Shown piece after piece: positions 1-64,000 of a stretch of DNA of 64,000 bases (positions within the stretch are counted from its first letter, which is position 1; the number at the start of each line of letters is the position of its first letter). The position numbers and the translations under genes are program-made. Below the pieces are notes generated by a model that did no database searches, was not told the origin of the DNA, and saw nothing but the letters and a program-made list of their open reading frames with translations. The DNA is taken from positions 56,847 through 120,846 of the forward strand of contig CAVTUM010000002.1 in assembly GCA_963737875.1 (NCBI GenBank), written 5' to 3'. The stretch is from an uncultured Alphaproteobacteria bacterium (lineage in GTDB: Bacteria > Pseudomonadota > Alphaproteobacteria > ATCC43930 > CGMCC-115725).

Positions 1-848
1 CCCGCGCGCCAGGTCGGCATCGCGGCGATCTCGCGCCACGCCGGGTCGTCGCCCGGCTCGACCCAGTAGTTCAGGATGTAGCCGAGATCGGCGAGCGGGT
101 CGCCCTGGGTGCACATATCCCAATCGAGCACCGCCGCGATCCTGGCGGGATCGGCGGTGTCGAGCAGGCAGTTGTCGAGCCGGTAATCGTTGTGCAATAG
201 CGCCGCCGCGCCCGATCGCGGCAGATGCGCCGCGAGCCAGTCGAGCACCGGCGCCATCGTGGCGGCCGAGCGCTCCGCCGCTTCGCCGCCCCGCGATGCG
301 TGCCAGCGCTTCGTCCAGCCGGAGAGCTGGCGCTCCATAAACCCTTCGGGCCGGCCGAGATCATCGAGACCGACATCGGCCGGCGGCACCAGATGCAGGT
401 CGGCAAGCGCATCGATCAGTGCCTCACCGATGCGGCGGTTGAGATCGGGCCGGCCGGCGAATTCGGCCGGGATATCGTCGCGGATGACAAACCCATGCCG
501 CCGCTCCTCGACGATGAACACCGCGCCGAGAATGCTTTCGTCTTCGCACAACAGCAGGCTGCGCGGCGCCAGCGCGAACTGTCGATAGAGGCGCGATAGC
601 ACCCGGTGCTCGCGCCGCATGTCATGCGCGCCCGGCGGGATGGGGCCGAGCGGCGGCCGGCGCAGAACAAACTCGCGGTCTCCAAACCTGAGCAGATAGG
701 TCAGGTTAGCCTTGCCGCCGTGAAACTGGCCTACCGAAAGAGGTCCCTCGGCGCCAGCAAGATTGGCGCGCAGATACGGCTCCAGCCGTGCGGCGTCGAC
801 ACGCTCATCGGGCCGCTCCGCGATCAGTTCGGCCGCTTCGAGGTTCAT
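1..848 (-). CDS. Phosphotransferase family protein (APH/choline-kinase-like), 3-prime end beyond window start
   Basis: Manual minus-strand translation from ATG (complement of 846-848): MNLEAAELIAERPDERVDAARLEPYLRANLAGAEGPLSVGQFHGGKANLTYLL...HNDYRLDNCLLD...LDWDMCTQGDP; typical Brenner/APH motifs (HNDxxxxN, DWD). Not in ORF track because it runs off the edge. Confidence 0.8.
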   Translation of the reverse strand, partial: MNLEAAELIAERPDERVDAARLEPYLRANLAGAEGPLSVGQFHGGKANLTYLLRFGDREFVLRRPPLGPIPPGAHDMRREHRVLSRLYRQFALAPRSLLLCEDESILGAVFIVEERRHGFVIRDDIPAEFAGRPDLNRRIGEALIDALADLHLVPPADVGLDDLGRPEGFMERQLSGWTKRWHASRGGEAAERSAATMAPVLDWLAAHLPRSGAAALLHNDYRLDNCLLDTADPARIAAVLDWDMCTQGDPLADLGYILNYWVEPGDDPAWREIAAMPTWRA

Positions 849-859
849 CCGCCGCGTCC

Positions 860-2062
860 CTACTTCCGCAATTCCACCCGCGCGACCGCCCGGCGGTGCA
901 CTTCGTCCGGCCCATCGACCAGCCGCATGATCCGCGAGCGGGCCCAGGCATAGGCGAGGCCGAAATCCTGGCTGACGCCGGCGCCGCCATGCGCCTGGAT
1001 GGCGCGATCGATCACCGCCAGCAGCATCTTTGGCGCCACCACCTTGATCATCGCGATCTCGGCCTGCGCCCCCTTGTTGCCGACCGTGTCCATCATGTAG
1101 GCGGCCTTGAGGGTCAAGAGGCGCGACTGCTCGATCTCCATCCGCGAGTTGGCGATCCATTCGCGGATCACCCCCTGATCAGCGAGCGGCCGGCCGAAGG
1201 CGACGCGGCTTTTGACGCGGGCCACCATCGCCTCGAGCGAGCGCTCGGCGAGGCCGATCATCCGCATGCAATGGTGGATGCGCCCCGGCCCGAGCCGCCC
1301 CTGCGCGATCTCGAAGCCGCGCCCTTCGCCGAGCAGAATGTTCTCGATCGGCACCCGCACATCCTTGAAATCGACTTCGGCGTGGCCGTGCGGCGCGTCG
1401 TCATAGCCGAACACGGTCAAGGGCCGCATGACCGTGACGCCCGGTGTGTCGCGCGGCACCAGGATCATCGATTGCTGCTGATGGCGCGGCGCATCCGGGT
1501 CGGTCTTGCCCATCAGGATGAAAATTTTGCAGCGCGGGTCCATCGCGCCCGAGGTCCACCATTTGCGGGCGTTGATCACATAGCTGCTGTTGCCCTCGCG
1601 GGTGATGCGCGCCTCGATATTGGTGGCGTCGGACGAGGCGACGGCCGGCTCGGTCATCGCGAAGGACGAACGGATTTCGCCCGCCAGCAGCGGCTTCAGC
1701 CACTGTTCCTGCTGCGCCGGCGTTGCGTAGCGCACCAGCGTTTCCATGTTGCCGGTGTCGGGCGCCGAGCAGTTGAACACCTCTGGCGCGATCGGTGACC
1801 GCCCCATGATCTCGCACAGCGGCGCATATTCGAGGTTGGTCAGCCCGGCCCCCATCTCGGATTCCGGCAGAAACAGGTTCCACAGCCCGGCAGCGCGGGC
1901 CTTGGCCTTCAATTCCTCCATGATCGGCGGGATCTGCCAGCGGGTCGGCGCCTCGGCAAGCTGCCGCTCAAACACCTTCTCGGCGGGGTAGATATGCTCG
2001 TCCATGAACGCGCGAACCCGAGCCGAAACCTGCTTCACCTTGTCCGAAGGTTCGAAATCCAT
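860..2062 (-). CDS. Acyl-CoA dehydrogenase family protein
   Basis: 400-aa ORF; ACAD-like N-terminal, middle and C-terminal regions (…[11 protein letters not shown]…[15 protein letters not shown]…[14 protein letters not shown]). Gene pair with upstream phosphotransferase is a common arrangement. Confidence 0.9.
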
Positions 2063-2217
2063 CCCGCTTCCCCCATCGCTCTACGACCCGCGGTGCGCAG
2101 GGTAGTGCAGCGAATGCGACCGCTGCTAGAGGTCACATAATCGTTCCGATCATCGAAAGTTGACACCCATAACCGCCAAAGGGCCGGCATTTGCCGGCCA
2201 ATAGGGATACCAAAGGC

Positions 2218-2463
2218 ATGATCGAACGCGTGGGAGTTGCTGAGGCGAGAAAGCGCTTCGGGGTGTTGCTCGACCGAGTCACGAGCGGAGAGACGGTCGA
2301 GATTACGCGGCGCGGTAGACCCGTCGCCCGGCTCATTCCGGTGCAGCCGGCCTTCGATAGCGAAAAAGCTCGCCGCGCAGCTGAATCGATTATTGAAAAC
2401 GCCAAGGGCGTCACACTCGGCGGCCTCAAGATCAAAGACCTGATCAATGAGGGGCGACGATAA
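2218..2463 (+). CDS. Type II TA system Phd/YefM-family antitoxin (orphan, no toxin gene downstream)
   Basis: MIERVGVAEARKRFGVLLDRVTSGETVEITRRGRPVARLIPVQ is the canonical Phd/YefM/VapB N-terminal fold signature; alternative start at 2191. Next gene is a convergent oxidoreductase, so no cognate toxin ORF. Confidence 0.7.
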   Translation: MIERVGVAEARKRFGVLLDRVTSGETVEITRRGRPVARLIPVQPAFDSEKARRAAESIIENAKGVTLGGLKIKDLINEGRR

Positions 2464-2481
2464 GATACTCAGCTGCATCCC

Positions 2482-3501
2482 TTAGCGAGTTCTATCCTCG
2501 CTGAGCCGGATCAGCAACTTCCCAAAATTGCGGCCCTGCAACAGGCCGATAAAGGCGTCGGGCGCGTTGTCGATCCCGTCAACGATGTCTTCGCGGTATT
2601 TGAGGTGCCCGGCGCGGACCAGCGGCGCGACCATGGCGCGGAATTCGGCGTAGCGGTGGCGCTGGTCGCTGACGATGAAGCCCTGGATTTTGAGGCGCTT
2701 GCGGACGACCGAGGCGAGGTTGGGGCCGGCGCGCGGGGTGGTGTCGTTATACTCCGAGATCATGCCGCACATGATCATGCGGCCGAAATCATTGAAGCGC
2801 GGGAACACCGCCTGCTGCACCGCGCCGCCGACATTCTCGAAATACACGTCGATGCCTTTGGGGCAGGCGGCATCCAGCGCCGCGGCGAGATCGGGGCCGC
2901 GATGGTCGAGCGCCGCGTCGAAGCCGAGTTCGTCTTTGACATAAGCACATTTGTCGGCACCACCGGCGATCCCGATGACGCGCGCGCCAGCCCGCTTCGC
3001 CAATTGCCCCGCCACCGCGCCGACCGCGCCGGAGGCGGCTGACACGACGACCGTCTCGCCCGCTTTCGGCTGCCCGATATCGGCGAGGCCGATATAGGCG
3101 GTCATCCCCGGCATGCCGAGCACCCCCAGCGCCGTCGAGATCGGCGCCTCGGCCGGGTCGAGCTTCAACAGCCCGACAGCCGGCACGGCGCTGTAAAGCT
3201 GCCAGCCGTAACCGCCGAACGCATATTCGCCTTCGCGGAAGCCAGGGTCGCGCGACCGCACCACCTGACCCACCACGCGGCCTTCTATGACATCGCCGAT
3301 CTCGACCGGCTTCGCATAGCTGCGCACGCCGCTGATCCGGCCGCGCATATAGGGGTCGAGCGACAGATAGATACCGCGCAGCAGCACCTCGCCCTCACCC
3401 GGTTCGGGCAAGGGCGCATCGACAACGTCAAAATCCGCGGGCACCGGCATGCCGTTCGGCCGCCGCTTCAACAGAACCTGCCGGTTGTGTTCGGCCATCA
3501 C
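2482..3501 (-). CDS. NADP-dependent oxidoreductase (MDR/zinc-ADH superfamily, YncB/CurA-like)
   Basis: 339 aa; GIYLSLDPYMRGR..., AASGAVGAVAGQLAKRAGARVIGIAGG Rossmann motif, C-terminal FGKLLIRL typical of this family. Confidence 0.9.
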   Translation of the reverse strand: MMAEHNRQVLLKRRPNGMPVPADFDVVDAPLPEPGEGEVLLRGIYLSLDPYMRGRISGVRSYAKPVEIGDVIEGRVVGQVVRSRDPGFREGEYAFGGYGWQLYSAVPAVGLLKLDPAEAPISTALGVLGMPGMTAYIGLADIGQPKAGETVVVSAASGAVGAVAGQLAKRAGARVIGIAGGADKCAYVKDELGFDAALDHRGPDLAAALDAACPKGIDVYFENVGGAVQQAVFPRFNDFGRMIMCGMISEYNDTTPRAGPNLASVVRKRLKIQGFIVSDQRHRYAEFRAMVAPLVRAGHLKYREDIVDGIDNAPDAFIGLLQGRNFGKLLIRLSEDRTR

Positions 3502-3509
3502 GCGCTCCT

Positions 3510-6422
3510 TCAGGAATGCTCGCTCCGGGCGAGCGGGCGCTGGGTCAGTGGGCCTGATCCCAACTGGTGGCCCAGCCGGTTTCGACGACGAGCGGCACCG
3601 ACAACTCGCAATGTGGCGCGCAGGCGGCCTCCATCACCTCTTTGACCAGAGCGGCGGTGGCCTCGATTTCGCCCTCCGGGAGTCTCGAACAGCAATTCGT
3701 CGTGCACTTGCAGCAGCATGCGCGCCTGCAGCCCGGCGCGGCGGAGGGCAGCAGGCAGGCGGCCCATCGCTCGCTTGATGATGTCGGCGGCGGAACCTTG
3801 TAAGGGCGCGTTGATCGCCTGGCGCTCGGCGCCGGCGCGCCGCGCCGGGTTGGCCTCACGGATGCCGGGAATAAAGCATTTGCGTCCGAAAATCGTCTCG
3901 ACATAGCCGGTGCGACGCGCGTCGGTCTTGATCCGCTCCATATAGGCGCGGATGCCGGGGAAACGCTCGAAATAGGCCTTGATGTAGGCGGCCGCCTCGC
4001 TTTGCGGCACGCCGATCTGGTTGCCGAGACCGAACGCGCTGATGCCGTAAAGGATGCCGAAATTGATCGCCTTGGCACGCCGCCGGGTCAGCGCATCCAT
4101 CTGGTCGAGCGGCACGTTGAAGACTTCGCTGGCGGTCGCGGCGTGAATGTCGTGTCCGGCGAGAAACGCCTCCTTCAGCGCCGGAATATCCGCGACATGC
4201 GCCGCGAGGCGCAGTTCGATCTGGCTGTAATCCGCCGACAGCAGCAGGTTTCCCGGCTCGGCGACAAAGGCGCGGCGGATTTTGCGGCCCTCCTCGGTGC
4301 GCACCGGGATGTTCTGCACGTTGGGATCGGTCGAGGAAAACCGGCCGGTCGTCGTCGCGGTCAGCACAAAAGTCGTATGCACCCGGCCGTCATGGCTGTC
4401 GATCTGGCCGCCGAGCGCGTCGGCATAGGTCGATTTGAGCTTGGTCAGCTGGCGCCATTCCAGCACCTGGGCCGGCACCGGATGCAGCGGGCTCAATTGT
4501 TCGAGGATCGAGGCATCGGTGCCATAGGCGCCGGTCTTGCCCTTTTTGCCGCCGGGCAGTTGCAATTTCTCGAACAGCACGTCGCCCAGCTGCTTTGGCG
4601 ACCCGATGTTGAATTCGCTTCCGACATCGCGCCAGATTCCGGTTTCCAGCTCGGCGATACGGCGTGCGAAATCGCGCGACAATTCGGCGAGCGCATCGCG
4701 ATCGACCTTGACGCCGTGGTCTTCCATCTCGGCGACGGCCGGCACCAGCGGGCGCTCGATGGTCTCGTAGAATGCGGTCATGCGCTCGCGCACCAGCCGC
4801 GCCTTTAGCAGCATGTGCAGGCGCAACGCGGCATCGGCCCGCTCGGCGGCGAAATCGCGCCCCGTCGTGGTCGCGACCTCGGCGAACGCGATCAGGCTTT
4901 TGCCGGTGCCGAGGATTTCCTTCACCGGCGTCAGATTGTGCTCGAAGGCAAGCCGGGTCAGTTCCTCGATCGAATGCTCGATCTGCCCGCCATCGAGCAC
5001 ATACGACATCAGCATCGTGCAGTCATAGGGGCGCAGCGCGATGCCGTGGCGGCGCAGCAGATGCGCCATGCCTTTCATGTCGTGGCCAATCTTCAGAACG
5101 CCGCGGTCTTCGAGCAATGGCTTGAGGCGCGCCAGCGCCACTTCCGGCGTCAGCGTGCGGACGGTTTCAGCCGCTTCAAGCAGCCCCGCCGCGCGATGCC
5201 CGAGCGGTACATAAGCCGCGAACCCCGGCGCCAGGGCCAGCGCCAGCCCGGCAAGCGCCGGCCGCGTCCCGGCGACGACACTCGACGCCACCCACAGCGC
5301 CACCGACCCGGCCTGTTCGGCCGCCTCGATCCAATGGTCGAGACCTTCGACCGTATCAACCACCGCGTAGGTCCGGGGCTCGGAGAACCGCGGGATATCC
5401 GGAATAATCGGCTCGCTCGGCCCTACGGGAGCCGACGAAGTCAACGGTACGCTGATCGCCAGCCGCTTTTCGATGCGCGAGCGCAGCGCCCGCAACTCCA
5501 TCTCATCGAGAAACGGAAACAGCTTTTCGGGATCGTAAGGCTGCACGCGCAGCGCCGAGAGCGGGCACGGCAAGGGCACAGCGTCGTCGAGCTTGACCAG
5601 CACCTTCGACATCCGCGCCTTGGCCGCGTTGTCTATCAGTGCCTCACGGCGCTTCGGCTGCTTGATCTCGTTCGCGCGCGCCAGCAGCGACTCCAGGTCG
5701 CCATAGGTGTTGATCAGTTCGGCCGCCGTCTTGACGCCGATGCCGGGTACACCGGGCACGTTATCGGTGCTGTCGCCGCACAGCGCCTGCACTTCGATGA
5801 CCTTGTCCGGCCCGACACCGAATTTCTCGCGGACTTCGGCCTCGCCGATCGGCCGGTCGGTCATCGGGTCGCGCATCATCACCCGGTCGTCGGCGACGAG
5901 CTGCATCATGTCCTTGTCGGACGAGAGGATCGTCACCTTGGCGCCGGCCTCGATCGCGTGGCGCGTGTAGGTCGCGATCAGATCGTCGGCCTCGAAATTT
6001 CGCATTTCGATTTGGCAGACGCCGAACGCCTCGGCTGCCCGGCGCACATGCTCGAGCTGCGGCGCGAGATCGTCGGGCATTTCGCGCCGGTTGGCCTTGT
6101 ACTGGTCGTAGATTTCGTTGCGGAAGCTGTGCCCGGAGGCGTCGAAAATGACCGCGATATGGTCGGCGTCGGTCTCGCGCAGGTATTTGTCCAGCATGTT
6201 GCTGAAAATCATCACGACTTCGGTCGCCATCCCGTCCGATTTGCGCTGAAAGCGCTCGGCCTTGGGGTCGCGCGCCCGCGCGAAATAGGCACGGAAGATG
6301 AAGCCGGAGCCGTCGATCAGGAATACATGATGCGGCACCGCGGACGGCGGCGGCGCGGCCGACTCAGCGCTCGAATCCGGGGCGGGGCGCTCGGCGACGA
6401 TCGGGGCGATCGCATCATCCAT
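3510..6422 (-). CDS. polA: DNA polymerase I; C-terminal ~45 codons out of frame (single +1 nt near 3680)
   Basis: 970-aa ORF with 5-3 exonuclease (HVFLIDGSGFIFRAYFA), 3-5 exo and polymerase domains up to motif C (QVHDELLFE). The conserved C-terminus PEGEIEATAALVKEVMEAA...VPLVVETGWATSWDQAH is found in another frame (ORF 3545..4078). Confidence 0.9.
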   Translation of the reverse strand: MDDAIAPIVAERPAPDSSAESAAPPPSAVPHHVFLIDGSGFIFRAYFARARDPKAERFQRKSDGMATEVVMIFSNMLDKYLRETDADHIAVIFDASGHSFRNEIYDQYKANRREMPDDLAPQLEHVRRAAEAFGVCQIEMRNFEADDLIATYTRHAIEAGAKVTILSSDKDMMQLVADDRVMMRDPMTDRPIGEAEVREKFGVGPDKVIEVQALCGDSTDNVPGVPGIGVKTAAELINTYGDLESLLARANEIKQPKRREALIDNAAKARMSKVLVKLDDAVPLPCPLSALRVQPYDPEKLFPFLDEMELRALRSRIEKRLAISVPLTSSAPVGPSEPIIPDIPRFSEPRTYAVVDTVEGLDHWIEAAEQAGSVALWVASSVVAGTRPALAGLALALAPGFAAYVPLGHRAAGLLEAAETVRTLTPEVALARLKPLLEDRGVLKIGHDMKGMAHLLRRHGIALRPYDCTMLMSYVLDGGQIEHSIEELTRLAFEHNLTPVKEILGTGKSLIAFAEVATTTGRDFAAERADAALRLHMLLKARLVRERMTAFYETIERPLVPAVAEMEDHGVKVDRDALAELSRDFARRIAELETGIWRDVGSEFNIGSPKQLGDVLFEKLQLPGGKKGKTGAYGTDASILEQLSPLHPVPAQVLEWRQLTKLKSTYADALGGQIDSHDGRVHTTFVLTATTTGRFSSTDPNVQNIPVRTEEGRKIRRAFVAEPGNLLLSADYSQIELRLAAHVADIPALKEAFLAGHDIHAATASEVFNVPLDQMDALTRRRAKAINFGILYGISAFGLGNQIGVPQSEAAAYIKAYFERFPGIRAYMERIKTDARRTGYVETIFGRKCFIPGIREANPARRAGAERQAINAPLQGSAADIIKRAMGRLPAALRRAGLQARMLLQVHDELLFETPGGRNRGHRRSGQRGDGGRLRATLRVVGAARRRNRLGHQLGSGPLTQRPLARSEHS

Positions 6423-6633
6423 GGGCGGCTCCTTCTTCCGCGCCGGCCGCGGCGCCGGCTGTGTCGGCCGAATGCGCCCCCGCGCGGTTGACGAACAGGC
6501 GCGAGCAATACGGGCATTCGACCTGCCCGCTCGGCGCCAGGTTCAAATAAACCCGGGGATGGCCCATCGGGCCGCCACCGCCATTGCAGGCCGCCACCAT
6601 CTGATCGATCTCGATGGTCTCGAAAGGTGTCAT
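6415..6633 (-). CDS. Zinc-finger (zf-CHCC-like) domain protein
   Basis: MTPFETIEIDQMVAACNGGGGPMGHPRVYLNLAPSGQVECPYCSRLFVNR; small conserved alphaproteobacterial Zn-ribbon protein. Start chosen at internal Met (6631-6633) of longer ORF. Confidence 0.55.
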   Translation of the reverse strand: MTPFETIEIDQMVAACNGGGGPMGHPRVYLNLAPSGQVECPYCSRLFVNRAGAHSADTAGAAAGAEEGAAHG

Positions 6634-6726
6634 TTTGCGTCCGGAGCTTGGCGTTGGCGCGGCGGAACGGCCGCCAGCCGGTTGACCGTAAAGTCGGCCG
6701 AATGATACCCGTTGCGGCAGGACAAT

Positions 6727-7805
6727 CAATGATCCCTTCCGCCGCTTCCGTCCTCCGCAATCGGGTTTCGTGGCAGCGCGCGGCGGTGTTGCTGCTGATG
6801 TTGTGGGCCTGCCTCGCACCGGCAATAGTCGCGCCGGCAATGGCGGCGCAGCCGGCACCGGCGCATTTCACCGACAGCGCCTTTATCGCCGGGGACGGCG
6901 CGGCATTACCGCTGCGCAAATGGCTGCCGCAAGGCGGTGTCCGGGCGGTGATCCTCGCACTGCACGGGTTCAACGACTACAGCGCCGCCTTTAACGCGCC
7001 CGCCCTCGGCTGGGCGGCGCAGGGCATCGCCACCTACGCTTACGACCAGCGCGGGTTTGGCGCCGCGCCGGATCGCGGCCTGTGGGTGGGTGACGGCCAA
7101 CTGGCGGTCGATGCGATCACCGCCACCCGCATCCTGCGGCTGACCTACCCCGGAAAGCCGGTCTATCTGCTCGGCGAAAGCATGGGGGGCGCCGTCGCGA
7201 TCCTCGCCGCGACGGGCGCGATCGATGGCCTGACGACGATGCCCGGCGGCCCGCCGACCGCCGCGGTCGATGGCGTCATCCTCAGCGCGCCGGCGGTGTG
7301 GGGCCGGCTGACGATGGATTTGCTGCCGCGTCTCGCGCTGTTCGCGGCGGTGCGCCTGATCCCCGCCGAGGTGCTGACCGGCCGCGGCGTCGTGCGCGTC
7401 CAGGCTTCCGACAATCTGCCGATGTTGCGCGCTCTCGGACGCGACCCGCTGATCATCAAGGGGGCGCGGGTCGACACGCTGTTCGGGCTGGTCAACCTGA
7501 TGGATGACGCGCTCGCCGCTGCGCCTTTGCTGACCCGCCCGACCCTGCTGCTGTACGGCGCGCATGACGAGGTCATGCCGCGGCCGGCCCTCGCAGCCTT
7601 CGTCGCGCGTCTGCCGCCTGACCCCGCCCGGGTTCGCCGCCTCGCCTTCTATCGCCAGGGATATCACATGCTGCTGCGCGACCTCGACGCCGCGATCGTC
7701 GTCAGCGATGTCGCGAACTGGGTGCTCGACCGCCGCGCTCCCCTGCCCTCGGCCGCCGACGCTGCGGCAACCACCCTTCCCTGGCCGCCGCGCCCTGCTT
7801 CTTGA
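6727..7805 (+). CDS. Alpha/beta hydrolase (lysophospholipase/monoacylglycerol-lipase-like), secreted
   Basis: Signal peptide MIPSAASVLRNRVSWQRAAVLLLMLWACLAPAIVAPAMAA; HGFNDY, nucleophile elbow GESMGGAV, LLLYGAHDEV. Confidence 0.8.
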
Positions 7806-7917
7806 GCAAGGTTTTGGCCAGCCGGCCGACCGCGCCCGCCTTGCTCCGGGGGCGGGGCTCTTCTACGATCGCGCGGGCGGCTGCGGGACAGCGGCCGTGC
7901 CCGAGGAGGAGGTTCCG

Positions 7918-8334
7918 ATGCCAGATGACGTAGCCTTGCGCCCGACAATGACGGTCGGCCATGCCAGCCTGAAGAACCCGAAGATGGTCGGCGGCCGCCG
8001 CGACTTCTTCACCTATCGCGACCTCGCCGTCAAAGACGCCAGCAACGGCGCGATGCGTGCCCAGGTGATGAAGGCGATCACCGGTATGACCTCGCCGACC
8101 GGCTGGCACTACCACACCTGCGACGGTCAGTTCGTGTATGCGCTGAAGGGCTGGGTCGAACTTGAATTCGAGACCGGCGAGACCTTGCGCCTCGAACCCG
8201 GCGATTCGGTGTTCATCCCGGGCGGCATGCCGCACAACGAATTGCGCACCTCCGACGACGTCGAAATCCTCGAAGTGTCGGTGCCGGGCGAACTCGGCAC
8301 GGTGCCCTGCGACCCGCCAGCCGCGCGCGCCTGA
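7918..8334 (+). CDS. Cupin domain protein
   Basis: 138 aa; HYHTCDGQFVYALKGWVELEFETGETLRLEPGDSVFIPGGMPHNE is a cupin metal-binding motif pair; good SD (aggagg) upstream of ATG 7918. Confidence 0.75.
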   Translation: MPDDVALRPTMTVGHASLKNPKMVGGRRDFFTYRDLAVKDASNGAMRAQVMKAITGMTSPTGWHYHTCDGQFVYALKGWVELEFETGETLRLEPGDSVFIPGGMPHNELRTSDDVEILEVSVPGELGTVPCDPPAARA

Positions 8335-8478
8335 CCCACGCATAACGGTGAGCTACGGCCGCCGCCTGCACGCCGCGGCGGCCGGGTTTTTGCACGCGGT
8401 CGCCGGCTGGCTGGTGCTCGCGGCGTTTCGCGTGGCACAGCGGCCGGCACGTCGTGCAGTGGGAGTGAAGGAGCGTCG

Positions 8479-9507
8479 ATGAGCATTACAGCGGTTCGAC
8501 AGGCCGAGATCACCCATCCGGCCGCCGGGCGTATTCCGGTGCTGGATATCGGCCCGTTTCTCGCCGGCGAGCCCGGCGCCGCCGCGCCGCTGGCACGCGC
8601 CATCGCCCATACCTGCGAGGATACCGGTTTCCTCGTCGTCGCCAATCACGGCGTGCCGCAGCCGCTGCCCGAGGCGGTGTTCGACGTGGCGGCAAAATTT
8701 TTCGCGCGGGCCGAAGACGAAAAGCTGCCGCACAAGATCGGCGATCTGAATATCGGCTATTTGCCGTTTGGCGGGCAGACGGTGCGCCATTCGCCGGTCA
8801 ACCAGAACACCAAGCCCAATTTCAGCGAGAGCTTCTACATTACCCGCGACCGCGCACCGGACCACCCCGACATCGTCGGCAAAAAGCGGCTGATCGGCCT
8901 CAACCGCTGGCCTACCGACCTGCCCGAGTTCCGCGCCGCGACGACGGCTTATTACGCCGCGATGGAGGCGATGACGACGCGCCTCGTGCCGGTGTTCGCG
9001 ATGGCGCTCGGCCTGCCGGCGGATTATTTCGCCGAAGCCTTCACCGAACCCAACTGCACGATCCGGCTGATCCATTACCCGCCGCAGACCGATCCCGGCG
9101 ACAACGAATTCGGCTTTGCGCCGCACACCGACAACAATTTCATCACCTTTCTCGCGCAATCCGCCCTGCCCGGCCTCGAAGTCCGCACCGCCGAGGGCGA
9201 ATGGATCCGCCCGCCGGCGGTGCCCGGCACCTTTGTCGTCAACACCGGCGCGATGCTGGCCCGCTATTCCAACGACCGCTTCCGCGCGACCCCGCACCGC
9301 GTCATCAACCGCAACGACCAGTCGCGCTACGCCATCCCGTTCTTCCTCGGCCCCAACCACGATGTCGTCGTCGCCCCGGTCCCGACCTGCACCGGCCCCG
9401 ACAACCCGCCCCGCTACGAACCCATCACCTACGGCGACTTCACCGAACACCTGCTAACCCTCAACTTCGCCCACCGCCGCGCCGGTGGGGACGGCGAATA
9501 CGCTTAA
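8479..9507 (+). CDS. 2OG-Fe(II) oxygenase (isopenicillin N synthase-like family)
   Basis: 342 aa; N-terminal DIOX_N-like region (IPVLDIGPFLAG...) and HxD...H facial triad context (APHTDNNFITFLAQ...FRATPHRV). Confidence 0.85.
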   Translation: MSITAVRQAEITHPAAGRIPVLDIGPFLAGEPGAAAPLARAIAHTCEDTGFLVVANHGVPQPLPEAVFDVAAKFFARAEDEKLPHKIGDLNIGYLPFGGQTVRHSPVNQNTKPNFSESFYITRDRAPDHPDIVGKKRLIGLNRWPTDLPEFRAATTAYYAAMEAMTTRLVPVFAMALGLPADYFAEAFTEPNCTIRLIHYPPQTDPGDNEFGFAPHTDNNFITFLAQSALPGLEVRTAEGEWIRPPAVPGTFVVNTGAMLARYSNDRFRATPHRVINRNDQSRYAIPFFLGPNHDVVVAPVPTCTGPDNPPRYEPITYGDFTEHLLTLNFAHRRAGGDGEYA

Positions 9508-9526
9508 CCGATACCAATCCGAACTG

Positions 9527-9657
9527 TCGTTGCGAGCCCACGGGTCGGCGCTTCGCGCCGCCCGGGGACAGGCTCCGCGAAGCAATCTCGTGCCGACGGA
9601 GCTTCCTCCGCTTGGGATTACTTCGTCGCTTCGCTCCTCGCAATGACTCGGGTGGGT
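9527..9657. repeat. Palindromic MITE/REP-like repeat, family 1 (GTCGTTGCGAG...GCGAAGCAATCTCG...CTCGCAATGAC)
   Basis: Nested inverted repeats; same family recurs at 11800-11880 and 23404-23492. Encodes the spurious peptide motifs HCEERSDEVI / SLRGAKRRSNP seen in shadow ORFs. Confidence 0.6.
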
Positions 9658-9734
9658 GCGGGGTTCGGTGGTCGTGTTGCACCGCACACCCGGCAGCTTG
9701 ACGGGAATGTGACAACCTGCCGATAATCGTGGCA

Positions 9735-9855
9735 TCCAAGGGGCGCCCCGGTGAAGGGGCTGAGAGACGCTGGGCTGCCGGTCTTTCCAAGTCGGGTGGC
9801 GCGCGGAAACCCTTTGAACCTGATCCGGGTCGTGCCGGCGTAGGGACAGGAATCG
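9735..9855 (+). promoter_or_regulatory. TPP (thiamine pyrophosphate) riboswitch, THI element
   Basis: GGGGCGCCC...GCUGAGAG...ACCCUUUGAACCUGAUCCGGGUCGUGCCGGCGUAGGGA matches the conserved THI-box core (CUGAGA, ACCYUUGAACCUGAUCYGGNUAAUGCCNGCGUAGGGA); located ~75 nt upstream of thiC. Confidence 0.85.
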
Positions 9856-9928
9856 CTTCGGCGAGCGCCGATCCCCCACATCGCGAGCGACCCGGGTCCT
9901 CGGTCCAACCGGTGCCACGGAGGCGTCC

Positions 9929-11793
<1,865 letters not shown>

Positions 11794-11799
11794 CCGCGA

Positions 11800-11880
11800 C
11801 GGTATTGCGAGGGGCGAAGCAATCTCGTGCCACGCCTCGTCCGTCGAGATTGTTCGACGCGCGGCTCCTCGCAATGACGG
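11800..11880. repeat. Palindromic repeat family 1, copy 2
   Basis: GTATTGCGAGGGGCGAAGCAATCTCGTGCC...GTCGAGATTG...CTCCTCGCAATGAC; immediately 3-prime of thiC. Confidence 0.6.
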
Positions 11881-11917
11881 TGGAAGGCATTGTTTTCCCT
11901 CTCCCGCACCGCGAGGG

Positions 11918-12484
11918 GTGCCGAGCGGGACGAGCTGGGTCTTTCATCTGCCGCACTCGCCGACGGCTGACGCAAGCCGCCACCCTCTCCAGCGGTGCGG
12001 AGAGGGAATTGAGACTCCCGCCACCACCGCCGATCTGGAAGCGCGGCGGGCGGCGCGGCGCTATCCCGACCGGCCGATCGTCGCCGTGCTCGCCGTCGTG
12101 TTGCGCGACAACCGGGCGTTGATCGTGCAGCGGGCGCAGCAGCCGAATGCCGGGCGCTGGGGGTTTCCGGGCGGGGTGCTCGAACTCGGCGAGACCGTCG
12201 CCGAGGGGGCGATGCGCGAATTGCTGGAGGAGACCGGCATCGTCGCCGAGCCGGCCGGCTGGCTCAATGTCGCCGACGCGATCAGCCGCGACGCCGACGG
12301 CCGCGTGCAGTTTCATTACATGCTGATCGCGGTGCGCGGCATCTGGCGGTCGGGCGACGGCGTCGCCGCCGACGATGCCGCCGACTGCGCCTGGGTCAGC
12401 CGCGACGACATCGTCGCCGGCCGTTACCCGACCTTCCCGACCCTCCTGCCACTGTTCGACATGGCGCTGAAAGCCGCCGGATAG
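11918..12484 (+). CDS. NUDIX hydrolase
   Basis: Nudix box GGVLELGETVAEGAMRELLEETGI; true start probably downstream of the ORF-track Met (uncertain). Confidence 0.75.
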   Translation: MPSGTSWVFHLPHSPTADASRHPLQRCGEGIETPATTADLEARRAARRYPDRPIVAVLAVVLRDNRALIVQRAQQPNAGRWGFPGGVLELGETVAEGAMRELLEETGIVAEPAGWLNVADAISRDADGRVQFHYMLIAVRGIWRSGDGVAADDAADCAWVSRDDIVAGRYPTFPTLLPLFDMALKAAG

Positions 12485-12493
12485 GCCCCTCGC

Positions 12494-12604
12494 ATGCCCT
12501 CGCGTTTGTTTTCGCCGATCACCCTCGGCGGCGGCACCTTCGACAACCGCATCGCCGTGTCGCCAATGTGCCAGTACAGCGCGATCGACCGGCGCCCGCC
12601 TTAA
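12494..12604 (+). pseudogene. Remnant (first 36 codons) of NADH:flavin oxidoreductase / Old Yellow Enzyme family gene
   Basis: MPSRLFSPITLGGGTFDNRIAVSPMCQYSAIDRRPP* matches the conserved OYE N-terminus (LFSPxTLxxxTLxNRIxxxPMCQYSA); rest of gene absent, convergent gene stop at 12621. Confidence 0.6.
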
Positions 12605-12620
12605 AGGCTGACTTTCCCTC

Positions 12621-13532
12621 TCACGCCACCGCCTGCTTCTTCGCCTCCCGTGCGGCGATCGCCGCCTCGCGCGCCAGGAGGATTTTGGCGCGTTCGACGA
12701 CCGGCACGTCGATCATCTTGCCATCGAGGGTGACGGCGCCGACGCCTTCGGCGAGCGCCTTGTCATAGGCGGCGACAGAACGTTGGGCATGGTCGACTTC
12801 CGTCGGGGTGGCGCGGAACTCCTCGTTGAGGATCTGGACCTGGCTCGGGTGGATCACGCTGGCGCCGAGAAAGCCGAGCCGGCGCGAACGGCGGATCGTT
12901 TCGCGGAAGCCCTCGAGGTCGTGGAATTCGGCGACGGTGCCGACAAACCCGAGCGGCATGATGCCGGCCGCCCTGGCGGCGAGGATCGCCATCTGTTTCG
13001 GCATGAAGAGGCCCTCCGCTTCGGGCAGCATGCCGGCCGACAGCGCGAAATCCTCGGCCCCGAGATTGAGGCCGACGAGACGCGGGCTGGCCTTGGCGAT
13101 TTCGGCGATGCGAAAGAAGGCCGAGGCGGTCTCGACCATCGCCAGCATCTTGGTGGTGCCGACCGGCATCCCACGTTCCGCCTCCAACTCATCGATGATC
13201 TCGGCGACGAGCTGGACATGCTCGGGGCTTTCCGCCTTGGGGAGCGAGACGCAGTGCACACCCGGCCCGATCACCGCTTCGAGATCGCGCACCGTCATCC
13301 GCATCGGCCGGTTGAGCCGCACGACGACATCAGCGCCGCCGCGCGACACGATCTTCGCCGCCTCGGGCACCAGCGTGCGGGCGCGGTCCTTCTCCGAGGC
13401 CGCAACCGCATCCTCAAGGTCGAGGATGATGGCGTCCGCGCCGCGCCGGGCCGCGCCATCGACAAAACGCTGCGCCGTCACCGGTACAAACAGCATCGAG
13501 CGCCATACGGGTAGGGTTTTGATTTCCATCAT
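12621..13532 (-). CDS. HpcH/HpaI aldolase / citrate lyase beta-subunit-like (CitE family) protein
   Basis: 303 aa; RSMLFVPV start motif, ILDLEDAV, and C-terminal region typical of CitE/malyl-CoA lyase family. Confidence 0.85.
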   Translation of the reverse strand: MMEIKTLPVWRSMLFVPVTAQRFVDGAARRGADAIILDLEDAVAASEKDRARTLVPEAAKIVSRGGADVVVRLNRPMRMTVRDLEAVIGPGVHCVSLPKAESPEHVQLVAEIIDELEAERGMPVGTTKMLAMVETASAFFRIAEIAKASPRLVGLNLGAEDFALSAGMLPEAEGLFMPKQMAILAARAAGIMPLGFVGTVAEFHDLEGFRETIRRSRRLGFLGASVIHPSQVQILNEEFRATPTEVDHAQRSVAAYDKALAEGVGAVTLDGKMIDVPVVERAKILLAREAAIAAREAKKQAVA

Positions 13533-13882
13533 ATCCTCTGATCCAGAGTGACCGGTGCGCTCGCTAATTTCAGATATCGGTCTGTGTTAGCTTCGCTACG
13601 CGCTTTTGGAATTTGCCCGGCAAATCTGTCCACGTTTCCAGCAGATAAAAGGAACCAGCAGATAACGAGCGCTTTCGAGACGACGGTGCTTCCTTATAGA
13701 TATTAAATTCATCTGCGCACCCTTTCGACGCGGGTCCGCATATATGACGTGACCAGAGCAGGAATAAGTATAACTTACTGCAAGTCCATGCTGCTGCGTC
13801 TCGAAGCCCATTTGGGCCAGCGTTTGCTCGACCAGAGGTATTTCCGTTAAGTCTCGAATTCATGGAAGAGAAACAGGCTTTT

Positions 13883-14098
13883 CTAATCAATCAGTTCTGA
13901 CTTCCTATTCGGGGCAAGGACGAACTGTTTTTCAATCTTCCGCCGCTGCGCTTTAAGAGCATTATCTCTAATTCGTTCTTCATCAAATTGCTTGTTTCTT
14001 TGTGCGATGGCCTCTTCCCATCGACGCATCCCATCGTGCAATTCGCTACTGCCTCTTTGTTCTTGTGTATTTTGCCCAAGGAGGCGGGATGCAACCAT
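13883..14098 (-). CDS. Hypothetical basic coiled-coil protein in AT-rich islet
   Basis: 71 aa; RRWEEAIAQRNKQFDEERIRDNALKAQRRKIEKQ; low GC; may be the C-terminal part of the upstream ORF. Confidence 0.3.
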   Translation of the reverse strand: MVASRLLGQNTQEQRGSSELHDGMRRWEEAIAQRNKQFDEERIRDNALKAQRRKIEKQFVLAPNRKSELID

Positions 14099-14372
14099 TT
14101 GCAGAGCGCCACGGATTTATTTCATCTTCTGCGTATATTTCACCCCGATGAGAATAACTGATACGTTTGACGTTTTCGGGATCGTCGCACCATGGATTTA
14201 CCGTCAGAATAGCCTCCAGATGCGGCGCATGGCCGGCGACATCATCGTAATTTTTGGACGATTTTATAAATTCCAAGGCTTGAGAGAGGATTTCGTATGG
14301 CTTTCCGGCTCCCCGGGTCACGCGCATCAAATTCGCAGTCAACTCAATCAGGGTATATTCTACGCGGTGCAT
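14046..14372 (-). CDS. Hypothetical protein in AT-rich islet (no recognisable family)
   Basis: 108-aa ORF in a ~45% GC segment; MHRVEYTLIELTANLMRVTRGAGKPYEILSQALEFIKSSKNYDDVAGHAPHLEAIL...; overlaps next ORF by 52 nt (possible frameshifted fusion). Confidence 0.35.
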   Translation of the reverse strand: MHRVEYTLIELTANLMRVTRGAGKPYEILSQALEFIKSSKNYDDVAGHAPHLEAILTVNPWCDDPENVKRISYSHRGEIYAEDEINPWRSANGCIPPPWAKYTRTKRQ

Positions 14373-14467
14373 CGCTCTTTAATGAGCAGTTCGCGCTCGG
14401 AATTATTGGCGACTAATTCCATCTCCTAAACCTCCTTTGGTCTATCTCCTAAGGACCTAGTTGCGCA

Positions 14468-15740
14468 CTATAGATTTGAACTTTCTCCGGCAACGGGTGA
14501 TTTGTCAGCGTGCGAGCCAACTCTGATCACGCCGTCGCGCGCTAGTTCATCGAGCATGTCGCGGTCGATTCCGAACTGGCCGAGGATTTCGGCGGTGTGC
14601 TGGCCGAGATCGGGGGCCGGGGTGCGCAGGTGGCCGGGGGTGTCGCCGAGGCGCGGGATGATGTTGTGCATCGTGATCGTACCGAGCTGCGCGTCGGGCA
14701 CATCGACGACGATCTCGCGCTCCTGGACATGCGGATCGGCGAGGAACTGGTCGATGTCGTAGACCGGGGCGGCGGTGACCTCGGCGGCGGCGAAGGCCGC
14801 CATGTTTTCGTCGAGGGTGCGGGCGGCGATAAAGGCGACGATCGGCGCCTCGGTTTCCTCCGCGTTCTTCACCCGGTCGGTGTTGGTACGAAAGCGCGGG
14901 TCTTTCAGCATATCGGGGTGACCGATGGCGCGGAACAGGCGCTCCGACATCGCCTGGATCGAGGCCGAGATGCCGATATAGCGGCCGTCCTTGGTGCGGA
15001 ACACATTGCGCGGCGAGGTGGTTTCCGAACGGCTGCCGGTGCGCGGCCGGATCGCGCCGGTCAGGTTGTAGATCGGCGCCTCGGTGGCGATGAACGAGTA
15101 CAGCGGGTCGAGCAGTGGAAGATCAATCACCTGTCCCCTGCCGCCCGCGACCTCGACCTGGCGCAACGCGACCATCACCGAAAACGCGCCGTAGAGGCCG
15201 GCGACCATGTCGGCGAGCGCGGTCGGCGGCAATACCGGCTCGCGGTCGGCGAACCCGGTGCGCGCGGCATAGCCCGACATGCTCTCGACCAAGGTGCCAA
15301 AACCGGGCCGGTCGCTGTAGGGACCGCTCTGCCCCCAGCCGGAGACGCGTACGATCACGAGGCCGCGGGTTGCGTTCATGCAGCGCGGCCGGGGCGAGGC
15401 CCATCTTTTCGAGCGTGCCCGGGCGGAAATTCTCGATCAGCACCTGGGCCGACGCGATCAGGTCCCGCAAAGCGGCGAGGCCGCGTCTGTCGCGCGGGTT
15501 CAGCGCGACGCTCTTCTTATTGCGGGCATAAAGCTTCCAGTGGACGCTGACACCGTCGGTCTGCCACGCGCGCAGCGGGTCGCCCTTTTGCGGGTCTTCG
15601 ATCTTGATGACCTCTGCGCCGAAATCGGCGAGCTGCGAGGTCACCGCGTTGCCGGCGACAAGGCGCGACAGGTCGACGACGCGGATGCCGTCGAGCGGGC
15701 AGGGCGCGGCGGGGTCAAACGATTTCGCCGACACACTCAT
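14468..15740 (-). CDS. CoA transferase family III (CaiB/BaiF-like), one +1 frameshift near 15357
   Basis: N-terminal half [31 protein letters not shown]...ALHERNP (ORF 15123..15740) continues as [27 protein letters not shown] (ORF 14468..15379) after deleting one C in CCGCGG. Confidence 0.85.
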
Positions 15741-15940
15741 GTCCTCACACTCATGGGCTCTTCACATTCATTGGGGGTTTCCACCGCCCGACCGGGCGCC
15801 GGGATCGGGCCACAAAACCGCGGCGCATGGCAATCCCGCAATCGCCTATGGGCATATTCCGGCACGGCCGGCTTCACAGGAAGCCGTTAAGGTGCTACAT
15901 ACCGCGCCTTCACACGCGCCAACCACGCCGAGAGATACAA

Positions 15941-16144
15941 GTGCAAGTCCTCGTTCGCGACAACAACGTTGATCAGGCCCTCAGGGCCCTCAAGAAGAAA
16001 ATGCAGCGCGAAGGCGTGTTCCGGGAAATGAAGCTCCGTCGCAACTATGAAAAGCCGTCGGAGCGGCGGGCGCGCGAAAAGGCCGAGGCGGTGCGCCGCT
16101 ATCGCAAACTGCTGCGCAAGCGCATGGAGCGCGAGGGCTACTAG
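15941..16144 (+). CDS. rpsU: 30S ribosomal protein S21
   Basis: [60 protein letters not shown]; GTG start at 15941. Confidence 0.9.
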
Positions 16145-16165
16145 GCCCGCCCCCTACCGGCGGCT

Positions 16166-18136
16166 CTATTCGTCGGGCATGCCGGCCTTCCGCAGCCCGA
16201 CATCGACGGTTTTTTCCGCGAGAACCCGATAAGCCGGGTTGTTGGTATAAGCCCAGCGGGCGCGCTGGCGGCTCATCGAGTTGATTTCCGGCTTCAGCTT
16301 CAAGGACTGGGCGAGCGCGGCCTGCGCCGGCTTCAGATCGCCTTTCAGGGCCTCTGCCGCGGCGAGGTCGAGATAGAAATAATAGACCCGCGGGTTGGCG
16401 GCGCATGCCTTGGCGAACAGCTCGATCGCCGGGTCAATGTGGCCGAGCAGCAGATGCGCGAGGCCGAGCGACCAATAGGCGAGCGCGATATTCGGGTCGT
16501 TCGGGTTGAGCCGGATGCGCTTTTCCTCGAGCGGGATCGCGGCGGCCGGCTCGCCGAGATAGATCAGCGTCAGCCCGAGCTGGCCGTAGGCGATCGCATT
16601 GTTGGGATCGAGTTCGATCGCGCGTTCGAGTTCGATGCGTGATTCGGGGAGGCGGTCCTGGACCCGCCGCAACAGCGCAATCGTCGTGTGCAGCTGCGAG
16701 CGGTTCGGGTCGCGCGCCAGCAGGTCACTCAGCAGCGCATCGGCTCTGGCCTCGTCCTTTTCCGGCTCCCCGCTGGTGCCGCCCGCGAGGCTCACGACCA
16801 GCACCGACGCGATGCCGAGCTTTGCGTCATAGGATTTCGGATCGATTTCCAGCGCCTGCTCAAACGCCTTGCGCGCGGCGTCGCGGCTCTCGGCTGCCTG
16901 GGCGCGCTGGTACAGCGCCCAGCCGCGCATCACCAAATCCTGCACGTCCGGGTTGACCGCCCCCTCCTGCTCGATCTTGCGCCCGGCCGCCTGCACCAGT
17001 TCGAGGTTGAGGGTGCGCGCGAGACGGCCGGTGATCTCGCGCTGGGCCTCGCCGAGGTTGCTCCGATCGGTCTCGAACCGGTCGGCCCAGACATGCGCGC
17101 CGCTGCTGGTGTCGATCAGCTGCACGTTGACCTGCACCTGTTCGCCGAGCCGCCGCACGCTGCCTTCGAGCACGTAATGCACGCCGAGGTCGCGGCCGAG
17201 CTGCTTCACATCGACCGAGATGCCCTTATAGGTAAAGGCGGTGTTGCGCGCGATCACAAAGCTGCCAGCGATGCGCGACAGATCGGTCGTCAGATCCTCG
17301 GTGATGGCGTCGGCGAAATAATCCTGGTCGGGATTGTGCGACAGGTTCTCGAACGGCAGCACAATGATCGACAGGCGCGGCGAACTCGGTGCTGTCGGAA
17401 TGCTGACGCCGGCCACGACCGCGGCATTTGGCTCCGCAACGATGGCGAGACTGCGGTCGAACCGCAGCCAGGCACCGATCCCCGCAAAAACGGCGATCGC
17501 GATCAGGATCGTCGCGGCCAGCCGCTCATAACCGCCGGCGCCGGCGCGGCTGCGTGGGCGCGCGGCGGGCGCCGCGACCAGTTCGGTCGCGGCGATCGCC
17601 TCGCGCGACATTGCATAGACGCGTAATGGCCGGGCGAGGTTTTTGACGAGCTGTTCGCCGCGGTCGTCGAACGCATAGGGCAGGCGGTCGCGGACCTGGT
17701 CGTGCACGGTGCCGGCGACGCACAGGCCGCCCGGCTCGGCCAGCGCCTCGAGCCGGGCTGCGATGTTGACGCCATCGCCGAAGATGTCCTGCTCCTCGAC
17801 GATGATGTCGCCGAGGTTGAGGCCCATGCGAAATTCGATGCGCCGGGCAGGTGGCACCGCAATATTGCGCTCGGCGATGCCGCGCTGCATCTCGACGGCC
17901 GAGCGCACCGCCTCGACGACGCTGGGGAATTCGACCAGAAAACCATCGCCGGTGGTCTTGACAATGCGGCCGGCGTGTTCGGCGATCTTCGGATCGCTGA
18001 CCTCACGGCGGATCGCGCGCAGCGCCGCCAGCGTGCGTTCTTCGTCTTCCTCCATCAACCGTGAGTAGCCGACGACGTCCGCCGCCAACACCGCGGCAAG
18101 CCGCCGCCGGGCCCGTTCCCGCCCCGCTGTGCGCAT
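16166..18136 (-). CDS. Adenylate/guanylate cyclase (class III CHD) fused to membrane anchor and TPR repeats
   Basis: 656 aa; LAAVLAADVVGYSRLMEEDEERTL...KTTGDGFLVEFPS cyclase domain; central TM segment; C-terminal TPR-like repeats. Confidence 0.85.
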   Translation of the reverse strand: MRTAGRERARRRLAAVLAADVVGYSRLMEEDEERTLAALRAIRREVSDPKIAEHAGRIVKTTGDGFLVEFPSVVEAVRSAVEMQRGIAERNIAVPPARRIEFRMGLNLGDIIVEEQDIFGDGVNIAARLEALAEPGGLCVAGTVHDQVRDRLPYAFDDRGEQLVKNLARPLRVYAMSREAIAATELVAAPAARPRSRAGAGGYERLAATILIAIAVFAGIGAWLRFDRSLAIVAEPNAAVVAGVSIPTAPSSPRLSIIVLPFENLSHNPDQDYFADAITEDLTTDLSRIAGSFVIARNTAFTYKGISVDVKQLGRDLGVHYVLEGSVRRLGEQVQVNVQLIDTSSGAHVWADRFETDRSNLGEAQREITGRLARTLNLELVQAAGRKIEQEGAVNPDVQDLVMRGWALYQRAQAAESRDAARKAFEQALEIDPKSYDAKLGIASVLVVSLAGGTSGEPEKDEARADALLSDLLARDPNRSQLHTTIALLRRVQDRLPESRIELERAIELDPNNAIAYGQLGLTLIYLGEPAAAIPLEEKRIRLNPNDPNIALAYWSLGLAHLLLGHIDPAIELFAKACAANPRVYYFYLDLAAAEALKGDLKPAQAALAQSLKLKPEINSMSRQRARWAYTNNPAYRVLAEKTVDVGLRKAGMPDE

Positions 18137-18232
18137 GCCGGCGATGGTACTACGGGCCGTGTTACGGCGACAGCAACAACTCTGTGAGGCGCGCCACCGC
18201 GCCGCCGCGGTAAACGCAGAACGCGCAACGCC

Positions 18233-19825
18233 TTACTGGTCGAGCCACACATCCTCGAAATGCCAGCCATTGTAGATGCTGTTGACCGGCAGGTTGACGC
18301 CCTTGACGCGCGGGTGCCAGCAGGTCGCGGTGCGGCTGTAGTACATCGTGATGCGCGCGCCTTCCTCTTCGAGCTGCTTTTGGATGTCCCACACCATCTG
18401 CTTGCGTTTCGCCTGATCGGATTCCTCCGACTGGCGAAGGAAGGCGGCGTCCATCTCCTTGCTGCAATAGCCGGTATAGTTGCGGTCGGAGCCGCAGCCA
18501 TAGCTTTCGCCGAACAGCGCGTCGGGGTCATCGACGCTGCGCTCCGTCAGGTTATAGGCGATCGAAAAATCCTTGCGCGCCAGTTTGGGATACCACTGCG
18601 CCGTTTCGACCGGGTCAAGTTCGCCGGAGATATAGATCTGCTTGAGCTGGTCGGTCAGCGCGACCGCGGTATCGCGGAACACCGGCACGTTGCGCACCAT
18701 GACCTTGACCGGCAACGGCTTGTCCGGCCCGTAGCCGAGCTTTGCCATGATCGCGCGTGCCTCGGCGCGGTTCTTTTCGACATCGGTGCCATAGCCCGGC
18801 AGCGTTTGCAGGATGTCGGGCGGCAGGCCCCACAGCCCGTCAGGCGGGGTCAGCATCGCGGCGCCGATCGTCCCCTGCCCGTCGGTCAGCATGTTGATCA
18901 GCGCGTGCCGGTCAAGGCTCAGCGCGACGGCGCGGCGCAGTTGCGGGTTGTCGAAGGGCGGTGCGGTCTGGTTCAGCAACACGTTGGTGCCATTGGTCGG
19001 GCGGGCTTGGCAGACCGCATCGGGCGCCTCGCCCTTGACCTGCTTTACCAGCGGCATCGTCACCTGATAGGGGAAGGTCATGTCGAACTTGCCGGCGACA
19101 AAGGCGAGGATCGCGGTCGAGCGGTTCGCGATGATCGTGTACTCGATGCCGTCGAGATAAGGCCGGCCCGGCTTCCAGTAATCCGGGTTCTTGACCAGCT
19201 TGATCGACTCGTTTGGCTTGAATTCGACAAACTTGAACGGGCCGGTGCCGATCGGGTGCTGGCGCATCGTCGCCGGCGGCACGTGGCACGGATAGACCGG
19301 CGACAGGCTGGAGGCGAACAATGTCAGCAGGGCCGGCTGCGGCCGCTTCAGCGTAAAGACCGCCTCGGTGTCGCTCGGCGCCGTGACATCGGCGACGTTC
19401 TCCCACCAGGTCTTGCGCGGGTTGATGCGCAGCTTGGCGCTGCCCCTGCCAAGCAGCAAATCCCAGGTGCATTTGACGTCGGCCGCGGTAAACGGTTTGC
19501 CATCATGCCATTTGACGCCGTCGCGCAGTTTGAAGCGCAGTTCCTTGCCGTCGGCGCTCCATTGCCAGCTTGTCGCGAGTTCGGGGATGACCGATTGCAG
19601 GCTCTCGTGCGGCACCTTCGGGTCGAACACGACGAGGGTGTTGAACACCCCGGTTATCGGGATGACGGTCGAGATCGTCGCCTCTTCGAGGATCGACATG
19701 CTGGCCGGGCTGTCGCGATGATAGAGCTTGAGGATGCCGCCGGGCTTTTGCGCCAGCGCCGGCAGCGTCACTGCCGCGAGGAAACCTACGGCCAACAGGG
19801 CCGCCTTCGACAATACGCGCATCAT
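18233..19825 (-). CDS. ABC transporter substrate-binding protein, family 5 (peptide/nickel/opine type)
   Basis: 530 aa with signal peptide MMRVLSKAALLAVGFLAAVTLPALA; SBP_bac_5 hallmarks (GGILKLY..., …WHDGKPFTAADV…). Confidence 0.9.
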   Translation of the reverse strand: MMRVLSKAALLAVGFLAAVTLPALAQKPGGILKLYHRDSPASMSILEEATISTVIPITGVFNTLVVFDPKVPHESLQSVIPELATSWQWSADGKELRFKLRDGVKWHDGKPFTAADVKCTWDLLLGRGSAKLRINPRKTWWENVADVTAPSDTEAVFTLKRPQPALLTLFASSLSPVYPCHVPPATMRQHPIGTGPFKFVEFKPNESIKLVKNPDYWKPGRPYLDGIEYTIIANRSTAILAFVAGKFDMTFPYQVTMPLVKQVKGEAPDAVCQARPTNGTNVLLNQTAPPFDNPQLRRAVALSLDRHALINMLTDGQGTIGAAMLTPPDGLWGLPPDILQTLPGYGTDVEKNRAEARAIMAKLGYGPDKPLPVKVMVRNVPVFRDTAVALTDQLKQIYISGELDPVETAQWYPKLARKDFSIAYNLTERSVDDPDALFGESYGCGSDRNYTGYCSKEMDAAFLRQSEESDQAKRKQMVWDIQKQLEEEGARITMYYSRTATCWHPRVKGVNLPVNSIYNGWHFEDVWLDQ

Positions 19826-19985
19826 TCTCTCTGCTGATTTTTGACAATAGGGAAGCTACAGGGCACCTGCCGGCATCATCCGCTCCGCCGGAATTTCGGG
19901 GCTGAGTTGGACTCGGCTTGGTCACCCTTCTTCATCGTCATCCCCGCGAAAGCGCATAGTCGCTAACCTTGAGGCAGATACTCCT

Positions 19986-20112
19986 CTTTCTGTCATTCCG
20001 GGGCCGAGCGGAGCGAGGAACCCGGAACCCAGGAACACGGACGGTGCCAAAAAGGCGAAGACGGTGTTCCTGGGTTCCGGGTTCAGCCCTGCGGGCTGCC
20101 CCGGAATGACAA
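19986..20112. repeat. Palindromic MITE-like repeat, family 3 (GTCATTCCGGGG...GGAACCCAGGAACACG...CGTGTTCCTGGGTTCC...CCCCGGAATGAC)
   Basis: Two nested inverted repeats; second copy at 63486-63607. Confidence 0.65.
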
Positions 20113-20163
20113 ATTGGGGTGCGGAAATGACGATGAAGTGGGAGCATCCAGGCAGATCGCGGT

Positions 20164-20832
20164 CTACGCGGCGGGCGTGCCCAGCACCTTCCGCAGAAAA
20201 TGCCCGCCGCGCTGGAGGCCGTCGCCGTCGATCGAATGCCCGATGCCCGGGCAGGCCAGCGTCTCGACCGGTACGCCGGCTTCGGTCAGCGCCGTCTCGG
20301 CGGTCGCCATCGAGGCGAACGGCACCATCGGGTCGTCGGTGCCGTGCACCAGCAGGACCGGCGGCCGCGAGCGGATTTCCTCTTGCAGCAGTTCCGGCGC
20401 GATCAACCGGCCGGAATAGCCGAGGATGCCGGCGAGCGGCTTGTCGCGGCGCAACCCGACAAACAGCGACATCATCGTGCCCTGCGAAAACCCGATCAGC
20501 ACCGCGTCGCTTTCGGTCAGCTCGCGCTTTTGCAATTCGTCGTCGATATAGGCGTTGAGGGTTGGCGCGGCGGCGCGCACTCCGGCCAGCACCGCAGGCG
20601 GGCTGCGGTCCGTCACACTGAACCACTGGTGGCCATAGGGCGCCATGTCACACGGAAACGGCGCGTTCGGCGACACGAACTCGGCCTCCGGCAACTCCCG
20701 TCCCCAATATTGCTGCAACCCGATCAGGTCGTCGCCGTCGGCGCCGAGGCCGTGCAGCAGGATCACCAGTTGGCTGGGTTTGCCGCCGGATACCGGCGGG
20801 CGGGAGGGACCGGACAGGGACATCATCGTCAT
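20164..20832 (-). CDS. Alpha/beta hydrolase, phospholipase/carboxylesterase family
   Basis: 222 aa; LVILLHGLGADGDDL, GFSQGTMMS nucleophile elbow, LLVHGTDDPMVPF. Confidence 0.8.
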   Translation of the reverse strand: MTMMSLSGPSRPPVSGGKPSQLVILLHGLGADGDDLIGLQQYWGRELPEAEFVSPNAPFPCDMAPYGHQWFSVTDRSPPAVLAGVRAAAPTLNAYIDDELQKRELTESDAVLIGFSQGTMMSLFVGLRRDKPLAGILGYSGRLIAPELLQEEIRSRPPVLLVHGTDDPMVPFASMATAETALTEAGVPVETLACPGIGHSIDGDGLQRGGHFLRKVLGTPAA

Positions 20833-20843
20833 AGCCTTTCTGC

Positions 20844-21632
20844 CTACTTCGCGCGGGCGAAATATTCCTCATAGGGAATGTCGTTGCTGATCAGCACGCC
20901 GCCATCGACATCGAGCGCGATGCCGGTGCACATGCGCGCCGCGTCGCTGGCGAGGAACAGCACCGCGTCGGCGATGTCCTCGGGCTCGACCATGCGGCCG
21001 AGCGGAATTTTCTTGGCGCGCTCCGCCTTGCGCTCAGCCGAGGGAACCTGGCCGCCGCCAAAGGCGGTCGCGGTCGGCCCCGGACAGACCGCGTTGACGC
21101 GGATATTGTCGGGCGCCAGTTCGTAGGCGGCATGCCGGGTCAGGCCAAGCAGCCCGGCCTTCGAGGCGCTGTAATTGGCGCCGCCGCCAAACGAGATGCG
21201 CCGCCCGGCGACCGAGGCGATGTTGACGATCGCCCCGCCACCGCGCTTTTTCATATGCGGAATGACCGCCTGGGTGCCGTGAAACGGGCCGCGCAGATTG
21301 ACCGCGAGAACACGGTCCCAGTCCGCCGCCGGCATCGCCGCGATCGTGGCCCGCGTGATTGTGCCAGCCGCGTTGACCAGCACGTCGATGCCGCCGGCCT
21401 GCCCGCCGATCTCGCCGGCCAGCCGCGTAAACGCCATCCCGTCCGACACATCGAGCGCATGCGCCGTGGCACCGCCGCCGATCTCCGCGGCGACCTGCTG
21501 CGCCGCCGCGCCGTCACGGTCGATGACCGCGACCCGCGCCCCGGCAGCAGCGAATTTGCGCGCGCTGGCGGCCCCGATCCCGTTGCCGCCCCCGGTCACC
21601 AGCACGATTTTCCCCGCAAAATCTGCCGCCAT
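20844..21632 (-). CDS. SDR family oxidoreductase
   Basis: KIVLVTGGGNGIGAAS (TGxxxGIG), NAAG, YSASKAG active-site motif. Confidence 0.9.
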   Translation of the reverse strand: MAADFAGKIVLVTGGGNGIGAASARKFAAAGARVAVIDRDGAAAQQVAAEIGGGATAHALDVSDGMAFTRLAGEIGGQAGGIDVLVNAAGTITRATIAAMPAADWDRVLAVNLRGPFHGTQAVIPHMKKRGGGAIVNIASVAGRRISFGGGANYSASKAGLLGLTRHAAYELAPDNIRVNAVCPGPTATAFGGGQVPSAERKAERAKKIPLGRMVEPEDIADAVLFLASDAARMCTGIALDVDGGVLISNDIPYEEYFARAK

Positions 21633-21687
21633 CTCTCGTACCCACAGATTTTATCGGTCGAGACTAGGGCGACATTCCGGCGAATGA

Positions 21688-21786
21688 AACCCGTCCCGAT
21701 CAGTACCGTAGGATGGGCTGAGCGCAGCGAAGCCCATCATCTTCTTCGGTGGCGCGGGGCCTATGATGGGCTTCGCTGCGCTCAGC
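21688..21786. repeat. Perfect 33-bp inverted repeat with 22-nt spacer (GTAGGATGGGCTGAGCGCAGCGAAGCCCATCAT); likely REP/terminator
   Basis: Arms are exact reverse complements; element lies between two co-directional minus-strand genes. Confidence 0.6.
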
Positions 21787-21797
21787 CCATCCTACAT

Positions 21798-22367
21798 TTA
21801 TTTTTCGAGTAATTTCGCGCCCGCTGGGGTCGGCACCTCGAAGACGTTGAGGGTCACGGAGACGAACGAGTAGTAGCCGATCAGGCCGGCGAGATCGACG
21901 ATGCCCTTCTCGCCCCAGCGCTCGACGACGCGGTCGTAGGTGGCGTCGTCGATGCGGTGGTCTGGTAGTAGCCGTGGGCAGAAATCGTAGACCAGCTGGT
22001 CGTCGGGGTCGGCGAATTTGGGGGCGCGGCGTTCGGCGATCGCGTCGATCATCTCCTGCGTCAGGCCGGCCGCAGGGCGAGGCGGACATGCGCGGCCCAT
22101 TCGAACTGCGCCGTCCAGTACCGCGCCGTGACCAGGATCGCGATTTCGGTCTGCTTTTGGGTGAAGGGGGTGCCGAAGCGGACATGGCGCGCCGAGCTTG
22201 TGGGCATGGTCGGCGAGGCCGGGGCTTTTCAGCCAGACATGCACCGGCGGCGGCACCGACCGCGCGGGCCGGCCTTGCAGTCGTTGAAGATGCGGCGCTG
22301 TTCCGCGTCCATGTTGGCTTCGTCTATTTGCTGATAGCGCGGCATTGGGGTTCTCCCGAGTTGGCAT
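21798..22367 (-). pseudogene. Carboxymuconolactone decarboxylase (CMD) family protein, three frameshifts
   Basis: MPRYQQIDEANMDAEQRRIFNDCKAGPRGR|VPPPVHVWLKSPGLADHAHKLGA|HPARFGTPFTQKQTEIAILVTARYWTAQFEWAAHVRLAL|RAGLTQEMIDAIAERRAPKF... pieces lie in alternating frames. Confidence 0.75.
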
Positions 22368-22419
22368 GATTGGCGGGCGATCATACTGTGCCGCGGCATC
22401 AGGCCAAGGAGGGATCAGG

Positions 22420-23492
<1,073 letters not shown>

Positions 23493-23522
23493 CCAGCGTG
23501 CGTGAAAATGGGGAGTGCGCCT

Positions 23523-24565
23523 ATGGAATTCGGCATGTTTCACGAGCTTCCGTCGATGCCGGGGCGCAGCCAGACGGAAATGTTCGACGAGGCGATGGAG
23601 CAGATCGACGCCGCCGAGCGCTGGGGCCTCGACGTCGATGTGGTTGGCGGAAATCCATTTCGCGCCGGAACGCACCTATCTGTCGGCGCCAATGACGCTC
23701 GCCAGCGCGATCGCCGCCCGCACCAAGCGGATGAAGATGGGCATCGCGGTGCAGGTCCTGCCGTTGTGCCATCCGCTGCGCATTGCCGAAGAGGCCGCGA
23801 CGGTCGACCAGATCAGCGAAGGCCGGCTGATTTTCGGGGTCGGGCGCAGCGGCGTCGTCAGCACCTATGACGCCTATCAGGTGCCTTATGACGAAAGCCG
23901 CGAGCGGTTTACCGAAATCCTCGACATCGTCGAAGAGGCTTGGAGCAAGCCGACCTTCTCGTATGAGGGCAAATACTACCGCTTCGATGACGTCGCCTGC
24001 GTGCCGCACCCGTACAAAGGCAAGCTGCCGCCGATCCGCATCGCCGCCAGCACGCCCGATACGTTTCCCGCGATCGGCGGGCTCGGCTATCCGGTGTTCG
24101 CCAGCATGCGCCACACCAACCTGGACCGATCTGAAGCCGCAGGTCGCCAGCTATCAGCAGGGCTGGAAAGACGCCGGCCGCAAGGGCAAGGGCCAGGTGT
24201 TCATCTCGGCGCCGATCTACATCGCCGAGACCGAGCAGCAGGCGCGTGACGAGGCGCGCGAAAGCGTCCAGCATTTCTACCGGCTGCAATACGAACTGAT
24301 CGCCGAGTCGGCGCGCCGTTCCGGCCGGCAGAGCTTTATCGATCGCGCCGAGCTGCTGCGCACCCTGACCTATGAGGACGCGATCCGCGGTAACGTCATT
24401 GTCGGCACGCCGGATAGCGTCGCGGCGCGCTTGAAGCAATTGCAGGACGAGATCGGCTTTGACGGCATTCTCGCCGAGCTGAATTGCGGCGGTATCATCC
24501 CACACGACCGCGTGATGAACGCGCTGCGCCTGATGTGCCAGGAGGTCATGCCGCGCTTCCGGTGA
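23523..24565 (+). CDS. LLM-class flavin-dependent oxidoreductase (luciferase-like), two +1 frameshifts (~23640, ~24125)
   Basis: MEFGMFHELPSMPGRSQTEMFDEAMEQIDAAERWGLDV|MWLAEIHFAPERTYLSAPMTLASAIAARTKRMKMGIAVQVLP...|TWTDLKPQVASYQQGWK...GIIPHDRVMNALRLMCQEVMPRF. Confidence 0.8.
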
Positions 24566-24602
24566 CCGAGATCGGCCAGCGCCACTAATCAGGAGGACGA
24601 GT

Positions 24603-25622
24603 ATGAAATTTGGATTGTTTGGCGGCGCGCGCACTGATGCCGGAGACCAGCAGGCCAGCGACAGCCGGATTTACACCGACTACATCGACTATATCTGCGA
24701 GGCCGAGGCGCTCGGCTATCACAGCGTGTTCCTGGTCGAGCACCATTTCACCGGGTTTGGCCAGGTGTCCTCGACGCTGAACTTCCTGACCTACCTCGCC
24801 GCCAAGACCACGACGTTGCGGCTCGGCACCGCGGTGCTGGTCTTGCCGTGGCACAACCCGGCATTGCTCGCTGAGCAGGCCGCGACGCTCGACCTGCTGT
24901 CCAATGGCCGGTTCGATTTCGGCATCGGCAAGGGCTATCGCTGGGGCGAATTCCACGGGTTTTGCATTCCGATGGAAGAGGCCGAGGAGCGCTACCACGA
25001 AACCGTCTCGTTCCTGCGCAAGGCGTGGACCAGCGAAGGCCGCTTTTCGCATCACGGCAAATACTGGGATTACGAGGATGTCGTGATCGAGCCAGCGCCG
25101 GTACAAAAGCCGCACCCGCCGCTGTGGATCGGTGCGGCGAGCCCGAATTCGATCCGCTTTGCCGCCGATAGCGGGTTCAACCTGCTGCTCGGCCAGGGCG
25201 GCGGTCCGGAAACCGTGGCCGAGGGGATTTCGATCTACCGCCGCGCGGTCGAGGCGCAGGGCCGCGTGTTCGATCCCGCGACGGTCGGCTGCACCCGCGC
25301 CCTGCATATCGCGATGAACGACGATGAGCGTGAGAAGGCCCGCGAGTTGCGCGCCAAGTTCATGGCCAACGTGCAATCGCTGTCATTGTCGCCGACCGGC
25401 GAGACGCCGACGCTCGGGCGGCCGCGCAAGATGATGTCGCGCCAGGAAATGGACGAGCTGACCGAGCGCGACGCGCTGATCGGCCGGCCGGACGAGATCA
25501 TCCGGCGGATCAAGCGGCTGCAGGAAGGCGGTCTGGAATACATCATGGTGATGGATTTCGCCGGTTCGCGCGACCATCTGCGCACCTTCGCGCGCGAGGT
25601 GATGCCGGCCTTCGCCGACTGA
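24603..25622 (+). CDS. LLM-class flavin-dependent oxidoreductase (intact paralogue)
   Basis: 339 aa; MKFGLFGGAR...YHSVFLVEHHFTGFGQVSSTLNFLTYLAAKTTTLRLGTAVLVLPWHNP... Confidence 0.85.
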   Translation: MKFGLFGGARTDAGDQQASDSRIYTDYIDYICEAEALGYHSVFLVEHHFTGFGQVSSTLNFLTYLAAKTTTLRLGTAVLVLPWHNPALLAEQAATLDLLSNGRFDFGIGKGYRWGEFHGFCIPMEEAEERYHETVSFLRKAWTSEGRFSHHGKYWDYEDVVIEPAPVQKPHPPLWIGAASPNSIRFAADSGFNLLLGQGGGPETVAEGISIYRRAVEAQGRVFDPATVGCTRALHIAMNDDEREKARELRAKFMANVQSLSLSPTGETPTLGRPRKMMSRQEMDELTERDALIGRPDEIIRRIKRLQEGGLEYIMVMDFAGSRDHLRTFAREVMPAFAD

Positions 25623-25721
25623 AGCCGGCGGCGCCAGGGGCTGTTGCAAGGCGCCCGGCCTTCCCATGTTCTCTAATTGACCCGGGCTGCGTCCCGGCAC
25701 TCCGTCCAAAGAGGCGTGGTG

Positions 25722-25970
25722 ATGAGCTTGAGCAAATCCGTGCTGATGAGCGCAGTGCTGTTGACTGGCATGACACTTGCCGTCGAAGCCGACGCCCAAT
25801 ATCCGGCCTATCCGTACACCGCCGCGGTTCAAAGAACGCCGCCATCGTGGAGCTATGATCCCTACACAAGCGGCCTCGGGCCGTGCCCGCAACGTTTCCG
25901 CGGCGATCCTCAATGCCGCTACACGGTGGACCCAACCTACGGCCAGCCGGACTACTGGCCGGCGCATTAG
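25722..25970 (+). CDS. Small secreted hypothetical protein
   Basis: Signal peptide MSLSKSVLMSAVLLTGMTLAVEA; Tyr/Pro-rich mature part; no family recognised. Confidence 0.4.
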   Translation: MSLSKSVLMSAVLLTGMTLAVEADAQYPAYPYTAAVQRTPPSWSYDPYTSGLGPCPQRFRGDPQCRYTVDPTYGQPDYWPAH

Positions 25971-26021
25971 AACGCCGGAAGCGGCGGCGCCAAAAACTCG
26001 AAGCCTGGTCAGGTCACCGGT

Positions 26022-26582
26022 TCAGCCGCGCTTGAACGGGTGGTCGATGATCGCTTTCTGATCTGGCGTCAGCGCCTGATAAAACTGTTCCAATGCCGGC
26101 TTGGTCTGCTGGATGGTTTGCAGCCGGGCGGTGAGAAACTGTTCGCGCTGACCCAGCCGGTCGAGCACGGTTTCCTGGCCGCGCTGATCGCGCGGCTTCA
26201 TCGCGGCACATAGCTGACGCTCCTTTTCGGTGGCGCTCTGCAGCGGCCCCTGTACCTTGTCCCACAGCGGCTTCTGCTCGGCGGTCAGGTTCAGTTTGGT
26301 GATTGTGTAGGCGATCATGCCGGCGCGGCGGGCAAGATGCTCTTCGCAGCGCTGCTGCGGCGACATCGCCATCATCCGGCGCATCATGCCGCCCATCCAG
26401 CCGCGATGCGGCCCCATCCTGCCGTGCTCGTCGCCGTCCGGGCCGCCCCCCCAGCGGCTCATACCGGGACCCATCCCCTGCGCCTTCTGCGGGTCGGTGT
26501 CGGAGGCCGACCACGCGAGCATCGGCGAGGCAATCGCGATCCCCGCGATCAGGGCGACGCCGGCGACCATCGATCGGTTCAT
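26022..26582 (-). CDS. Spy/CpxP-family periplasmic protein (LTxxQ motif repeat)
   Basis: Signal peptide MNRSMVAGVALIAGIAIASPMLA; Met/Gly-rich region; LTAEQKPLWDKVQ and LTPDQKAIIDH LTxxQ motifs. Confidence 0.7.
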   Translation of the reverse strand: MNRSMVAGVALIAGIAIASPMLAWSASDTDPQKAQGMGPGMSRWGGGPDGDEHGRMGPHRGWMGGMMRRMMAMSPQQRCEEHLARRAGMIAYTITKLNLTAEQKPLWDKVQGPLQSATEKERQLCAAMKPRDQRGQETVLDRLGQREQFLTARLQTIQQTKPALEQFYQALTPDQKAIIDHPFKRG

Positions 26583-26755
26583 CTGGGTTCTCCCGCCAAT
26601 CCTCAATTGGAAACGAAACTGCAATAGGATACGCAGGCGATCGGCCGGCCTCCCCGCGATGGCGGCTTGCGGCGAATTAAATCGCTGACAGGTTTGCCTG
26701 GGGCGATATCCGAGGCGATGCCCGAGGCGATGATTGGCGCGAGGAGAGAAGCAAC

Positions 26756-27977
26756 ATGCCGAAGACCGATGGCACGCGGGTCGTGGCCGATTTGAAGCGG
26801 CTCGCCGAGTTCGGCCGCTACAAGACCGGGGTGCACCGGCCGACCTACTCGCCGGTCGATGTCGCCTCGCGCCAGTGGCTTGCCGATAAATTTGCCGAGG
26901 CCGGGCTCGAGCCGGTGATCGACGGCATCGGCAACGTGTTCGGCCATAATCCGCGCGCGACCAAGCGGCTGCTGGTCGGTTCGCACAGCGAGACCCAGCC
27001 GCATGGCGGCTGGCTCGACGGCGCGCTTGGGGTGATCTACGGCGCTCGAACTGGCGCGCGCCTTCGCCGCCGACCCGGCGCTGGCCGGGCTCGGCATCGA
27101 GCCGGTCGCCTGGGCCGACGAGGAAGGCCATTACGGCAACATGCTCGGCAGCCGCTCATTTACCGAGCTGCTGCTCGATGCCGAGATCGACAGCGCCACC
27201 AGCCGCGACGGCAAGACGCTGCGAGAGGCGCTGGCCGAGGCCGGGTTCGCCGGCCGCGCCGCGCGAGCAGCATCGACCCGGCGCGCTATGTCGGTTATCT
27301 CGAAGCCCATATCGAGCAGGGCAACACGCTGGAAACCAGCGGGCTGCGGATCGGCGTCGTCGAGGCGATCATCGGCAACTGGAACTACGGCGTCACCTGC
27401 ACCGGCGAGCAGAACCATGCCGGCACGACCCAGATGCGCCGGCGCAAGGATGCCGGTGTCGCGATGGTGCGCCTCGCCAACCGCATCCACGACCGCTTTG
27501 CCGCGATCGCCGGGCCGCGCACGGTGTGGACGATCGGCCGGATGCTGCTCGACCCGAACGCGCCGAGCATCGTGCCCGGCCGCGCCGAGATGCAGGTGCA
27601 GTTCCGCGACACCGATACCGGCATCCTGCGCGCTTCGAGACGGCCTTGCTCGAACTGGTTGCGGCGAGCCGACGCGGCCGGCCCTTGCCATATCACGATC
27701 GAGCCGATGTCGAAGAGCGAGCCGGCGCGCGATGGACGCGCGATTTCCGGCGTCTGATCGAAGCGGTCAGCCGAACGCCACGTGCCCGGCCTGCATCTGC
27801 GGATGCCGAGCGGCGCCGGGCACGACGCGCAAATCCTGTCGCGCCGCATGCGCGCCGGCATGATGTTCATCCCGAGCATCAGCGGCGTCAGCCACCACTG
27901 GTCGGAAGACACCGCGGAAGAGGACATCGTGCTCGGCGCGCAGGTATTCGCCGACGCCGCCGCCGCCATTCTCCAGG
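26756..27977 (+). pseudogene. M20-family Zn-dependent amidohydrolase (allantoate amidohydrolase / N-carbamoyl-amino-acid hydrolase-like), at least 3 frameshifts
   Basis: …GSHSETQPHGGWLDGALGVIYG|LELARAFAADPALAGLGIEPVAWADEEGHYGNMLGSRSF…|SIDPARYVGYLEAHIEQGNTLE…VQFRDTDTGIL|…|LHLRMPSGAGHDAQIL…MMFIPSISGVSHHWSEDTAEEDIVLGAQVFADAAAAIL in different frames; 3-prime boundary uncertain. Confidence 0.8.
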
Positions 27978-27991
27978 CAAGCGTAATCATC

Positions 27992-28915
27992 ATGGCCATC
28001 ATTGTCCAGGAATCGCTGCGCGGCTTGTTCTATGCGCCGTATTACGCGGCGCTGGCGCTCGGTGCATATCGAGCAGGAAGGGGTCGAGGTCAGCTTTGTC
28101 GCGGCGCCGCGGCCCGGCGTGGCGCCGGACGCGCTGTTCGACGGTACGGTCGATGTCGCCTGGGGCGGCCCGATGCGGGTCAACCAGATCTACGAGCAGC
28201 GGCCGGATTGCGACCTCGTGTGCTTTGGCGAGGCGGTGACGCGCGACCCGTTCATGCTGGTCGGCGCGCACCCCGAAACCCGGCTTTAGGATCGCCGACC
28301 TGACCAGCGTGCGTCTCGCGACGGTCAGCGAGGTGCCGACCCCGTGGCTGTGCCTGCAGGAGGATGTACGCCGCGCCGGCCTCGATCCGGCCGCGCTCGA
28401 CCCGTGTCGCCGACGGCTCAATGGGCGACAACATGGCGGCGTTGCGCCGCGGCGATGTCGATGTCGTGCAATTGTTTCAGCCGCTCGCCGAGGAGCTGAT
28501 CGCCGCCGGCGACGGGCATTTATGGTACGCGGCGGCCAATCGCGGCCCCTGCTCCTACACGACGTTCTACGCCCGTCGCCCAGTGCTGGCGGCGAAGCGC
28601 GCCGAGTTGCTGCTGCTGGTGCGCGGCCTCTACCGCACCCAGAAATGGCTGCACGCCGCCTCGGCCGACAGGATCGCCGAGGTGGTACAGCCCTATTTCC
28701 CCGCCGTCGCGACGCCGCTGCTGCGCGCCGCCCTCGCCCGCTACCAGAATCTCGGCGTCTGGAACCGCACCCCGGTCCTGCCGCGCGACGGCTACGACCG
28801 CCTCAAGGCCGGCATTATCAGCAGCGGCTTCGCCAGGGGCACCCCCTACGAGGTTGCCGTCGATAACACCCTCGCCGAACAAGCCGTGCGCGACGACCCA
28901 CCGTCAGTGTAGGGG
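27992..28915 (+). pseudogene. NMT1/THI5-like (NitT/TauT-family) substrate-binding-type protein, at least 3 frameshifts
   Basis: MAIIVQESLRGLFYAPYYAALALGAY|…HIEQEGVEVSFVAAPRPGVAPDALFDGTVDVAWGGPMRVNQIYEQRPDCDLVCFGEAVTRDPFMLVGAHPE|…AGLDPAALDP|…GDVDVVQLFQPLAEELIAAGDGHLWYAAANRGPCSYTTFYARRPV…VRGLYRTQKWLHAAS…. Confidence 0.65.
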
Positions 28916-28925
28916 GTAAAAACCC

Positions 28926-29037
28926 ACCCCCCGTTTGTGGCCGGGCTTGGCCCGGCCATCCACGAGACGAGCATCGACGGTCGGTTTCTCGTGGATGGCC
29001 GGGCCAAGCCCGGCCACGAACGAGAGGGGGAACCGAG
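28926..29037. repeat. Palindromic repeat family 2 (GTGGCCGGGCTTGGCCCGGCCATCCACGAG arms, each internally palindromic)
   Basis: Two inverted 29-bp arms separated by ~21 nt; between convergent genes. Second copy 34262-34385. Source of shadow-ORF motif VDGRAKPGHER. Confidence 0.65.
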
Positions 29038-29048
29038 AGGGAATGGCG

Positions 29049-30050
29049 TCAGTAGCTGAGAAAGGCCTGCTGGATTTCGCCGATATCCGTGGTCGTCAGC
29101 AATAGCAGCATCAAGAGGATGCGGGCCTTTTGCGGCGACAGGTCGGAGGCGCCGATGATGCCGGTCTCGCGCAGGCGGCGGCGCGGCGCGATGCGGCCGG
29201 TGGCGCGGCTGCCCTGCACGACGACAATCCCGGCCTTCGCGGCGTCGAGAAACGCCACTTGCTGCGCCGGGCTCGGCGACCCCGGCGCGAACCCGGCCGA
29301 TACCAGCCCCTTGGCACCCGCCGCCACCGCCGCGCCGACGAGATCGCCATCGGCGCCGGCATAGGAATAGATCACATCGACCCGCGGCAGGCTCGTGATG
29401 TCGAGCGTCGCGAATTGCGTGTCGGGCATGTGCTTTTGCAGCGGCGCGCGGAAGAAATGCGGCCCGTCGCCATCGACATGGCCGAGCGCGCCGTAATCGA
29501 GCGACCGGAAGGTCTGCACCCGGTAGGTCGAGGTTTTGACCACGTCGCGCGCCGGGTGGATTTCGTCGTTCATCACCACCAGCACACCCATGCCGCGCGC
29601 TTCGGCCGACCCCGCCACCCGCAACGCATTGACCAGGTTCATCCCGGCATCGGTGCCAAGCGCGCTCGCCGGCCGCTGCGCCCCAACCAGCACGACCGGC
29701 TGCTTTACCCGCAAGGTCAGGTTCAGGAAAAACGCGGTTTCCTCGAGCGTCGCGGTGCCGTGCGGGATGACAAACCCGGCGATCGACGCGTCCTCGGCCG
29801 CCAGCCGGTGGATCAGGTCACGGATTTCGATCCATTCCTTCGGCCCGAGCGCGGTGCTGCCGACCTGCCGAAACGTGATCGGCAGCGGATCGGCGACGGT
29901 GCGGGTCTCGGCAAACTTGTCGAGCAACTGCTCGCAGGTCAGCTTCTGGCCGAAATCCGGGTAGTCCAGCACATCGAGACTGCCGGCCCCGAGCGACGAA
30001 ATCGTGCCGCCGGTACCGATCACGGCGATGCGGGGGAGTGTGGTTGGCAT
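29049..30050 (-). CDS. L-asparaginase (type II-like family)
   Basis: 333 aa; IAVIGTGGTISS, HGTATLEETAFFLNL, VVLVGAQRPASALGTDAGMNL. Confidence 0.9.
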   Translation of the reverse strand: MPTTLPRIAVIGTGGTISSLGAGSLDVLDYPDFGQKLTCEQLLDKFAETRTVADPLPITFRQVGSTALGPKEWIEIRDLIHRLAAEDASIAGFVIPHGTATLEETAFFLNLTLRVKQPVVLVGAQRPASALGTDAGMNLVNALRVAGSAEARGMGVLVVMNDEIHPARDVVKTSTYRVQTFRSLDYGALGHVDGDGPHFFRAPLQKHMPDTQFATLDITSLPRVDVIYSYAGADGDLVGAAVAAGAKGLVSAGFAPGSPSPAQQVAFLDAAKAGIVVVQGSRATGRIAPRRRLRETGIIGASDLSPQKARILLMLLLLTTTDIGEIQQAFLSY

Positions 30051-30132
30051 AAATCATCCTCGCTGGGCATTGCTGCAATTCGGGGCAGCCCGTTCACATT
30101 TGATGCCAGCCGATCAGCGGCGATCGGCGGCG

Positions 30133-30885
30133 TCAGGTGAAATAGCGGCCGGAATCGATCACGATGTTCTGGCCGGTCATGGTTTCGGTGCGGCACATCG
30201 TGACGACCATATCGGCGCAGTCTTCCTTGTCGGCGGGCTTTTTCAAAAGCGAGGTCGCGGCCGAGCGCTCGATGAATTCCGGACGCAAATTGGCGGTGGC
30301 GCGGGTGCCTTCAAGAAGACCCGGCGCGACGCAGTTCACCAGCGTTTCCGGCGCCAGGGCCGTCGCCATGCATTTGGTCAGGTGAATAAGGCCGGCTTTT
30401 GACACGGCATAGGCGATCGACGAGCCGGTCGGGCCGACGCCGGCGACCGACGCTATGTTGACGATGCGGCCCTGGCCCTGCGCCTTCATCACCGGCGCTA
30501 CCGCCTTGATGAGGCGCATCGGCCCGGTCAGGTTGACCGCGATGATCTTGTCCCACACCTCCATCGTCAGGCTGTCGAGGTCGGGAAACGGGATCGCGTG
30601 GTTGTAGGCGGCGTCGTTGACCAGGATGTCGAGCCGGCCGAACCGGCGGGTCACCGCATCGACCAGCCCGTCGACCGCAGCACCGTCGGTGATGTCGCAG
30701 CCAAAGGCGGCGGCGTTGATCTGATAGCCGGAGGTCAGCTCGCGTGCGACGCCCTCCGCCTGATCACGGCTCTGGGCGTACATCACCGCGACATGCACCC
30801 CTTCGCGCGCCAGCGCGTGGCAGATGCGCTGCCCGAGCCCGCCATTGCCGCCGGTCACCACGGCCACCGCACCCCTTAGCTCCAT
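30133..30885 (-). CDS. SDR family oxidoreductase
   Basis: MELRGAVAVVTGGNGGLGQ…NDAAY…YAVSKAG; start at internal Met of a long shadow ORF. Confidence 0.85.
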   Translation of the reverse strand: MELRGAVAVVTGGNGGLGQRICHALAREGVHVAVMYAQSRDQAEGVARELTSGYQINAAAFGCDITDGAAVDGLVDAVTRRFGRLDILVNDAAYNHAIPFPDLDSLTMEVWDKIIAVNLTGPMRLIKAVAPVMKAQGQGRIVNIASVAGVGPTGSSIAYAVSKAGLIHLTKCMATALAPETLVNCVAPGLLEGTRATANLRPEFIERSAATSLLKKPADKEDCADMVVTMCRTETMTGQNIVIDSGRYFT

Positions 30886-31007
30886 GCACGTTCTCCTGTT
30901 TGCGTGTCGGTCGGCAGTGTGTGACCTGTCCCGCCGGCAGGCAAGCGATTGCCCCGCCTGCCTGCCGCCGGAATTTGGGGCGCTGTGCGGCCTGCCCTTT
31001 GCGCCGT

Positions 31008-32996
31008 CTAGCGTCCCGGTGCGGGCCCTGGCGCCGGAGAGGGGGCCGGCAGGGCCGCGGCGCGGTCGCGGGCGATCGTCGGCATCAGGCTGGCGATCAG
31101 CCCGGTGACGAGGCCGTTTTGCGCGTTGCCGCCTTCGCCCGACACCATGATCTGCGGCACGACCGGCTGGTGGCCTTGCGCCACCGCCTCGAACAGCCGC
31201 GTCGCGATCTGCTCGGTGAGGCGGTATTCCGGGCCGCCATAGGCGCGGACCTGGGCGTCGATCGCGCCGGCATTGGCGGCACCGACCGCGGCGATCCGCG
31301 ACGCCTCGCCATCGCCTTCGAGACGCTGGCGGTCGGCCTCGGCCTGGGCGGTGATGCGGATCGTCTCGGCGTCCTTGGCGGCGCGCGCCAGGGCGGCCGA
31401 GCCTTCGTTTTCCAGCACCCGCACCTGCACCGCCGATTGCGTCAGTTTGGTCTGCATCTCGGCGGTGGCGCGCACCTCGTTCAGCGCCCGCTGTTCGACC
31501 GCGGCCTCGCCCTGGCGCTTGAAGGTTTCGACCTGCTCGACCGCGATCTGCCGCTCGCGCAACTGCACCAGGATGCGCTCGACGGTCTGGTCGTTGGCCT
31601 GCGGTTTTGGCGTGCCGATCAGCACCTCCTGCAATTCGAGGCTGTAATTGAGGAATTTGGCGCGCATTTCGGTGCTGGCGCGGGTCTGGATTTCGGCCCG
31701 CTTCTGCAACAGCTCGATCAAGGTCTGGTCCTGGCCGATATCCTTGAAATAGGCCGAGACCATCGGGTCGAGCGTCTGCTCGACCAGCCGCTTGACATCG
31801 CCAAAGCGCTGCACCACCTGCGGCGCCTTCTGGTAGTCGATGTGCACGACCACCGACAACGGCAGCGCCGGCTCGAACGCGTCCTTGGTGATCAGCGTGA
31901 TCTCGCTGAGGTTTTCGTCGAGCTTGTGCGAGCCGGTCGAACTGCTCATCCATTTCAGGACAAAGTTGGTCGTCGGCACCGCGACGATCTGGCCGGCGAA
32001 CACGTTGAACGCGTATTTGCCCGGCAATAGCGGCTGCTGCCAGACGCCGCGATGGCCGCGCTCGACGAGTTCGCCGTGGCGGTAGGCGGCGCCCGAGACG
32101 TCGTCGCCGGCCGGGCCGGTATACGAGACGACGACGCCGACCGTGCCGATCTCGATGACCGTCTTCGGAATGATATCGACTGTCGCGAACAGCCGGTTGA
32201 TGAAATAGGTGCCCTCGACCAGCACCTGAAGCTGCCGGCCGCGCCGCCCGCCGGCCGCCAGAAAGTGCTCGGGCTCCTGGAAATTCTCGTGGAAGGTCGT
32301 GGCGTCGCTGCCATCGCCGCCGACCTCGGGCGCGATGATCTCGCCGCTCACCAGCGACGGGCCGTCATGCACGGTGACGACGCCCATCTTGTCGTCGGTG
32401 TCGCGGATGATCACCGGCACAAAGCCGTCACGCTCCTCGATCGTCTGGCGCATCGCATCGAGCATGCGCCCGTCGATATCGTCGAGCCCGACGCCGTAGA
32501 TGCCGTTATCGGTCAGGATGACAAACTGCGCCAGGTTCAGCGCGTAGGTTCCCTCGCGCAGCACCTTGCGCTGCGGTCCCTTCTGGCCGCCGCGCGACAG
32601 GAAGGCGCGGACATCCTGAAAGTCTTCGTCGGGCGCGTTCGCCGCCAGCGCCTGGGCCGAGCGCAACGGCGCACCGTCGCGGGCAAAGACGTAGCCGAGC
32701 TTGCCCTGTGAGATCGTCACCAGCGGCTGGCGATGCAGCCGATAGGTGAACGGAAAGAAAAAGTGGATGCCGCCGCGCAGAATATCCGGCTGGAAACCGG
32801 CCTGACCGTTCAGTGCGACAAACCCGGTTTTAACGGAACCGCTCGGGCTCCACAGTTTTTCGACGACGCCGACCTGGTCGTTCGGGATGTACCGGATGAC
32901 GTTGCCGACACGCACCAGCAACACCAGAACAACAACACCGACCCCGATTTCAATCAGGGTTGAGTAGGCGACGACGCCCCACAGCACCGACATCAT
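31008..32996 (-). CDS. Flotillin/SPFH (band-7) family protein, YqiK-like
   Basis: 663 aa; N-terminal TM helix MMSVLWGVVAYSTLIEIGVGVVVLVLLV, SPFH domain, long coiled-coil, Ala/Pro-rich C-terminus. Confidence 0.85.
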   Translation of the reverse strand: MMSVLWGVVAYSTLIEIGVGVVVLVLLVRVGNVIRYIPNDQVGVVEKLWSPSGSVKTGFVALNGQAGFQPDILRGGIHFFFPFTYRLHRQPLVTISQGKLGYVFARDGAPLRSAQALAANAPDEDFQDVRAFLSRGGQKGPQRKVLREGTYALNLAQFVILTDNGIYGVGLDDIDGRMLDAMRQTIEERDGFVPVIIRDTDDKMGVVTVHDGPSLVSGEIIAPEVGGDGSDATTFHENFQEPEHFLAAGGRRGRQLQVLVEGTYFINRLFATVDIIPKTVIEIGTVGVVVSYTGPAGDDVSGAAYRHGELVERGHRGVWQQPLLPGKYAFNVFAGQIVAVPTTNFVLKWMSSSTGSHKLDENLSEITLITKDAFEPALPLSVVVHIDYQKAPQVVQRFGDVKRLVEQTLDPMVSAYFKDIGQDQTLIELLQKRAEIQTRASTEMRAKFLNYSLELQEVLIGTPKPQANDQTVERILVQLRERQIAVEQVETFKRQGEAAVEQRALNEVRATAEMQTKLTQSAVQVRVLENEGSAALARAAKDAETIRITAQAEADRQRLEGDGEASRIAAVGAANAGAIDAQVRAYGGPEYRLTEQIATRLFEAVAQGHQPVVPQIMVSGEGGNAQNGLVTGLIASLMPTIARDRAAALPAPSPAPGPAPGR

Positions 32997-33154
32997 GTGC
33001 TCCAAGGCTCCCGCAATGCGCTGCACGCGACGCGCGTGCCGTGCTTGCAGAAGCAATCGGAATTAGGAGCGCAACTGTTAGTGTGCAATGGGGTGACCGT
33101 GCGCTTCCGGCACGACTGCCATGATCCCTACCCTGGCCTGATCGAACGGCTGCC

Positions 33155-34111
33155 TCACTCGGCCTGCCGGGCCGGCACCGGTATGTCCGGCACCGGCATG
33201 TAAAGTACCTCCGGCGCGCGACGGCGGGTCTGGGTCCAGCCGATATAGAGGCCGCAGGCGATGACAATCGCGGCGCCGAGCCAGGTCATCGCGTCCGGCA
33301 GGTCGTCGAACAGCAGAAACCCGACCAGAACCGAGCCGAGCATCTGCACATACTGAAACGGTGTCACGATATTCGCCGGCGCAAAGCGCAGCGCCAGCGC
33401 GATGAAATAATCGCTGATCGCGCCGAGCACGCCGAGACTGCAGAACAGCGCAATGTCGGCGAACGATGACGGCGTTTTCCATACGAACGGCAGCACCAGG
33501 AACATGCCGAAGGCGCCGACCACCGAACTGTAGATCGCCGAGGTTTCGGCCGCCTCGGTATCGGCGACCTCGCGCGTGAAAATCTGATAGAGCCCGTTCA
33601 TCAGCGCGCTGAAGACGATGATCAGCGCCGCCCACTGAAACACCTCCGACCCCGGCCGGATAATCACCAGGACGCCGAGAAACCCGGCAAACACCGCCAC
33701 CACCCGCCCGACGCTGGTCCGCTCCTGCAGCAGCGGCCACGCCAGGGCCGCGACCATCAGCGGTCCGATCATGTTGATCGACGCCGCCTTGCCCATCGGG
33801 ATGAAGATCAGCGCAAAGAAATACGCCGCGTTCGAGGTGAACAGGCAGGCCGAGCGCAGCAAATGCCTGCCGAGCCGCCGCGTATACAGCATGCGCAGGC
33901 CAAACCGCGGCACAAAGGCTGCGAGCATGAACACCACATGGCCGAAGGCCCGCGCCCAGGAGATTTGCAGCGTGCTGTAATGCTCGCCAAGCAGCTTGGC
34001 AAAGCCGTTCATCAGCGGCGAGGTCAACCCCGACAGGCAGATGAACATCACGCCCAGCAGCAGGCTGGTATCCCACCTCGTATCCCGCTGACGCCGCATC
34101 GAGGCGAGCAT
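33155..34111 (-). CDS. DMT-superfamily (EamA-like) transporter
   Basis: ~318 aa, 10 predicted TM helices, duplicated EamA-like halves; start taken at MLASMRRQ. Confidence 0.8.
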   Translation of the reverse strand: MLASMRRQRDTRWDTSLLLGVMFICLSGLTSPLMNGFAKLLGEHYSTLQISWARAFGHVVFMLAAFVPRFGLRMLYTRRLGRHLLRSACLFTSNAAYFFALIFIPMGKAASINMIGPLMVAALAWPLLQERTSVGRVVAVFAGFLGVLVIIRPGSEVFQWAALIIVFSALMNGLYQIFTREVADTEAAETSAIYSSVVGAFGMFLVLPFVWKTPSSFADIALFCSLGVLGAISDYFIALALRFAPANIVTPFQYVQMLGSVLVGFLLFDDLPDAMTWLGAAIVIACGLYIGWTQTRRRAPEVLYMPVPDIPVPARQAE

Positions 34112-34261
34112 TCCCGGCCTTCCTCCCGACCCGCCAGCCCCCGGGGCTGACGGGATGTCCTGGAGCGTACTTCGATGAAGGCGGGAATGGCACCGCGTCC
34201 GCGCGCGACCGACACCTGCGCCGGTGGAATACTTGGGCCAGGGCCTCTCCTCCTCCCGCTG

Positions 34262-34385
34262 GGCGCGGCATCTCGTGGATGGCCGGGCCAAGCCCGGCCA
34301 CAAACGGATGGAGGTTTTCCGGCCCGGTCTCCCACTTTCGTTCGTGGCCGGGCTTGGCCCGGCCATCCACGAGCGGACGCGAGTT
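34262..34385. repeat. Palindromic repeat family 2, copy 2
   Basis: CTCGTGGATGGCCGGGCCAAGCCCGGCCACAAACG…CGTGGCCGGGCTTGGCCCGGCCATCCACGAG in divergent promoter region. Confidence 0.65.
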
Positions 34386-34483
34386 GCCCAAAGCGTTAGG
34401 GTCCGCGGATCGGCGATATGCGGGTGTCACTCATGGGTCGGCATCCCCTACACTCGCCCCGTAAACGACGGGCGGTAAATCAA

Positions 34484-36030
34484 ATGGCGCGCATTGCGGT
34501 TGGCGGGTTTCAGCACGAAACCAATACCTTCGCGCCTCAGCGCGCGACCTGGGACGATTTCGCGCGTGCCGACGCGTGGCCGGGATTTGTCCGCGGCACC
34601 GAACTGATCGAGGCGGTGCACGGCTACAATATTCCAATCGCCGGCGCGGTTGAGGCGCTGACCGCGCGCGGGCATGAACTCATCCCGCTGTGCTGGTGCT
34701 CGGCACCGCCCTCCTCCTACGTCGAGCGCGAGGCGTATGAGCGGGTCGCTGCCGCGATGCTCGAAGACCTCGCCGCCGCCGGCCCGGTCGATGGCATCTA
34801 TCTCGACCTGCATGGCGCGATGGTCGCCGAGCATCACGAGGACGGCGAAGGCGAGTTGCTGCGCCGCCTGCGCGGGCTGGTCGGCGATGCGATCCCGATC
34901 GTCACCAGCCTCGATTTCCACACCAACATGACGCCGGAAATGGTGCGCTATTCCAGCGCGATGGTCGGCTACCGGACCTATCCGCACATCGACATGGCGG
35001 CAACCGGAGCGCGCGCCGCGGAACTGCTCGACCGGCTGCTGCGCGAGAAGCGGCCACTCTACAAGGCCTTCCGGCAGATTGATTTCCTCATTCCGCTGGT
35101 GTGGCAATGCACGATGGCCGCGCCGACCGCGCGGCATCTTCTCGCTGCTCGACGACATCGAGAGCGGGAGGCGCGGTCGCACAACCAGGGCATCGTCAGC
35201 ATCACCCATACGCCGGGATTTCCGCCGGCCGATATCGCGCAATGTGGCCCGGCATTGGTCGTCTACGGCCACGACCGCGAGGCCGCCGAAGCCGCCGCCG
35301 ACCGCCTCGCCGCGGCGATCCACGAGCGCGAGGCCGAGTTCGCCGGCAAGCTCTATGACCCGGACGAGGCGGTAACCGAGGCGCTGCGCCTCGCGCGGAC
35401 GGCGTCAAAGCCGATCGTGCTCGCCGATATACAGGACAACCCCGGCGCCGGCGGCACGTCGGACACGGTCGGGCTGCTGCGCGCGCTGATCGCGCACCGC
35501 GCTGCCGGCGCGGTGATCGGCATGATCGTCGATCCCGAAGCCGCAGCCGCGGCGGCCGCGGCCGGCGAGGGCGCCCGCCTCCCGATCGGCATCGGCGCCA
35601 AGGTGGGGTACGCCGGCGAGGTGCCGGTCGAGGCCGACTGGCGCGTCGTCAAACTCGGCAGCGGCGAGTTTACCGGCACCGGCCCGATGTATGGTGGCGC
35701 CAAATTCCGGATCGGCCCGATGGCGCTGGTGACCGACGAGGCCAGCGGCGTTTCGGTCGTGCTGGCGGCCAAGCGCATCCAGGCGGCCGACCAGGAAATG
35801 TTCCGCCACGTCGGTATCGAGCCGTCGCAGGTGCCGATCCTCGGCCTCAAATCGACGGTGCATTTCCGCGCCGATTTCCAGCCGATCGCCGAGACGATCC
35901 TGGTCGTGCGGTCGCCCGGCGCGCATGTCTCCGACCCGCAGGAAATGCCCTACCGGCATCTGCGCCCCGGCATCCGCCTGCAACCCGATGGGGCCAGCGC
36001 ATGTTCGCCCCGCGGGTACATAGCCGCCCG
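34484..36030 (+). CDS. M81-family metallopeptidase (MlrC/microcystinase-C-like, DUF1485+MlrC_C), 2 frameshifts near 35130-35170; 3-prime end uncertain
   Basis: MARIAVGGFQHETNTFAP…HGAMVAEHHEDGEGELLRRLR…FLIPLVWQCTMAAPTARH|FSLLDDIESG|…GIVSITHTPGFPPADIAQCGP…ADIQDNPGAGGTSDT…. Confidence 0.75.
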
Positions 36031-36062
36031 GAACAGCCTGCTCCGGGTCGACGGCGAATTCG

Positions 36063-37235
36063 TCACCGCGCCATCGCGGCGGCAACCGCGATCAGCGTGG
36101 CGTCGCCATGGCGCGGCCCGACGATCGACAGCCCGACCGGCACGCCGGCAACCGTGGCGCCGGGGATGCTGACCTGCGGCACGCCGGTCAGCCCGCCGTG
36201 GCAGCACAGGGCCGTGATGCGGTCACGCAACGGCTCCAGCACCGAGATCGGCTGACCCTTCAATGGCGCCGGAAAGGGTGTTGTCGGCAGGCACAGGATG
36301 GTTCCCGCCGGCAAAAGCTGACGCATGCGGCCGCGCGCCTCCTGGCGCACCAGCGCAGCCCAGGCGCGCTCGCTCGCCGGGAATGCCGGCCGAAAGGCCA
36401 GATTGCGGGCAACGGTAAACTGGAAGCGCGGGTTGGCCTCGTCGATCCAGTCGCGAAAATTCTGCCACGCCTCGTATGGTTGCAGGGTCCGCTGTGCCCT
36501 GGCCCAGGTCGCGAGGCCCGGCGGCGCCATCGTGACCTCCTGAACATCGCCCACCAGCGCGCGCAGCCGCGCCACCATCGGTTCGAGCGCCACGGCGGTC
36601 TCCGGATCGGCCAGCGCGAACGCGTCGGTGGCGATGACCAGCCGGTTCGGCAGGGTTTCGGGGATCGCCTCGCCGAGCAGGACCGCCGAGATCCGTGCGA
36701 AGGTCGCGGCATCGCGCGCGAACCAGCCGGTCGTGTCGCAGGTCGGCGCCTGGCTCATCATGCCGGTCACGTCAAGGCGGCCATGCGTCGGGCGAATGCC
36801 GTAGAGCCCGCAAAAGCTCGACGGCACCCGCACCGAGCCGCCGGTATCCGTGCCAAGCGCCGTATCGACAGACACCGGCCGCGACGGCGGAGGCCGAACC
36901 CGCCGACGAGCCGCCGGGCACCCGGTCGGGTGCACGCGGGTTGAGCGGCGTCCCCTCGAACGGGTTTTCGCCGAGAATGCCGAGCGACACCTCGTCGGTG
37001 ATGGTCTTGCCGATCAGGTCGGCACCGGCATCGAGCAGCGTCTGCACCGCCCAGGCGTGGCGGGTCGGCACCGGATGCGTGCGCGGCCAGTCCGGGTTGC
37101 CGCCGCCCGTCGGACGCCCCGCCACGTCGAACAAATCCTTGGCGGCAAACGTCAGTCCCGCCAGCGGTCCGCCCGGCGAGCCGGCAACATGAAACTGCTG
37201 GCCGGGAACAAAGGCGCCGATCGCGTCGGTAGTCA
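36063..37235 (-). CDS. Amidase (amidase-signature family), one +1 frameshift near 36905
   Basis: MTTDAIGAFVPGQ…GLTFAAKDLFDVAG…GGSSAGSASAVAAG|VDTALGTDTGGSVRVPSSFCGLYGIRPTHGR (AS signature GGSS[GS]G and catalytic Ser-cisSer-Lys context) split across two ORFs. Confidence 0.8.
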
Positions 37236-37253
37236 TCCGTACTCCCCTTGAGA

Positions 37254-38483
37254 CTATTTTTCGGCAGCCGAGTACGGGTATTTCAGGGAGCCGGTCTTCA
37301 GAGCGGGTGGGTCGAGGATGACCTGCACGCCGGGCTTGGCGAACTGGTCGAGGTCGTGGCCTTTCACGCCCTGGTACTGGATCGTCAGGATGCGAGGCTC
37401 GGCCCATTCCCCGTCCGGTCCGAACTTGATGCCGCCCATGATCGTCTTGAACTCGGTCGCGTGCATGTATTGCGCGAGCTTGTCCTGATCGATCGATTTC
37501 GTGCCCTCGACCGCCTGCTCCAATACCTGGAAGGTGGCGTAGACCAGCGGCGGTACGTAATAGCCGAGCGGGTCGGTGCCAGCGTCTTTGGCGCGCGCCT
37601 GGTATTCCTTGATGAAGTCGCCGACGCCAGGGAAATTCATCGTCGGCTCGTGGACGAACAGCTCGTAATCGACGATGCCGTTCAACCGCTCGCCCATCTG
37701 CGATTTGATCGCGCCGTATTGCAGCCCGATGATCGGGCCGCCGAACATCTTGGCCTCGAGCCCCTGTTCTCCGACCGAACGCAGGATGCCGGCGCTGTCG
37801 GCCGGGTATGAGGCGACAAACACCAGGTCGGGGCTGGTCGCCTTGATGGCGCGCACGATCGGGCTGTAGTCGATCGTGTTCGGCGGGTAATTCTTGTCGT
37901 AGACGATCTGCAGCCCGGCCTTTTTGGCGTGTTCGCGCGCCCCGGCCATCGCATTCTTGGAGAACTCGGCGTCGGCGCCGGTCATCGCCAGAGTCTTCGG
38001 CTTCGGATCGATTGACATCGCGGCGGCGAAATAGCCGGCGGTGATCGCTTCCTTGCCCTTCGGGCCGTATGGCATGGTCTGGAAGAAGCGCGGGTAGTGG
38101 AATTCGTCATTGACCGCCAGCGCCAGAGTGTCGAGCACCATGACGTTATGTTCGATCAGCATCGGCATCGCCGCGGCGCTGAAATTGGTGCCCGATGCGA
38201 TGACCAGGTCGATCTTGTCGACATCGAGCAGCTTCGTATAGATGCCTGGCACCAGCGCCGGATTGCTCTGGTCGTCGTAATGGATCAGCTCGACCTTGCG
38301 CCCGAGCAGCCCGCCTTTCGCGTTCACCTGGTCGGCCCAGATCTGCGCCGTCAGGACAAACTGCTTGCCGCTCGCCGCGCTGCCGCCGGTTTCCTCGGCG
38401 CTGAACCCGATCTTGATCGGCGGCTCCGCCGCAACCGCCGGCAGCGACAGCGGCAAGCAGCAAGCCTGCGCCCAGCATTTTTC
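37254..38483 (-). CDS. ABC transporter substrate-binding protein, branched-chain amino acid (LivK) family; frameshift in signal-peptide region (~38425)
   Basis: [20 protein letters not shown]…|[57 protein letters not shown]… Peripla_BP_6 pattern. Confidence 0.85.
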
Positions 38484-38589
38484 TGATACGCATTAACAAC
38501 TCCTAAAACATGACCGTTCCAACGCGGCTCCGCGTCAGATCGAGTCCCGGTTGCCATCAGACTTTGCATTTGCTTCGGTACACTTCCTC

Positions 38590-39582
38590 TTAGATGAACA
38601 CGCCCTTCATCCGCCTGCGGGGTAGCGGGTGCCGGCGGCGGCGCCGACCGGGATGACCGATCGCGATCGCCTCGGTCTCTTCCGGGGTCAGCGTGATGTC
38701 GAGGGCGCCGAGATTCTCCTGGAGGCGGGAGAGCTGCTTGGTGCCGGGGATCGGCAGCACGTCGTCGCCTTGCGCCAAGAGCCAGGCGAGGCAAAGCTGT
38801 GCGACGGTGCAGCGCCGGTCGGCGGCGATTGCTTCGAGGCCTTCGACAAACACCCGGTTTTTCGAGAAATTGTCGCCCTGAAAGCGCGGGTGCCGGCCGC
38901 GCGTGTCGCCGGCGGCGAGATTGTTGAAGTCGGGCACGGCGCCGGCCAGGAGGCTGCGGCCGAGCGGCGCGTAGGCGACAAAGGAAATGCCGAGATCGCG
39001 GGTCACGGCCCGCGTCTCGCTCCGCCTCCTCGCGGTAGAGCAGCGAAAATTCGCTCTGCACCGCGGCGATCGGATGCACCTTGTGCGCCGCCTGGATGCG
39101 CTCGGGCTTGGCCTCGCACAGCCCGATAAAGCGCACCTTGCCCTGCTCGACGAGCCGCGCCATCCCGCCGACCGTTTCCTCGACCGGCACCGTCGGATCG
39201 ACGCGGTGCTGGTAATAGAGGTCGATATGATCGGTATCGAGCCGCTTCAGGCTCGCTTCGCAGGCCTGCTTGGACGTATTCGGGGCGGCCGTTGACGCCG
39301 TTGGCGCCGCCCGGCTGCTGCGTCTGGCCGAATTTGCTGGCCAGCATCGACCTTGTCGCGCCGCCCTTTCAGCGCCCGGCCGAGCAATTCCTCGTTCTGG
39401 CCCCAGCCATACATATCGGAGCTGTCGAGGTGATTGACCCCGAGGTCGATCGCCTGGTGCACCAATGCGATGCCCGCCGCATCCTCGCTCGGCCCATATG
39501 TGCCCGACAGCGACATGCAGCCGAGGCCGATTGCGGTGACTTCCGGTCCGTTTTTGCCCACCCGACGCTTGCCTGCCGCCAT
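38590..39582 (-). pseudogene. Aldo/keto reductase, at least 3 frameshifts
   Basis: [31 protein letters not shown]…[26 protein letters not shown]|VLASKFGQ…GRPEYVQA|[52 protein letters not shown]…|[17 protein letters not shown]…[22 protein letters not shown]. Confidence 0.8.
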
Positions 39583-39702
39583 CTATCGCCTCCCGTTGGT
39601 GCTGCCGCAGCATAGCGGCCACCGGCGCGGCCCGCGAGTTTTTGTGACAATTCGCTGGCGCGCGCTATGATCGCATCACAAGTTTCGACCGAGGAGGGAG
39701 CG

Positions 39703-40768
39703 ATGGCGGATCAGACGCATGTTTACGTCGGCGTGGCGGCAACCGTCGGCATGGAGCACCAGGGCACGCTCGGCGGCATCTTCCGCCAGCAGGTCGGGGA
39801 CAGCAAATGGGAGCAGCTGAAGAGCGGCCTGCCGGATGGCGCCGAGGTGCACGCGGTGACGGTGCACCCGACCGATCACGACACGATTTATGTCGGCAGC
39901 ACCAAGGGCATCTATCGCAGCCATAATCGCGGCGGCAAGTTCGAGCACCTCAATGTGCCGGGCGGCGACCCCGATATCTGGTCGATCCTGGTGCACCCGA
40001 AAGACCCGAAGCGCATCTATGCCGGCGCCACGCCGACCCATGTCTATCGCAGCGACGACAGCGGCGATAACTGGAAGATGCTGGCCGATCCCGGCACTGC
40101 CCGATCGCGTCATCATGGCGTTCGCCTGCCGGGTGATGCGGCTCGATGTCGACCCGAACTCGCCCGATGACGTATTCGCGACGATCGAGGCCAATGGCGC
40201 GATGCGCAGCCGCAATGCCGGCGAAAGCTGGGAAGACTGCACCGCCGACCTGATCCGGTTCTGCGAACAGCCGAAATATAGGAGCCGCATCGGCAGCCAG
40301 ACCGAGATCGAAGGCATGCTCGACGGCCATGCGCTGGCGTGCAGCGCCGCGGCGCCGGGCACCGTGTTCCTCGCCAACCGCATGGGGCTGTTCCGCAGCA
40401 ACGACCGCGGCAATAGCTGGGAAGACATGGAGATCGGGCGCTTTTCGCCGCTGACCTATGGCCGCGACATCCGCACCTCGCCGCATGACCCGAAGGTGCT
40501 GTATGCGGCGCTGAGCCCGGCGGCGCGCTCGACCGACGGGTCGATCTATCGCAGCGACGATGTCGGCAAGACGTGGAAACGCTATGACCACGACATCAAG
40601 GCGGACGCGACGATGATGGGCGTGACGATCCATCCGCGCGACCCGAACCAGGTCTACGGTGTCTCGCGCGTCGGCCAGATGTTCGGCACGCAGGATGGCG
40701 GCAAGACGTGGAGCGAACACCGCCTGCCGGAAGGCGTGCGCGACTGCTACGCGATCGCCTGCGGCTGA
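39703..40768 (+). CDS. BNR/Asp-box repeat protein (glycosyl-hydrolase/Ycf48-like beta-propeller), one +1 frameshift near 40100
   Basis: Repeated S-x-D-x-G-x-T-W motifs: RSDDSGDNWKML, RSNDRGNSWEDM, RSDDVGKTWKRY, TQDGGKTWSEH. Confidence 0.65.
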
Positions 40769-40774
40769 TTTATC

Positions 40775-40812
40775 GCGGTCATATAAACCCCTCCGGCGGG
40801 AAACTGCCGGAG
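40775..40812. terminator. Bidirectional rho-independent terminator
   Basis: AAACCCCTCCGGCGGGAAACTGCCGGAGGGGTTTTTAT: 10-bp GC-rich stem flanked by A-run and T-run, between convergent genes. Confidence 0.7.
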
Positions 40813-40818
40813 GGGTTT

Positions 40819-42045
40819 TTATGTTCTGGGCACGAACACAGCCCGCCGCCACGCCAGCAGCAGGCCGACAACGCCGGTACTGGCCATCAGCAGGATGGCG
40901 GTGCCGGGGCCGAACTTTTCGGACAGGACGCCGATCGCCATCACGCCGATCGGGCCGGTGCCGATGCACATGGTAACGATACCGAGGACGCGCGAGCGGG
41001 TTGCCGGCGGAGCCTCGGTCAGGATGAGGCTGGTCTGCATGTTCGCGAACAAGGCGCTGCCGAGCCCGCCCGTCACCAGCAGCACAAAGGCCAGGCCGTA
41101 CCACGGCGACAGCGCCATCGCGATGACCCCGCCGAGCAGCAGAAACGAGCCTTTCAGCATCGCACGGGCGCCGTCGAGCCGCAGCCAACCGGCCGACAAG
41201 GCGCTGCCGACAATAATGGCGCCAAGTGGCTCGGCGGCGGCCAAGGCGCCGACCATGACCGGCGATACCCGGAAGTAATCGAGGCCAATCGGTGCGATCA
41301 GGGCCGAGTAGCAGAACCCGAATGTGTTCATGACGATCGTGACCAACACGACCGTGGTGATCGCCGAGTTGCCGCGGACGACGGCGATGCCCTCCGCGAT
41401 GTCCCTGCAGATGCTGCCAAAGCGTAGCCGATGCGGCTCCTGATGGAAGACGAGGCCGGCGATCGTCGCAATCGCCGCAAGATAAAGCCCGGCCGACACG
41501 AGATAGGCGCCGCCGAGACCCAGCACCTGGAACGCAGCGCCACCACAAAGCGGGCCGACGACCCGGGCAACGCTGTTGGTCAGCGAGTCGAAGGCGATCG
41601 CGGCGACGACCCGGTCGGTCGTGACAACCTCGCTGAGCATGCGTCGGCGCACCGCCATCTCGCAGGTCCAGACGCTGCCGGAAGCGACGCCGCCGAGCGC
41701 GACGTGCCACACCTGCAGCGTGCCGCTCAGCGCCAGGGCTGCCAGCGCCGCTGACGTTGCCGCGAGCACACTGAGCTGCGCCAACAGCACATGCTTGCGG
41801 TTCACCGCCTCGGCGACAACGCCGGCGAGCGGCCCGAGGAACAGCATCGGCAGGCTGCGCGCCACGGTGACGGCCGCGACCAGCACGGTCGAATGCGTGG
41901 CCTCGTAGGTGAAGATGCCGGCGACCAACAGTTCGAGCCAGCGCATCGCGTTGCCCACGCCGCCGACAAACCACAGCCGGACATAATCGGGGGTGGCAAG
42001 CAGCCGGCGCGGTCGAAGCGGCAAACCAATCGAGTCGGTTGTCAT
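40819..42045 (-). CDS. MFS transporter (EntS/DHA3-like), downstream paralogue
   Basis: 12 TM; LRPRRLLATPDYVRLWFVGGVGNAMRWLELLVAGIFTYE…; start MTTDSIG overlaps upstream stop (ATGA). Confidence 0.85.
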   Translation of the reverse strand: MTTDSIGLPLRPRRLLATPDYVRLWFVGGVGNAMRWLELLVAGIFTYEATHSTVLVAAVTVARSLPMLFLGPLAGVVAEAVNRKHVLLAQLSVLAATSAALAALALSGTLQVWHVALGGVASGSVWTCEMAVRRRMLSEVVTTDRVVAAIAFDSLTNSVARVVGPLCGGAAFQVLGLGGAYLVSAGLYLAAIATIAGLVFHQEPHRLRFGSICRDIAEGIAVVRGNSAITTVVLVTIVMNTFGFCYSALIAPIGLDYFRVSPVMVGALAAAEPLGAIIVGSALSAGWLRLDGARAMLKGSFLLLGGVIAMALSPWYGLAFVLLVTGGLGSALFANMQTSLILTEAPPATRSRVLGIVTMCIGTGPIGVMAIGVLSEKFGPGTAILLMASTGVVGLLLAWRRAVFVPRT

Positions 42046-43295
42046 CGCGCATTGGCCGGTGCATCGGCCGGCCACAGCGCATCGCGCCAGCGCACGGCAA
42101 TGACCAGCGTCAGCGCCGCGCCGACGAGGCAATAAAGCGAGGTCGTGGCGGCGAAGCCGATGCGGTCGATCAGTCCACCTGCCGCCAGGAGGCCGATCGG
42201 AACGCCATAAATCGCCAGCATCCGCACGCCCATGACCCGGCCGCGAAACCGCTCGCCGGCGCTATGCAACAGCATGACCGACATCGGCACGAGGCTGAGG
42301 CTTTGCGTAAAGCCGGCAATGACCAGCGCGAAGCGGCCGCTGACCGGACCCGGCATCTGCACGAATACCAGCAGGGCGGCGTACCAGCCGAGCGCGAACA
42401 GGATCATCATGCGGGCCGGCCGCAACGCGCGGCCCGCGAAACTGATCGCGACCGATCCGAGCAGCGAGCCCAGCGCGAAACTCGCGACGAGCGTGCCGAG
42501 CCCGTTCTCGTCGATCCGATAGACGTCCCGCGCAACATAGGGGAGCAGGCCGCTCGTCAAGGGAAAGGCCGTCAGATTGACGAGAAACGCCAGCCACATT
42601 GCCGCCAGTGAGCACGGCGTATCCCACACATAGGCAAGCCCCTCGCGCAGATCGCGCCACAATGACATGCGAACGAGGGCGCTGGTCGCAGCGACGACGG
42701 GGCGACCGCTGGCGACGCCCAGCGTCAACAGGAAGCCCGTGCCGTAAAAACTGGCGATCGCGAGATAGACCGGGCCGAGCCCGAACGCGGCGAACAGGCC
42801 GGCCCCTGCCAGGGCGCCGAAGATGCGGGCAGAATCGGATGTGGTGCGTGACACGCCCATCGTTGCCATCAGGGTCTCCGCCGGCATCGTCGCGGCGACG
42901 AGAGCGTTTCGCAGCCCTTGGTCGGACGGGCGGATCAGGCCGGATAGCGTCGCGATGATGAAGACGTGAGCCGGCCGCAGCGCCCCCTCAAAGGCCAGCG
43001 TCGTCACGACGATGCCGAGACAGGCATAGGCTGCCCGCATCACGCACAACACCGCGCGATGACCAAACCGGTCGCCGGCCATGCCAAAGACCGGCGCCAG
43101 CAATGTGCCGAGATACAGCAGGGCCCAGAACAGGGTCAGAGCCAGCACCGAGCCGGTCTCGACCAGGATGTACCAGCCGAGCACAAGGTTCTCCATCTCG
43201 ATACCCCAGGAGGTCGAGAGGTCGGCGGGAAATTGATAGCGGAAGCTGCGCACCTGAAACGGCGCCAGCACGGCGGACCAGGACATCACACTCAT
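42042..43295 (-). CDS. MFS transporter (EntS/DHA3-like), upstream paralogue
   Basis: 417 aa, 12 TM, same family as adjacent gene. Confidence 0.85.
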   Translation of the reverse strand: MSVMSWSAVLAPFQVRSFRYQFPADLSTSWGIEMENLVLGWYILVETGSVLALTLFWALLYLGTLLAPVFGMAGDRFGHRAVLCVMRAAYACLGIVVTTLAFEGALRPAHVFIIATLSGLIRPSDQGLRNALVAATMPAETLMATMGVSRTTSDSARIFGALAGAGLFAAFGLGPVYLAIASFYGTGFLLTLGVASGRPVVAATSALVRMSLWRDLREGLAYVWDTPCSLAAMWLAFLVNLTAFPLTSGLLPYVARDVYRIDENGLGTLVASFALGSLLGSVAISFAGRALRPARMMILFALGWYAALLVFVQMPGPVSGRFALVIAGFTQSLSLVPMSVMLLHSAGERFRGRVMGVRMLAIYGVPIGLLAAGGLIDRIGFAATTSLYCLVGAALTLVIAVRWRDALWPADAPANAR

Positions 43296-43520
43296 GGCGG
43301 GAAAGTCAGCGCGGGTCGTCGTAGACAGGCCATTGTTCGATAAGGATCGACTGGTCCGCCTAAGTAACAGGCATTCTGATCGGAAGGATGCCTGTTCGAC
43401 AGGCTTCTGTCTCCCCGCAAGACCTCGTCATGAGCTATGCGAATTGACAATGGCGATAGGGACGGCCGCCGCGCTCCGCTTCACGGCGCCGACTGGCATC
43501 CGGCTATTCGGCAAGCCGGA

Positions 43521-43556
43521 CGCAAAAAACCCGCCGGCATGCCGGCGGGTTTCCTG
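43521..43556 (-). terminator. Rho-independent terminator of porin gene
   Basis: On minus strand AAACCCGCCGGCATGCCGGCGGGTTTTTTGCG. Confidence 0.6.
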
Positions 43557-43575
43557 GATAAGGATGTTCGGCTGA

Positions 43576-45165
43576 TTAGAACTTCACGCCGAACTTGCTG
43601 ATCAGCACGTTCTCGTCGCCCTTCAGGCTGCTGAGCGCAACGCGGTGGCCGTACATGTACTCAAGGCCGACATCAACAAACGGAACCGGGTTCCAGATGA
43701 TGTTGGCGTGCGCCGTCATCACGCTTTTGTTCAGGCCGCAATTGCCCGTGCCGGCCAAAGCCGCCGCTGAGAAGGCGTTGCAACCCGCCGCCCGCGAACT
43801 GACGTCGTGCTCCATGATGCCAAAGGTGATGTTCGAGCGCAGGTTTGGCATCCACCAATGAGCGTAGGCCACCGCACCGCCCCACGAGACCGTCGGGTTG
43901 ATCAGCACGTTCGCCGCCGCCGCCGCCGAGGCCGGGGTCGCCGCCGCCGGATAGTTGCTGACCAGCGCGAAGTTGTTGCCGGAGTTCAGGTAGCGGCCGA
44001 GGGCGCTGCCGTAGGTGAACTGGAAGGTGATGTCGTCCTTCGCCCAGCCGAACCAGCCCGGCTTGACGTCGCCGCCAAAGTGGATGCCCCAGCCGACAAA
44101 ATCACGATTGACGAAGGCACCGTCCTTGAACTGCAGGCCGGGACGGACAACCGCGCTGTAGTCCAAGTGGCCCCACGGCTGCGGGATGTACCAGGCCGCG
44201 GTAAGGTCAGGCGCATTTGCCTTGGTCGGGTTCACCGTACCAGCCGGGAACGTGCCGGCCGGCGACGCACCCGAAGCATCCGACGCGATGATGCCCGCAC
44301 CGGTGACGACATCGGTTTCCGGTGTTTCGACCGATACCGACAACGCACCCGGCACACTCCACGCCGCCAGTGGCTGCGTGTAACGGAGCTGCGGGATACG
44401 CGTGACGCCGGGGCTGCCGACATCACCGGAGAAGTCGATCACTTCGGCGTTGGCATCAGGATCGGAGAAGTTCGAGTTGGCCTGACCGGCGAGCCACCCG
44501 CCCAATGTACCGTAGGCAAAGCGCAGGCGGGGAATGAGGTTGTCGGACACCGAGGTCGGGCTCGCACCGCCGGGCGCGAACGCCGTCGAACCGGCCCAGT
44601 CCCATTCCATAAAGGTCCGCGCCTCGCCCCACGCGGTCGGCGTGCGGGTTTCGAAGTTGATCTTCGATTCACGCGGGCTCTGGTTAAAGATCGCGTCGCC
44701 GCGCGAGCGGGCCGGGTTGCCGGCAAGGCCAATGCCGCTGGGCGAGGCCGCATTCAGGCCGCTATGCACGTGCAGCGGGATCGTCTGCACCTGACCTGTC
44801 GCACCGGGGCCGGTGTTCTGCGGCGAGTTGTTCGGATTGCCGCCGGTGAACCAGTAATTCATGATCTCGCGGATTTCGCCGCCGATCCGGATCGAGGTGT
44901 CGGTGCCCGGGATCAGAAACGACCGCGGAAAGCTGCCGCCGAGGCTCGGCGCCGCGGCTGCCGGGTTGACCGGGCCGCCGCCGTAAGGGCTGCCCGAGGC
45001 TGGAATCTGTGACAGCTGGTCGAGACGCCGTTGGAGAACCTCCTGGTTGGCGCGAAGGTCTGCCAGTTCGTCGGCCTTGGCTGACTGCAGGCCCGATAAC
45101 AAGGCGATTGCGGCGGTCATTCCGCCGAGCGCCGCCATCGTGGCGATAGTCCGCTTTGTGCTCAT
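43576..45165 (-). CDS. Outer-membrane porin (alphaproteobacterial Porin_2-like beta-barrel) with N-terminal coiled-coil segment
   Basis: Signal peptide MSTKRTIATMAALGGMTAAIALLSGLQSAKA; LIPGTDTSIRIGGEIRE matches porin_2 IPGTDT motif; C-terminal …KFGVKF aromatic terminus. Confidence 0.75.
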   Translation of the reverse strand: MSTKRTIATMAALGGMTAAIALLSGLQSAKADELADLRANQEVLQRRLDQLSQIPASGSPYGGGPVNPAAAAPSLGGSFPRSFLIPGTDTSIRIGGEIREIMNYWFTGGNPNNSPQNTGPGATGQVQTIPLHVHSGLNAASPSGIGLAGNPARSRGDAIFNQSPRESKINFETRTPTAWGEARTFMEWDWAGSTAFAPGGASPTSVSDNLIPRLRFAYGTLGGWLAGQANSNFSDPDANAEVIDFSGDVGSPGVTRIPQLRYTQPLAAWSVPGALSVSVETPETDVVTGAGIIASDASGASPAGTFPAGTVNPTKANAPDLTAAWYIPQPWGHLDYSAVVRPGLQFKDGAFVNRDFVGWGIHFGGDVKPGWFGWAKDDITFQFTYGSALGRYLNSGNNFALVSNYPAAATPASAAAAANVLINPTVSWGGAVAYAHWWMPNLRSNITFGIMEHDVSSRAAGCNAFSAAALAGTGNCGLNKSVMTAHANIIWNPVPFVDVGLEYMYGHRVALSSLKGDENVLISKFGVKF

Positions 45166-45436
45166 TGCTCCCCCAAGCGTCAAAATGTCTGTGGTAATGG
45201 CCGCGCGAAGAACACGCGTTCCTCTCACCCGATGATATTTGTCGTGGCGCGGCGATCAAGCGAGGTTTGGTCGTCTCGTGGTGTTTTCGTCTCATCGTGG
45301 CCAACGTGCAACATATTAAGCTATCTGAATCAGATTGCGGCCACGACCGGGCTGCATCAATGGACATCGGGTGCGCGGCAAGTTCCGTGATCATGCAGCG
45401 CGACCGGCGCCGCGGTAACCGCGACGCGGGTGCCGG

Positions 45437-46009
45437 CTAGAATTTGAAACCGATCCGGCCGCCGACGCTGGTGATGCCGGCATTGTGCCGGCCGAGGTCG
45501 GCGTTCGACATGTGGTCGAGCATCGCGGAGACGCTGATCACCGGGGTGATCTGGTAGCCAAGCTCCGCGCTTTCGCGGAACAGAATGCGGGACCCGAGCC
45601 GCTTGCGACCGGGGGGAGCCGTGTCGATGTAGCCGTCCTGGATGGCGCCGCCGAAACTTCCGCTGATGAAGATGCCGTCATTCGGGTTGACAACCCCCTG
45701 AACCAGCGTCGCGCTCCAGGTCAGCCCGAAATAACCGTTGCTGGTCATGCCATTGGTGTTGATGTCGCCACCGACATGCAGCCGCGGCGAGCCGATGATC
45801 TTGAGAATGTCGGGCGATGTGAACAGCACTTCGAGGTTGACGTTCGGGCCGGTCTCGACGTGATGCGTCAGAAACCCGACATCGTGTGCCAGTCCCCCCA
45901 GCTTCACTTCATCGATCACCCTGTCGTCGGCAACCGCCGGCAATGGCGAGATGGCACTGAGCACTGCGCAAGGCACGACAAAGCAAAGAACCCGCAGCGC
46001 AGGAGACAA
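45437..46009 (-). CDS. PagL-like outer-membrane lipid A deacylase / acyloxyacyl hydrolase family protein
   Basis: 190 aa with signal peptide; LDHMSNADLG…GRIGFKF matches PagL HxS catalytic dyad context and C-terminal Phe. Confidence 0.6.
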   Translation of the reverse strand: MSPALRVLCFVVPCAVLSAISPLPAVADDRVIDEVKLGGLAHDVGFLTHHVETGPNVNLEVLFTSPDILKIIGSPRLHVGGDINTNGMTSNGYFGLTWSATLVQGVVNPNDGIFISGSFGGAIQDGYIDTAPPGRKRLGSRILFRESAELGYQITPVISVSAMLDHMSNADLGRHNAGITSVGGRIGFKF

Positions 46010-46119
46010 TTCTTTCTCCGGATTCGTTCATGGCCGGCAGGCGTGCGCAACCCGATGACGCTAGCGCACCCCACTGCCTCACGCCAATATCCGTTGCAAA
46101 CGCAGGGTTAGCAGGCATC

Positions 46120-46740
46120 TCAGCCGAACGGGTTGAGCGCCTTCAGGCGGGCCGACCAGCCATGCCGGCCAAGCTCGCGCCGCACCACCGCCATATCCGT
46201 CACCCAGTTCAGCTGCAGCACGCGACGCAAGCCGCGGTGCGGGTAATGGCCGTGAAACGACGCCTCACTGCGGCGGAATGCGACCATCGTGCCAGCCACC
46301 GGCGGCACCTCCACGGCATAGTCATCAAGGTCCCTGGCGCTGCGCAGAACCCGCAGCCGCCCCCCCGCCGCATCCCACCCGTCATTGAGGTAGAGCAGCA
46401 CAGTAATCAGCTTGGTCGACGAATCGGTATGGATGCGGCCGTCCTTGCCGTCGCTCTGGCCGCGCACCGTGATCATCGTCGGACGCCCGTCGAGGTCGAT
46501 CGTGAACTTGCCCTCGATCGCCCGGCGCAGAGCGTCACCTTCGAGTTCCTCGGCCAGTGCTGTAAAGGAGGCGCCGCCCGATAGTGAGGTCAACGGGTAG
46601 CTGCCGTGGCCGGCCACCGCCGGATAATCAGCGAACAAGGCGGGCAGGTGCTCGCGGTTGAGGAACCCCTCGACGATCACATAATCATAGGGGTCGCTGC
46701 GCAGCGGCGCGGCCCGCAACCGGTCCAAGTCGAGAATCAT
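46120..46740 (-). CDS. 2OG-Fe(II) oxygenase family protein
   Basis: MILDLDRLRAAPLRSDPYDYVIVEGFLNREHLP…GRIHTDSSTKLITVLLYLNDGWDAAGGRLRVL…HGHYP (HxD…H). Confidence 0.6.
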   Translation of the reverse strand: MILDLDRLRAAPLRSDPYDYVIVEGFLNREHLPALFADYPAVAGHGSYPLTSLSGGASFTALAEELEGDALRRAIEGKFTIDLDGRPTMITVRGQSDGKDGRIHTDSSTKLITVLLYLNDGWDAAGGRLRVLRSARDLDDYAVEVPPVAGTMVAFRRSEASFHGHYPHRGLRRVLQLNWVTDMAVVRRELGRHGWSARLKALNPFG

Positions 46741-46915
46741 GCGCGGCCCTGCCCGTGATGGCGCCCAAAGCGCGCCATCGTATCGCGGTGAGGGGTGTCG
46801 GCAACACCCGGTTTGGATCGCGCGGCGACACGCCATTTCCGCTCGCCCGCGGCTCGCCGCTGAGCTAGAGGTAGCGCGCCGCGCGAACGGCATTCCGCAA
46901 CCGTCGGATAGGGTC

Positions 46916-48660
46916 ATGGAACAGCGCTGGGGTGTGCCCCTGATCGCCTGGCCGTCGCGCTTGCGCCCCAATTACTGGGACCTGATCGCGCTGCCGATGG
47001 TGATCGGCCTGATTGCCCTGGTTGCCTGGGGCGGCATGGCGATGGGCGCGCATTACCAGATCGGCGACGCCCTGCCGATCTCGCTCGACCCCCGGCGCCT
47101 GCCGGAATACGCGCTGCGCACGGTATTGCGCATGGCGCTGGCGCTGGTCGCCTCGCTGTGGTTCAGCCTCGCCTATGCCGCCGTGGCGGCGAAAAGCCGG
47201 ACGGCCGAGAAGATCATGATCCCGGTGCTCGACATCCTGCAATCGGTGCCGATCCTCGGGTTTCTGTCGATCACGGTGACCGGCTTTATCGCCCTGTTTC
47301 CCGGCCGGCTGCTCGGCGTCGAATGCGCCGCGATCTTCGCGATCTTTACCTCGCAGGCGTGGAACATGACGTTCAGCCTGTACCAGTCGCTGCGCACCGT
47401 GCCGGGCGAACTGATCGAGGCGGCGCGCATGTACCACCTGACGTCCTGGCAGCGCTTTTGGCGGCTCGAAGTGCCGCACGCGGTGCCGGGGCTGGTGTGG
47501 AACATGATGATGTCGGTCTCGGGCGGCTGGTTCTTCGTCGTCGCCTCCGAGGCGATCACGGTATCCGGCCAGTCGATCATGCTGCCCGGCATCGGCTCCT
47601 ATATCGCGACGGCCATCGCCGAGCGCGACCTCGCCGCGATCTTCTATGCCGTGCTGGTGATGCTGGTCGTCATCCTGCTGTACGACCAGCTGCTATTCCG
47701 TCCGCTCCTCGCTTGGTCCCGCAAGTTCCGCGGCGATGATGCCAGTGACGAGGAGGACAACCCGCGCCCGTGGTTTCTGATCGTGCTGCAGCGCGCCCGC
47801 GTTTTCGACCTGCTGCAGGTGGCGGTGCGGCGGGTGAACCTGGTGTTCGACTACGGCTTGTCGGCGGTCGGGCGCAGCCTGCCCCGGCGCCGCCGGGCGC
47901 CGCGGCCGCACGCGACATGGGTCGAGCGCGGCTTCGACGTCGTCCTGCTTGCTGCTGGCCGGCGCATCCGTCGTATGGATCGTGCGCTTTGTGCTGGAGA
48001 CGGTCTCGCTCGGCGAAATCGGCTGGACCTTCGTGCTCGGCGCGATCACCGCGGTGCGGGTGCTGGTGCTGATCGGGTCGGCGTCGGTGATCTGGGTGCC
48101 GATCGGGGTGTGGATCGGGCTGCGCCCGCGCATCGCCGACAAGGCGCAGCCGATCGTGCAGTTCCTCGCCGCCTTTCCGGCCAATTTGTTCTTCCCGGTC
48201 GCGGTCGTGCTGATCCTGCAAATTCAGCCTCAACCCGCAGATCTGGCTGAGCCCGCTGATGATCCTCGGGACGCAGTGGTACATCCTGTTCAACGTGATC
48301 GGCGGCGCCACGGCATTGCCGACGGAATTGCGGCTGGCGGCGAGCAATCTCGGCGTGCGGCGCTGGCTGTGGTGGCGTCGGGTGATCCTGCCGGCGATCT
48401 TCCCGGCCTATGTGACCGGCGCGGTGACCGCGGCCGGCGGCTCGTGGAACGCCAGCATCGTCTCCGAGGTCGTGCAGTGGGGCGACACGACGCTCAGCGC
48501 CACCGGCATCGGCGCTTACATCACCAAATACACCGCCGAGGGCGACGCCGCCCGCATCACCCTCGGAATCGGCGTGCTGTGTCTTTATGTTCTAGCCTTC
48601 AACCGCCTGCTGTGGCGCCGCCTCTACGAACTCGCCGCCGAACGGCTGCGCCTCGATTGA
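46916..48660 (+). CDS. Fused tandem ABC transporter permease (two NitT/TauT-type BPD_transp_1 domains), 2 frameshifts (~47950, ~48225)
   Basis: First domain …EAARMYHLTSWQRFWRLEVPHAVPGLVW…; second domain …RLAASNLGVRRWLWWRRVILPAIFPAYVTGAV… (EAA-like loops) in three ORF pieces. Confidence 0.75.
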
Positions 48661-48892
48661 CGAGCAATCTTGCGCAGGTATCGCCGCCGTGTCTTTGGGG
48701 CCTGATGGGGGCGCGCCGTTGCCCGATCTGCGCTGCCGTTGGGCCTGGTGGTGTCCCGCGGGGCCTCAAGGCCTGTTTGCCCACCCGGGGGCGAGCCGGG
48801 CTGGCACCGCGTTCAGAGGCGGTTTTTAAAGCGCCAGGGAGACAAAAAAAACTTGCGACAATCGGAATCAGCGGCTTCGATAAAGCCGATCG

Positions 48893-50164
48893 GTGGAACC
48901 CGGAGGGTGCTTAGTGGCTGATATAGCGCTGCTTTTTCAGGCTGACGATCCGCGGCTTCGCACGACGGTCGGGGTACGTGACGGTGAAACGATCGTGTTG
49001 AGCAACTCCGCGGCCGGGATCGGGCTCTATGGTCCATACGTCGATCTGCCGAGCGGCCGGTATCGCGCAAGGATCCGCTTCGCGGAAGCCCACGAAACGG
49101 CCGGCTCCGTCACCATGGATGTCTGTGAAGAGGCCGCGACAAAGATCATCAGTGCGGCCGAATTTGATCTCTCCAATCTGGCGCCGGGGAAGCGCGAAAT
49201 AGAACTGGCCTTTTCGCTCGATCGAGCCGCATCGCTGTGTGAAGTCCGGCTGTTCTGCGCCGCGGCGGTATCCGCGACGATCACCCGTATCGAGATTTTG
49301 TTTCTTGATTTCGAGGCGTCACTGGTTGGCTGGCTGGACCGCCTGGAGCGTCTTACGCACGGCGGACGAGCCACTTACGTCGGGAACAATCGCATCCTGG
49401 CAAGACTGGTCGTCGGAGACACGATCTTCGCCTTCCTGATGCCTGCCAATGATCTGCTAATCGTGCCGGCGACGATTGCACGCGGCGAGTATGAACCGGC
49501 GTTGACGCGGTATTTTACGCGGACCGTTGCGGGCACGGACCATTGCCTGGATGTCGGCGCAAACTACGGCTATTATACTTGTCTGATGGCGAGCCTCACG
49601 CCGGGTGGCAAGGTTCTCGGGATCGAGCCTGATGAGGCGATTTTCGCGTTGATGCGCGATAATCTTTACATAAATACCTTAGAACCGAGTGCGAAGGCGC
49701 TGCATGCCGCCGTGGCCGATCGCTCCGGACGATTGACGTTGCATCGCCGGTCGACCCGTTCCGGCAACACCAGCATCATCAAGTACACAAGTGACTATAC
49801 CGCCAGCGCCGGGGAACAGGCGGCGATGCCATTTGAGGTGGAATGCTTTGCGATCGATGATCTGTTGCCGCGTTTTGATGGCCGGATTGACATCGCCAAG
49901 ATCGATGTCGAAGGTGCGGAACCGCTGGTATTCCGCGGCGCTCGGCGAACAATTCACGAAAACCCGCAGATCAGGATAGTCATGGAATGGTCGCCTGGTC
50001 AGATTCGTGCAGCGGGTTTCGACGTAGGCGAATTTGTCACCGAGCTTACGAGTTTGCGGCTCGATGCCGCCATCATCGGTTCCGCCGGACCGGAGCCGGT
50101 TGCGTTAGCCGATCTCAGCCACACTTCTTACCATTCAGGCATTCTGCTCACGCCGAGATCATAA
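48893..50164 (+). CDS. FkbM-family methyltransferase with ~180-aa N-terminal domain of unknown function
   Basis: C-terminal 240 aa: DVGANYGYYTCLMASLTPGGKVLGIEPDEAIFALMRDNLYIN…IAKIDVEGAEPLVFRGAR (Methyltransf_21/FkbM). Start codon uncertain (possible GTG at 48914). Confidence 0.8.
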   Translation: MEPGGCLVADIALLFQADDPRLRTTVGVRDGETIVLSNSAAGIGLYGPYVDLPSGRYRARIRFAEAHETAGSVTMDVCEEAATKIISAAEFDLSNLAPGKREIELAFSLDRAASLCEVRLFCAAAVSATITRIEILFLDFEASLVGWLDRLERLTHGGRATYVGNNRILARLVVGDTIFAFLMPANDLLIVPATIARGEYEPALTRYFTRTVAGTDHCLDVGANYGYYTCLMASLTPGGKVLGIEPDEAIFALMRDNLYINTLEPSAKALHAAVADRSGRLTLHRRSTRSGNTSIIKYTSDYTASAGEQAAMPFEVECFAIDDLLPRFDGRIDIAKIDVEGAEPLVFRGARRTIHENPQIRIVMEWSPGQIRAAGFDVGEFVTELTSLRLDAAIIGSAGPEPVALADLSHTSYHSGILLTPRS

Positions 50165-50217
50165 TCTTCGCTAACACGTCACGGGCGTCCCCTATAATCA
50201 TCTGTTGCGTATCGCAG

Positions 50218-53200
50218 TTACGCCGACGTCCACTCAGCGGCACGTTCAAACACCACAGTGCTTGCCGGATCCTCATATTCCAAGACATAGGACTGCAAGC
50301 AGATCTGAAGGCCGGCATCAACCGAGAGCGTGAACTCGACACCGTCTTCAGCTCGTTCAATGACGAACTCCGTGTCCAGCAAGCAGCCGCTGGACGGGTT
50401 CACCCCCCAACTTAGCGTAACTTCATGTAGTACTTTCTCACCCTGGTTACTTGTCACGCGCAGATGCGCGCGTCCAGCTTCAATCCCCTCGCTGGTTCCG
50501 AAGCCGCGCAGACGGTGCGGACCGGGGGTGATACCTATATAGGGCCCGAAGGTCAGCACGCCCTCACGCCCGGTGGATTGGATATATCCATTGGCGTCAA
50601 AGCAACCGACCCGCGTCCTGAGCATTCCATCCTGCGAGCGGAACTGCCGCCGCTGTCGGGGAAAGTCAATATCAGGCCCGGTTTTCTGGCCGCGATGCAC
50701 GTCAAACTGGTGATGCAGGTGGAGCGAATAGAGCATATCGAAAAGCCGCCTCGACGATCGCTCGTAGGACGCTGCCGAAGAGATACCAGTCGCGCGGTCG
50801 ACCGCCGCTGTGACACGCGGGGCATGAGTTTCAAGTTCGACGACGAGAGCGGCGATCCCCACCGCCAAATCGCGGGCGCTACAGCCCGGCAGACGCAGAA
50901 CGGCGTCTTCGAGTTCGTCAAACACGGGGAGTGGCGTCACCGCTACCGGAACGCCTGAAACCAGGCAGAGGCGCGCCGCGCCGCTCGCGGAATTGCCGGT
51001 GCTGGGCTGGTAGGGCAACACAATCAGGTCGGCCTCGCGCAAATTGGCGAGGCTCTCATCATCCGTGAGGAAGTCGTTGATCAACGTCACCCGGTCCTGC
51101 ACACCCAGGGAGACGGCGAGTTCCCTGGCTCTCTGGATTAGATCACTGGACACAGGCTCGGGGTATTCCGCATTGACCAATAGGAGATGACCATCGAAAC
51201 CAGCTTCGGACATCAGAGCAAAGGCTTCGATCAGCTCAATCAGGCCTTTGTGTGGAAGAAAAAAGCCGTAACTTGCGATGACTCGCCGCGCGCCGAAGCG
51301 GCGGCGATCTCGGCGGGATGCGGCCAAGTCCGACCTATGGCTTGGATAAGGATGCGGGAACAACGTGACGTTTTCGACGACACCCATATCCTTCAAGCGG
51401 TTCATGTCCGCGATTGAATGCACCAGCACTCTTGAACACCGCGCCAGGAGGGGAGCGATGATTGCCAGTCGCTTAGTCTCGTCCGGATCGTTTTCGTGCG
51501 TTGCGTGGGTTACAAAAATGACGATACGGCCCTGTTTGATCAATTCTTCGATAAAGGTTCGTAGTTCGTGGAAAATAAAGAACGCGTAGTTGAATTGGAT
51601 AACGACAACATCACACGCTGCGGTCGAAATATCGGACAGAAGTCGGTTGAGGCTGCCGTCTGAGCGTGTCCAGTTTCGGGTTACGTTAGGCTCGTCATAC
51701 ATTTCCCGTTCGTCACTAAATGGAGCGAAGATGCGAACATCGGTGCGATTTTCTAAAAGATATTTCGAGTAGGAGGCAACGCCGCAACGAATGTTCCATG
51801 TCGTCACCCAGGCAACTTTCATGTCTGGGCATTGCCAGTCGGCAAAGCTGATGAGGTCCGCGACGTATTGTTGCAGCCGCCAGGCGACATGATCCCACGA
51901 GAAGGACGCTCGAAGGGTATCGATGGCTGCCGTGGTTCGCCGCTGGATCTCCCTTCGCGGCGCGCTGCGGACCTGTCGCATCACGGCAGCCAAATGATCG
52001 ACGCTGGGCTCAGCCCAGACTGATCCTGGCAGGTTGAAATGGCTTCTGGCGCGCGCGAATTTGAAGTCGACGAGCCAGGCCGTCTCGTCACTGCAGAAGT
52101 CAAGATTGCCGCTCCAACCCGTGGCAATTACGGGCAGCCCGTGCACCATCGCTTCCGCCGCAGGCAGGCCGAATCCTTCTGCCCTGCTTGGAGCGACAAG
52201 GGCATGGCACTGGAGGTAGAGCGCATTGATTTCAGCGTCGGACAAATCATCATCAATCAAGACGACATCCGGGTAATCGATATCCTCTGCCTGGAGACGG
52301 GCCAGATCTTCGGCCACGGTGTTGTGCGGATTGGGGGCGGTTTTTATGATGAGCGATACGTCTTCCTGGCGGCGAAATGCCTTGCCATAAGCCGTTAACA
52401 GGCAGTCGACCCCCTTGCGCGGCAGGCACGACGAGATGTGCAGGAAACGATATGCCTTAGCCTGGATGCGGAAATTTGAATTTGGCCGGACCCGATCCCA
52501 GTGATCAATTCCATTGCCTGTCACCGACGTAGGCAGTCGAATCCCATGGTCGATCATCACCTTCTGAACGTGTCGTGACAGACACGTGAGGCCGTTCAAG
52601 CCCGTATTGAAATCGTCCAGCCACTGTTGCGGGAAACCGGCTTCCTCCCAGGCGTAATGATGGAACAGATTAATCGCTCCATTCATCCGTGTGACCCTTG
52701 GCGGATAAACAAGGCGGCTGACGACGGTGAATTCGGCGTCGGCGTCGGCGTCGCGTCCGCGGCTGTGCAAGCGCGCGATGTCGGGAGTTCGGCTTAAGAA
52801 CTCGGGATCAGGGTCGAAGTCGCCTGGTCCTTCCGTCGAAAACAACGATGTATCGACCCCCTGACGGTTTAGGGCCCGAGCGGTTTCCCGATTGACCAGC
52901 GCGAGGCTGTAGCTGGAGTTGAATGGCCCCTCCACACGCCATGTCGGTCGAACAAGCGCCGTAGACGTGGCGTGGGCCGTCGCAGTATCGAGATTGGTCT
53001 GGAGCAGCATACCAGTCGCTGTTCTGCCAGCCTCGTCGACGTCATATTGATCGAGAACCGCTGAGACCGAGCCGACGGCACGAATATACGCGAAATGGGG
53101 CAGGCTCGCGGCGATCAGAGGATGACGCGCCGCCCGCTGTGACAATCGCTGCTCCAGGTTGTCGATTAACCGACTCGCCGTTCGATCCCAGGAAAACTCC

Positions 53201-54345
53201 CGCGCCCGGGCCAGGCCAAACGCAACGATTTCGGCCCGATAGTCAGGTTGCTCCAGCACGAAGAGTATCTTATCGCACAGCTTGACAGCATTATCAGGGT
53301 CGAAGAGCAGGTCCGATCGGCCGACGACCTCCGGCAGACTTGTCCGATCCGATGACAATACCACTGCACCGGACGCCATCGCCTCCAGCACCGGCAGCCC
53401 AAATCCTTCGCTGAACGAAGGAAATATGAATATCACACAATTTCTATACAGAGCGCGCAGCTGAGGTTCTGAAAGGAAGTCTGTAAAGACAAACTTGTTC
53501 TTATGGTCGATCCCTAAATCATCCGCAAGGCGTTGCATTCGCTCGTGATCTGTCAGATTTATTTTTCCGACAAATACGATCTTTAACTTCGTTTTGTGTG
53601 TTTCCGGCAACAGCGAAAATGCACGGACGATGATTTCTGGGTTTTTTCTAGGTTCAAGCGATCCAACGTATAGTAAATATCCTTCGTGTATCCCCATGCG
53701 TAAGAGTAATTCATCATCATTTTGGTTGTGATCTTCTTTTTCTAAAGTGTATTCCGATGCGGCCGAAATATTACAAACATTATGTGCGGAAAACTCTCTG
53801 ACAATGCATTTTTCTGTGTATTCGGAATTAGAAAAGATAAGATCGCAATCGAGCAATTGGCGAAGTTTTTCTAAATACCATGAGCTGGCGACATCATTGC
53901 CAATATAGAGATGACGATCGTAGAAGGGGATCAGGTCATGGGCAATTACGCAATTTTCGTAAACGGAATTGCGGAACGATGACGATACGATGTCATCGTC
54001 GAACCCTTCGATGATGGACGGATTGAGCACGAAATCGGGCCGCAGCAGCGCAAGGCTATACCCCCTGATATGTTCCGAGACCTTTCTTTTCCAGGTGTTG
54101 GCGAGATTGGAGAAATTGATCTTATCAAAAACAGAGAAAACAAAAAAACGATTTGCCGGAAGCAGATCCAAAAAGTAGGCCCGGATCTCGTCCACCTCTG
54201 CCTTTGACTGGTTTCTTACGGCAATCCAGATTTCGTGATCCCCTCGATTGCGCAGCACTGCACGGGTCAATGAACTTGCATATCGGCCTATCCCTCTAAA
54301 TTTGCTTAGTCCTTGGATGGCTTGTAGATCAATGAGGAGCCGCAT
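50218..54345 (-). CDS. Multidomain glycosyltransferase: three GT4 (GT-B, EX7E) modules plus C-terminal ~170-aa non-catalytic domain
   Basis: 1375 aa intact; three repeats of GT4 C-terminal motif (…FIFPSFSEGFGLPVLEAMASG…; …LVAPSRAEGFGLPAAEAMVHGLPVI…; …LIVLPYQPSTGNSASGAARLCLVSGVPV…). Start codon overlaps stop of upstream gene by 17 nt. Confidence 0.85.
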   Translation of the reverse strand: MRLLIDLQAIQGLSKFRGIGRYASSLTRAVLRNRGDHEIWIAVRNQSKAEVDEIRAYFLDLLPANRFFVFSVFDKINFSNLANTWKRKVSEHIRGYSLALLRPDFVLNPSIIEGFDDDIVSSSFRNSVYENCVIAHDLIPFYDRHLYIGNDVASSWYLEKLRQLLDCDLIFSNSEYTEKCIVREFSAHNVCNISAASEYTLEKEDHNQNDDELLLRMGIHEGYLLYVGSLEPRKNPEIIVRAFSLLPETHKTKLKIVFVGKINLTDHERMQRLADDLGIDHKNKFVFTDFLSEPQLRALYRNCVIFIFPSFSEGFGLPVLEAMASGAVVLSSDRTSLPEVVGRSDLLFDPDNAVKLCDKILFVLEQPDYRAEIVAFGLARAREFSWDRTASRLIDNLEQRLSQRAARHPLIAASLPHFAYIRAVGSVSAVLDQYDVDEAGRTATGMLLQTNLDTATAHATSTALVRPTWRVEGPFNSSYSLALVNRETARALNRQGVDTSLFSTEGPGDFDPDPEFLSRTPDIARLHSRGRDADADAEFTVVSRLVYPPRVTRMNGAINLFHHYAWEEAGFPQQWLDDFNTGLNGLTCLSRHVQKVMIDHGIRLPTSVTGNGIDHWDRVRPNSNFRIQAKAYRFLHISSCLPRKGVDCLLTAYGKAFRRQEDVSLIIKTAPNPHNTVAEDLARLQAEDIDYPDVVLIDDDLSDAEINALYLQCHALVAPSRAEGFGLPAAEAMVHGLPVIATGWSGNLDFCSDETAWLVDFKFARARSHFNLPGSVWAEPSVDHLAAVMRQVRSAPRREIQRRTTAAIDTLRASFSWDHVAWRLQQYVADLISFADWQCPDMKVAWVTTWNIRCGVASYSKYLLENRTDVRIFAPFSDEREMYDEPNVTRNWTRSDGSLNRLLSDISTAACDVVVIQFNYAFFIFHELRTFIEELIKQGRIVIFVTHATHENDPDETKRLAIIAPLLARCSRVLVHSIADMNRLKDMGVVENVTLFPHPYPSHRSDLAASRRDRRRFGARRVIASYGFFLPHKGLIELIEAFALMSEAGFDGHLLLVNAEYPEPVSSDLIQRARELAVSLGVQDRVTLINDFLTDDESLANLREADLIVLPYQPSTGNSASGAARLCLVSGVPVAVTPLPVFDELEDAVLRLPGCSARDLAVGIAALVVELETHAPRVTAAVDRATGISSAASYERSSRRLFDMLYSLHLHHQFDVHRGQKTGPDIDFPRQRRQFRSQDGMLRTRVGCFDANGYIQSTGREGVLTFGPYIGITPGPHRLRGFGTSEGIEAGRAHLRVTSNQGEKVLHEVTLSWGVNPSSGCLLDTEFVIERAEDGVEFTLSVDAGLQICLQSYVLEYEDPASTVVFERAAEWTSA

Positions 54346-56719
54346 CCTTAAATTCTTTCGTGCTGGATGGTGGTCTCTCGATGCGTGCCCATCGAACCGG
54401 GACAGCGAGAGTCATATCGCGCAAAATCAGGTTTCTCCGCACCAGCGGATCGTCTTCGGCCAATGCGTGGCCCGGAAAGACAAGCTGCCCCAGGAGGGAA
54501 TGTCCGCGGGGCTTGACAGCTCCTTTTGTCATTGGGGCGGCGGGGCTCTCCAATCGGGTGTCGGTCGGACTGTCGTGGGGCGAACAATCGGGGGGCGAAC
54601 TGTCAGCGGAGAGCCCCTCCTTATCGCGAATTACCTCCATCACATAAGCGAGATGGTGAGCAGCATCGGGATGGTCCGGCGATAATATCAAGCCCCGGCG
54701 GTACGCGAGCGCTGCCTTCGCCAGCGCTCCGCACTCTTTGTATGCATGGCCATATTGTACCCAAAGACGCGGCTGATGGTTGGGCTTGACGGTCAGAAGG
54801 GCGCCGTAAAGCTCAACAGCTTCCACCCAATCGCGTCGTTTGGCGGCCGTCTGGGCCTGCCTCAACATCCGCCTCCAATAGATCATCTGGAATGGCGGGA
54901 GCCTTAGGAGTTGCGGGACCTTCACATCCGCAGGCTTCCAGGCGCATGCTTCTTCCCAGGCCGCGGCCTCTAACAAGGCCTGGTCCCGCTCTGTCCTGAT
55001 TGCCGTCTCTCGCTGCACGCTCGCCCGGCGCTCGTCTTCCACGCGGGCTAATTCCTCTCCCGACCGTGCCAATGCGGCGGCCAAGGCTTCGTTCCGCCGG
55101 GCCGCCTGCCGCACCTCCTCGTCGAGCGCCGCTTCAGCCTCGCGTGTGGCCTGACATTCCGCGTCCGACCGAACCAAGGCGACGGCCAGAGCTTCATTCC
55201 GCTCGGCCGCCTTTTGCAGTTGCGTCGTCAGCATGGCCTCGGCCTCGCGCACGGCCTGACATTCCGCGTCCAACCGAACCAAGGCGACGGCCAGAGCTTC
55301 ATTCCGCCCGGCCGCCTTTTGCAGTTGCGTCGTCAGCACGGCCTCGGCCTCGCGCACGGCCTGACATTCCGCGTCCAACCGGGCCAGTGCGGCGGCCAGA
55401 GCTTCATTCCACTCGGCCGCCTCCTGAAGCTGCGCTGTCAGCGCGACCTCAGCCTCGCGCGCGGCCTGACATTCCGCGTCCGACCGGGCCAATGCGGCGG
55501 CCAGCGCTTCATTCCGCCCGGCCGTCTCCTGAAACTGCGCTGTCAGCGCGGCCTCGGCCTCGCGCACGGCCTGACATTCCGCGTCCGACCGGACCAACGC
55601 GACGGCCAGAGCTTCATTCCGCCCGGCCGTCTCCTGAAGCTGCGTTGTCACCGCGGCCTCGGCCTCGCGCGCGGCCTGACATTCCGCGTCCGACCCGGCC
55701 AACGCGGCGGCCAGAGCTACATTCCGCCCGGCCGCCTCCTGAAGCTGCGTTGTCACCGCGGCCTCGGCCTCGCGCGCGGCCTGACATTCCGCGTCCGACC
55801 GGGCCAATGCGGCGGCCAGAGCTTCATTCCGCCCGGCCGTCTCCCGAAGCTGCGTTGTCAGCGCGGCCTCGCCCTGTACGGCTGCCGCGCGTGCTCCGTC
55901 GGATTGCGCCAACGCGTCTTCAAGGGGCCGCAGCCGCGCCTGCAGCGTTGGAACCGCAAAATTGTCGAAAACACAGGGCGGCGCGGCAAAGATGTCGCGC
56001 CGCCAGGCTTCCTCGCCACTGACATAGAACCGGTTCAAGCCATCGAAAAGGACAAAGATGTAATTCTTGGCGAGCAGCTGCGGTTCCCAGCTCTGGTGAT
56101 TGGCAATCTGCGTATTCGGCTCGGTCGCTTCCACGACGATGATGCGGGGGCGATGTACGGTGAAGCTGGCAGGATTAAGGATATCGGCTTCCATTCCCTC
56201 GGCATCGATCTTCAAGAAGTCGACCGTGTTGTTCCCGACAAGGCCAAACAGTTGATCGAGCGTCACCCCGGGAACTGGGATGATCCTCCGGGGGATCGAA
56301 GGTTCACCGCTGATGCCACCTGTTACCCCGGAAGACAGGCCGGTGCCCTCGATAACCGTAAACAGGCAGGTCTCCCCGCTCGCTCCTACCACGCACTGCA
56401 AATTGGTATCCCGGGTCCGGGCCCGTTCGAGTTCGGTGAAATACTGAGGGTTGGGTTCAACATTGATGCCATGCCAACCGGTGTCGTAGAACCACGCGGT
56501 CACGGAATCGTGTATCGGATGCCAAGCCCCAATATCGATGTAAAACCCCTGCTCGATTTCCTGCAAGGCGCGGCGTAGGATGACATCTTCAAAGTTCTGG
56601 GCATAGCTCACCATGCCCGTCAGATAGCCGCTGGCATCCGCTCGTACGCGCGGAGAGAGGTGAAAGTTATTTGTTTGTCGCTGAAGGCAGCCGACATCCA
56701 CCTCTATATCATCACTCAC
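54329..56719 (-). CDS. FkbM-family methyltransferase fused to 8x35-aa coiled-coil repeat array and TPR-like region (candidate glycan chain terminator / molecular ruler)
   Basis: 796 aa; N-terminal FkbM domain (…FYIDIGAWHPIHDSV…FLKIDAEGMEADIL…), then AECQAAREAEAAVTTQLQEAAGRNEALAAALARSD x8, then TPR-like helices, Ser/Pro-rich tail. Confidence 0.8.
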   Translation of the reverse strand: MSDDIEVDVGCLQRQTNNFHLSPRVRADASGYLTGMVSYAQNFEDVILRRALQEIEQGFYIDIGAWHPIHDSVTAWFYDTGWHGINVEPNPQYFTELERARTRDTNLQCVVGASGETCLFTVIEGTGLSSGVTGGISGEPSIPRRIIPVPGVTLDQLFGLVGNNTVDFLKIDAEGMEADILNPASFTVHRPRIIVVEATEPNTQIANHQSWEPQLLAKNYIFVLFDGLNRFYVSGEEAWRRDIFAAPPCVFDNFAVPTLQARLRPLEDALAQSDGARAAAVQGEAALTTQLRETAGRNEALAAALARSDAECQAAREAEAAVTTQLQEAAGRNVALAAALAGSDAECQAAREAEAAVTTQLQETAGRNEALAVALVRSDAECQAVREAEAALTAQFQETAGRNEALAAALARSDAECQAAREAEVALTAQLQEAAEWNEALAAALARLDAECQAVREAEAVLTTQLQKAAGRNEALAVALVRLDAECQAVREAEAMLTTQLQKAAERNEALAVALVRSDAECQATREAEAALDEEVRQAARRNEALAAALARSGEELARVEDERRASVQRETAIRTERDQALLEAAAWEEACAWKPADVKVPQLLRLPPFQMIYWRRMLRQAQTAAKRRDWVEAVELYGALLTVKPNHQPRLWVQYGHAYKECGALAKAALAYRRGLILSPDHPDAAHHLAYVMEVIRDKEGLSADSSPPDCSPHDSPTDTRLESPAAPMTKGAVKPRGHSLLGQLVFPGHALAEDDPLVRRNLILRDMTLAVPVRWARIERPPSSTKEFKDAAPH
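55040..55900. repeat. Coding tandem repeat, ~8 copies of a 105-bp unit (within the methyltransferase-coiled-coil gene)
   Basis: Near-identical units GGCCTGACATTCCGCGTCCGACCGGGCCAATGCGGCGGCCAGAGCTTCATTCCGCCCGGCCGTCTCCTGAAGCTGCGTTGTCAGCGCGGCCTCGGCCTCGCGC…; unit starts seen at ~55148, 55252, 55357, 55462, 55568 etc. Confidence 0.8.
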
Positions 56720-57292
56720 CTCTGTCTCCTAATGCGGCGATCGTAGAAATCGAAACTTCGTCCGCGGCGAACCTTCATCTCCAGGGATGGTTTTAGGCAA
56801 GATGTGAGCCGGTTCGAGTTTGCTTGGAGCGCTCCATAGTGGGCGACGTCAAACGTTCCAGTATGCGAGGCCGAAATCGGCGTGACGTGCGGGCTGACCG
56901 TAGGTGCGCCACGAGCCATAGCCTGGCCTCCGGCGTCTCGTGGGCGGAGATCGTGTTCAGCCGGCGCGTCGCTGTCAATCATTGAGAGAGCGAGGAAGTC
57001 GGGTGCGCTCGCACCGCATCCACTCGCCGATCAACCCTGCCGTCCGGAATGTACAGTACGCCGAACAGGGTGGTCGTGCCGCGTCACTTTAGTCGTGCAT
57101 CATCGTGACCCGTGCAGTTTTGCTTGTTCACTCTTCCCACCGCGGCTGCAACTGCCGGCGAACGCACCCGCCGGCGCTCAATACCACGATCCGAGACCGC
57201 CACCTTCTGCGCCGTGTAGCGGTCCCGGATCAGCCTCCACGCCAACTCACGGCTGTCCGGCTCAGGCTCGCGCGGAGCACCATGCTCCGGCC

Positions 57293-59153
57293 TTATCGTG
57301 CGTCAGCATGGTCCGCGAAGTGTTCAACGGACCGGGAGCCCAGAACCACTCGCTCCGGAGGAAGAATCACGGTTGCGGTAGTGCCAGCGCCGAGTTTGCT
57401 GCTAAGCGCAAGCCGACCGCCGTGCAGTTCCACAATTTTCTTGGCTAGCGGCAGCCCCAACCCCGTACCTTGATGATGTCGATTCAACGAGGAATTGACC
57501 TGCTCAAACGGCTTTAGCACGCGACTGAGATCATGTAAGGCAATACCCATTCCCGTATCAGAAACGGTCAGCGCCAAACCAAATAATGGATCGAACCGGC
57601 TTGAGACCGTGATCCTTCCCCCGGCCGGAGTGAACTTGACGGAGTTGACGATCAGGTTGATCAGTACCTGTTTGATCTTGCGTTCATCGCCGCGCAGCAA
57701 CATTGGATCGTCACCTAGGGAAACGTCCTGAAAGAGCCCTGCCTCACGAATAGGCCCGGCGGTCAGCTCAGCAACTGACTGCATGACTTTGCGTAGATCA
57801 AACACGCTCTCGTTAAGCTCAATCTGGCCGGCAGCAGCCTTCGAGAAATCGAGAATATCGTTGATAATCCCCAAAAGAAGCATGCCACTGCCATGAATGT
57901 CACCGATAAATCCCTGGTATTCCCGGTTTCCAACCGGCCCCAGCTCTTCACGCAGAATCATCTCAGAGAAGCCGATAATTGCATTCAGTGGCGTGCGCAG
58001 TTCGTGGCTCATTGTCGCCAAAAAATCCGATTTGGCCTGGTTGGCCACCTCGGCCTCATCTTTGGCGAGGCGTAACGCCTCATAGGCTTCCTCGCGGTCC
58101 CGTAGTGAGTCTCTGACTTGAACAAGAGCGACCTGCTCACGGCGGGCTCGCCGGAGCGCGATCAGGCATAGCAGCAGAAGCCCAAACGCGGCCGCCGCGC
58201 CGATTACAATATAACCCCTTATCGTGGTCAACCATTCCAGCAGTACCGATGCTTCGGTTCGGCTTACGGTAACATAGACCGGGTAATCGGCGACCCGTCG
58301 ATAGGCGATAATCTGCCCGCTGCGATCCAACAGCGAGCCTGTAACGATCAAGCCGCCCTGCGATCCCCCTGTCGTAATTCCTTCAGCCAGCGGACTGGAT
58401 CGCTGCAAGATTGGCGCGTCCGCAGTATCATCGTCGGGATAACGCGCAAGTCTGGTGCCGTCCTCCCTGAAAATTCCGGCCGTATAATTTGCGGGACCGC
58501 CGAGAAGAGAATTGTAGAAAGAGGCTAAATACTTTCCGGAGACCGCGACGATGGTAATTCCACGAAACTGGCCCTCTGGGCCCTCACGCCGGCGCGTCAC
58601 CGTGAAATAGGGGCGAAAACGATCTTGATCGAGGCTGCGCGCGCGCAATGCCCAAACAAAGGTTTGCAAATTGGTGTTCTGCAACGCCCGAAAATCGGCT
58701 CGGTCCGAGTGATCGAGATTGTGGTCGACCGGGTAAACTTTGGCGCTGACGAGTTCTCGTCCATTGGCATCCAGAACCCAGGCCGCCGCAACCTGCGGCA
58801 GACTCTTTAATCTGCTGAGCGAGCTGCTCATGCAGCGTCTGTTCCTGGTTGTGAACTTCCTGATCACTTAAGCGGGACAGCAGATCGTTAATGCGCGCGG
58901 CAACGAGCTGGTGCGTATCCAGCACCTTGATCGTATTTTCAGCGGCGACAGCAACCGTTTCGACAAGTGAGTCTTTCGCCGCAACAAGATGATTTTGATA
59001 AGATAAATAGCCGCCAGCAGCCGCAAAACACAGCGGCGCCACGATTATGCTAACGAGGAGAAGCCGGAGCATCCGAATTGCACCAGAAGGTGCCAATTGC
59101 TTAAGCATCGCCGCCGCAGGACTGGTTTCGGTTAGATGATCTCGCACATTCAA
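57293..59153 (-). CDS. Sensor histidine kinase (two TM helices, periplasmic sensor domain, HisKA, HATPase_c); one +1 frameshift near 58815
   Basis: H-box SDFLATMSHELRTPLNAI, N/G boxes (…LINLIVNSVKFTP…DTGMGI…GTGLGLPLAKKIVELHGG); N-terminal TM + sensor part is in ORF 58584..59153. Confidence 0.8.
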
Positions 59154-59287
59154 GCCTTTTGCGAGTCACCATTTCGGTTGGAACATTTAGGGAACTACTA
59201 CCTCTTTGGAAACGATCGGCAAACTTCGCGGCAACCTATATGATTGGCGCGATTAATGGACATACCTTCCTGGCGGGCGGATCGGCA

Positions 59288-59977
59288 ATGTTTGAAAGGC
59301 GGCTGATAGGGACGGTTGGCCTAACCACGCTGCTCTTAACAAGCTGCGGTGGAGGGGGCAACCACCTGGCCAATACGACACGCTCCGAACTTCTCGCCCT
59401 GCATCAAACCGGGCGCCCCGTGCTCGATTGCCGGGAGGCTTGTCTCTCGGAGTGGCGCAGTGTTCAGCCGGAGGCGATGAAACTCGACGCAAATGGGCAA
59501 TGGAGCGACCTCGCCGTCCTGGTGATGCGAACCGGCTACCAGGATGATCTCTCGCTCTATTACCTTGGCAGGGCAGCGGAGGGCATGAAATTTTTTGTCG
59601 CGGCCGGCAGTTACTATCGGCAAAGCATGCAGCTTTCGGGCACATCAATATCCTGTGAAAACCTCAGCCGGCTGTGTGGCGGCGTGAGTCTGCCGGCGGC
59701 CGCCGAACAGCACCTGGTCGCTACTGACAGCGTGCTTGACGCCGCCAAGCCGCGACGTCCTCGCCCCAGCACCGCACGCATCATTCCGCCAACCTTGCCG
59801 GAGCCAGATCAGGTCGGTGCGCCTGTCGTGCCAGCCGCACATGAGTCAACGTCGCCATCGGCCGTGAGCCCCGCCGCCGGGCAAGTGGAAACACCTCCTT
59901 CACCGGCCCAGGGTCAACCCGAGCCGAGTTCCCGGCCGGACACCGATTACATCGAGCCTCCGCCGGCAACGCACTGA
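59288..59977 (+). CDS. Hypothetical lipoprotein with Pro-rich C-terminal tail
   Basis: Lipobox in MFERRLIGTVGLTTLLLTSCGGG; C-terminus PEPDQVGAPVVPAAHESTSPSAVSPAAGQVETPPSPAQGQPEPS. Confidence 0.5.
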   Translation: MFERRLIGTVGLTTLLLTSCGGGGNHLANTTRSELLALHQTGRPVLDCREACLSEWRSVQPEAMKLDANGQWSDLAVLVMRTGYQDDLSLYYLGRAAEGMKFFVAAGSYYRQSMQLSGTSISCENLSRLCGGVSLPAAAEQHLVATDSVLDAAKPRRPRPSTARIIPPTLPEPDQVGAPVVPAAHESTSPSAVSPAAGQVETPPSPAQGQPEPSSRPDTDYIEPPPATH

Positions 59978-60032
59978 TGGGCGGTGAAACGGCGGTAAAA
60001 TCGTTGATGACGGACTCGGCGTCGCGTTCGGG

Positions 60033-60437
60033 CTACATCAGACCGAGTTCGAGCTTGGCTTCTTCGCTCATCCGGTCGCGGTCCCAGGGTGGGGTCCAGA
60101 CCAGCTTGACGCGGACATCGTTGACGCCTTCGACCATCCGCACCGCGGTCTCGACCTCGCCGGGCATGCTTTGCGCGACCGGGCAGGCCGGGGTGGTCAG
60201 CGTCATCTCGACATAGACGACGCCGCCTTTGCGCACCAGCAGTTCGTAGATCAGCCCGAGTTCGACCAGGTTCACCGGGATTTCCGGGTCCTGCACGGTT
60301 TTCAGTGCTTCGAGCACCGGCCCAAACAATTCGGTGTCGTCCTCGCCGTCCGGCCGCTCGACATCCTCGGTCTCAGGTGGCGGCTCCGGCGCAAAATCGA
60401 AATAATCGTGTTCGTGCTCGTGTTCCTGGGCTGTCAT
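60033..60437 (-). CDS. sufT: SUF-system Fe-S assembly protein, DUF59/MIP18 family (SufT-like)
   Basis: VQDPEIPVNLVELGLIYELLVRKGGVVYVEMTLTTPACPVAQSMPGEVETAV is the DUF59 signature; acidic N-terminal extension. Confidence 0.8.
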   Translation of the reverse strand: MTAQEHEHEHDYFDFAPEPPPETEDVERPDGEDDTELFGPVLEALKTVQDPEIPVNLVELGLIYELLVRKGGVVYVEMTLTTPACPVAQSMPGEVETAVRMVEGVNDVRVKLVWTPPWDRDRMSEEAKLELGLM

Positions 60438-60447
60438 CGCCGCGTCC

Positions 60448-60918
60448 CTACTCGGTCTTGACGGTTTCGCCGGAGAGGCCGGCTTTCAGCGCCGCCTCGA
60501 AGGCATGCCACGGCAGCGTCGCGCATTTGACCCGCGCCGGATACGCCTTGACCCCGGTCAACGGTTCCAGCCGCTCGGCATCCTCGACCAGCGATTCCGG
60601 CAGTTCGGCCGTCTCGTCGCCGCCGGTTACCCTGGCATGGAATTGCGTGAACAGGGCCTTGGCCTCGTCGAGCGTCTTGCCCTTCAGCACTTCGGTCATC
60701 AGCGACGCCGCGGCGGTCGAGATCGCACAGCCACGCCCCTCAAAGCTGACATCGGCGATCCGCTCGCCATCGAGGGCGAGGTACACCGTCACCCGGTCGC
60801 CGCATAGCGGGTTGTGACCCTTCGCGAGATGCGTCGGGTGCTCCAGCGCGTGGAAATTGCGCGGATGGCGCCCGTGATCGAGGATGATGTCCTGGTACAG
60901 TTCGCGCAAATCCATCAT
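60448..60918 (-). CDS. sufU: SufU/NifU-like (IscU family) Fe-S cluster assembly scaffold/sulfur acceptor
   Basis: LYQDIILDHGRHPRNFHALEHPTHLAKGHNPLCGDRVTVYL…SFEGRGCAISTAAASLM (three conserved Cys). Confidence 0.8.
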   Translation of the reverse strand: MMDLRELYQDIILDHGRHPRNFHALEHPTHLAKGHNPLCGDRVTVYLALDGERIADVSFEGRGCAISTAAASLMTEVLKGKTLDEAKALFTQFHARVTGGDETAELPESLVEDAERLEPLTGVKAYPARVKCATLPWHAFEAALKAGLSGETVKTE

Positions 60919-62159
60919 CGCGAAAACATCTCCCGACAGGCCTCGATCGCCTCGACCAGCCGGTCGATATCGGCCTCGTCATTGTAGATCCCGAGCGACG
61001 CGCGCACCGTGCCGGCGACCCCGAGCTTGTCCATCAGCGGCTGGGCGCAATGATTGCCGACCCTGACCGCGACATGATGCTGGTCGAGCACGGTCCCGAC
61101 ATCATGCGGATGCACGCCCGCCAGATTGAACGACAGCACACTGAGCTGCTGCTGTCCGCCGGCCACCAGTTCGACGCCGGCAATCCGCGACAGGCGGTCG
61201 AGCGCATATCCCGTCAGCTTTTCCTCATGGTCGCGGATTGCATCCCGTCCGATCGACTCGATGAAGTCGATCGCCAGCGACAGCCCGACCGCGCCGGCAA
61301 TATCCGGCGTGCCCGCCTCGAAACGATGCGGCGGCTCCTGAAAATCGGTATGCGCCAGCGTCACGTTGAGGATCATGCCGCCGCCGGTCTGCCACGGCGG
61401 CATCGCCTCCAACGCCTCATAACGCCCGTACAGTACCCCGGTGCCGGTCGGGCCATAGGCCTTGTGCCCGGAAAACACATAGAAATCGCAGCCCAGCGCC
61501 CGCACATCGACCGGCATCCGCGGCACCGCCTGACAGCCATCGACCAGCACCGCGGCGCCGTGCCGGTGCGCCAGCGCGACGATGCGTTCGACCGGCAGCA
61601 GCACGCCGGTGACGTTCGACACATGGGCCACCGCGACGAGGCGGGTGCGCGGCGACAGCATCGCCTCGAACGCCGCGAGGTCGAACTCGCCGGTCTCGTC
61701 GGTCGGCGCCACCAGCAATGTCGCGCCGACGCGGTCGCACAGCTTCTGCCACGGCACGATGTTCGAGTGATGCTCGACATCGCTGATGATGATCTCGTCG
61801 CCGGCTTTCAGGTGCGCCGGACCCCAGCTTTGCGCGACGAGGTTGATCGCCTCGGTGGCGCCGCGCACAAAGACAATCTCGCGCTCGTCGGCGGCGTTGA
61901 GGAAGGCGCGCACCTTTTCGCGCGCTTCCTCGAACCGGTCGGTCGAGCGGCCGCTCAGCGCGTAGACGCCGCGATGCACATTGGCGTAATCGGTGCGGTA
62001 AAAATCGGCGATTCCATCGATCACCTGGCGCGGCTTCTGGGCGCTGGCGCCGGAATCGAGGAACACCAGCCCGGGGTTGGTCTCGAAAATCGGGAATTCA
62101 TGCCTGATCCGGCGCGGATCGAGCGCCAGACGTGGCTTGTCGGCCAGCAACGCAGACAT
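60915..62159 (-). CDS. sufS: Cysteine desulfurase SufS
   Basis: 414 aa; class-II aminotransferase V; …FSGHKAYGPTGTGVLYG… PLP-Lys, …RVGNHCAQPLM… catalytic Cys loop. Confidence 0.9.
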   Translation of the reverse strand: MSALLADKPRLALDPRRIRHEFPIFETNPGLVFLDSGASAQKPRQVIDGIADFYRTDYANVHRGVYALSGRSTDRFEEAREKVRAFLNAADEREIVFVRGATEAINLVAQSWGPAHLKAGDEIIISDVEHHSNIVPWQKLCDRVGATLLVAPTDETGEFDLAAFEAMLSPRTRLVAVAHVSNVTGVLLPVERIVALAHRHGAAVLVDGCQAVPRMPVDVRALGCDFYVFSGHKAYGPTGTGVLYGRYEALEAMPPWQTGGGMILNVTLAHTDFQEPPHRFEAGTPDIAGAVGLSLAIDFIESIGRDAIRDHEEKLTGYALDRLSRIAGVELVAGGQQQLSVLSFNLAGVHPHDVGTVLDQHHVAVRVGNHCAQPLMDKLGVAGTVRASLGIYNDEADIDRLVEAIEACREMFSR

Positions 62160-62160
62160 C

Positions 62161-63471
62161 CTACTCCTCCAGCCGGGCCAGCCGCGCGGCCAGCCGGCGC
62201 ATCAGATAGTCGCGGGAGGCGGCGTCTTCGATCCCCTCGACCGCTTCCTGCAAAAACCCCGCTATCAGCATGCGGCGCGCCTCGTCGTCGGGGATGCCGC
62301 GGGTCCGCAGATAGAACAATGCCGCCTCGTCGAGATCGCCGACCGTCGCGCCGTGGGCGCATTTGACGTCGTCGGCGAAGATTTCAAGCTCGGGCTTGGT
62401 GTCGATGGCCGCGCGATTGCCGATGATGAGGTTGCGGCTGGTCTGTTGCGCATCGGTCTGCTGCGCATGTTCGCGGACGGTGATCCGGCCCTGAAACGCG
62501 CCATGCCCGCGACCCGCCGCAACGCCCTTGACCAGTTCGCGCGTCTGCCCGCCGCAGGCCGCGTGCTCGACGGCCGTGACAAAATTCGCCTCGTCGGCGC
62601 CGCCGACGATAAAGGCGCCATCGAGCCGGCAGCGCGCCTTGTCGCCGACGATCCGGACATTCGCCTCCTGCCGCACCCGGCGCCCGGTCAGCAGCAACGT
62701 GAAACTGTCAAAACTGGCGCCGGCCGCGAGCGTCGCATCGAGTTGCGCCAGATGCACCGCCTCGGCGGCCTCCTCGACCAGAACCGCCCGGCTCAGCGCG
62801 GCGCCCTTGCCGAGCCGCACGGCAACGACATCGTTGCGCCAGTAGCGGCCGTCACCGGCATAGGTTTCGATAATCCGGGCGCGACTGTTCTCGCCGAGCG
62901 CGATCAGGCTGCGGGTGTGAAACGAACCCGCGGATACCCCGGAACCGAGATGGACGATTTCGACCGTTCGATCGAGCGCCACACCTGCCGCGATATCGAA
63001 CACATAGCCGTCTGCGAAGAAAGCCGTGTTCAACGCGGCAAACGGGCCGCTGCCCGCATCCTCGATGGCGGCTTGCACCAGATCGGCCCGGTCGCGCATC
63101 GCCTGCGCCGTCGAGCCAAACCACACACCAGCCGGCAGGTCGATACTGGACAAATTCGAAGCGAACCGCCCATCAACCAACACCAGCCGTGCCGTGCCCC
63201 GCGGCAGCGCCAGCGCCGCGAGGCGCTCCTGCAGTACGGTTTCGTCCGTAGCACCGGCGCGCGCCGGCAGCATCGGCCGCTGCTGCAGCGGCTGCAAATC
63301 GAGGTAGCGCCAGCCTTCGCTGCGCCGGCTGGGAAACCCGAGTTCGGCAAAGCGGGTCATCGATTGCTGCCGCCGCGCCGCCAGCCAGCCCGGCTCGGCG
63401 ACATCGCGCGCAAAGCACGCGAGATAATCGCGCGCCTCCGGCTTCGCCGGAAATTCGACGACCGCGCTCAT
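62161..63471 (-). CDS. sufD: Fe-S cluster assembly protein SufD
   Basis: 436 aa; C-terminal …FADDVKCAHGATVGDLDEAALFYLRTRGI… conserved SufB/D beta-helix. Confidence 0.9.
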   Translation of the reverse strand: MSAVVEFPAKPEARDYLACFARDVAEPGWLAARRQQSMTRFAELGFPSRRSEGWRYLDLQPLQQRPMLPARAGATDETVLQERLAALALPRGTARLVLVDGRFASNLSSIDLPAGVWFGSTAQAMRDRADLVQAAIEDAGSGPFAALNTAFFADGYVFDIAAGVALDRTVEIVHLGSGVSAGSFHTRSLIALGENSRARIIETYAGDGRYWRNDVVAVRLGKGAALSRAVLVEEAAEAVHLAQLDATLAAGASFDSFTLLLTGRRVRQEANVRIVGDKARCRLDGAFIVGGADEANFVTAVEHAACGGQTRELVKGVAAGRGHGAFQGRITVREHAQQTDAQQTSRNLIIGNRAAIDTKPELEIFADDVKCAHGATVGDLDEAALFYLRTRGIPDDEARRMLIAGFLQEAVEGIEDAASRDYLMRRLAARLARLEE

Positions 63472-63485
63472 CCGCGCCCTCCCTT

Positions 63486-63607
63486 GTCATTCCGGGATCG
63501 CCCAACGGGCGAGGCCCGGAACCCAGGAACACGAACGGTGCCCGGTCGTCTGCGGCCGGTGTTCATGGATTCCGGGTTCACTGCTGCGCAGTGCCCCGGA
63601 ATGACAG
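63486..63607. repeat. Palindromic MITE-like repeat family 3, copy 2 (sufC-sufD intergenic)
   Basis: GTCATTCCGGGATCGCCC…CCCGGAACCCAGGAACACGAACGGTGCCCGG…GTGTTCATGGATTCCGGGTTCA…GCCCCGGAATGAC. Confidence 0.65.
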
Positions 63608-63637
63608 GAAAAGGTTTGCCAGCCATTGCACAAGCGC

Positions 63638-64000
63638 TCACGCAACTTCGCCGAGCGTGCCGTAGCCGCGCTTCTCGAGTTCGACGGCGAGGGACTTGTC
63701 GCCGCTTTCGACGATGCGCCCGTCTTGCAGCACGTGCACATGGTCGGGTTCGACATAGTCGAGCAGGCGCTGGTAATGGGTGATCATCACGATCGAGCGG
63801 TCGCGCGCGCGCAGTTCGTTGACGCCTTTCGCGACAACCCGCAGCGCGTCGATGTCGAGGCCGCTATCGGTCTCGTCGAGGATCGCGAGGCGCGGTTCCA
63901 GCATCGCCATCTGGAAGATTTCGTTGCGCTTTTTCTCGCCGCCGGAAAACCCGACATTGACCGCGCGCTGCAACAAATCATCACCGATATCGAGGAGTTT
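63638..64000 (-). CDS. sufC: Fe-S cluster assembly ATPase SufC (C-terminal part; 5-prime end beyond window)
   Basis: …[48 protein letters not shown]…[12 protein letters not shown] (ABC signature, Walker B, H-loop). Confidence 0.9.

Follow-up and report, generated by a model that had tools for sequence, protein, structure and literature searches.

The window, i.e., the whole 64-kb stretch of DNA that we analysed, carries many single-base indels that appear as frameshifts in otherwise conserved genes. Our verdict is that these are an assembly or polishing artefact, rather than the product of homopolymer error or of a mutator lineage. That the indels are artefactual in one way or another is close to certain. 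The specific mechanism that we favor, with a probability of roughly 0.7, is that they are consensus errors generated when closely related strains were merged. The biological interest of the frameshifts is low.

According to this strain-collapse mechanism, the contig would derive from a population of Stellaceae (Alphaproteobacteria) with at least two strains, approximately 3% apart, co-existing in patches of the genome. Stretches in which the strains are identical would give a clean consensus, and in divergent stretches some polymorphic sites would be mishandled by a consensus or polishing step, presumably the software step responsible. The commonest error would be the writing of both alleles of a SNP in tandem, which would yield one extra base; less frequently, a base would be dropped. 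The source assembly is probably long-read or otherwise strain-collapsed.

Catalogue of single-base events

A preliminary description of this DNA had counted about 30 frameshifts. Their existence is borne out but their number was an undercount: we catalogued 40 single-base events across 15 genes, the same 15 that had been listed before. As had been described, these are mostly extra bases (34 events, or 85%, with a missing base in the other six; binomial p = 8e-6), and every one of the 40 measures exactly 1 nt. For 30 of them the position comes from aligning the DNA with orthologous loci, for seven from protein-family or homologue continuity, and for three from frame reading only.

3549..6437, minus strand: polA; extra base near 3682, last ~45 codons shifted
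9929..11793, plus strand: thiC; extra bases at 10002, 10339, 10432, 11092 and 11112
14468..15740, minus strand: Family III CoA-transferase; extra base near 15368 (frame reading and Pfam)
21798..22345, minus strand: CMD-like gene; extra bases at 21981 and 22189, missing bases at 21960, 22071 and 22258
22421..23399, plus strand: aldo/keto reductase AKR1; extra base at 23294 (DNA alignment)
23523..24565, plus strand: luciferase-like monooxygenase LLM1; extra bases near 23643 and 24127 (frame reading)
26756..27986, plus strand: M20 amidohydrolase (hydantoinase/carbamoylase family); nine events, with extra bases at 27044, 27261, 27270, 27669, 27727, 27740, 27763 and 27978, and a missing base at 27629
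27992..28912, plus strand: NMT1-type substrate-binding protein; extra bases at 28075, 28265 and 28399
34520..36172, plus strand: M81/MlrC-type peptidase; extra base near 35132 and missing base near 35162 (compensated pair)
36063..37230, minus strand: amidase; extra base near 36870
37254..38493, minus strand: LivK-type binding protein; net +1 near 38450, in the signal-peptide region
38590..39580, minus strand: aldo/keto reductase AKR2; extra bases at 39348, 39271, 39024 and 38660, missing base at 38613
39667..40768, plus strand: BNR/Asp-box repeat protein; extra base at 40092 (CC to CCC)
46739..48660, plus strand: fused ABC permease; extra bases near 47949 and 48220
57293..59108, minus strand: sensor histidine kinase; extra base near 58802 (frame reading and codon statistics only)

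The earlier impression of patchy damage holds: in 2-kb bins, the variance/mean ratio of event counts is 3.7, and 17 of 32 bins are empty (P < 5e-5). The clusters are regional rather than gene-wise (CMD/AKR1/LLM1, M20/NMT1 and LivK/AKR2/BNR), crossing adjacent genes and both strands, while compensated pairs spaced by 21-47 nt are found in M81, CMD and AKR2. Frame changes at 871, 7777, 8309/8474, 20846, 42048 and 46122 are ordinary gene boundaries, and they were dropped from the catalogue.

As for the individual genes, several stitched proteins match a Pfam family in one stretch that spans the junctions. This is the case for polA (DNA_pol_A, profile 2-380 of 381), the CoA-transferase (CoA_transf_3, 1-366 of 366), LLM1 (Bac_luciferase, 1-309 of 314, over both junctions) and the amidase (Amidase, 40-444 of 445). 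In polA, the reading passes from frame 0, ending in ...QVHDELLFET, to frame 1, continuing with LPEGEIEATAALV..., and in the amidase it passes from GGSSAGSASAVAAGV to VDTALGTDTGGSVR. AKR2, whose events were placed by multiple DNA alignment with four loci (L030, L012, L014 and L016), matches Aldo_ket_red in one stretch (2-288 of 291), and the stitched NMT1 protein matches Pfam NMT1 and NMT1_2. In the fused permease, frame reading 1 to 2 to 0 keeps transmembrane and permease motifs continuous, with Pfam BPD_transp_1 matched in two stretches; its positions are good to ~10 nt because there is no close reference. In the histidine kinase, the start codon, membrane anchor and N-terminal helix share one frame and everything after them lies in the next, and a family-model search returned no model covering this junction.

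Other events were located by direct comparison with relatives. Five single-base corrections, placed by aligning the CMD-like gene pairwise with its L009 orthologue at the DNA level, restore a single ORF of 182 aa that is colinear with the L009 protein, also of 182 aa. A tblastn search with the L009 orthologue of AKR1 matches residues 1-291 in frame 2 (92% identity) and residues 293-325 in frame 3. The BNR protein has a 1-nt insertion specific to the window when compared with four orthologous loci, at which blastx passes from frame 1 to frame 2 (40091-40092). LivK, whose signal peptide and mature protein lie in successive frames, shows a window-specific surplus of 4 nt (3+1) relative to four orthologous loci. 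The M81 pair is invisible to ORF checks because the ORF remains open; however, a codon-usage Viterbi path makes a detour at the pair, and homologues read ...PAKGIFELIGEIE..., which agrees with the detour reading PTAGIFSLLDDIEE and not with the in-frame PTARHLLAARRHRE.

The signature of purifying selection in the affected genes is undiminished, and the earlier statement that the shifted segments have no extra stops or substitutions is confirmed. DNA alignment of thiC to three Stellaceae thiC loci reveals exactly five window-specific 1-nt insertions. The stitched ThiC shows 92% identity over 100% of intact 619-aa ThiC proteins, with none of the 375 columns that are invariant in 137 homologues broken, and the TPP riboswitch of the locus is intact. 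Likewise, M20 corrected for its indels is a stop-free protein of 407 aa that keeps all 145 invariant columns and matches PDB 6c0d end to end.

Comparison with an independent assembly

The Logan assembly of run ERR10755946 is a separate assembly that holds the same population, and three of its contigs match the window. They provide the following control segments.

20100..21008: Logan contig L011; 909 nt, 100% identical, 0 gaps
25587..26760: Logan contig L010; 1174 nt, 0 mismatches, 0 gaps, including a C7 run at 26446-26452
49077..55197: Logan contig L008; 6121 nt, two mismatches (53176 and 54409), 0 gaps, no catalogued frameshift inside

When L010 is followed further, divergence and indels both begin at 26761, the remaining 1894 nt showing 61 mismatches (~3%) and 12 single-base gaps. 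There are thus no indels in ~8.2 kb of matching sequence, which holds two mismatches, versus 12 in 1.9 kb of diverged sequence. A point against strain collapse is that the indels are no closer to visible mismatches than expected by chance. In its diverged part, L010 encodes an intact 407-aa M20 protein (P0169), against which the nine M20 events were placed base by base, and an open NMT1 frame, from which the NMT1 events were derived, this reference covering only up to 28654.

The 61 substitutions between the window and L010 are real biology; 33 affect the third position of a codon and 30 leave the amino acid unchanged. Of the 18 amino-acid differences, most have the majority residue of 119 homologues on the side of the window, and the corrected M20 protein of the window is more canonical than the intact Logan allele. 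Since L010 represents another haplotype in the error-rich segment, it attests an intact version in the population, not necessarily in this haplotype, and is no direct disproof of this haplotype's M20/NMT1 indels.

Inserted bases and competing explanations

The nature of the inserted bases was assessed in the best-resolved set, which consists of 11 insertions in a single segment; elsewhere the inserted base is often ambiguous because the references are only 82-92% identical. The base is G or C in 10 of these 11 insertions (G+C content of the window, 65%). It matches a neighbor, however, in only 1 of 11 against 6.2 expected (~56%, P = 0.001), and five insertions sit inside a CC or GG pair, as G between two C or C between two G. 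Moreover, in eight cases the inserted base lies beside a third-codon base of which it is a synonymous alternative (3.0 expected, P = 0.0026). Together, the neighbor mismatch and the synonymous third-position bias suggest that both alleles of a strain polymorphism were written in tandem. One example is thiC 11092, with TCGC in the window and either TCC or TCG in relatives.

Some sites fit the tandem-allele model poorly. Insertions 27669, 39271 and 40092 lengthen a run of 1-2 nt, deletions 21960 and 38613 reduce a run of 2-3 nt, and the tandem pairs at thiC 10002, 10339 and 11112 would be non-synonymous.

Long homopolymers are spared. None of the 101 runs of at least 5 nt in the window lies within 15 nt of any event, and the runs found within 7 nt of an event reach 3 nt at most, which contradicts the earlier placement of the insertions in G/C runs. 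The C7 run, as well as seven 4-nt runs inside the error-rich segment, is the same in both assemblies.

The alternative that survives best, although we consider it improbable, is that these are residual random long-read indel errors due to thin coverage or incomplete polishing, polymorphism playing no special role. The error-rich patches would then be low-coverage stretches, e.g., a minor-strain branch of the assembly graph. This would explain the indel-only profile with almost no substitution errors, the 34 to 6 insertion bias, the patchy distribution and, with a low-coverage minor strain, the coincidence of error-rich patches with divergence from the Logan strain. It would also agree with excerpts of PMC8445201 and PMC12007338, where long-read assemblies carry mostly gene-truncating indel errors. 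However, random errors should equal a neighbor in ~56% of insertions and show no synonymous third-position preference, contrary to what is observed, and Nanopore-type errors favor homopolymers (excerpts of PMC9262707), yet no run of at least 4 nt is affected.

It is very unlikely that the indels are real, whether through a recent frameshift burst in a mutator or mismatch repair (MMR)-deficient lineage, as had been offered as one of two options, or through early pseudogenisation of dispensable genes. Several events per gene beside intact neighbors do resemble decaying pseudogenes, polA itself is frameshifted, and the comparison for M20/NMT1 involves a different haplotype. However, indels in bacterial pseudogenes are biased towards deletions and vary in size, unlike events that are all of 1 nt and 85% insertions. 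Equally at odds with real indels are the clusters straddling gene boundaries and strands, the compensated pairs, the intact riboswitch, and the concentration of nine indels in a single gene of 1.2 kb that otherwise encodes a more canonical protein than the intact Logan allele does. In MMR-defective E. coli, indel rates climb exponentially with run length and coding sequences accumulate ~7 base substitutions per indel (PMC8510543). No event in the window lies in or near a homopolymer, and the substitution ratio predicts ~15 invariant-position changes in ThiC for its five indels and ~16 in M20, whereas none is seen in either.

Equally unlikely are miscalled homopolymer lengths, as produced by 454, Ion Torrent or early Nanopore sequencing, the artefact proposed originally, which would suit the mostly G or C insertions in a 65% G+C sequence and the five events altering runs of 1-3 nt but not the spared runs of at least 5 nt, the unchanged C7 and 4-nt runs, or the lengthening of a run in only 1 of 11 well-resolved insertions. 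The artefact half of the earlier proposal is thus retained, in view of the intact M20/NMT1 frames in L010, purifying selection and regional clusters of 1-nt events, while its homopolymer or slippage mechanism is replaced by strain collapse, which fits better.

Comparison with known systems

Recently host-restricted bacteria, such as Mycobacterium leprae and Sodalis, accumulate pseudogenes. As in the window, several disruptions per gene adjoin intact neighbors, but these pseudogenes also show substitutions, stop codons and multi-base deletions, none of which is present here, where thiC keeps an intact riboswitch. Mutator lineages similarly acquire many 1-nt frameshifts in a short time, but with a run-length dependence and ~7-fold more substitutions (PMC8510543), neither of which we observe.

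Lightly polished or unpolished long-read bacterial genomes and metagenome assemblies, as presented in excerpts of PMC9262707 and PMC12007338, share single-base indels that fragment ORFs, which can be recognised there and here from the end-to-end alignment of the fragments with intact homologues. In those genomes errors are concentrated in homopolymers, whereas here homopolymers are spared and strain-variable patches are hit.

In long-read assemblies with collapsed haplotypes, allelic variants that lie near one another disturb the alignment of reads, and indel errors with apparent frameshifts arise at such places (excerpts of PMC8445201). The tandem writing of mostly synonymous SNP alleles, which we infer from 11 sites, does not appear in those excerpts. 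In the Trypanosoma brucei Lister 427 assembly that they describe, the alleles are on homologous chromosomes, whereas here they would belong to co-existing bacterial strains in a metagenome. What the two cases have in common is apparent frameshifts in otherwise conserved genes and errors that are nearly all indels. The window may be likened to that assembly, in which errors occur where allelic variants are close and vanish once the alleles are separated.

Catalogue of single-base events

The window was segmented by a Viterbi model of codon usage in which in-frame stops were forbidden, the frames were stitched and protein-family continuity was tested, and the resulting catalogue has 40 indels. 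The preliminary description had counted about 30 frameshifts in at least 15 genes; the observation holds and concerns the same 15 genes, but the number was underestimated. Every event (40/40) is 1 nt in size and, as that description held, most are +1, with 34 extra bases against 6 missing (p = 8e-6). The events are strongly clustered along the window (variance/mean 3.7, P < 5e-5), which bears out its remark that damage is patchy. Clusters lie at about 9.9-11.2, 21.9-24.2, 27.0-28.4, 35.1-36.9, 38.4-40.1 and 47.9-48.3 kb. A single unbroken Pfam match runs over the junctions in polA, thiC, CoA-transferase III, LLM1 (luciferase-like monooxygenase), M20 (amidohydrolase), the binding protein NMT1, the M81 peptidase, amidase, and the aldo/keto reductases AKR1 and AKR2. 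The histidine-kinase and permease junctions are spanned by no NCBIfam or Pfam model, and the CMD-like protein has no match in the PDB. Base-by-base placement was achieved by DNA alignment to orthologous loci.

Table. Events by locus, with the basis for their placement
thiC: 5 extra bases; DNA alignment with three relatives
CMD: 5 events; DNA alignment with L009, a Stellaceae genome contig
AKR1: 1 event; DNA alignment with L009
AKR2: 5 events; alignment with four metagenome loci
BNR: 1 event; alignment with four metagenome loci
LivK (binding protein) signal peptide: net +1; alignment with four metagenome loci
M20 and NMT1: 12 events; alignment with Logan contig L010
Permease: 2 events; frame reading only
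Histidine kinase: 1 event; frame reading only

Other frame changes are not frameshifts. Those at 871, 7777, 8309/8474, 20846, 42048 and 46122 are ordinary gene boundaries, falling between the Pfam domains of separate genes, and several N-terminal detours were rejected as well, their positions being either 5' of start codons or between the domains of different genes. At 11995-12025 (+ strand), a NUDIX gene 3' of thiC aligns with its orthologues from residue 8 on, with 87% identity. Its expected start has no in-frame ATG, GTG or TTG, a TTG being present one frame off; either a 41st indel or initiation at an ATT could account for this.

In M81, a compensated pair of indels leaves the ORF open and replaces ten residues, homologues having GIFELIGEIE where the detour reads GIFSLLDDIE. 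The pair is confirmed by library homologues, those in the PDB being too distant to decide it. Since the ORF stays open, checks of ORF length overlook part of the damage. One library homologue of this peptidase (P0457) has a garbled stretch, PDRFPDPAGLAVHLHRAGQEHLRSGRRDRG, exactly at the conserved stretch of its relatives, and this metagenome protein from a public database seems to carry a frameshift error as well.

A run of genes at 60036-63471 (- strand), which we take to be intact Fe-S cluster assembly (suf-like) genes, their family names having been assigned by eye from the stitched sequence, has no frameshifts. It comprises four ORFs, read from that stitched sequence:
62164-63471, - strand, suf-like ORF
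60918-62159, - strand, suf-like ORF
60451-60939, - strand, suf-like ORF
60036-60437, - strand, suf-like ORF
For the 62164-63471 protein, the nearest relative in Logan has 92% identity and is therefore from another strain or species.

Conservation of the affected genes

The preliminary description had noted conserved sequence with no extra stops or substitutions, and our analysis agrees. Despite its five indels, ThiC has none of its 375 invariant columns broken, and the stitched protein shares 92% identity along its whole length with intact 619-aa ThiC proteins of Stellaceae metagenome genomes. Similarly, M20 without its nine indels is free of stops and keeps all 145 invariant columns; it differs from the Logan allele at 18 positions, and at most of these the residue in the window is the majority one among 119 homologues. 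Five corrections turn CMD into an ORF of 182 aa that is colinear with its orthologue, and no in-frame stop is left in the corrected frames of these genes. In the comparison with relatives that the description had proposed, relatives have no frame shift at the window's shift sites in the thiC, CMD/AKR1 and LivK/AKR2/BNR alignments. Directly 5' of thiC lies a TPP riboswitch (RF00059, 9729-9864, + strand) that matches the full model at 60 bits (gathering score, 54.3), and because of it the thiC locus looks regulated and functional.

Clusters of events span gene boundaries and strands (CMD/AKR1/LLM1, M20/NMT1 and LivK/AKR2/BNR), and compensated indel pairs are spaced 21-47 nt. Both features are better explained by a problem in the consensus of a region than by the decay of individual genes.

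Comparison with an independent assembly

The Logan assembly of run ERR10755946 contains the window's population. One of its contigs, L008, matches the window over 6121 nt with 2 mismatches and no gaps, and another, L011, is identical over 909 nt. A third, L010, has no differences in its first 1174 nt; from 26761 on, the next 1894 nt contain 61 mismatches and 12 gaps of one base each. Where the window has these 12 indels, the M20 protein of L010 is intact (407 aa) and its NMT1 frame is open; in this error-rich part L010 is a different haplotype, 3% diverged from that of the window. Taken together, there are no indels in the 8.2 kb matching Logan contigs and 12 in the 1.9 kb differing by 3.2%, the latter forming one error cluster. 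Of the substitutions between the two versions of the M20 segment, more than half fall on third codon positions and half leave the amino acid unchanged, and they look like real strain variation under selection. Mismatches and indels start together at 26761. This position is five bases past the M20 start codon, and identity to L010 drops there from 100% to about 97%, which suggests a boundary of recombination or strain switching, located either in the population itself or in one of the two assemblies.

Elsewhere in the window, G+C content falls to 53-58% at ~50000-60000, compared with ~65% in the rest and in the window overall, and this stretch looks like an acquired island. A protein of 1375 aa that has two GT4 glycosyltransferase domains is encoded here (50221-54345, - strand), and the stretch has only 2 mismatches to the Logan contig and no frameshifts. 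The plasmid collection yielded no close relative, with nothing above 73-80%, and a scan of genome contigs with the flotillin gene recovered relatives of only 51-58%. The protein encoded at 43579-45165 (- strand; P0388) falls in a 90% cluster with a second, different 529-aa protein (P0390), listed from a contig just as long as the source contig (300,360 nt). P0390 may thus be encoded by a close paralogue in another part of that contig, or the record may exist in two versions.

Origin of the frameshifts

The frameshifts are most likely an artefact of the assembly or consensus. On the simplest reading, two strains were collapsed, with alleles written in tandem or a base lost. Reads of both would have been merged into one consensus, which at some polymorphic sites would have kept both alleles in tandem (+1) and at others lost a base (-1). 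The identity of the extra bases is consistent with this. Among the 11 insertions resolved against L010, all in one segment, the extra base is the same as its neighbour in a single case when 6.2 are expected by chance (P = 0.001), and in 8 of the 11 it adjoins a third-codon-position base to which it is a synonymous alternative, compared with 3.0 by chance (P = 0.0026). The eight pairs are GGC/GGG, GCC/GCG (three times), GAA/GAG, GCG/GCA, GGG/GGC and CTC/CTG. The tandem form recurs at thiC 11092, where the window has TCGC and relatives have TCC or TCG, and at AKR1 23294 (CTC/CTG). Several events outside the L010 segment are ambiguous or fit this pattern poorly, and indels are no nearer to visible mismatches than expected at random.

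Thin coverage of a minor strain, a simpler artefact, is possible, although the base-identity statistics speak against purely random insertions. Homopolymer-type sequencing error, one of two causes offered in the preliminary description, would place events in mononucleotide runs, and more commonly in longer ones. None of the 101 runs of at least 5 nt lies within 15 nt of any event, the longest run within 7 nt of one is 3 nt, and a C7 run (26446-26452) and seven 4-nt runs in the error-rich segment have equal length in both assemblies. The inserted bases are mostly G or C, as that description implied, but they usually split a pair (CC becoming CGC) rather than lengthen a run. Its attribution to error is therefore most likely right as regards an artefact, given the intact frames in L010, and wrong as regards the homopolymer kind.

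We consider it very improbable that the indels are real products of a localised mutational process, in carriers too recent for selection to have removed them. Error-prone repair synthesis during recombinational import from a related strain, generating non-templated or mis-templated +1 insertions only inside imported SNP-dense tracts, would be an example, and is covered by the same judgement.

The other proposed cause, a burst of slippage in a mutator or mismatch repair-deficient lineage, would leave indels in runs together with several times as many base substitutions, chiefly transitions. In mismatch repair-defective Escherichia coli there are ~7 substitutions per indel in coding sequences, and the indel rate rises exponentially with run length (PMC8510543). 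These data predict homopolymer context and ~15 hits on invariant ThiC positions. There are none, and the events are not in runs. No mutS, mutL or mutH gene lies within the window, and the one apparent frameshift in polA is of the same artefact-like kind as the others. There is no evidence for a mutator lineage. Nor is there any for genuine decaying pseudogenes, which would show mixed substitutions, stops, indels of varied size and a deletion bias; the events here are uniformly 1 nt and dominated by insertions, and there are no stops or radical substitutions. Programmed frameshifting or transcriptional slippage, which would require a slippery heptamer or long A/T run conserved in relatives, was rejected as the shift sites have no slippery sequence and no run longer than 3 nt, and relatives lack shifts at these positions.

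We attach no biological significance to these frameshifts, and the 15 genes are to be taken as intact. Pseudogenisation, thiamine auxotrophy, a defect in polA or a mutator phenotype should accordingly not be claimed from this contig. At ~0.6 per kb and with a patchy distribution, such frameshifts would fragment gene calls, lower the completeness and annotation of the genome, and put truncated fragments into protein databases. Extra bases that are off homopolymers, unlike their neighbours, beside third codon positions and only in polymorphic patches form a four-mark signature that may serve to flag strain-collapse errors in metagenome-assembled genomes. The source was probably assembled from long metagenome reads and polished only lightly: the archives also contain similar contigs from Stellaceae whose names are assembler-style (e.g., contig_33239), and Nanopore-only soil assemblies polished once have been described (PMC12313526). 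Literature searches gave no link between run ERR10755946 and a sequencing project. As for the collapse of two strains into one consensus, PMC8445201 describes a collapsed-haplotype PacBio assembly in which nearby allelic variants gave rise to indel errors and apparent frameshifts.

What the first reader, a model, noticed from the sequence alone, without database searches (positions are those of the whole stretch)
13540..14467. ~0.9-kb AT-rich islet with overlapping small unknown ORFs between CitE-like and CoA-transferase genes
GC drops to roughly 45% in a 68% GC genome. The islet carries three consecutive minus-strand small ORFs. The first encodes a 108-aa protein with no recognisable family. 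The second encodes a 71-aa basic coiled-coil protein and overlaps the first by 52 nt. The third, of doubtful coding quality, is coupled to the second by an 8-nt ATG-TGA overlap.

The first two may be one ~175-aa protein split by a frameshift, like many genes in this window. Size and composition fit a horizontally acquired mini-cassette: an orphan toxin-antitoxin or abortive-infection-type module, an anti-defence gene, or a mobile-element relic. The neighbouring OYE gene remnant (12494-12604) suggests local deletion or rearrangement.
Basis: seen in the sequence. Interest (0 to 1): 0.55.

Follow-up and report, generated by a model that had tools for sequence, protein, structure and literature searches.

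The report
Broken foreign gene inside metabolic operon
The AT-rich islet is one horizontally acquired 284-codon gene of an uncharacterised family, wedged between two formerly overlapping metabolic genes and now broken by four frameshifts and a stop codon. It is ordinary genome flux, not a toxin-antitoxin cassette.

Summary
The AT-rich islet is real: 47.9% GC against 64.5% for the window. The three small minus-strand ORFs are at the stated coordinates.

They are not three genes. They are pieces of one 284-codon gene (minus strand, 14422 to 13570). It is broken by at least four single-base frameshifts and one in-frame TAG.

A 286-aa intact homologue (61% identical) covers all pieces. It sits at the same junction, CoA-transferase | gene | CitE-like lyase, in a forest-soil contig.

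None of 80 related Stellaceae loci carries the gene. In most that could be scored, the two flanking genes overlap by 4-13 nt, so the islet is an insertion.

dN/dS against the intact copy is 0.18, the same as for CitE. The gene was therefore long functional, and the damage is recent or a sequencing artefact.

The N-terminal 170 aa belong to a large family: 1,241 representatives at E <= 0.001. It has no Pfam, NCBIfam, PHROG, PADLOC or PDB match. Members lie in prophage-like and defence or toxin-antitoxin islands of Alphaproteobacteria. The C-terminal 115 aa have no detected relatives.

No toxin-antitoxin, abortive-infection or mobile-element hallmark was found. The protein's function remains inferred only.

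The parts
13516..14504 (-). Foreign AT-rich insert of about 0.99 kb; the boundaries are approximate to about 15 nt. The left edge lies just past the retained CoA-transferase 3' end (...GTGATCAGAGTTGGCT). The right edge lies inside the first ~6 codons of the CitE-like gene.
   Evidence: GC profile. A host-trained codon model calls 13483-14523 non-coding. Alignments to islet-free relatives and to L001.
13570..14422 (-). Disrupted CDS, 284 codons after repair. The N-terminal ~170 aa form a 4-helix domain of an unnamed alphaproteobacterial family. The C-terminal ~115 aa form a domain with no detected relatives.
   Evidence: The family HMM matches piece 14049-14378 at positions 26-112 and piece 13886-14116 at positions 113-172. 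dN/dS is 0.18.
14431..14437 (-). Shine-Dalgarno AAGGAGG, 8 nt upstream of ATG 14422-14420.
   Evidence: Read directly from the sequence. The 36 nt before the ATG are homologous in L001.
14372..14376 (-). Frameshift 1: a 1-nt deletion (AAAGAG^CGATG). It joins the 16-codon start piece to the 108-aa ORF.
14112..14120 (-). Frameshift 2: a 1-nt insertion (GAAATAAATCC). It joins the 108-aa ORF to the 71-aa ORF.
   Evidence: The HMM hand-off from position 112 to 113 falls here.
13883..13885 (-). In-frame TAG nonsense codon. The intact homologue has GAA (Glu) at this position.
13855..13860 (-). Frameshift 3: a 1-nt deletion (CATGAA^TTCGAG).
13690..13725 (-). Frameshift 4: a net 1-nt deletion in a variable stretch after ...YADPRRKG. 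Its exact position is uncertain.
14468..14515 (-). Abnormal C-terminal extension of the CoA-transferase (…[18 protein letters not shown]). The gene reads into the insert because its native stop codon was lost.
   Evidence: Comparison with the C-termini of L005, L008 and L052.
15360..15364 (-). +1 (G) frameshift in the upstream family-III CoA-transferase gene (14468-15740).
12621..13532 (-). Intact CitE-like (HpcH/HpaI) lyase gene. Its first ~6 codons (ATGATGGAAATCAAAACC) and its ribosome-binding site come from the AT-rich insert.
   Evidence: dN/dS is 0.17.

Best explanation
**What it is.** The islet is one horizontally acquired protein-coding gene. It landed exactly at the junction of a CoA-transferase gene and a CitE-like lyase gene whose reading frames overlap, and are presumably translationally coupled, in related genomes.

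**What the insertion did.** It removed the CoA-transferase stop codon and supplied a new ribosome-binding site and first codons for the lyase.

**How it is expressed.** The gene has its own strong Shine-Dalgarno sequence. No promoter-like site on its coding strand and no terminator-like site were detected. It would therefore be read as part of the host operon (inferred).

**The protein.** It is a soluble 284-aa, two-domain protein. The N-terminal four-helix domain belongs to a large unnamed alphaproteobacterial family with the motifs ELTANLxRVxRGAGK and GALQxxASxLLGQxTQ. That family otherwise occurs as ~170-aa proteins with a basic tail in prophage-like, integrative and defence or toxin-antitoxin islands. 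The C-terminal ~115 aa were found only in the copies at this junction.

**Its state.** The gene was under purifying selection for a long time. In this genome it is now dead, with four single-base indels and one TAG. It survives as a ~1-kb AT-rich spacer that the lyase needs for its translation start.

**Likely activity (inferred, low confidence).** The intact protein is most likely a nucleic-acid- or protein-binding accessory factor of mobile elements. It is not an enzyme of the host pathway.
For: **One gene.**
- The intact 286-aa homologue P0001 spans all pieces.
- The family HMM passes from position 112 to 113 across the ORF1/ORF2 break.
- The repaired CDS reads through for 284 codons apart from the single TAG.

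**Foreign origin and insertion.**
- GC3 is 48% against 85% for the host CitE.
- 0 of 80 related loci carry the gene.
- In about 40 of the 67 loci that could be scored, the flanking genes overlap by 4-13 nt.
- The flanks track each host lineage right up to the junction.

**Same junction elsewhere.** L001 has the same arrangement, with its copy also at low GC, 50-54%.

**Past function.** dN/dS is 0.18 overall, 0.17 for the N-domain and 0.19 for the C-domain, against 0.17 for CitE.

**Family size and anonymity.**
- 1,241 representatives at E <= 0.001.
- No curated family or PDB sequence match.
- Source annotations say only 'hypothetical protein'.

**Structure and solubility.** The four helices have pLDDT 91-98 apart from one loop. 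There is no transmembrane segment.

**Genomic contexts of the family.**

**Signals in the islet.** No terminator-like site, no promoter-like site on the coding strand, and no Rfam hit.
Against: - The frameshifts could be consensus errors. The window has other frameshifted genes, and the source genome could not be found for checking.
- The gene sits at an identical junction in two lineages whose closer relatives have empty sites. A single simple insertion followed by vertical descent does not explain that.
- Transcription of the islet was not measured.
Confidence: 0.78

Rival explanations
1. The gene is intact in the organism. On this reading the four frameshifts are assembly or consensus errors, and the TAG is a fifth error or a real polymorphism. 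The islet would then be a live accessory gene co-expressed with the operon.
For: - Several other genes in the window are frameshifted, including thiC with two indels within ~30 nt.
- Many relatives are long-read MAGs.
- dN/dS of 0.18 shows no long decay.
Against: - The frame breaks are concentrated in a few genes, while polA and many 1.5-3 kb genes are clean. That fits relaxed selection better than random error.
- The islet has 4 indels in 0.85 kb, far above the window average.
- None of the indels lies in a long homopolymer.
- A substitution-type TAG is also present.
Confidence: 0.22
2. The islet holds two or three separate small genes that form an orphan toxin-antitoxin, abortive-infection or anti-defence cassette.
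For: - Small overlapping co-directional ORFs, one of them basic.
- One family member lies beside PIN/antitoxin pairs and AbiEi fragments.
- A weak PtuB hit, E 0.036.
Against: - The ORF boundaries fall inside a single conserved domain.
- An intact one-piece homologue exists.
- No toxin, antitoxin or defence family hit was found for the pieces; of the whole family only Pfam, PHROGs and NCBIfam were searched, also without result.
- No conserved partner gene was found in 15 loci.
Confidence: 0.03
3. The gene is a selfish, homing-like element. On this view it spreads to empty CoA-transferase/CitE junctions by recombination, degenerates after fixation, and is lost again.
For: - An identical junction in two lineages whose CitE proteins are 77% identical, while their closer relatives have pristine empty sites.
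- One copy is intact and one is degenerate.
- Long-term purifying selection.
- The flanking CoA-transferase is damaged in both carriers.
Against: - No nuclease motif or fold was detected.
- The N-domain family is otherwise scattered at many different loci.
- The same junction holds unrelated inserts in other lineages, so it may simply be a permissive site.
- There are only two carriers.
Confidence: 0.05
4. The islet is a relic of a transposon, MITE, integron cassette or prophage end, and the ORF is incidental.
For: - An 8-nt direct repeat CTCTGATC at 13536-13543 and 14521-14528 flanks the islet.
- The neighbouring OYE gene is truncated.
Against: - Six exact 8-mers repeat by chance in the same 1.1 kb, and L001 lacks the flanking repeat.
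- There are no terminal inverted repeats, transposase or integrase, and no Rfam match in the 2.6 kb searched around the islet.
- The ORF fills about 86% of the insert and evolved under selection.
Confidence: 0.04

Closest known systems
Unnamed family of alphaproteobacterial 'hypothetical proteins', for example WP_307282535 (Phyllobacterium ifriqiyense) and WP_184768094 (Aminobacter lissarensis)
   Same: - The N-terminal 170 aa match the family profile.
- All residues that are invariant in the 11-sequence alignment A1, which includes the repaired window protein, are by construction present in it: L28, A30, N31, R34, R37, G38, A39, G40, P67, L107, Q108, A111, S112, Q117.
- The protein is soluble and helical and occurs in an accessory-gene setting.
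   Different: - Typical members are 140-200 aa with a basic tail, and sit in prophage-like or integrative islands, in 6 of 15 loci within 5 kb of an XRE-type repressor.
- This gene carries an extra ~115-aa C-terminal domain.
- It sits alone inside a metabolic operon.
- It is broken.
Single-gene flexible islets or 'moron'-type inserts at a permissive junction
   Same: - A single ORF with its own ribosome-binding site, of foreign composition, with no mobility genes.
- The same junction holds other single genes in other lineages: DUF4279, a SAM methyltransferase, NIPSNAP, an 81-aa hydrophobic protein and a 271-aa unknown.
   Different: - Classical morons lie in prophages and carry their own promoter and terminator. 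No coding-strand promoter or terminator was detected here.
- This insert also rebuilt the start of the downstream gene.
Free-standing homing endonuclease genes
   Same: - A patchy, same-site distribution with empty sites in close relatives.
- One carrier copy intact and one degenerate, as in a homing cycle.
   Different: - No LAGLIDADG, GIY-YIG, HNH or PD-(D/E)xK signature or fold was found.
- No cleavage data exist.
Type II toxin-antitoxin modules
   Same: Small, overlapping, co-directional reading frames in an AT-rich islet. This is a superficial resemblance.
   Different: The 'two genes' are halves of a single domain, and no toxin or antitoxin family matched.

Membership tests
Unnamed NLxRVxRGAGK four-helix family (defined here by profiles built from alignments A2 and A3) | Significant profile match across the whole ~170-aa domain. 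| tested here: met
   Piece 14049-14378 matches HMM positions 26-112 (E 1.3e-25). Piece 13886-14116 matches HMM positions 113-172 (E 5.9e-20). P0001 scores E 3.6e-50.
Unnamed NLxRVxRGAGK four-helix family (defined here by profiles built from alignments A2 and A3) | Invariant residues: N, R, R-G-x-G in the helix 1 / loop region, and A in the GALQxxAS helix. | tested here: met
   The window reads ELTANLMRVTRGAGKP and RGALQMVASRLLGQNTQ. The invariant columns were computed with the window sequence included. N31, R34, R37, G38, G40 and A111 are invariant across 92 members.
Unnamed NLxRVxRGAGK four-helix family (defined here by profiles built from alignments A2 and A3) | Typical architecture: a stand-alone ~140-200-aa protein. 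| tested here: not met
   This gene and P0001 carry an extra ~115-aa C-terminal domain. No relatives of that domain were found.
Type II toxin-antitoxin module | Two separately translated partner proteins that belong to toxin and antitoxin families. | tested here: not met
   The ORFs are fragments of one domain. Pfam, NCBIfam and PADLOC gave no significant hits. The family has no conserved neighbour.
Known anti-phage defence or abortive-infection systems (PADLOC) | Match to a defence-system protein model. | tested here: not met
   The only hit was PtuB at E 0.036 over 30 residues.
Homing endonuclease gene | A nuclease domain of the LAGLIDADG, GIY-YIG, HNH, His-Cys or PD-(D/E)xK type. | tested here: not met
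Homing endonuclease gene | The same insertion site in divergent hosts, with empty cognate sites in close relatives. | tested here: met
   Only two carriers are known.
Homing endonuclease gene | Site-specific cleavage of the empty allele. | not testable with these tools
   This needs biochemistry.
IS element, MITE or transposon | Terminal inverted repeats, a target-site duplication, and a transposase or multiple copies. | tested here: not met
   No terminal inverted repeats were found. The single 8-nt direct repeat is at chance level and is absent from L001. The window holds only one copy.
Programmed ribosomal frameshifting or recoding | A single conserved shift site with a slippery motif that is also present in homologues. 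| tested here: not met
   There are four shifts in both directions plus a stop codon, and no X XXY YYZ motif at any site. The homologue is a single uninterrupted ORF.

The most novel reading that the evidence does not exclude
The NLxRVxRGAGK four-helix family has more than 1,200 representative clusters and is absent from Pfam, NCBIfam, PHROGs and, for the window pieces, PADLOC. It could be a new functional module of alphaproteobacterial mobile elements, for example a regulator or a phage-host conflict factor. Its two-domain variant could be a self-propagating single gene that repeatedly occupies the CoA-transferase/CitE junction by recombination. It would then stay AT-rich and under selection despite long residence in an 85% GC3 host.
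Probability: 0.07. Interest if true: 0.7.

Novelty: new member of a known kind. Interest (0 to 1): 0.3.

Why it matters
- **Annotation.** Three 'orphan ORFs' should be recorded as one disrupted gene. The downstream lyase depends on foreign DNA for its translation start.
- **A family to curate.** The work exposes a large alphaproteobacterial protein family that no curated library covers. It deserves a DUF entry and a functional test.
- **Genome dynamics.** The locus is a clean natural example of a tiny operon junction that repeatedly accepts single foreign genes.
- **An unameliorated gene.** One such gene has stayed unameliorated and under selection across deep host divergence.

None of this changes current concepts.

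Tried and rejected
- **Curated libraries.** Pfam, NCBIfam, PHROGs and PADLOC on the pieces and on the fused protein gave nothing significant. Pfam, PHROGs and NCBIfam on 92 family members gave no consistent family.
- **PDB by sequence profile.** Nothing.
- **C-terminal domain.** Two index searches and a local HMM against all fetched loci found no relatives. The index search failed to return even P0001, so this negative is weak.
- **Phage and plasmid collections.** tblastn of family members found no phage hit and one partial Mesorhizobium plasmid hit.
- **Conserved neighbours.** Clustering over 15 loci found only XRE-type HTH genes, in 6 of 15.
- **Remnants of the islet.** The 80-700-bp spacers of relatives hold none. 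The 80-160-bp ones among them are GC-rich palindromic repeats or unrelated genes.
- **Other signals.** Rfam, promoter and terminator scans found nothing on the coding strand. The repeat search found no terminal inverted repeats, and the 8-nt flanking direct repeat was judged to be chance.
- **Frameshift counting.** A codon-model Viterbi pass over-called frame switches, for example in polA. It was used only as a guide for Pfam checks.
- **Source genome.** An exact-protein look-up found no record.
- **Literature.** Searches on family accession numbers found nothing.

Full report
**1. Observation.**
- The 935 bases between the CitE-like gene and the CoA-transferase gene have 47.9% GC against 64.5% for the window. 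That is about the 1st percentile of equally sized windows.
- The three minus-strand ORFs exist: 14046-14372 (108 aa), 13883-14098 (71 aa, pI 9.8) and 13570-13890 (106 aa).
- Minor corrections: the first overlap is 53 nt, and the 8-nt overlap is TTG/TAG rather than ATG/TGA.
- A 16-codon ORF was missed. It starts at ATG 14422, behind a strong AAGGAGG.

**2. One gene, not three.**
- A search with the fused ORF1+ORF2 sequence found P0001, a 286-aa protein, at E 3.6e-50.
- tblastn of P0001 back on the window covers the whole islet while hopping between frames.
- Repairing four single-base indels gives a 284-codon reading frame, 14422 to 13570. The indels are at ~14374 (deletion), ~14117 (insertion), ~13858 (deletion) and ~13716 (net deletion).
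- The repaired frame contains one in-frame TAG at 13885-13883, where P0001 has Glu. It is 61% identical to P0001 end to end.
- A profile built from 92 family members matches ORF1 at positions 26-112 and ORF2 at positions 113-172. The ORF1/ORF2 break therefore lies inside a single domain.
- Codon-phase GC periodicity switches at the same places.

**3. It was a working gene.**
- dN/dS between the repaired window gene and the L001 gene is 0.18. It is 0.17 for the N-domain and 0.19 for the C-domain.
- That equals the value for the neighbouring CitE-like gene, 0.17. Synonymous sites are near saturation, with pS 0.66.
- The disruptions are therefore recent relative to the gene's history, or they are artefacts.

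**4. It is an insertion.**
- P0001 lies in a forest-soil contig (L001) in the same place: CoA-transferase, the gene, CitE-like lyase. Its copy also has low GC, 50-54%.
- A scan with the CitE-like protein fetched 80 loci. They come mostly from Stellaceae (now Allostellaceae, Rhodospirillales) and other alphaproteobacterial MAGs. None encodes the islet gene.
- In about 40 of the 67 loci that could be scored, the CoA-transferase and lyase genes overlap by 4-13 nt.
- The closest relative of the window is L005, with CitE 94% identical. It has a 136-bp GC-rich palindromic spacer.
- The closest relatives of L001 have the overlap; L052 is 92.5% identical.
- GC3 of the islet gene is 48% in the window and 53% in L001, against 85-86% for CitE.
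- The insert removed the CoA-transferase stop codon. That gene now reads 15 extra codons into the islet.
- The insert also supplies the lyase's ribosome-binding site and its first ~6 codons.
- No mobility gene, terminal inverted repeats, coding-strand promoter, terminator or Rfam hit was found in or next to the islet. An 8-nt flanking direct repeat is at chance level.

**5. Pseudogene or sequencing error?**
- The window has other frame-broken genes:
  - thiC (at least 3 shifts)
  - the CoA-transferase (+1 G at ~15362)
  - a luciferase-like gene
  - an M20 peptidase
  - an aldo-keto reductase
- polA and many 1.5-3-kb genes are clean.
- Breaks clustered in a few genes, non-homopolymer contexts and a nonsense substitution favour real decay. 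I put this at about 0.7-0.75.
- The source genome could not be located for checking.

**6. What the protein is.**
- An exhaustive profile search found 1,241 representatives at E <= 0.001, of which 928 are at <= 1e-10. Typical length is 140-200 aa.
- Named members are 'hypothetical protein' from Phyllobacterium, Aminobacter, Aquibium and Rhodospirillaceae.
- No Pfam, NCBIfam or PHROG family or PDB sequence matched the family, and PADLOC, searched with the window pieces only, gave nothing significant.
- AlphaFold gives a confident four-helix domain, with pLDDT 91-98 apart from one loop. Its last helix is long and basic. The conserved polar residues sit at the helix-1 end and loop (N, R, RGAGK) and on helix 3 (GALQxxASxLLGQxxQ).
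- Fold searches returned only generic bundles.
- Contexts of family members are as follows:
  - integrase/XRE-repressor islands
  - prophage remnants with terminase, SNase and DUF6074
  - a conjugative-element-like region
  - a restriction-modification/DarTG island
  - a PIN/antitoxin islet
  - ten IMG/VR proviral contigs
- The only recurrent neighbour is an XRE-type HTH gene, in 6 of 15 loci.
- The family is absent from sequenced phages and almost absent from plasmids.
- The C-terminal ~115 aa are modelled with low confidence as a helix, a three-strand meander and a terminal helix. They have no detected relatives.
- The protein has no transmembrane segment.
- My functional reading is inference only: a mobile-element accessory factor that binds nucleic acid or protein.

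**7. Wider pattern.**
- The same junction holds unrelated single genes in other lineages:
  - DUF4279 (L021, L030)
  - a SAM methyltransferase (L039)
  - NIPSNAP (L048)
  - an 81-aa hydrophobic protein (L024)
  - a 271-aa unknown on the opposite strand (L012)
- So this is a permissive hotspot.
- Both islet carriers have a damaged CoA-transferase. The window copy has a frameshift and a lost stop codon. L001 has a ~960-bp internal deletion that keeps the same 3' end, AGAGTTGGCT.
- The identical junction occurs in two lineages whose closer relatives have empty sites. The two islet copies are as diverged as their hosts. Together these point to an old presence/absence polymorphism shuffled by homologous recombination.
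- A homing-like drive is not excluded but has no nuclease evidence.

**8. Verdict.** The feature is an ordinary kind of thing, a decayed foreign single-gene islet. Its modest added value is an uncurated family and an insertion hotspot.

Noticed in passing
L012 5096-5920; L021 5540-5992; L030 5492-5926; L024 5630-5959; L039 5115-5960; L048 5505-5891; spacers in L005-L010, L014, L015, L020, L028: The CoA-transferase/CitE junction is a hotspot for unrelated single-gene inserts. Found there: DUF4279, Methyltransf_11, NIPSNAP, an 81-aa hydrophobic protein, and a 271-aa unknown on the reverse strand at 53% GC. Other lineages carry 80-160-bp GC-rich palindromic (REP-like) spacers instead. The ancestral state is a 4-13-nt gene overlap.
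   Followed up: partly
window 14468-15740; L001 1048-1332: The CoA-transferase upstream of the islet is inactivated in both islet-bearing loci. The window copy has a +1 G at ~15362 and a lost stop codon. L001 has a ~960-bp internal deletion. The downstream lyase stays intact in both.
   Followed up: partly
window 13570-14422 and L001 1336-2196: The islet gene keeps a GC3 of 48-53% in hosts with a GC3 of 85%, although synonymous sites between the two copies are near saturation. It shows no amelioration despite apparently long residence.
   Followed up: partly
window 9702-11793: thiC is split into at least three frames. The pieces are the ThiC-associated domain in 9702-10484 and the core in 10358-11152 and 11149-11793. 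Two indels lie within ~30 nt near 11090-11125.
   Followed up: partly
window 23506-24562; 26681-28300; 38354-39664: Further frame-broken genes.
- A luciferase-like monooxygenase is split, with profile positions 39-234 and 198-309 in two ORFs.
- An M20 peptidase has only its C-terminal part in frame.
- An aldo-keto reductase has only profile positions 76-171 in frame.

Breaks cluster in a few genes, while polA (3510-6542) and other long genes are intact.
   Followed up: partly
window 12494-12604: A 36-codon N-terminal remnant of an Old Yellow Enzyme / NADH:flavin oxidoreductase gene lies between the NUDIX gene and the lyase gene. It matches Oxidored_FMN profile positions 2-30 of 342 (E 1.8e-5, 24.6 bits, below the 27-bit curated cut-off).
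   Followed up: yes
window 48900-59990 (GC minimum ~43% at 53.0-54.3 kb): A larger lower-GC region that a host-trained codon model partly calls non-coding. It encodes a 1,375-aa multi-GT4 glycosyltransferase (including GT4-conflict), two FkbM-type methyltransferases (one with TPR) and a histidine kinase. It is probably an acquired surface-glycan island.
   Followed up: partly
window 14418-14452: A 12-nt near-repeat, TTAGGAGATAGA and TTAGGAGATGGA, with copies starting 23 nt apart, lies in the leader of the islet gene. The second copy contains the start codon. L001 has a similar pair. Its meaning is unknown.
   Followed up: no
L085 8758-10704; L003 3330-4458: In two loci the family gene is flanked by ~56-aa ORFs and is abutted or overlapped by a downstream small ORF. 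In L085 the gene lies about 1 kb from, and divergent to, an XRE-type repressor gene. No sequence similarity between these small neighbours was detected.
   Followed up: no

What the first reader, a model, noticed from the sequence alone, without database searches (positions are those of the whole stretch)
48893..56719. Candidate polysaccharide chain-length ruler system: FkbM methyltransferase with coiled-coil repeats, overlapping a triple-GT4 polymerase
Three adjacent genes form a lower-GC island. The first is a 796-aa protein with an N-terminal FkbM-type sugar O-methyltransferase domain, a long coiled-coil built from eight near-identical 35-aa repeats, and a TPR-like C-terminal region. Immediately downstream of it and overlapping it by 17 nt is a 1375-aa protein with three GT4 modules. 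A second FkbM methyltransferase lies convergent to these.

This arrangement parallels ABC-transporter-dependent O-polysaccharide systems: E. coli O9a WbdD (methyltransferase-kinase with a coiled-coil ruler) acting on the multi-GT polymerase WbdA, and Klebsiella/Raoultella WbbB. In those systems a terminal-modifying enzyme held on a coiled-coil stalk caps the glycan and sets its modal length. Here the terminator would be a methyltransferase alone, with the ruler built from exact tandem repeats.

No Wzm/Wzt genes are in the window, so the export route is unknown. Assignment to LPS O-antigen, capsule or another glycan is open.
Basis: partly seen in the sequence, partly recalled or inferred. Interest (0 to 1): 0.75.

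Follow-up and report, generated by a model that had tools for sequence, protein, structure and literature searches.

The report
Methyltransferase on a repeat-built stalk, with mannan polymerase
Two overlapping genes encode a sugar-chain polymerase closely matching E. coli O8 WbdA and a methyltransferase held on an unusually long coiled-coil stalk made of eight tandem repeats; this is most likely a new variant of the known "molecular ruler" system that caps surface polysaccharides and sets their length.

Summary
The 796-aa protein has an FkbM methyltransferase domain, about 340 residues of unbroken heptad-periodic helix that includes 8 x 35-aa tandem repeats, and a TPR. Its gene overlaps the 1375-aa glycosyltransferase gene by 17 nt.

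The glycosyltransferase is 40% identical over 1225 aa to E. coli O8 WbdA, the three-module mannan polymerase. The methyltransferase is not homologous to WbdD. It belongs to a widespread, uncharacterised FkbM + coiled-coil family. In 34 of 80 genomes a family member is fused or adjacent to such a polymerase, often directly after wzm-wzt. Many members carry, after the coil, a short motif (SWRxTxPLR) that I also found in WbdD(O8); here a TPR takes its place.

Tandem repeats in the coil recur across the family, and every unit length is 7n or 7n+11 residues. That argues the coil's length is what evolves.

Both the polymerase C-terminus and the second methyltransferase carry a new domain with the fold of carbohydrate-binding modules (no Pfam model, about 3,400 relatives).

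No exporter, sugar-precursor or primer genes are in the window. The ruler function is inferred, not shown.

Verdict: a new variant of a known kind, of moderate interest.

The parts
54329..56719 (-). MT1: 796-aa FkbM methyltransferase + coiled coil + TPR + tail (candidate chain terminator / ruler)
   Evidence: ORF; Pfam and NCBIfam FkbM and TPR; the family alignment shows an N-terminal extension conserved up to the GTG start
55955..56614 (-). FkbM methyltransferase domain of MT1 (aa ~36-255)
   Evidence: PF05050 81.8 bits and TIGR01444 63.6 bits; family-invariant residues, including the DxGA and KxDxEGxE stretches, are present
54935..55954 (-). Coiled-coil stalk of MT1 (aa ~256-595; ~340 residues, about 50 nm if one continuous coil)
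   Evidence: 3.5-residue hydrophobic periodicity: power 69, against 1-4 at periods 3.6-4.0. One unbroken register, and no Pro between aa 266 and 594. AF2 single-sequence model gives helices 258-361, 370-470 and 490-591 at low confidence. Longest heptad stretch among 86 family members
55061..55900 (-). Eight tandem 105-nt / 35-aa (five-heptad) repeats inside the stalk
   Evidence: TRF; register and pairwise identities; the a-position residues cycle C/E/L/N/L and are nearly invariant between copies
54620..54907 (-). TPR region of MT1 (aa ~605-700), candidate polymerase-docking module
   Evidence: TPR_2 28.4 bits when scanned as a segment; PDB hits to TPR proteins. Homologous to a free-standing 208-aa protein directly upstream of the closest polymerase homologue: 31% identity, E 2e-23
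54332..54487 (-). C-terminal tail of MT1 (aa ~745-796) with conserved RRxLILRDxxLAxP stretch
   Evidence: Conserved with the L006 208-aa protein; no transmembrane segment and no strong amphipathic helix
54329..54345 (-). 17-nt overlap between MT1 stop and polymerase start (suggests translational coupling)
   Evidence: Sequence read directly; identical in the independent contig L090
50218..54345 (-). GT3: 1375-aa WbdA(O8)-type three-module GT4 polymerase with an extra C-terminal domain
   Evidence: 40% identity over 1225 aa to E. coli IAI1 (O8) WbdA, 863 bits; more than 100 homologues of ~1215 aa at 42-45% identity
53086..54345 (-). GT4 module 1 (aa 1-420), EX7E at E313-E321
   Evidence: Glycos_transf_1 108.6 bits; motif
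51841..53028 (-). GT4 module 2 (aa 440-835), EX7E at E723-E731
   Evidence: GT4-conflict 59 bits and Glycos_transf_1 57 bits; motif
50701..51840 (-). GT4-like module 3 (aa 836-1215), diverged; Asn1118 (codon 50992-50994) replaces the conserved Glu/Asp
   Evidence: Sub-threshold Pfam hits only; E/D conserved in the 8 homologues examined and in WbdA(O8)
50266..50664 (-). CBM-like beta-jelly-roll domain at the polymerase C-terminus (aa ~1228-1360)
48893..50164 (+). MT2: 423-aa protein, CBM-like domain + FkbM methyltransferase, convergent to the polymerase
   Evidence: PF05050 71.4 bits and TIGR01444 97.9 bits
48920..49330 (+). CBM-like domain of MT2 (aa ~10-146), same family as the polymerase C-terminus
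   Evidence: BLASTP E 2e-5; alignment A2; hmmsearch with the A2 profile, E 9.9e-40 (the sequence is part of the profile, so this is not independent)
57293..58867 (-). Sensor histidine kinase inside the same low-GC island, upstream on the same strand; link to the system unproven
   Evidence: HisKA, HATPase_c and dCache_1_like; one transmembrane segment

Best explanation
The overlapping gene pair encodes a polymerase-terminator complex of the kind that builds polymannose- or rhamnan-type glycans on a polyprenol carrier at the cytoplasmic face of the inner membrane.

- GT3 is an orthologue of E. coli O8 WbdA and extends the chain.
- MT1 oligomerises through a parallel coiled coil of about 340 residues (about 50 nm).
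- MT1's C-terminal TPR and tail dock on the polymerase. Its N-terminal FkbM domain sits at the far end of the stalk.
- That domain O-methylates the non-reducing terminal sugar only of chains long enough to reach it, which stops elongation. The stalk therefore sets the modal chain length.
- The stalk is built from eight 35-aa (five-heptad) DNA-level tandem repeats. Recombination could lengthen or shorten it in steps of about 5 nm without breaking the heptad register.
- The CBM-like domains on the polymerase and on MT2 hold the growing glycan. MT2 adds a second methyl group or an internal one.
- Export would use a transporter encoded elsewhere in the genome.

Shown: the domain architecture, the homology to WbdA, the heptad periodicity, the synteny in relatives and the CBM-like fold. 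Inferred: the methyl acceptor, termination, docking, the ruler function, the oligomeric state and export.
For: - GT3 is 40% identical to WbdA(O8) over all three modules.
- The O8 cluster order is wzm-wzt-wbdD-wbdA. MT1 relatives occupy the wbdD slot in L009, L005 and many others.
- Of 80 genome loci holding this FkbM subfamily: 34 are fused or adjacent to a multi-GT4 of at least 700 aa, 30 have wzm+wzt within the locus (up to 10 kb on each side), and 32 have gmd/rmd. Of the 30 with a transporter, 21 have a Wzt with a Wzt_C-like cap-binding extension (confirmed by Pfam only for L005 and L009).
- 58 of the 80 have at least 56 heptad-like residues directly after the methyltransferase domain.
- 32 of 86 family members carry SWRxTxPLR after the coil. 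The same motif follows the coil in authentic WbdD(O8).
- 30 independent-looking tandem repeats occur in family coils. Every unit length is 7n (22 cases) or 7n+11 (8 cases).
- The MT1 coil has one unbroken heptad register.
- The 17-nt overlap suggests coupled expression.
- A free-standing coil-TPR-tail protein sits directly upstream of the closest GT3 homologue.
- L091 conserves MT1(TPR) + GT3-CBM + CBM-methyltransferase.
- The CBM-like fold is confidently modelled, and the domain recurs in canonical O-polysaccharide loci L030, L045, L005 and L009.
- Literature: a coiled coil on the terminator is the marker of this strategy and acts as a ruler in O9a and O12 (PMC11231755, PMC5082667). 3-O-methyl-Man/Rha caps are recognised by Wzt (PMC9445017).
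Against: - No wzm/wzt, no manCB or gmd/rmd, no WbdB/WbdC-type adaptor transferases and no ligase in 64 kb.
- In 14 of the 34 polymerase pairs no transporter lies within the fetched locus. In L063 and L019 the cassette sits among unrelated housekeeping genes.
- MT1 has no membrane-association element like that of WbdD.
- Module 3 of the polymerase has lost a conserved acidic residue.
- The AF2 model of MT1 is of low confidence, and it folds the helix into three segments rather than one rod.
- Oligomeric state and parallel orientation are untested.
- No FkbM-type terminator has been characterised in the literature I could search.
- P. aeruginosa CPA methyltransferases show that cluster methyltransferases need not regulate length (PMC3560663).
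Confidence: 0.6

Rival explanations
1. This is a polymerase plus decorating methyltransferases, with no ruler. MT1 and MT2 O-methylate residues along the chain, or add a cap that does not control length. The coiled coil only oligomerises or scaffolds the enzymes.
For: - There are two methyltransferases in the cassette.
- P. aeruginosa CPA methyltransferases related to WbdD(O8) are required for synthesis but do not behave as length regulators (PMC3560663).
- MT1 lacks the WbdD-type C-terminal region.
Against: - Repeat units in family coils are always heptad- or hendecad-compatible, and the repeats differ between lineages. That points to selection on length rather than on sequence.
- Coil length varies from about 50 to about 320 residues between the same two conserved modules.
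- The position and polarity (catalytic domain distal, polymerase partner proximal) copy WbdD.
Confidence: 0.2
2. The cassette makes a cytoplasmic, non-exported polymethylated polysaccharide, in the manner of mycobacterial methylmannose polysaccharides (that comparison rests on my own knowledge). The three genes would then be self-sufficient, using housekeeping GDP-mannose.
For: - No transporter, primer or ligase genes lie near the cassette, here or in L063 and L019.
- There are two methyltransferases plus a polymerase.
- All three proteins lack transmembrane segments.
Against: - GT3 is collinear with the undecaprenol-linked O8 polymerase WbdA.
- The same MT1, GT3 and CBM-like components occur inside canonical wzm-wzt clusters.
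- A 50-nm spacer has no obvious role for a short cytoplasmic oligomer.
Confidence: 0.07
3. This is a protein glycosylation system. The TPR of MT1 binds a target protein (as in OGT or FlmG-type enzymes; my own knowledge) and the glycosyltransferases build a glycan on it.
For: - The best PDB sequence matches of the TPR include OGT.
- One fused relative lies next to a 2153-aa DUF4214/RTX/Big_12 secreted-type protein.
Against: - There is no candidate target gene in the island.
- The TPR module co-occurs with the polymerase, not with a target.
- Most family members lack a TPR and sit in O-polysaccharide or capsule loci.
Confidence: 0.05
4. This is a horizontally acquired remnant that no longer makes a product: an orphan low-GC island without partner genes, with a damaged third GT module.
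For: - Low-GC island.
- Asn replaces the conserved Glu/Asp in module 3.
- Partner genes are missing.
- Several other genes in the window look split.
Against: - All three ORFs are intact over 7.8 kb, including an 840-nt repeat array that stays in frame.
- Catalytic motifs of both FkbM domains and of GT modules 1-2 are intact.
- The sequence is identical in an independent sample.
- Similar orphan cassettes are conserved in other Alphaproteobacteria.
Confidence: 0.08

Closest known systems
E. coli O8 / Klebsiella pneumoniae O5 WbdD-WbdA (methyl-capping terminator plus three-module mannosyltransferase)
   Same: - The polymerase is a true homologue: 40% identity over 1225 aa, all three modules collinear.
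- The terminator gene lies directly upstream of the polymerase gene.
- The terminator is a methyltransferase only, with the catalytic domain N-terminal and a coiled coil after it (PMC11231755).
   Different: - The methyltransferase fold family differs: FkbM against class I SAM, with no detectable sequence similarity.
- The coil is about 340 aa here and about 70 aa in WbdD(O8), and here it is built from tandem repeats.
- A TPR and tail replace the SWRITQPLR motif and basic C-terminal region.
- The polymerase has an extra CBM-like domain.
- No wzm-wzt-manCB-wbdBC genes are nearby.
E. coli O9a / K. pneumoniae O3 WbdD (methyltransferase-kinase, trimeric ~200 A coiled-coil ruler)
   Same: The proposed logic is the same: a distal capping enzyme, a proximal polymerase-recruitment site, and a coil length that sets the modal chain length (PMC5082667, PMC3482155).
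   Different: - No kinase domain and no homology.
- The predicted stalk is about 2.5 times longer.
- Oligomeric state is unknown.
- No membrane-binding helix was found.
WbbB of K. pneumoniae O12 / Raoultella terrigena, and ORF6 of K. pneumoniae O7 (terminator-coil-polymerase in one polypeptide; ORF6 also has a CBM)
   Same: - 10 of 80 relatives of MT1 are fused to their GT4 polymerase in this order.
- A CBM-like module in a termination system has one precedent, O7 ORF6 (PMC11231755).
   Different: - Here there are two polypeptides whose genes overlap.
- The terminator chemistry differs (Kdo transfer or methyl-phosphate in those systems, methyl here).
- The polymerase modules are GT4, not GT2 or GT1.
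- The CBM-like domain is on the polymerase and on a second methyltransferase, not on the stalk protein.
K. pneumoniae O4 ORF7 (GT137 Kdo-transferase terminator with a TPR-like bundle and coiled coil)
   Same: It combines a TPR-like helical module with a coiled coil in a chain terminator (PMC11231755).
   Different: The order is reversed: TPR-like before the coil there, after the coil here. The catalytic domain is unrelated.
Pseudomonas syringae TET operon (wzm-wzt-methyltransferase-bifunctional GT; sometimes fused)
   Same: It is a transport-elongation-termination module with an O-methyltransferase next to a WbdA-like GT, variable between strains and horizontally exchanged (PMC7820976).
   Different: That module includes the transporter. 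The paper reports no coiled-coil or repeat analysis, and I did not test whether its methyltransferase is FkbM-type.

Membership tests
FkbM-family methyltransferase (Pfam PF05050 / TIGR01444) | Match to the family model above the curated cut-off | tested here: met
   MT1: 81.8 bits (cut-off 22.7) and 63.6 bits (cut-off 37.7). MT2: 71.4 and 97.9 bits
FkbM-family methyltransferase (Pfam PF05050 / TIGR01444) | Family-invariant residues present (the DxGA and KxDxEGxE stretches, which I take to be the SAM-binding and catalytic motifs) | tested here: met
   Invariant columns D62, G64, A65, K170, D172, E174 and E177 are present in MT1. MT2 has LDVGAN and KIDVEGAE
FkbM-family methyltransferase (Pfam PF05050 / TIGR01444) | SAM-dependent O-methylation of a sugar hydroxyl | not testable with these tools
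   Needs an enzyme assay or NMR of the glycan
WbdA (E. coli O8 type) three-module GT4 polymerase | Collinear full-length homology to the characterised enzyme | tested here: met
   40% identity, 57% positives over 1225 aa, 863 bits, against WP_001223552.1 of E. coli IAI1
WbdA (E. coli O8 type) three-module GT4 polymerase | Three catalytically competent GT4 modules, one per linkage | tested here: inconclusive
   Modules 1 and 2 are above the Pfam cut-offs with EX7E intact. Module 3 is sub-threshold, with Asn1118 in place of the conserved Glu/Asp
WbdA (E. coli O8 type) three-module GT4 polymerase | Located in a cluster with wzm, wzt, manC/manB and the adaptor transferases wbdB/wbdC | tested here: not met
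   None of these is in the 64-kb window. They are present in E. coli IAI1
WbdD-type coiled-coil chain terminator | Catalytic domain homologous to WbdD (class I SAM methyltransferase, with or without a kinase) | tested here: not met
   No WbdD chain among PDB hits at E up to 1. BLASTP against WbdD(O8) gives nothing better than E 11. No kinase domain
WbdD-type coiled-coil chain terminator | Extended coiled coil between the catalytic domain and the C-terminal region | tested here: met
   Heptad periodicity, a single register and no Pro over aa 256-595; helical in AF2 at low confidence. This is sequence-level evidence only; the oligomer is untested
WbdD-type coiled-coil chain terminator | C-terminal region with the SWRxTxPLR motif and a basic amphipathic segment. 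The motif was found here in WbdD(O8); the literature places membrane association and polymerase recruitment in this region | tested here: not met
   The motif is present in WbdD(O8) and in 32 of 86 FkbM + coiled-coil relatives, but absent in MT1, which has a TPR instead. No strong amphipathic helix
WbdD-type coiled-coil chain terminator | Gene immediately upstream of, and co-directional with, the polymerase gene | tested here: met
   17-nt overlap; the same order as wbdD-wbdA in E. coli IAI1
WbdD-type coiled-coil chain terminator | Coil length determines the modal chain length; the cap is required for Wzt-dependent export | not testable with these tools
   Needs genetics and LPS profiling. No wzt gene is available in the window
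WbbB-type single-polypeptide terminator-ruler-polymerase | Terminator, coiled coil and polymerase modules in one protein | tested here: not met
   Two ORFs with overlapping stop and start. 10 of 80 relatives are fused
Carbohydrate-binding module (beta-jelly-roll, CBM6/35-like) | Beta-sandwich fold matching known CBMs | tested here: met
Carbohydrate-binding module (beta-jelly-roll, CBM6/35-like) | Sequence membership in a described family, including Wzt_C | tested here: not met
   No Pfam hit. hhalign against Wzt_C domains gives probability below 5%. In 6 of 54 relatives it lies next to a separate Wzt_C domain
Carbohydrate-binding module (beta-jelly-roll, CBM6/35-like) | Binds a glycan | not testable with these tools
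   Needs binding assays

The most novel reading that the evidence does not exclude
The stalk is a naturally tunable ruler. Unequal recombination among the 105-nt repeats (83-97% identical) adds or removes exactly five heptads (about 5 nm) at a time, giving heritable, quantised changes in surface-glycan length.

The three genes would form a portable, transporter-less cassette: a WbdA-type polymerase, an FkbM stalk terminator that docks through a TPR rather than the WbdD-type C-terminus, and a CBM-guided second methyltransferase. The cassette would plug into a host's existing export pathway. The CBM-like domain would found a new family of cytoplasmic glycan-binding modules used by assembly enzymes.
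Probability: 0.25. Interest if true: 0.7.

Novelty: new variant of a known kind. Interest (0 to 1): 0.5.

Why it matters
Chain length of O-antigens and capsules affects serum resistance, phage and tailocin sensitivity, and plant or animal immune recognition. The coiled-coil ruler is one of the few physical length-measuring devices known in biosynthesis.

This locus, and the family around it, add four things:
1. The ruler principle has been combined with an unrelated methyltransferase fold (FkbM) across many phyla.
2. Rulers in this family repeatedly grow by tandem duplication in heptad- or hendecad-compatible units. That is a natural version of the insertion/deletion experiments done on WbdD.
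3. The polymerase-docking end can be swapped: TPR here, the SWRxTxPLR region elsewhere.
4. An undescribed CBM-like domain is widely attached to cytoplasmic glycan-assembly enzymes.

All four points are directly testable. None overturns the current model.

Tried and rejected
- **Third homologue search.** A word-index search with the 160-aa C-terminal domain returned nothing, not even the parent protein. I replaced it with a full HMM search.
- **AF2 of MT1.** The single-sequence model was poor (pLDDT 47). I used it only for secondary structure.
- **PDB profile search.** A profile of the FkbM domain found no meaningful structure.
- **Provenance.** Exact-sequence look-ups of P0001, P0121 and a Suf protein were not on record. 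The genome scan's best hit was only 56% identical, a Stellaceae MAG. The organism is therefore unidentified and the rest of its genome could not be searched for wzm/wzt. My guess is an alphaproteobacterium, from the ~66% GC, a Porin_2-family porin and that best hit.
- **Repeat-number variants.** The metagenome scan found no close relative, best 57%. The only other copy is a short-read contig that breaks inside the array.
- **'The new domain is Wzt_C'.** Rejected: hmmsearch and hhalign are negative, and the two domains are separate in the proteins that have both.
- **Anti-phage defence system** (suggested by the Pfam 'GT4-conflict' hits). Rejected: no PADLOC match, and the GT is a WbdA orthologue.
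- **MT2-like neighbours in Acetobacteraceae loci.** They share only the FkbM domain, not the CBM-like domain, so they are weak evidence for a conserved three-part system. L091 is the better match.
- **Mobile-element boundaries.** No tRNA gene was found in the window.

Full report
**1. Observation**

The three ORFs exist as described.

MT1 (54329-56719, minus strand, 796 aa) has three parts:
- an FkbM methyltransferase domain: PF05050 at aa 62-221, 81.8 bits against a cut-off of 22.7; TIGR01444, 63.6 bits;
- a tandem array: TRF reports a 105-nt unit x 7.8 copies at 55060-55875, 89% matches, no indels;
- a TPR at aa ~605-700.

At protein level there are eight 35-aa units (aa 274-553). The inner copies are 83-97% identical in DNA and the outer copies are more diverged.

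The GT gene's ATG (54345) lies 17 nt upstream of the end of MT1's TGA (54329).

MT2 (48893-50164, plus strand) is a second FkbM protein, convergent to the GT gene.

The low-GC island is real, at 0.40-0.62 against ~0.66 in the flanks. It runs to ~59.8 kb and also contains a dCache-type histidine kinase and a putative lipoprotein. It lies between an ABC permease gene and the suf operon.

An independent short-read contig, L090, is 99.97% identical to window 49077-55197 and ends inside the repeat array. The overlap and the coding sequences are therefore confirmed independently. The repeat count is not.

**2. The stalk**

- Hydrophobicity over aa 256-595 has a sharp 3.5-residue periodicity: power 69, against 1-4 at periods 3.6-4.0.
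- There is a single register throughout, and no proline between aa 266 and 594.
- Because 35 = 5 x 7, every repeat preserves the register. The a positions cycle C/E/L/N/L and are almost invariant between copies.
- A single-sequence AF2 model is poor (pLDDT 47) but predicts helices 258-361, 370-470 and 490-591, followed by TPR helices.
- If the helix is one continuous coil, about 340 residues span about 50 nm. The figure reported for WbdD(O9a) is about 20 nm (PMC5082667).

**3. The polymerase**

GT3 has more than 100 homologues of ~1215 aa at 42-45% identity. Some are named mannosyltransferase or O-antigen alpha-1,2-mannosyltransferase by their sources.

I fetched the E. coli IAI1 (O8) cluster. 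Its order is manC-manB-wzm-wzt-wbdD-wbdA-wbdB-wbdC. GT3 is 40% identical to its 1213-aa WbdA over 1225 aligned positions, covering all three modules.

Modules 1 and 2 are clear GT4 with EX7E motifs. Module 3 is sub-threshold when scanned alone, and it carries Asn1118 where WbdA(O8) and the eight other homologues examined have Glu or Asp.

**4. MT1 is an analogue, not a homologue, of WbdD**

MT1 shows no similarity to WbdD in the PDB or to WbdD(O8). It belongs instead to a very widespread FkbM subfamily.

A scan of one genome per species returned 80 loci from Proteobacteria, Acidobacteriota, Actinomycetota, Cyanobacteria, Chloroflexota and even archaea. I annotated them with my own phmmer queries:

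| Feature in the 80 loci | Count |
|---|---|
| FkbM gene fused to a multi-GT4 of at least 700 aa | 10 |
| FkbM gene adjacent and co-directional to such a GT4 | 25 |
| Either of the two above (one locus has both) | 34 |
| wzm+wzt within the locus (up to 10 kb on each side) | 30 |
| gmd/rmd present | 32 |

The recurrent order is wzm-wzt-FkbM-GT(-gmd-rmd). Examples are Stenotrophomonas oahuensis L009 and Billgrantia kenyensis L005, where FkbM and the GT are fused directly after a Wzt that carries Wzt_C. Capsule-type contexts (KpsMT-like ABC transporter, Wza, KpsC/S) also occur, as in Burkholderia glumae L003 and L007.

With a home-made heptad score, calibrated on the globular methyltransferase domains (4.6% of their residues score above the threshold), 58 of the 80 have at least 56 heptad-like residues directly after the methyltransferase domain. 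The median is 104 and the maximum 250. The window protein has 316, the longest seen.

In 32 of 86 family members the coil ends in an SWRxTxPLR motif, at a distance that varies from 47 to 296 residues after the methyltransferase domain. The same motif (SRSWRITQPLRW) follows the coil in authentic WbdD(O8). Much of the family therefore looks like the back half of WbdD with a different methyltransferase in front. I take this as the strongest argument that the family does WbdD's job.

MT1 and its nearest relatives have a TPR where that motif would be.

**5. Length is what evolves**

Tandem repeats are common in the coils of this family. I found 30 distinct cases among 119 sequences. Their sequences are unrelated between lineages. 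Every unit length is either 7n (22 cases) or 7n+11 (8 cases: 18, 32, 39, 53 and 60 residues). These are exactly the increments that keep a heptad or hendecad coiled coil in register.

Some of the cases are related to each other, so the nominal p-value overstates independence. The pattern has no exceptions.

**6. Docking**

Next to the closest GT3 homologue (48% identity, L006) the upstream gene encodes a 208-aa protein. It consists only of a short coil, the TPR and the tail, and is 31% identical (E 2e-23) to MT1 aa ~585-796.

Three observations make the TPR and tail the best candidate for the polymerase-binding end:
- this free-standing module in L006;
- the 17-nt overlap between the two genes;
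- the fusions in relatives.

This is inference. No membrane-binding element was found in MT1. None of the three proteins has a convincing transmembrane segment; only MT2 shows two marginal hydrophobic windows.

**7. A new CBM-like domain**

The last ~130 aa of GT3 and the first ~140 aa of MT2 are homologous. With a 10-sequence alignment, AF2 gives a confident all-beta sandwich (pLDDT 88.6).

- No Pfam model covers the domain.
- An HMM search of 1.84 billion representatives finds 3440 proteins at E up to 1e-3 and 1145 at E up to 1e-10, often with several copies per protein.
- Among 54 sampled: 17 carry GT4, 5 carry GT32-type domains, 3 carry WavE domains, and 6 have a separate Wzt_C domain next to it.
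- It is not itself Wzt_C.
- It also occurs in canonical O-polysaccharide loci: on the polymerase in Frateuria (L045) and Luteibacter (L030), and on ~730-aa unknown proteins in L005, L009 and L047.
- In metagenome locus L091 it heads what looks to me like a TylF-type methyltransferase (judged by eye, no search run), beside an MT1 (coil + TPR) and a GT3 with the domain. That is the closest overall synteny to the window.

**8. What is missing**

Nothing in the 64 kb encodes Wzm/Wzt, GDP-sugar enzymes, WbdB/WbdC-type adaptors or a ligase. This is not unique to the window.
- 14 of the 34 polymerase pairs have no transporter within the fetched locus.
- In an Acetobacteraceae chromosome (L063) and a Rhodospirillales MAG (L019), the FkbM/FkbM-coil/GT cassette sits among unrelated housekeeping genes.

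The export route and the class of glycan stay open. The absence of gmd/rmd favours a GDP-mannose-derived mannan, as in O8, but this is only a lean.

**9. Comparison and novelty**

The literature I could search already says:
- a coiled coil on the terminator is the characteristic marker of ABC-transporter-dependent assembly, and the strategy is widespread;
- methyl-only capping exists (O8/O5);
- TPR-like and CBM modules have single precedents (O4 ORF7 and O7 ORF6) (PMC11231755).

3-O-methyl caps on Man/Rha polymers are read by Wzt (PMC9445017). No paper in the library links FkbM with coiled coils or chain termination.

The locus is thus a new variant of a known kind. It has a bona fide WbdA-type polymerase, a non-homologous FkbM terminator, an exceptionally long stalk built from repeats, a TPR docking end, CBM-like accessory domains, and an orphan, horizontally acquired setting.

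**10. Rivals**

- Decoration without a ruler: 0.2.
- Remnant island: 0.08.
- Cytoplasmic polymethylated polysaccharide: 0.07.
- Protein glycosylation: 0.05.

A defence-system reading is excluded.

**11. Scores**

- Best explanation: 0.6.
- Interest: 0.5. A specialist would not be surprised by the principle. The repeat-encoded ruler, the shared SWRxTxPLR motif, the TPR swap and the new CBM-like family are concrete, testable additions.

Noticed in passing
window 50992-50994 (GT3 codon 1118): Asn (AAT) replaces a Glu/Asp that is conserved in module 3 of E. coli O8 WbdA and in the eight other homologues examined. It is identical in the independent contig L090. The third module may be inactive or have altered specificity.
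   Followed up: partly
L100 6456-7733 (E. coli IAI1 WbdD O8), and 32 of 86 FkbM + coiled-coil proteins in L002-L089: A conserved S-W-R-x-T-x-P-L-R motif follows the coiled coil, both in authentic WbdD(O8) and in many FkbM + coiled-coil proteins. Its distance from the catalytic domain varies (47-296 residues). It looks like a shared docking or membrane module exchanged between unrelated methyltransferases.
   Followed up: partly
L006 6509-9365: Next to the closest GT3 homologue lie a CMP-sugar synthetase-like gene (CTP_transf_3, which I read as KdsB-like) and a 700-aa protein with a weak Capsule_synth (KpsC/KpsS-like) hit, and no FkbM gene. This may be a Kdo-capped version of the same polymerase system, with the coil-TPR-tail protein standing alone.
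   Followed up: partly
window 55061-55900 (each 35-aa repeat); L091 7770-10085: Every inner repeat carries one Cys at a coiled-coil a position (DAECQA). The 14-aa repeats of the L091 homologue also carry a Cys (e.g. SDCQRL, EVCREL), whereas P0011 and P0020 have Tyr in similar 14-aa repeats (ESEYQQ). A ladder of core cysteines could allow inter-chain disulfide or redox effects.
   Followed up: no
window 10358-11793; 46739-48660; 36063-36935; 38590-39006: Several genes look split or truncated: thiC in two ORFs, an ABC permease in two ORFs, and amidase and aldo-keto reductase fragments. These are either indel errors of a long-read assembly or pseudogenes. The point matters because the repeat count rests on this assembly.
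   Followed up: no
window 57293-58867 (-) and 59159-59977 (+): The low-GC island also carries a dCache-type sensor histidine kinase with no response regulator next to it. It also carries a 272-aa ORF with an internal lipobox (LLLTSC) and a Pro-rich C-terminus, with no family match.
   Followed up: partly
window 45437-46009 (-) and 43576-45228 (-): A PagL-type lipid A 3-O-deacylase homologue and a Porin_2/DcaP-type porin lie 3-5 kb from the island. An LPS-modifying gene is therefore nearby although O-antigen export genes are not.
   Followed up: no
L063 14661-15659 and L019 14811-15755: In both orphan cassettes from Acetobacteraceae and Rhodospirillales, a ~320-aa Ferritin_2-domain protein lies directly after the polymerase gene. 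No equivalent was seen in the window.
   Followed up: no
L002 / L033 14041-20502: An FkbM-GT4-GT4 fusion lies next to a 2153-aa DUF4214 / RTX-like / Big_12 protein. DUF4214 also replaces or follows the coil in several FkbM relatives (e.g. Burkholderia glumae L003) and stands alone before the GT in L007.
   Followed up: no
window 13001-15000: A second lower-GC stretch (0.574) lies around an HpcH/HpaI aldolase gene and a CoA-transferase gene, with about 0.9 kb between them (13533-14467) in which my ORF filter listed no gene.
   Followed up: no
window 16166-18136 (-): A 656-aa protein combines an adenylate/guanylate cyclase catalytic domain with a long TPR array. It is unrelated to the finding.
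   Followed up: no

What the first reader, a model, noticed from the sequence alone, without database searches (positions are those of the whole stretch)
55040..55900. Eight near-perfect 105-bp tandem repeats encode the coiled-coil: a built-in length-variable module
DNA-level identity between units is very high: whole 105-bp units repeat with only a few substitutions. This implies recent expansion or ongoing unequal recombination. Each unit adds 35 aa, about 5 nm of coiled-coil. If the protein is a molecular ruler, copy-number change would shift glycan chain length in discrete steps, which would be an evolvable or phase-variable surface trait. Assemblies of long exact repeats are also error-prone, so copy number here may be wrong.
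Basis: seen in the sequence. Interest (0 to 1): 0.6.

Follow-up and report, generated by a model that had tools for sequence, protein, structure and literature searches.

The report
Tandem-repeat coiled-coil stalk of glycan-capping methyltransferase
A 105-bp tandem repeat builds most of a roughly 50-nm coiled-coil stalk in a methyltransferase that probably caps growing sugar chains, so it is a likely natural example of the known "molecular ruler" for polysaccharide length, here extended by in-frame duplication.

Summary
The repeat is real: period 105 bp, 7.8 copies, no indels, at 55060-55875 on the minus strand. It is not near-perfect. Seven good units are 78-95% identical (mean 87%), the longest exact repeat is 65 nt, and one degenerate unit flanks each end.

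The array lies in a 796-aa ORF (54329-56719, minus strand). This ORF has an N-terminal FkbM methyltransferase, a helix of about 339 residues in one unbroken heptad register, and a C-terminal TPR-like domain. It overlaps by 17 nt the start of a 1375-aa protein with three GT4 glycosyltransferase modules.

Relatives show the same pairing or a direct MT-stalk-GT fusion. In Azospirillum brasilense the order is wzm, wzt (with Wzt_C), FkbM-MT, 3xGT4. That is the layout of the WbdD/WbdA chain-length ruler system. The protein is an analogue of WbdD, not a homologue.

Across the family the stalk length varies (237-559 aa). Independent internal repeats have periods fitting coiled-coil periodicity. Two near-identical alleles differ by exactly one 42-bp unit.

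The ruler reading is supported by analogy. Evolvability is supported at family level. Phase variation is not supported, and an assembly artefact is unlikely but unchecked. No wzm/wzt lies in the window and no close relative exists for a copy-number comparison.

The parts
54329..56719 (-). ORF of 796 aa (GTG start): FkbM methyltransferase, then coiled-coil stalk, then TPR-like domain, then a disordered tail. This is the putative glycan chain terminator and ruler.
   Evidence: ORF list. Pfam PF05050 scores 81.8 bits against a cutoff of 22.7, and there are weak TPR hits. TIGR01444 scores 63.6 against 37.7. An identical protein, P0001, is in the public collection.
56057..56536 (-). FkbM-type SAM methyltransferase domain (aa 62-221; the conserved region spans aa ~37-254).
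   Evidence: Pfam and NCBIfam hits. AF2 pLDDT is about 80-94. Foldseek matches only generic class I O-methyltransferases. Invariant motifs are shared by 22 homologues.
54941..55957 (-). Continuous alpha-helical stalk, aa 255-593 (339 aa, about 50 nm if it is one coiled coil).
   Evidence: AF2 secondary structure gives H255-326 and H334-593; the break is a monomer fold-back. One heptad register holds throughout.
55121..55855 (-). Seven well-conserved 105-bp (35-aa, 5-heptad) tandem units, aa 289-533. The consensus is TQLQEAAGRNEALAAALARSDAECQAAREAEAALT.
   Evidence: TRF, unit identity matrix, consensus and variable columns.
55856..55960 (-). Degenerate unit 0 (aa 254-288), 47-54% nt identity to the good units.
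55016..55120 (-). Degenerate unit 8 (aa 534-568), 56-61% nt identity. Its first ~22 aa are still recognisable.
54605..54913 (-). TPR-like helical repeat domain (aa 603-705). It is the candidate docking site for the polymerase at the base of the stalk.
   Evidence: Pfam TPR_2 and TPR_14 score just below cutoff. phmmer against PDB hits consensus TPR proteins at 1e-14. AF2 pLDDT is 85-94. Foldseek matches TPR structures with TM-scores up to 0.88. The WVQYGHxxKE motif is conserved in the subfamily.
54332..54604 (-). C-terminal tail (aa 706-796). It is predicted disordered, rich in S/P/D/T, and not conserved.
   Evidence: AF2 pLDDT is below 50. Compared with the P0002 tail.
54329..54345 (-). 17-nt overlap between the stop of the methyltransferase gene and the ATG of the glycosyltransferase gene, suggesting translational coupling.
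   Evidence: Sequence and ORF coordinates.
50218..54345 (-). 1375-aa protein with three GT4 glycosyltransferase modules plus an unassigned beta-rich C-terminal domain of about 150 aa. This is the putative polymerase.
   Evidence: Pfam Glycos_transf_1, Glyco_trans_1_4, GT4-conflict and Glyco_transf_4 hits. The first module is 29% identical (1e-46) to the Azospirillum operon GT. There is no Pfam hit for the last 240 aa.
48893..50164 (+). Second FkbM-family methyltransferase (423 aa; MT domain at aa 220-378), convergent with the GT gene and inside the same low-GC3 island.
   Evidence: Pfam and NCBIfam hits and GC3 profile.

Best explanation
The 105-bp array encodes the central 245 residues (up to 315 with the degenerate units) of a helical coiled-coil stalk of about 339 residues. 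The stalk separates an N-terminal FkbM-type O-methyltransferase from a C-terminal TPR-like domain.

By analogy with WbdD/WbdA, the TPR base is proposed to hold the co-translated three-module GT4 polymerase at the membrane. The stalk would then hold the capping methyltransferase about 50 nm away. Only chains that have grown long enough reach the cap enzyme, are methylated at the non-reducing end, and stop growing. On this model the stalk length sets the modal chain length.

The stalk was lengthened by tandem duplication of a 35-aa (five-heptad) unit. This unit length preserves both the reading frame and the heptad phase. Unequal recombination or slippage between units can add or remove about 5 nm at a time on evolutionary timescales.

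Shown: the array, the frame, the heptad register, the domain architecture, the gene coupling, and the family-wide synteny, fusions and length variability. Inferred: methylation of a glycan terminus, the oligomeric state, TPR-polymerase docking, the ruler effect, and which glycan is made.
For: Array and frame.

Domains. The helix at aa 255-593 and confident MT and TPR domains. The unbroken heptad register.

The 17-nt overlap with a 3xGT4 gene.

Conserved pairing. The MT lies immediately next to a 1000-1380-aa multi-GT4 protein in L002-L007 and in about 20 genome loci. It is fused as MT-coiled coil-GT in about 10 others.

ABC-transporter context in relatives. L005-L007 carry an ABC2_membrane gene two genes away. 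A. brasilense plasmid p5 has ABC2_membrane, then ABC_tran+Wzt_C (129.8 bits), then the FkbM MT (44% identical MT domain, with a 3x21-aa repeat stalk), then a 3xGT4 protein. gmd and pgm lie nearby.

Literature. An extended coiled coil is 'a characteristic marker' of chain terminators. WbdD of serotype O5 adds a methyl cap and pairs with a three-module WbdA. Coiled-coil length determines chain length in WbdD and WbbB (PMC11231755; PMC5082667).

Family variability. Stalks range from 237 to 559 aa. Of 35 members with internal repeats, 34 have periods equal to 0 or 4 mod 7. DNA-level arrays occur in L004 (96 bp x6.1), L014 (63 bp x5.2, 98% matches) and L001 (117 bp x2). The closest relative, P0002, has only three copies of a homologous unit. 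P0006 and P0009 differ by one exact 42-bp unit and 2 SNPs over 2.3 kb.
Against: - No wzm/wzt, sugar-nucleotide or other polysaccharide genes lie anywhere in the 64-kb window.
- The methyltransferase is not homologous to WbdD. There was no PDB sequence hit and no WbdD among the Foldseek matches.
- No membrane-anchoring element was identified.
- The a/d core is only moderately hydrophobic (L, A, N, L, L, S, C, A, E, L) and the oligomeric state is unknown.
- No experimental data exist for any FkbM-type member in the literature searched.
- The genome shows many apparent frameshifts, so the locus could be decaying.
Confidence: 0.6

Rival explanations
1. The coiled coil is only an oligomerisation or scaffolding element. 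The repeats are near-neutral expansions of low-constraint sequence with no length-measuring role, and chain length is set by enzyme stoichiometry or kinetics.
For: Substitutions among units are spread evenly over codon positions (11/10/12). The ratio of non-synonymous to synonymous codon differences is 154:89, which indicates weak constraint on residue identity. Stalk length varies more than twofold among relatives with no known phenotype. The literature notes that polymerase:terminator stoichiometry also shapes chain length (PMC11231755).
Against: Repeat periods across the family are almost always commensurate with coiled-coil periodicity (34 of 35). The register here is unbroken over about 350 aa. 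Both imply selection for an intact, continuous rod rather than for mere oligomerisation, for which about 30-50 aa would suffice. [quoted passage not shown]
Confidence: 0.2
2. The copy number, or the array itself, is an assembly artefact caused by collapse or expansion of a repeat.
For: Tandem repeats are a known assembly hazard. The window shows many apparent frameshifts (split ThiC; truncated amidase, CoA-transferase and permease), so base-level quality is imperfect. The reads are not available.
Against: All units differ from one another by 5-23 substitutions, and the longest exact repeat is 65 nt. Identity decays smoothly along the array from 0.95 to 0.78. There are no indels, and the frame is maintained across 2.4 kb with Pfam-supported domains on both sides. 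The frameshift pattern and the 300-kb contig suggest a long-read assembly, which would span the 0.8-kb array; this is an inference.
Confidence: 0.08
3. The module does not make an exported ABC-transporter-dependent polysaccharide. It instead glycosylates a protein (for example flagellin or another TPR-recognised target) or makes an intracellular methylated glycan, with the stalk serving another purpose.
For: No exporter lies in the window. TPR domains are used for protein-substrate recognition, and the PDB hits include O-GlcNAc transferase TPRs. FkbM methyltransferases occur in flagellin glycosylation islands (PMC4875605 and PMC5109656, listed). The island carries two methyltransferases and one GT, and its only other ORFs are a histidine kinase and an unassigned ORF.
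Against: There are no flagellar or other target genes nearby. Homologous MT-GT pairs sit next to wzm/wzt(Wzt_C), gmd and LPS-core genes in Azospirillum, and next to an ABC-2 permease in Stellaceae MAGs. A three-module GT4 protein is typical of processive repeat-unit polymerases such as WbdA.
Confidence: 0.12
4. The array is a phase-variable contingency locus that switches surface phenotype at high frequency.
For: It is a tandem repeat inside a surface-glycan gene. 112 of 571 distinct 25-mers in the array recur, so homologous misalignment is possible. A one-unit polymorphism exists in a related gene.
Against: The unit is 105 bp (35 codons), so copy changes never shift the frame and cannot switch the gene on or off. 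The units are 5-22% diverged. From general knowledge of tandem-repeat instability, such divergence strongly depresses slippage and recombination rates. No population data exist for this locus.
Confidence: 0.05

Closest known systems
WbdD / WbdA of E. coli O9a and O8 (= K. pneumoniae O3 and O5)
   Same: The order of parts matches: an N-terminal chain-capping enzyme, an extended coiled coil, and a C-terminal region that recruits the polymerase. The partner is a separate multi-module GT4 polymerase, with three modules as in the O5 WbdA. The O5 terminator adds a methyl cap only. In relatives the operon order is wzm-wzt(Wzt_C)-terminator-polymerase.
   Different: The methyltransferase is FkbM-type (PF05050) and shows no detectable sequence or fold-search relationship to WbdD. 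There is no kinase domain. The base is a TPR-like domain, not an amphipathic membrane helix. The stalk is about 50 nm against about 20 nm, and it is visibly built from tandem DNA repeats. No wzm/wzt lies in this window.
K. pneumoniae O12 WbbB and O7 ORF6 (single-polypeptide terminator-coiled coil-polymerase)
   Same: Many relatives of this methyltransferase are fused as MT-coiled coil-GT modules in one protein of 1200-1670 aa. This is the same format, with the terminator distal to the coiled coil and the GTs proximal.
   Different: Here the two functions are on separate, translationally coupled genes. The catalytic domains are unrelated: a Kdo transferase in WbbB, and a different MT plus kinase with GT2 modules in ORF6.
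K. pneumoniae O4 ORF7 (GT137 terminator with a TPR-like bundle plus coiled coil)
   Same: It is a terminator that combines a TPR-like helical bundle with a coiled coil, with the polymerase on separate polypeptides.
   Different: In ORF7 the TPR-like bundle precedes the coiled coil and the catalytic domain is a Kdo transferase. Here the TPR follows the coiled coil.
FkbM-MT of the Azospirillum brasilense MTCC4039 plasmid p5 O-polysaccharide-type operon (WP_137143726.1; annotated only, uncharacterised)
   Same: The MT domain is 44% identical. It has a coiled-coil tail with its own 3x21-aa tandem repeat and is followed by a 3xGT4 protein whose first module is 29% identical.
   Different: Its tail is short (about 200 aa) and ends in an SWRLTKPLR motif plus a basic hydrophobic C-terminus instead of a TPR. 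It lies directly downstream of wzm/wzt.
Other length-determining proteins with internal duplications, such as the type III secretion needle ruler YscP and phage tape-measure proteins (from my own knowledge, not tested here)
   Same: The length of the product scales with the length of a helical protein, and natural duplications change that length.
   Different: They use an unrelated mechanism, measuring a protein or tube assembly rather than a glycan, and belong to unrelated families.

Membership tests
FkbM family methyltransferase (Pfam PF05050 / TIGR01444) | Score above the curated cutoff on the family HMM | tested here: met
   PF05050 scores 81.8 bits (cutoff 22.7) over aa 62-221, covering profile positions 1-172 of 173. 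TIGR01444 scores 63.6 bits (cutoff 37.7).
WbdD family (homology) | Sequence or fold similarity of the catalytic region to the WbdD methyltransferase/kinase | tested here: not met
   phmmer against all PDB chains at E<=1 returned only TPR and coiled-coil hits. The Foldseek PDB top 50 contains generic class I MTs and TPRs but no WbdD.
Coiled-coil ruler chain terminators (functional class: WbdD, WbbB, ORF6-O7, ORF7-O4) | Extended coiled coil adjoining the terminating catalytic domain | tested here: met
   AF2 predicts helix at aa 255-593. There is a single heptad register across ten 35-aa blocks.
Coiled-coil ruler chain terminators (functional class) | [quoted passage not shown] | tested here: met
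   There is a 17-nt gene overlap with a 3xGT4 protein. Adjacency or fusion occurs in most related loci. Physical interaction was not tested.
Coiled-coil ruler chain terminators (functional class) | Location in an ABC-transporter (Wzm/Wzt) dependent glycan cluster, often with a Wzt_C carbohydrate-binding module | tested here: not met
   No ABC2_membrane or Wzt gene lies in the 64-kb window. The feature is met in relatives: L005-L007 and the A. brasilense p5 plasmid with Wzt_C at 129.8 bits. The rest of the genome was not available.
Coiled-coil ruler chain terminators (functional class) | Capping of the non-reducing terminus stops polymerisation, and coiled-coil length sets the modal chain length | not testable with these tools
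   This needs biochemistry and genetics. It is established for WbdD and WbbB only.
TPR repeat domain | Helix-turn-helix repeats matching TPR profiles or structures | tested here: met
   Pfam TPR_2 scores 26.6 (cutoff 27) and TPR_14 scores 22.1 (cutoff 23.5), both just below cutoff. phmmer hits consensus TPR proteins at 1e-14. AF2 pLDDT is 85-94, and Foldseek TM-scores reach 0.88 against designed TPRs.
Phase-variable contingency repeat | Near-identical short units whose gain or loss switches expression or frame at high frequency | tested here: not met
   The unit is 105 bp (35 codons) and is always in frame. Units are 78-95% identical and the longest exact repeat is 65 nt. No population data exist.

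The most novel reading that the evidence does not exclude
Tandem gain and loss of heptad-commensurate DNA units is a general, still-active mechanism. Through it, a very large and experimentally untouched family of FkbM-type chain terminators (more than 3,400 clusters at 50% identity) would retune polysaccharide chain length in steps of 2-5 nm. This window holds the most expanded array seen in the sample: nine units in a stalk of about 50 nm. That would predict unusually long, tightly sized, O-methyl-capped chains. It would also make natural alleles a ready-made calibration series for the ruler model.
Probability: 0.35. Interest if true: 0.6.

Novelty: new variant of a known kind. Interest (0 to 1): 0.45.

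Why it matters
Coiled-coil rulers that set O-antigen length have been shown experimentally in only two systems, using engineered insertions and deletions. This finding suggests that nature performs the same experiment. The stalk of an unrelated, very widespread FkbM-type terminator family is built and resized by in-frame tandem duplications, and these respect coiled-coil periodicity. If confirmed, it explains how chain length evolves; chain length affects serum resistance, phage access and plant-microbe recognition. It also offers natural allelic series for testing the ruler model, and a simple sequence signature for predicting glycan length classes from genomes: MT, then a repeat-built coiled coil, next to a multi-GT4 protein.

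Tried and rejected
1. Looking for other copies of this array to compare unit number gave nothing.
   - The exact-protein contig look-up found no record.
   - A metagenome scan with a 30-nt unit core found 0 hits.
   - The genome-contig scan found no hit above 56%.
   - The protein searches gave a nearest relative at 49% full length and 66% in the MT domain.
   - Cluster look-up gave no names or organism.
2. Testing WbdD homology by PDB sequence search and Foldseek found none.
3. A search of the whole window for wzm/wzt or sugar-nucleotide genes found none.
4. The structure of the GT C-terminal domain from a single sequence had pLDDT 44.8, so it is unusable and no fold search was run.
5. The promoter/terminator scan of the island gave counts at or below the shuffled expectation. 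No tRNA marks the island.
6. The antisense ORFs across the array (55000-56022 and 55214-56578, + strand) were rejected as artefacts of GC-rich repeats. They have no domain hits, whereas the minus-strand frame links two Pfam-supported domains.
7. SMC hits in NCBIfam (E about 1e-4, far below cutoff) were rejected as generic coiled-coil similarity.
8. The key papers Hagelueken 2015 (PMC4650267) and Mann 2019 are not held. Prior description of FkbM-type or repeat-built rulers could therefore not be fully excluded. Full-text searches found none.
Full report
**Observation**

Tandem Repeats Finder reports one array at 55060-55875 with period 105, 7.8 copies, 89% matches, no indels and score 1161. The repeat finder gives eight in-register copies spaced exactly 105 bp apart.

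The coding strand is the minus strand, in ORF 54329-56719 (796 aa). In codon register there are seven well-conserved 35-aa units, aa 289-533 (55121-55855). One degenerate unit lies on each side.

Pairwise nucleotide identity among the seven good units is 78-95% (mean 87%, or 5-23 differences). It falls with distance along the array, from 0.905 for neighbours to 0.80 at distance six. The four units nearest the methyltransferase are the most alike. Thirty-three of 105 columns vary, spread evenly over codon positions (11/10/12). The longest exact repeat is 65 nt.

'Near-perfect' and 'long exact repeats' are overstated.

**What the ORF is**

Pfam and NCBIfam place an FkbM-family methyltransferase domain at aa 62-221, well above cutoff, and weak TPR hits at aa 650-694.

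AlphaFold2, run with a 22-sequence family alignment, gives:
- a confident methyltransferase fold (pLDDT about 80-94);
- helix from aa 255 to 593, with one fold-back break that is expected for a monomer model;
- a confident TPR-like bundle at aa 603-705 (pLDDT 85-94);
- a disordered tail.

A single heptad register holds in every 35-aa block from aa 255 to 604. The a/d core of the consensus unit is L-A-N-L-L-S-C-A-E-L. A 35-aa unit is exactly five heptads, so each copy adds about 5.2 nm, using about 0.15 nm per residue (my own knowledge). The whole helix is about 50 nm if it forms one continuous coiled coil.

The antisense ORFs across the array are artefacts of GC-rich repeats.

**Context in the window**

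The stop codon of the ORF overlaps by 17 nt the ATG of a 1375-aa protein. That protein has three GT4 glycosyltransferase modules and an unassigned C-terminal domain. A second FkbM methyltransferase lies just beyond it.

These genes, a histidine kinase and one unassigned ORF form an island at about 48.9-59.9 kb. GC3 there is 0.61-0.70, against 0.80-0.90 in the rest of the window. No tRNA flanks the island.

No wzm/wzt, sugar-nucleotide or other polysaccharide genes occur anywhere in the 64 kb.

**Evidence from relatives**

The protein is in the public collection as a singleton, and the next relative is 49% identical. The methyltransferase domain defines a large family, with 3,432 clusters at 50% identity scoring E<=1e-30.

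In metagenome contigs the TPR-bearing relatives sit directly beside multi-GT4 proteins of 1272-1380 aa. Some also have an ABC-2 permease or GDP-mannose dehydratase genes nearby.

Across 80 genome loci, most have the methyltransferase immediately upstream of a multi-GT4 protein of 1000-1300 aa. About ten have the two fused in one protein as MT-coiled coil-GT.

In Azospirillum brasilense plasmid p5 the annotated operon runs in this order:
- an ABC-2 permease;
- an ABC ATPase carrying a Wzt_C module (129.8 bits);
- an FkbM methyltransferase, with a 44% identical domain and a tail containing a 3x21-aa repeat;
- a 3xGT4 protein.

GDP-mannose dehydratase, phosphomannomutase and LPS-core heptose genes lie nearby. 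This is the wzm-wzt-wbdD-wbdA layout.

**Comparison with known systems**

The literature held here makes four relevant statements (PMC11231755; PMC5082667):
- An extended coiled coil is a characteristic marker of chain-terminating enzymes in ABC-transporter-dependent glycan assembly.
- The serotype O5 system uses a methyl cap and a three-module WbdA.
- The coiled-coil length sets chain length in WbdD (about 20 nm) and in WbbB.

The present protein has that architecture. It is not a WbdD homologue. Neither a PDB sequence search nor Foldseek links its methyltransferase to WbdD, and its base is a TPR-like domain rather than an amphipathic helix.

The fused relatives place GT modules exactly where the TPR sits here. 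I take that as indirect support for the TPR being the polymerase dock.

**Is the stalk a length-variable module?**

At family level the answer is yes.
- The distance from the end of the methyltransferase to the first TPR motif ranges from 237 to 559 aa.
- Thirty-five of 140 family tails have detectable internal tandem repeats. Their fundamental periods are 7, 14, 21, 28, 35 or 56 (25 cases), or 11, 18, 32, 39, 53, 60 or 74 (9 cases, all equal to 4 mod 7, meaning heptads plus a hendecad-type stutter). One case has period 33 (3x11).
- Under a uniform null this is P about 1e-17, and 2e-8 for the 14 strongest arrays alone. The cases are not phylogenetically independent. Heptad patterning itself also favours offsets that are multiples of 7 among the weak cases.
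- At DNA level, arrays occur in L004 (96 bp x6.1, plus a 342-bp higher-order repeat), L014 (63 bp x5.2, 98% matches) and L001 (117 bp x2).
- The closest relative, P0002, carries only three copies of a unit that is recognisably homologous to the one here (..AL.RSDAE..), with 39-aa spacing between its two tandem copies. Copy number and period therefore diverged after the two lineages split.
- Two contigs from different metagenome samples differ by 2 substitutions in 2.3 kb and by one exact 42-bp (two-heptad) unit in the stalk. This is direct evidence of unit gain or loss between near-identical alleles. The caveat is that both are short-read assemblies.

**What is not supported**

For this particular array, copy-number polymorphism cannot be assessed, because no close relative exists in any collection searched.

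The units are 5-22% diverged, so the expansion is not very recent. Because the unit is 35 codons, copy changes cannot switch the gene on or off. The array is therefore evolvable, but it is not a phase-variation locus.

Assembly collapse is unlikely because every unit is unique. Reads were not available to confirm this. The window does show many apparent frameshifts: a split ThiC and several truncated genes. This suggests an indel-prone, probably long-read, assembly or a decaying genome.

**Verdict**

The finding is a real tandem-repeat-built coiled-coil stalk in a putative glycan chain-terminating methyltransferase. It is a functional analogue of WbdD from a different, large and uncharacterised FkbM family.

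The ruler interpretation is the best-supported mechanism (confidence about 0.6), but it rests on architecture, synteny and analogy, not on experiment.

It is a new variant of a known kind. Its main interest is that it points to tandem duplication in heptad-commensurate units as the natural route by which such rulers change length.

Noticed in passing
window 9729-11793; 14468-15379; 36063-36935; 38351-39622; 46739-48660: Several housekeeping genes look frameshifted or truncated. ThiC is split into two or three ORFs. A CoA-transferase starts at profile position 113. An amidase covers only profile positions 143-444. An aldo-keto reductase is partial. An ABC permease is split in two. This suggests an indel-prone (long-read?) assembly or a decaying genome.
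   Followed up: partly
window ~48900-59950: A low-GC3 island (0.61-0.70, against 0.80-0.90 elsewhere) holds the two FkbM methyltransferases, the 3xGT4 gene, a histidine kinase (57293-58867, minus strand) and an unassigned ORF (59159-59977). It lies between an ABC importer permease and the suf operon, with no tRNA or integrase. It was probably acquired horizontally.
   Followed up: partly
window 50218-50700 (minus strand; last ~150 aa of the 1375-aa GT): This is a beta-rich C-terminal domain with no Pfam hit. It could be a carbohydrate-binding module on the polymerase. The single-sequence AlphaFold model was too poor to test this (pLDDT 44.8).
   Followed up: partly
L089 (Azospirillum brasilense MTCC4039 plasmid p5) 9984-17143: This is an annotated operon of wzm, wzt(Wzt_C), FkbM-MT and 3xGT4. 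The MT tail has a 3x21-aa tandem repeat, an SWRLTKPLR motif and a basic hydrophobic C-terminus. It is a culturable model in which the ruler hypothesis for this family could be tested.
   Followed up: partly
L087 832-3150 versus L088 52-2328: Two metagenome alleles of a family member differ by 2 SNPs and one exact 42-bp (14-aa, two-heptad) repeat unit in the stalk.
   Followed up: yes
L014 10889-11213; L004 5677-6775: Other family members carry fresher or more complex stalk arrays. L014 has 63 bp x5.2 at 98% matches. L004 has 96 bp x6.1 plus a 342-bp x2 higher-order repeat.
   Followed up: partly
family-wide (P0021, P0051, P0054, P0069, P0079, L089 MT): A conserved S-W-R-[IL]-T-x-P-[LV]-R motif follows the coiled coil in many non-TPR members, including the fused MT-GT proteins. 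Its role is unknown; it might be a junction or a membrane or polymerase contact.
   Followed up: no
window 16166-18136 (minus strand): An adenylate/guanylate cyclase domain is fused to a long TPR array (656 aa). It is unrelated to the finding.
   Followed up: no
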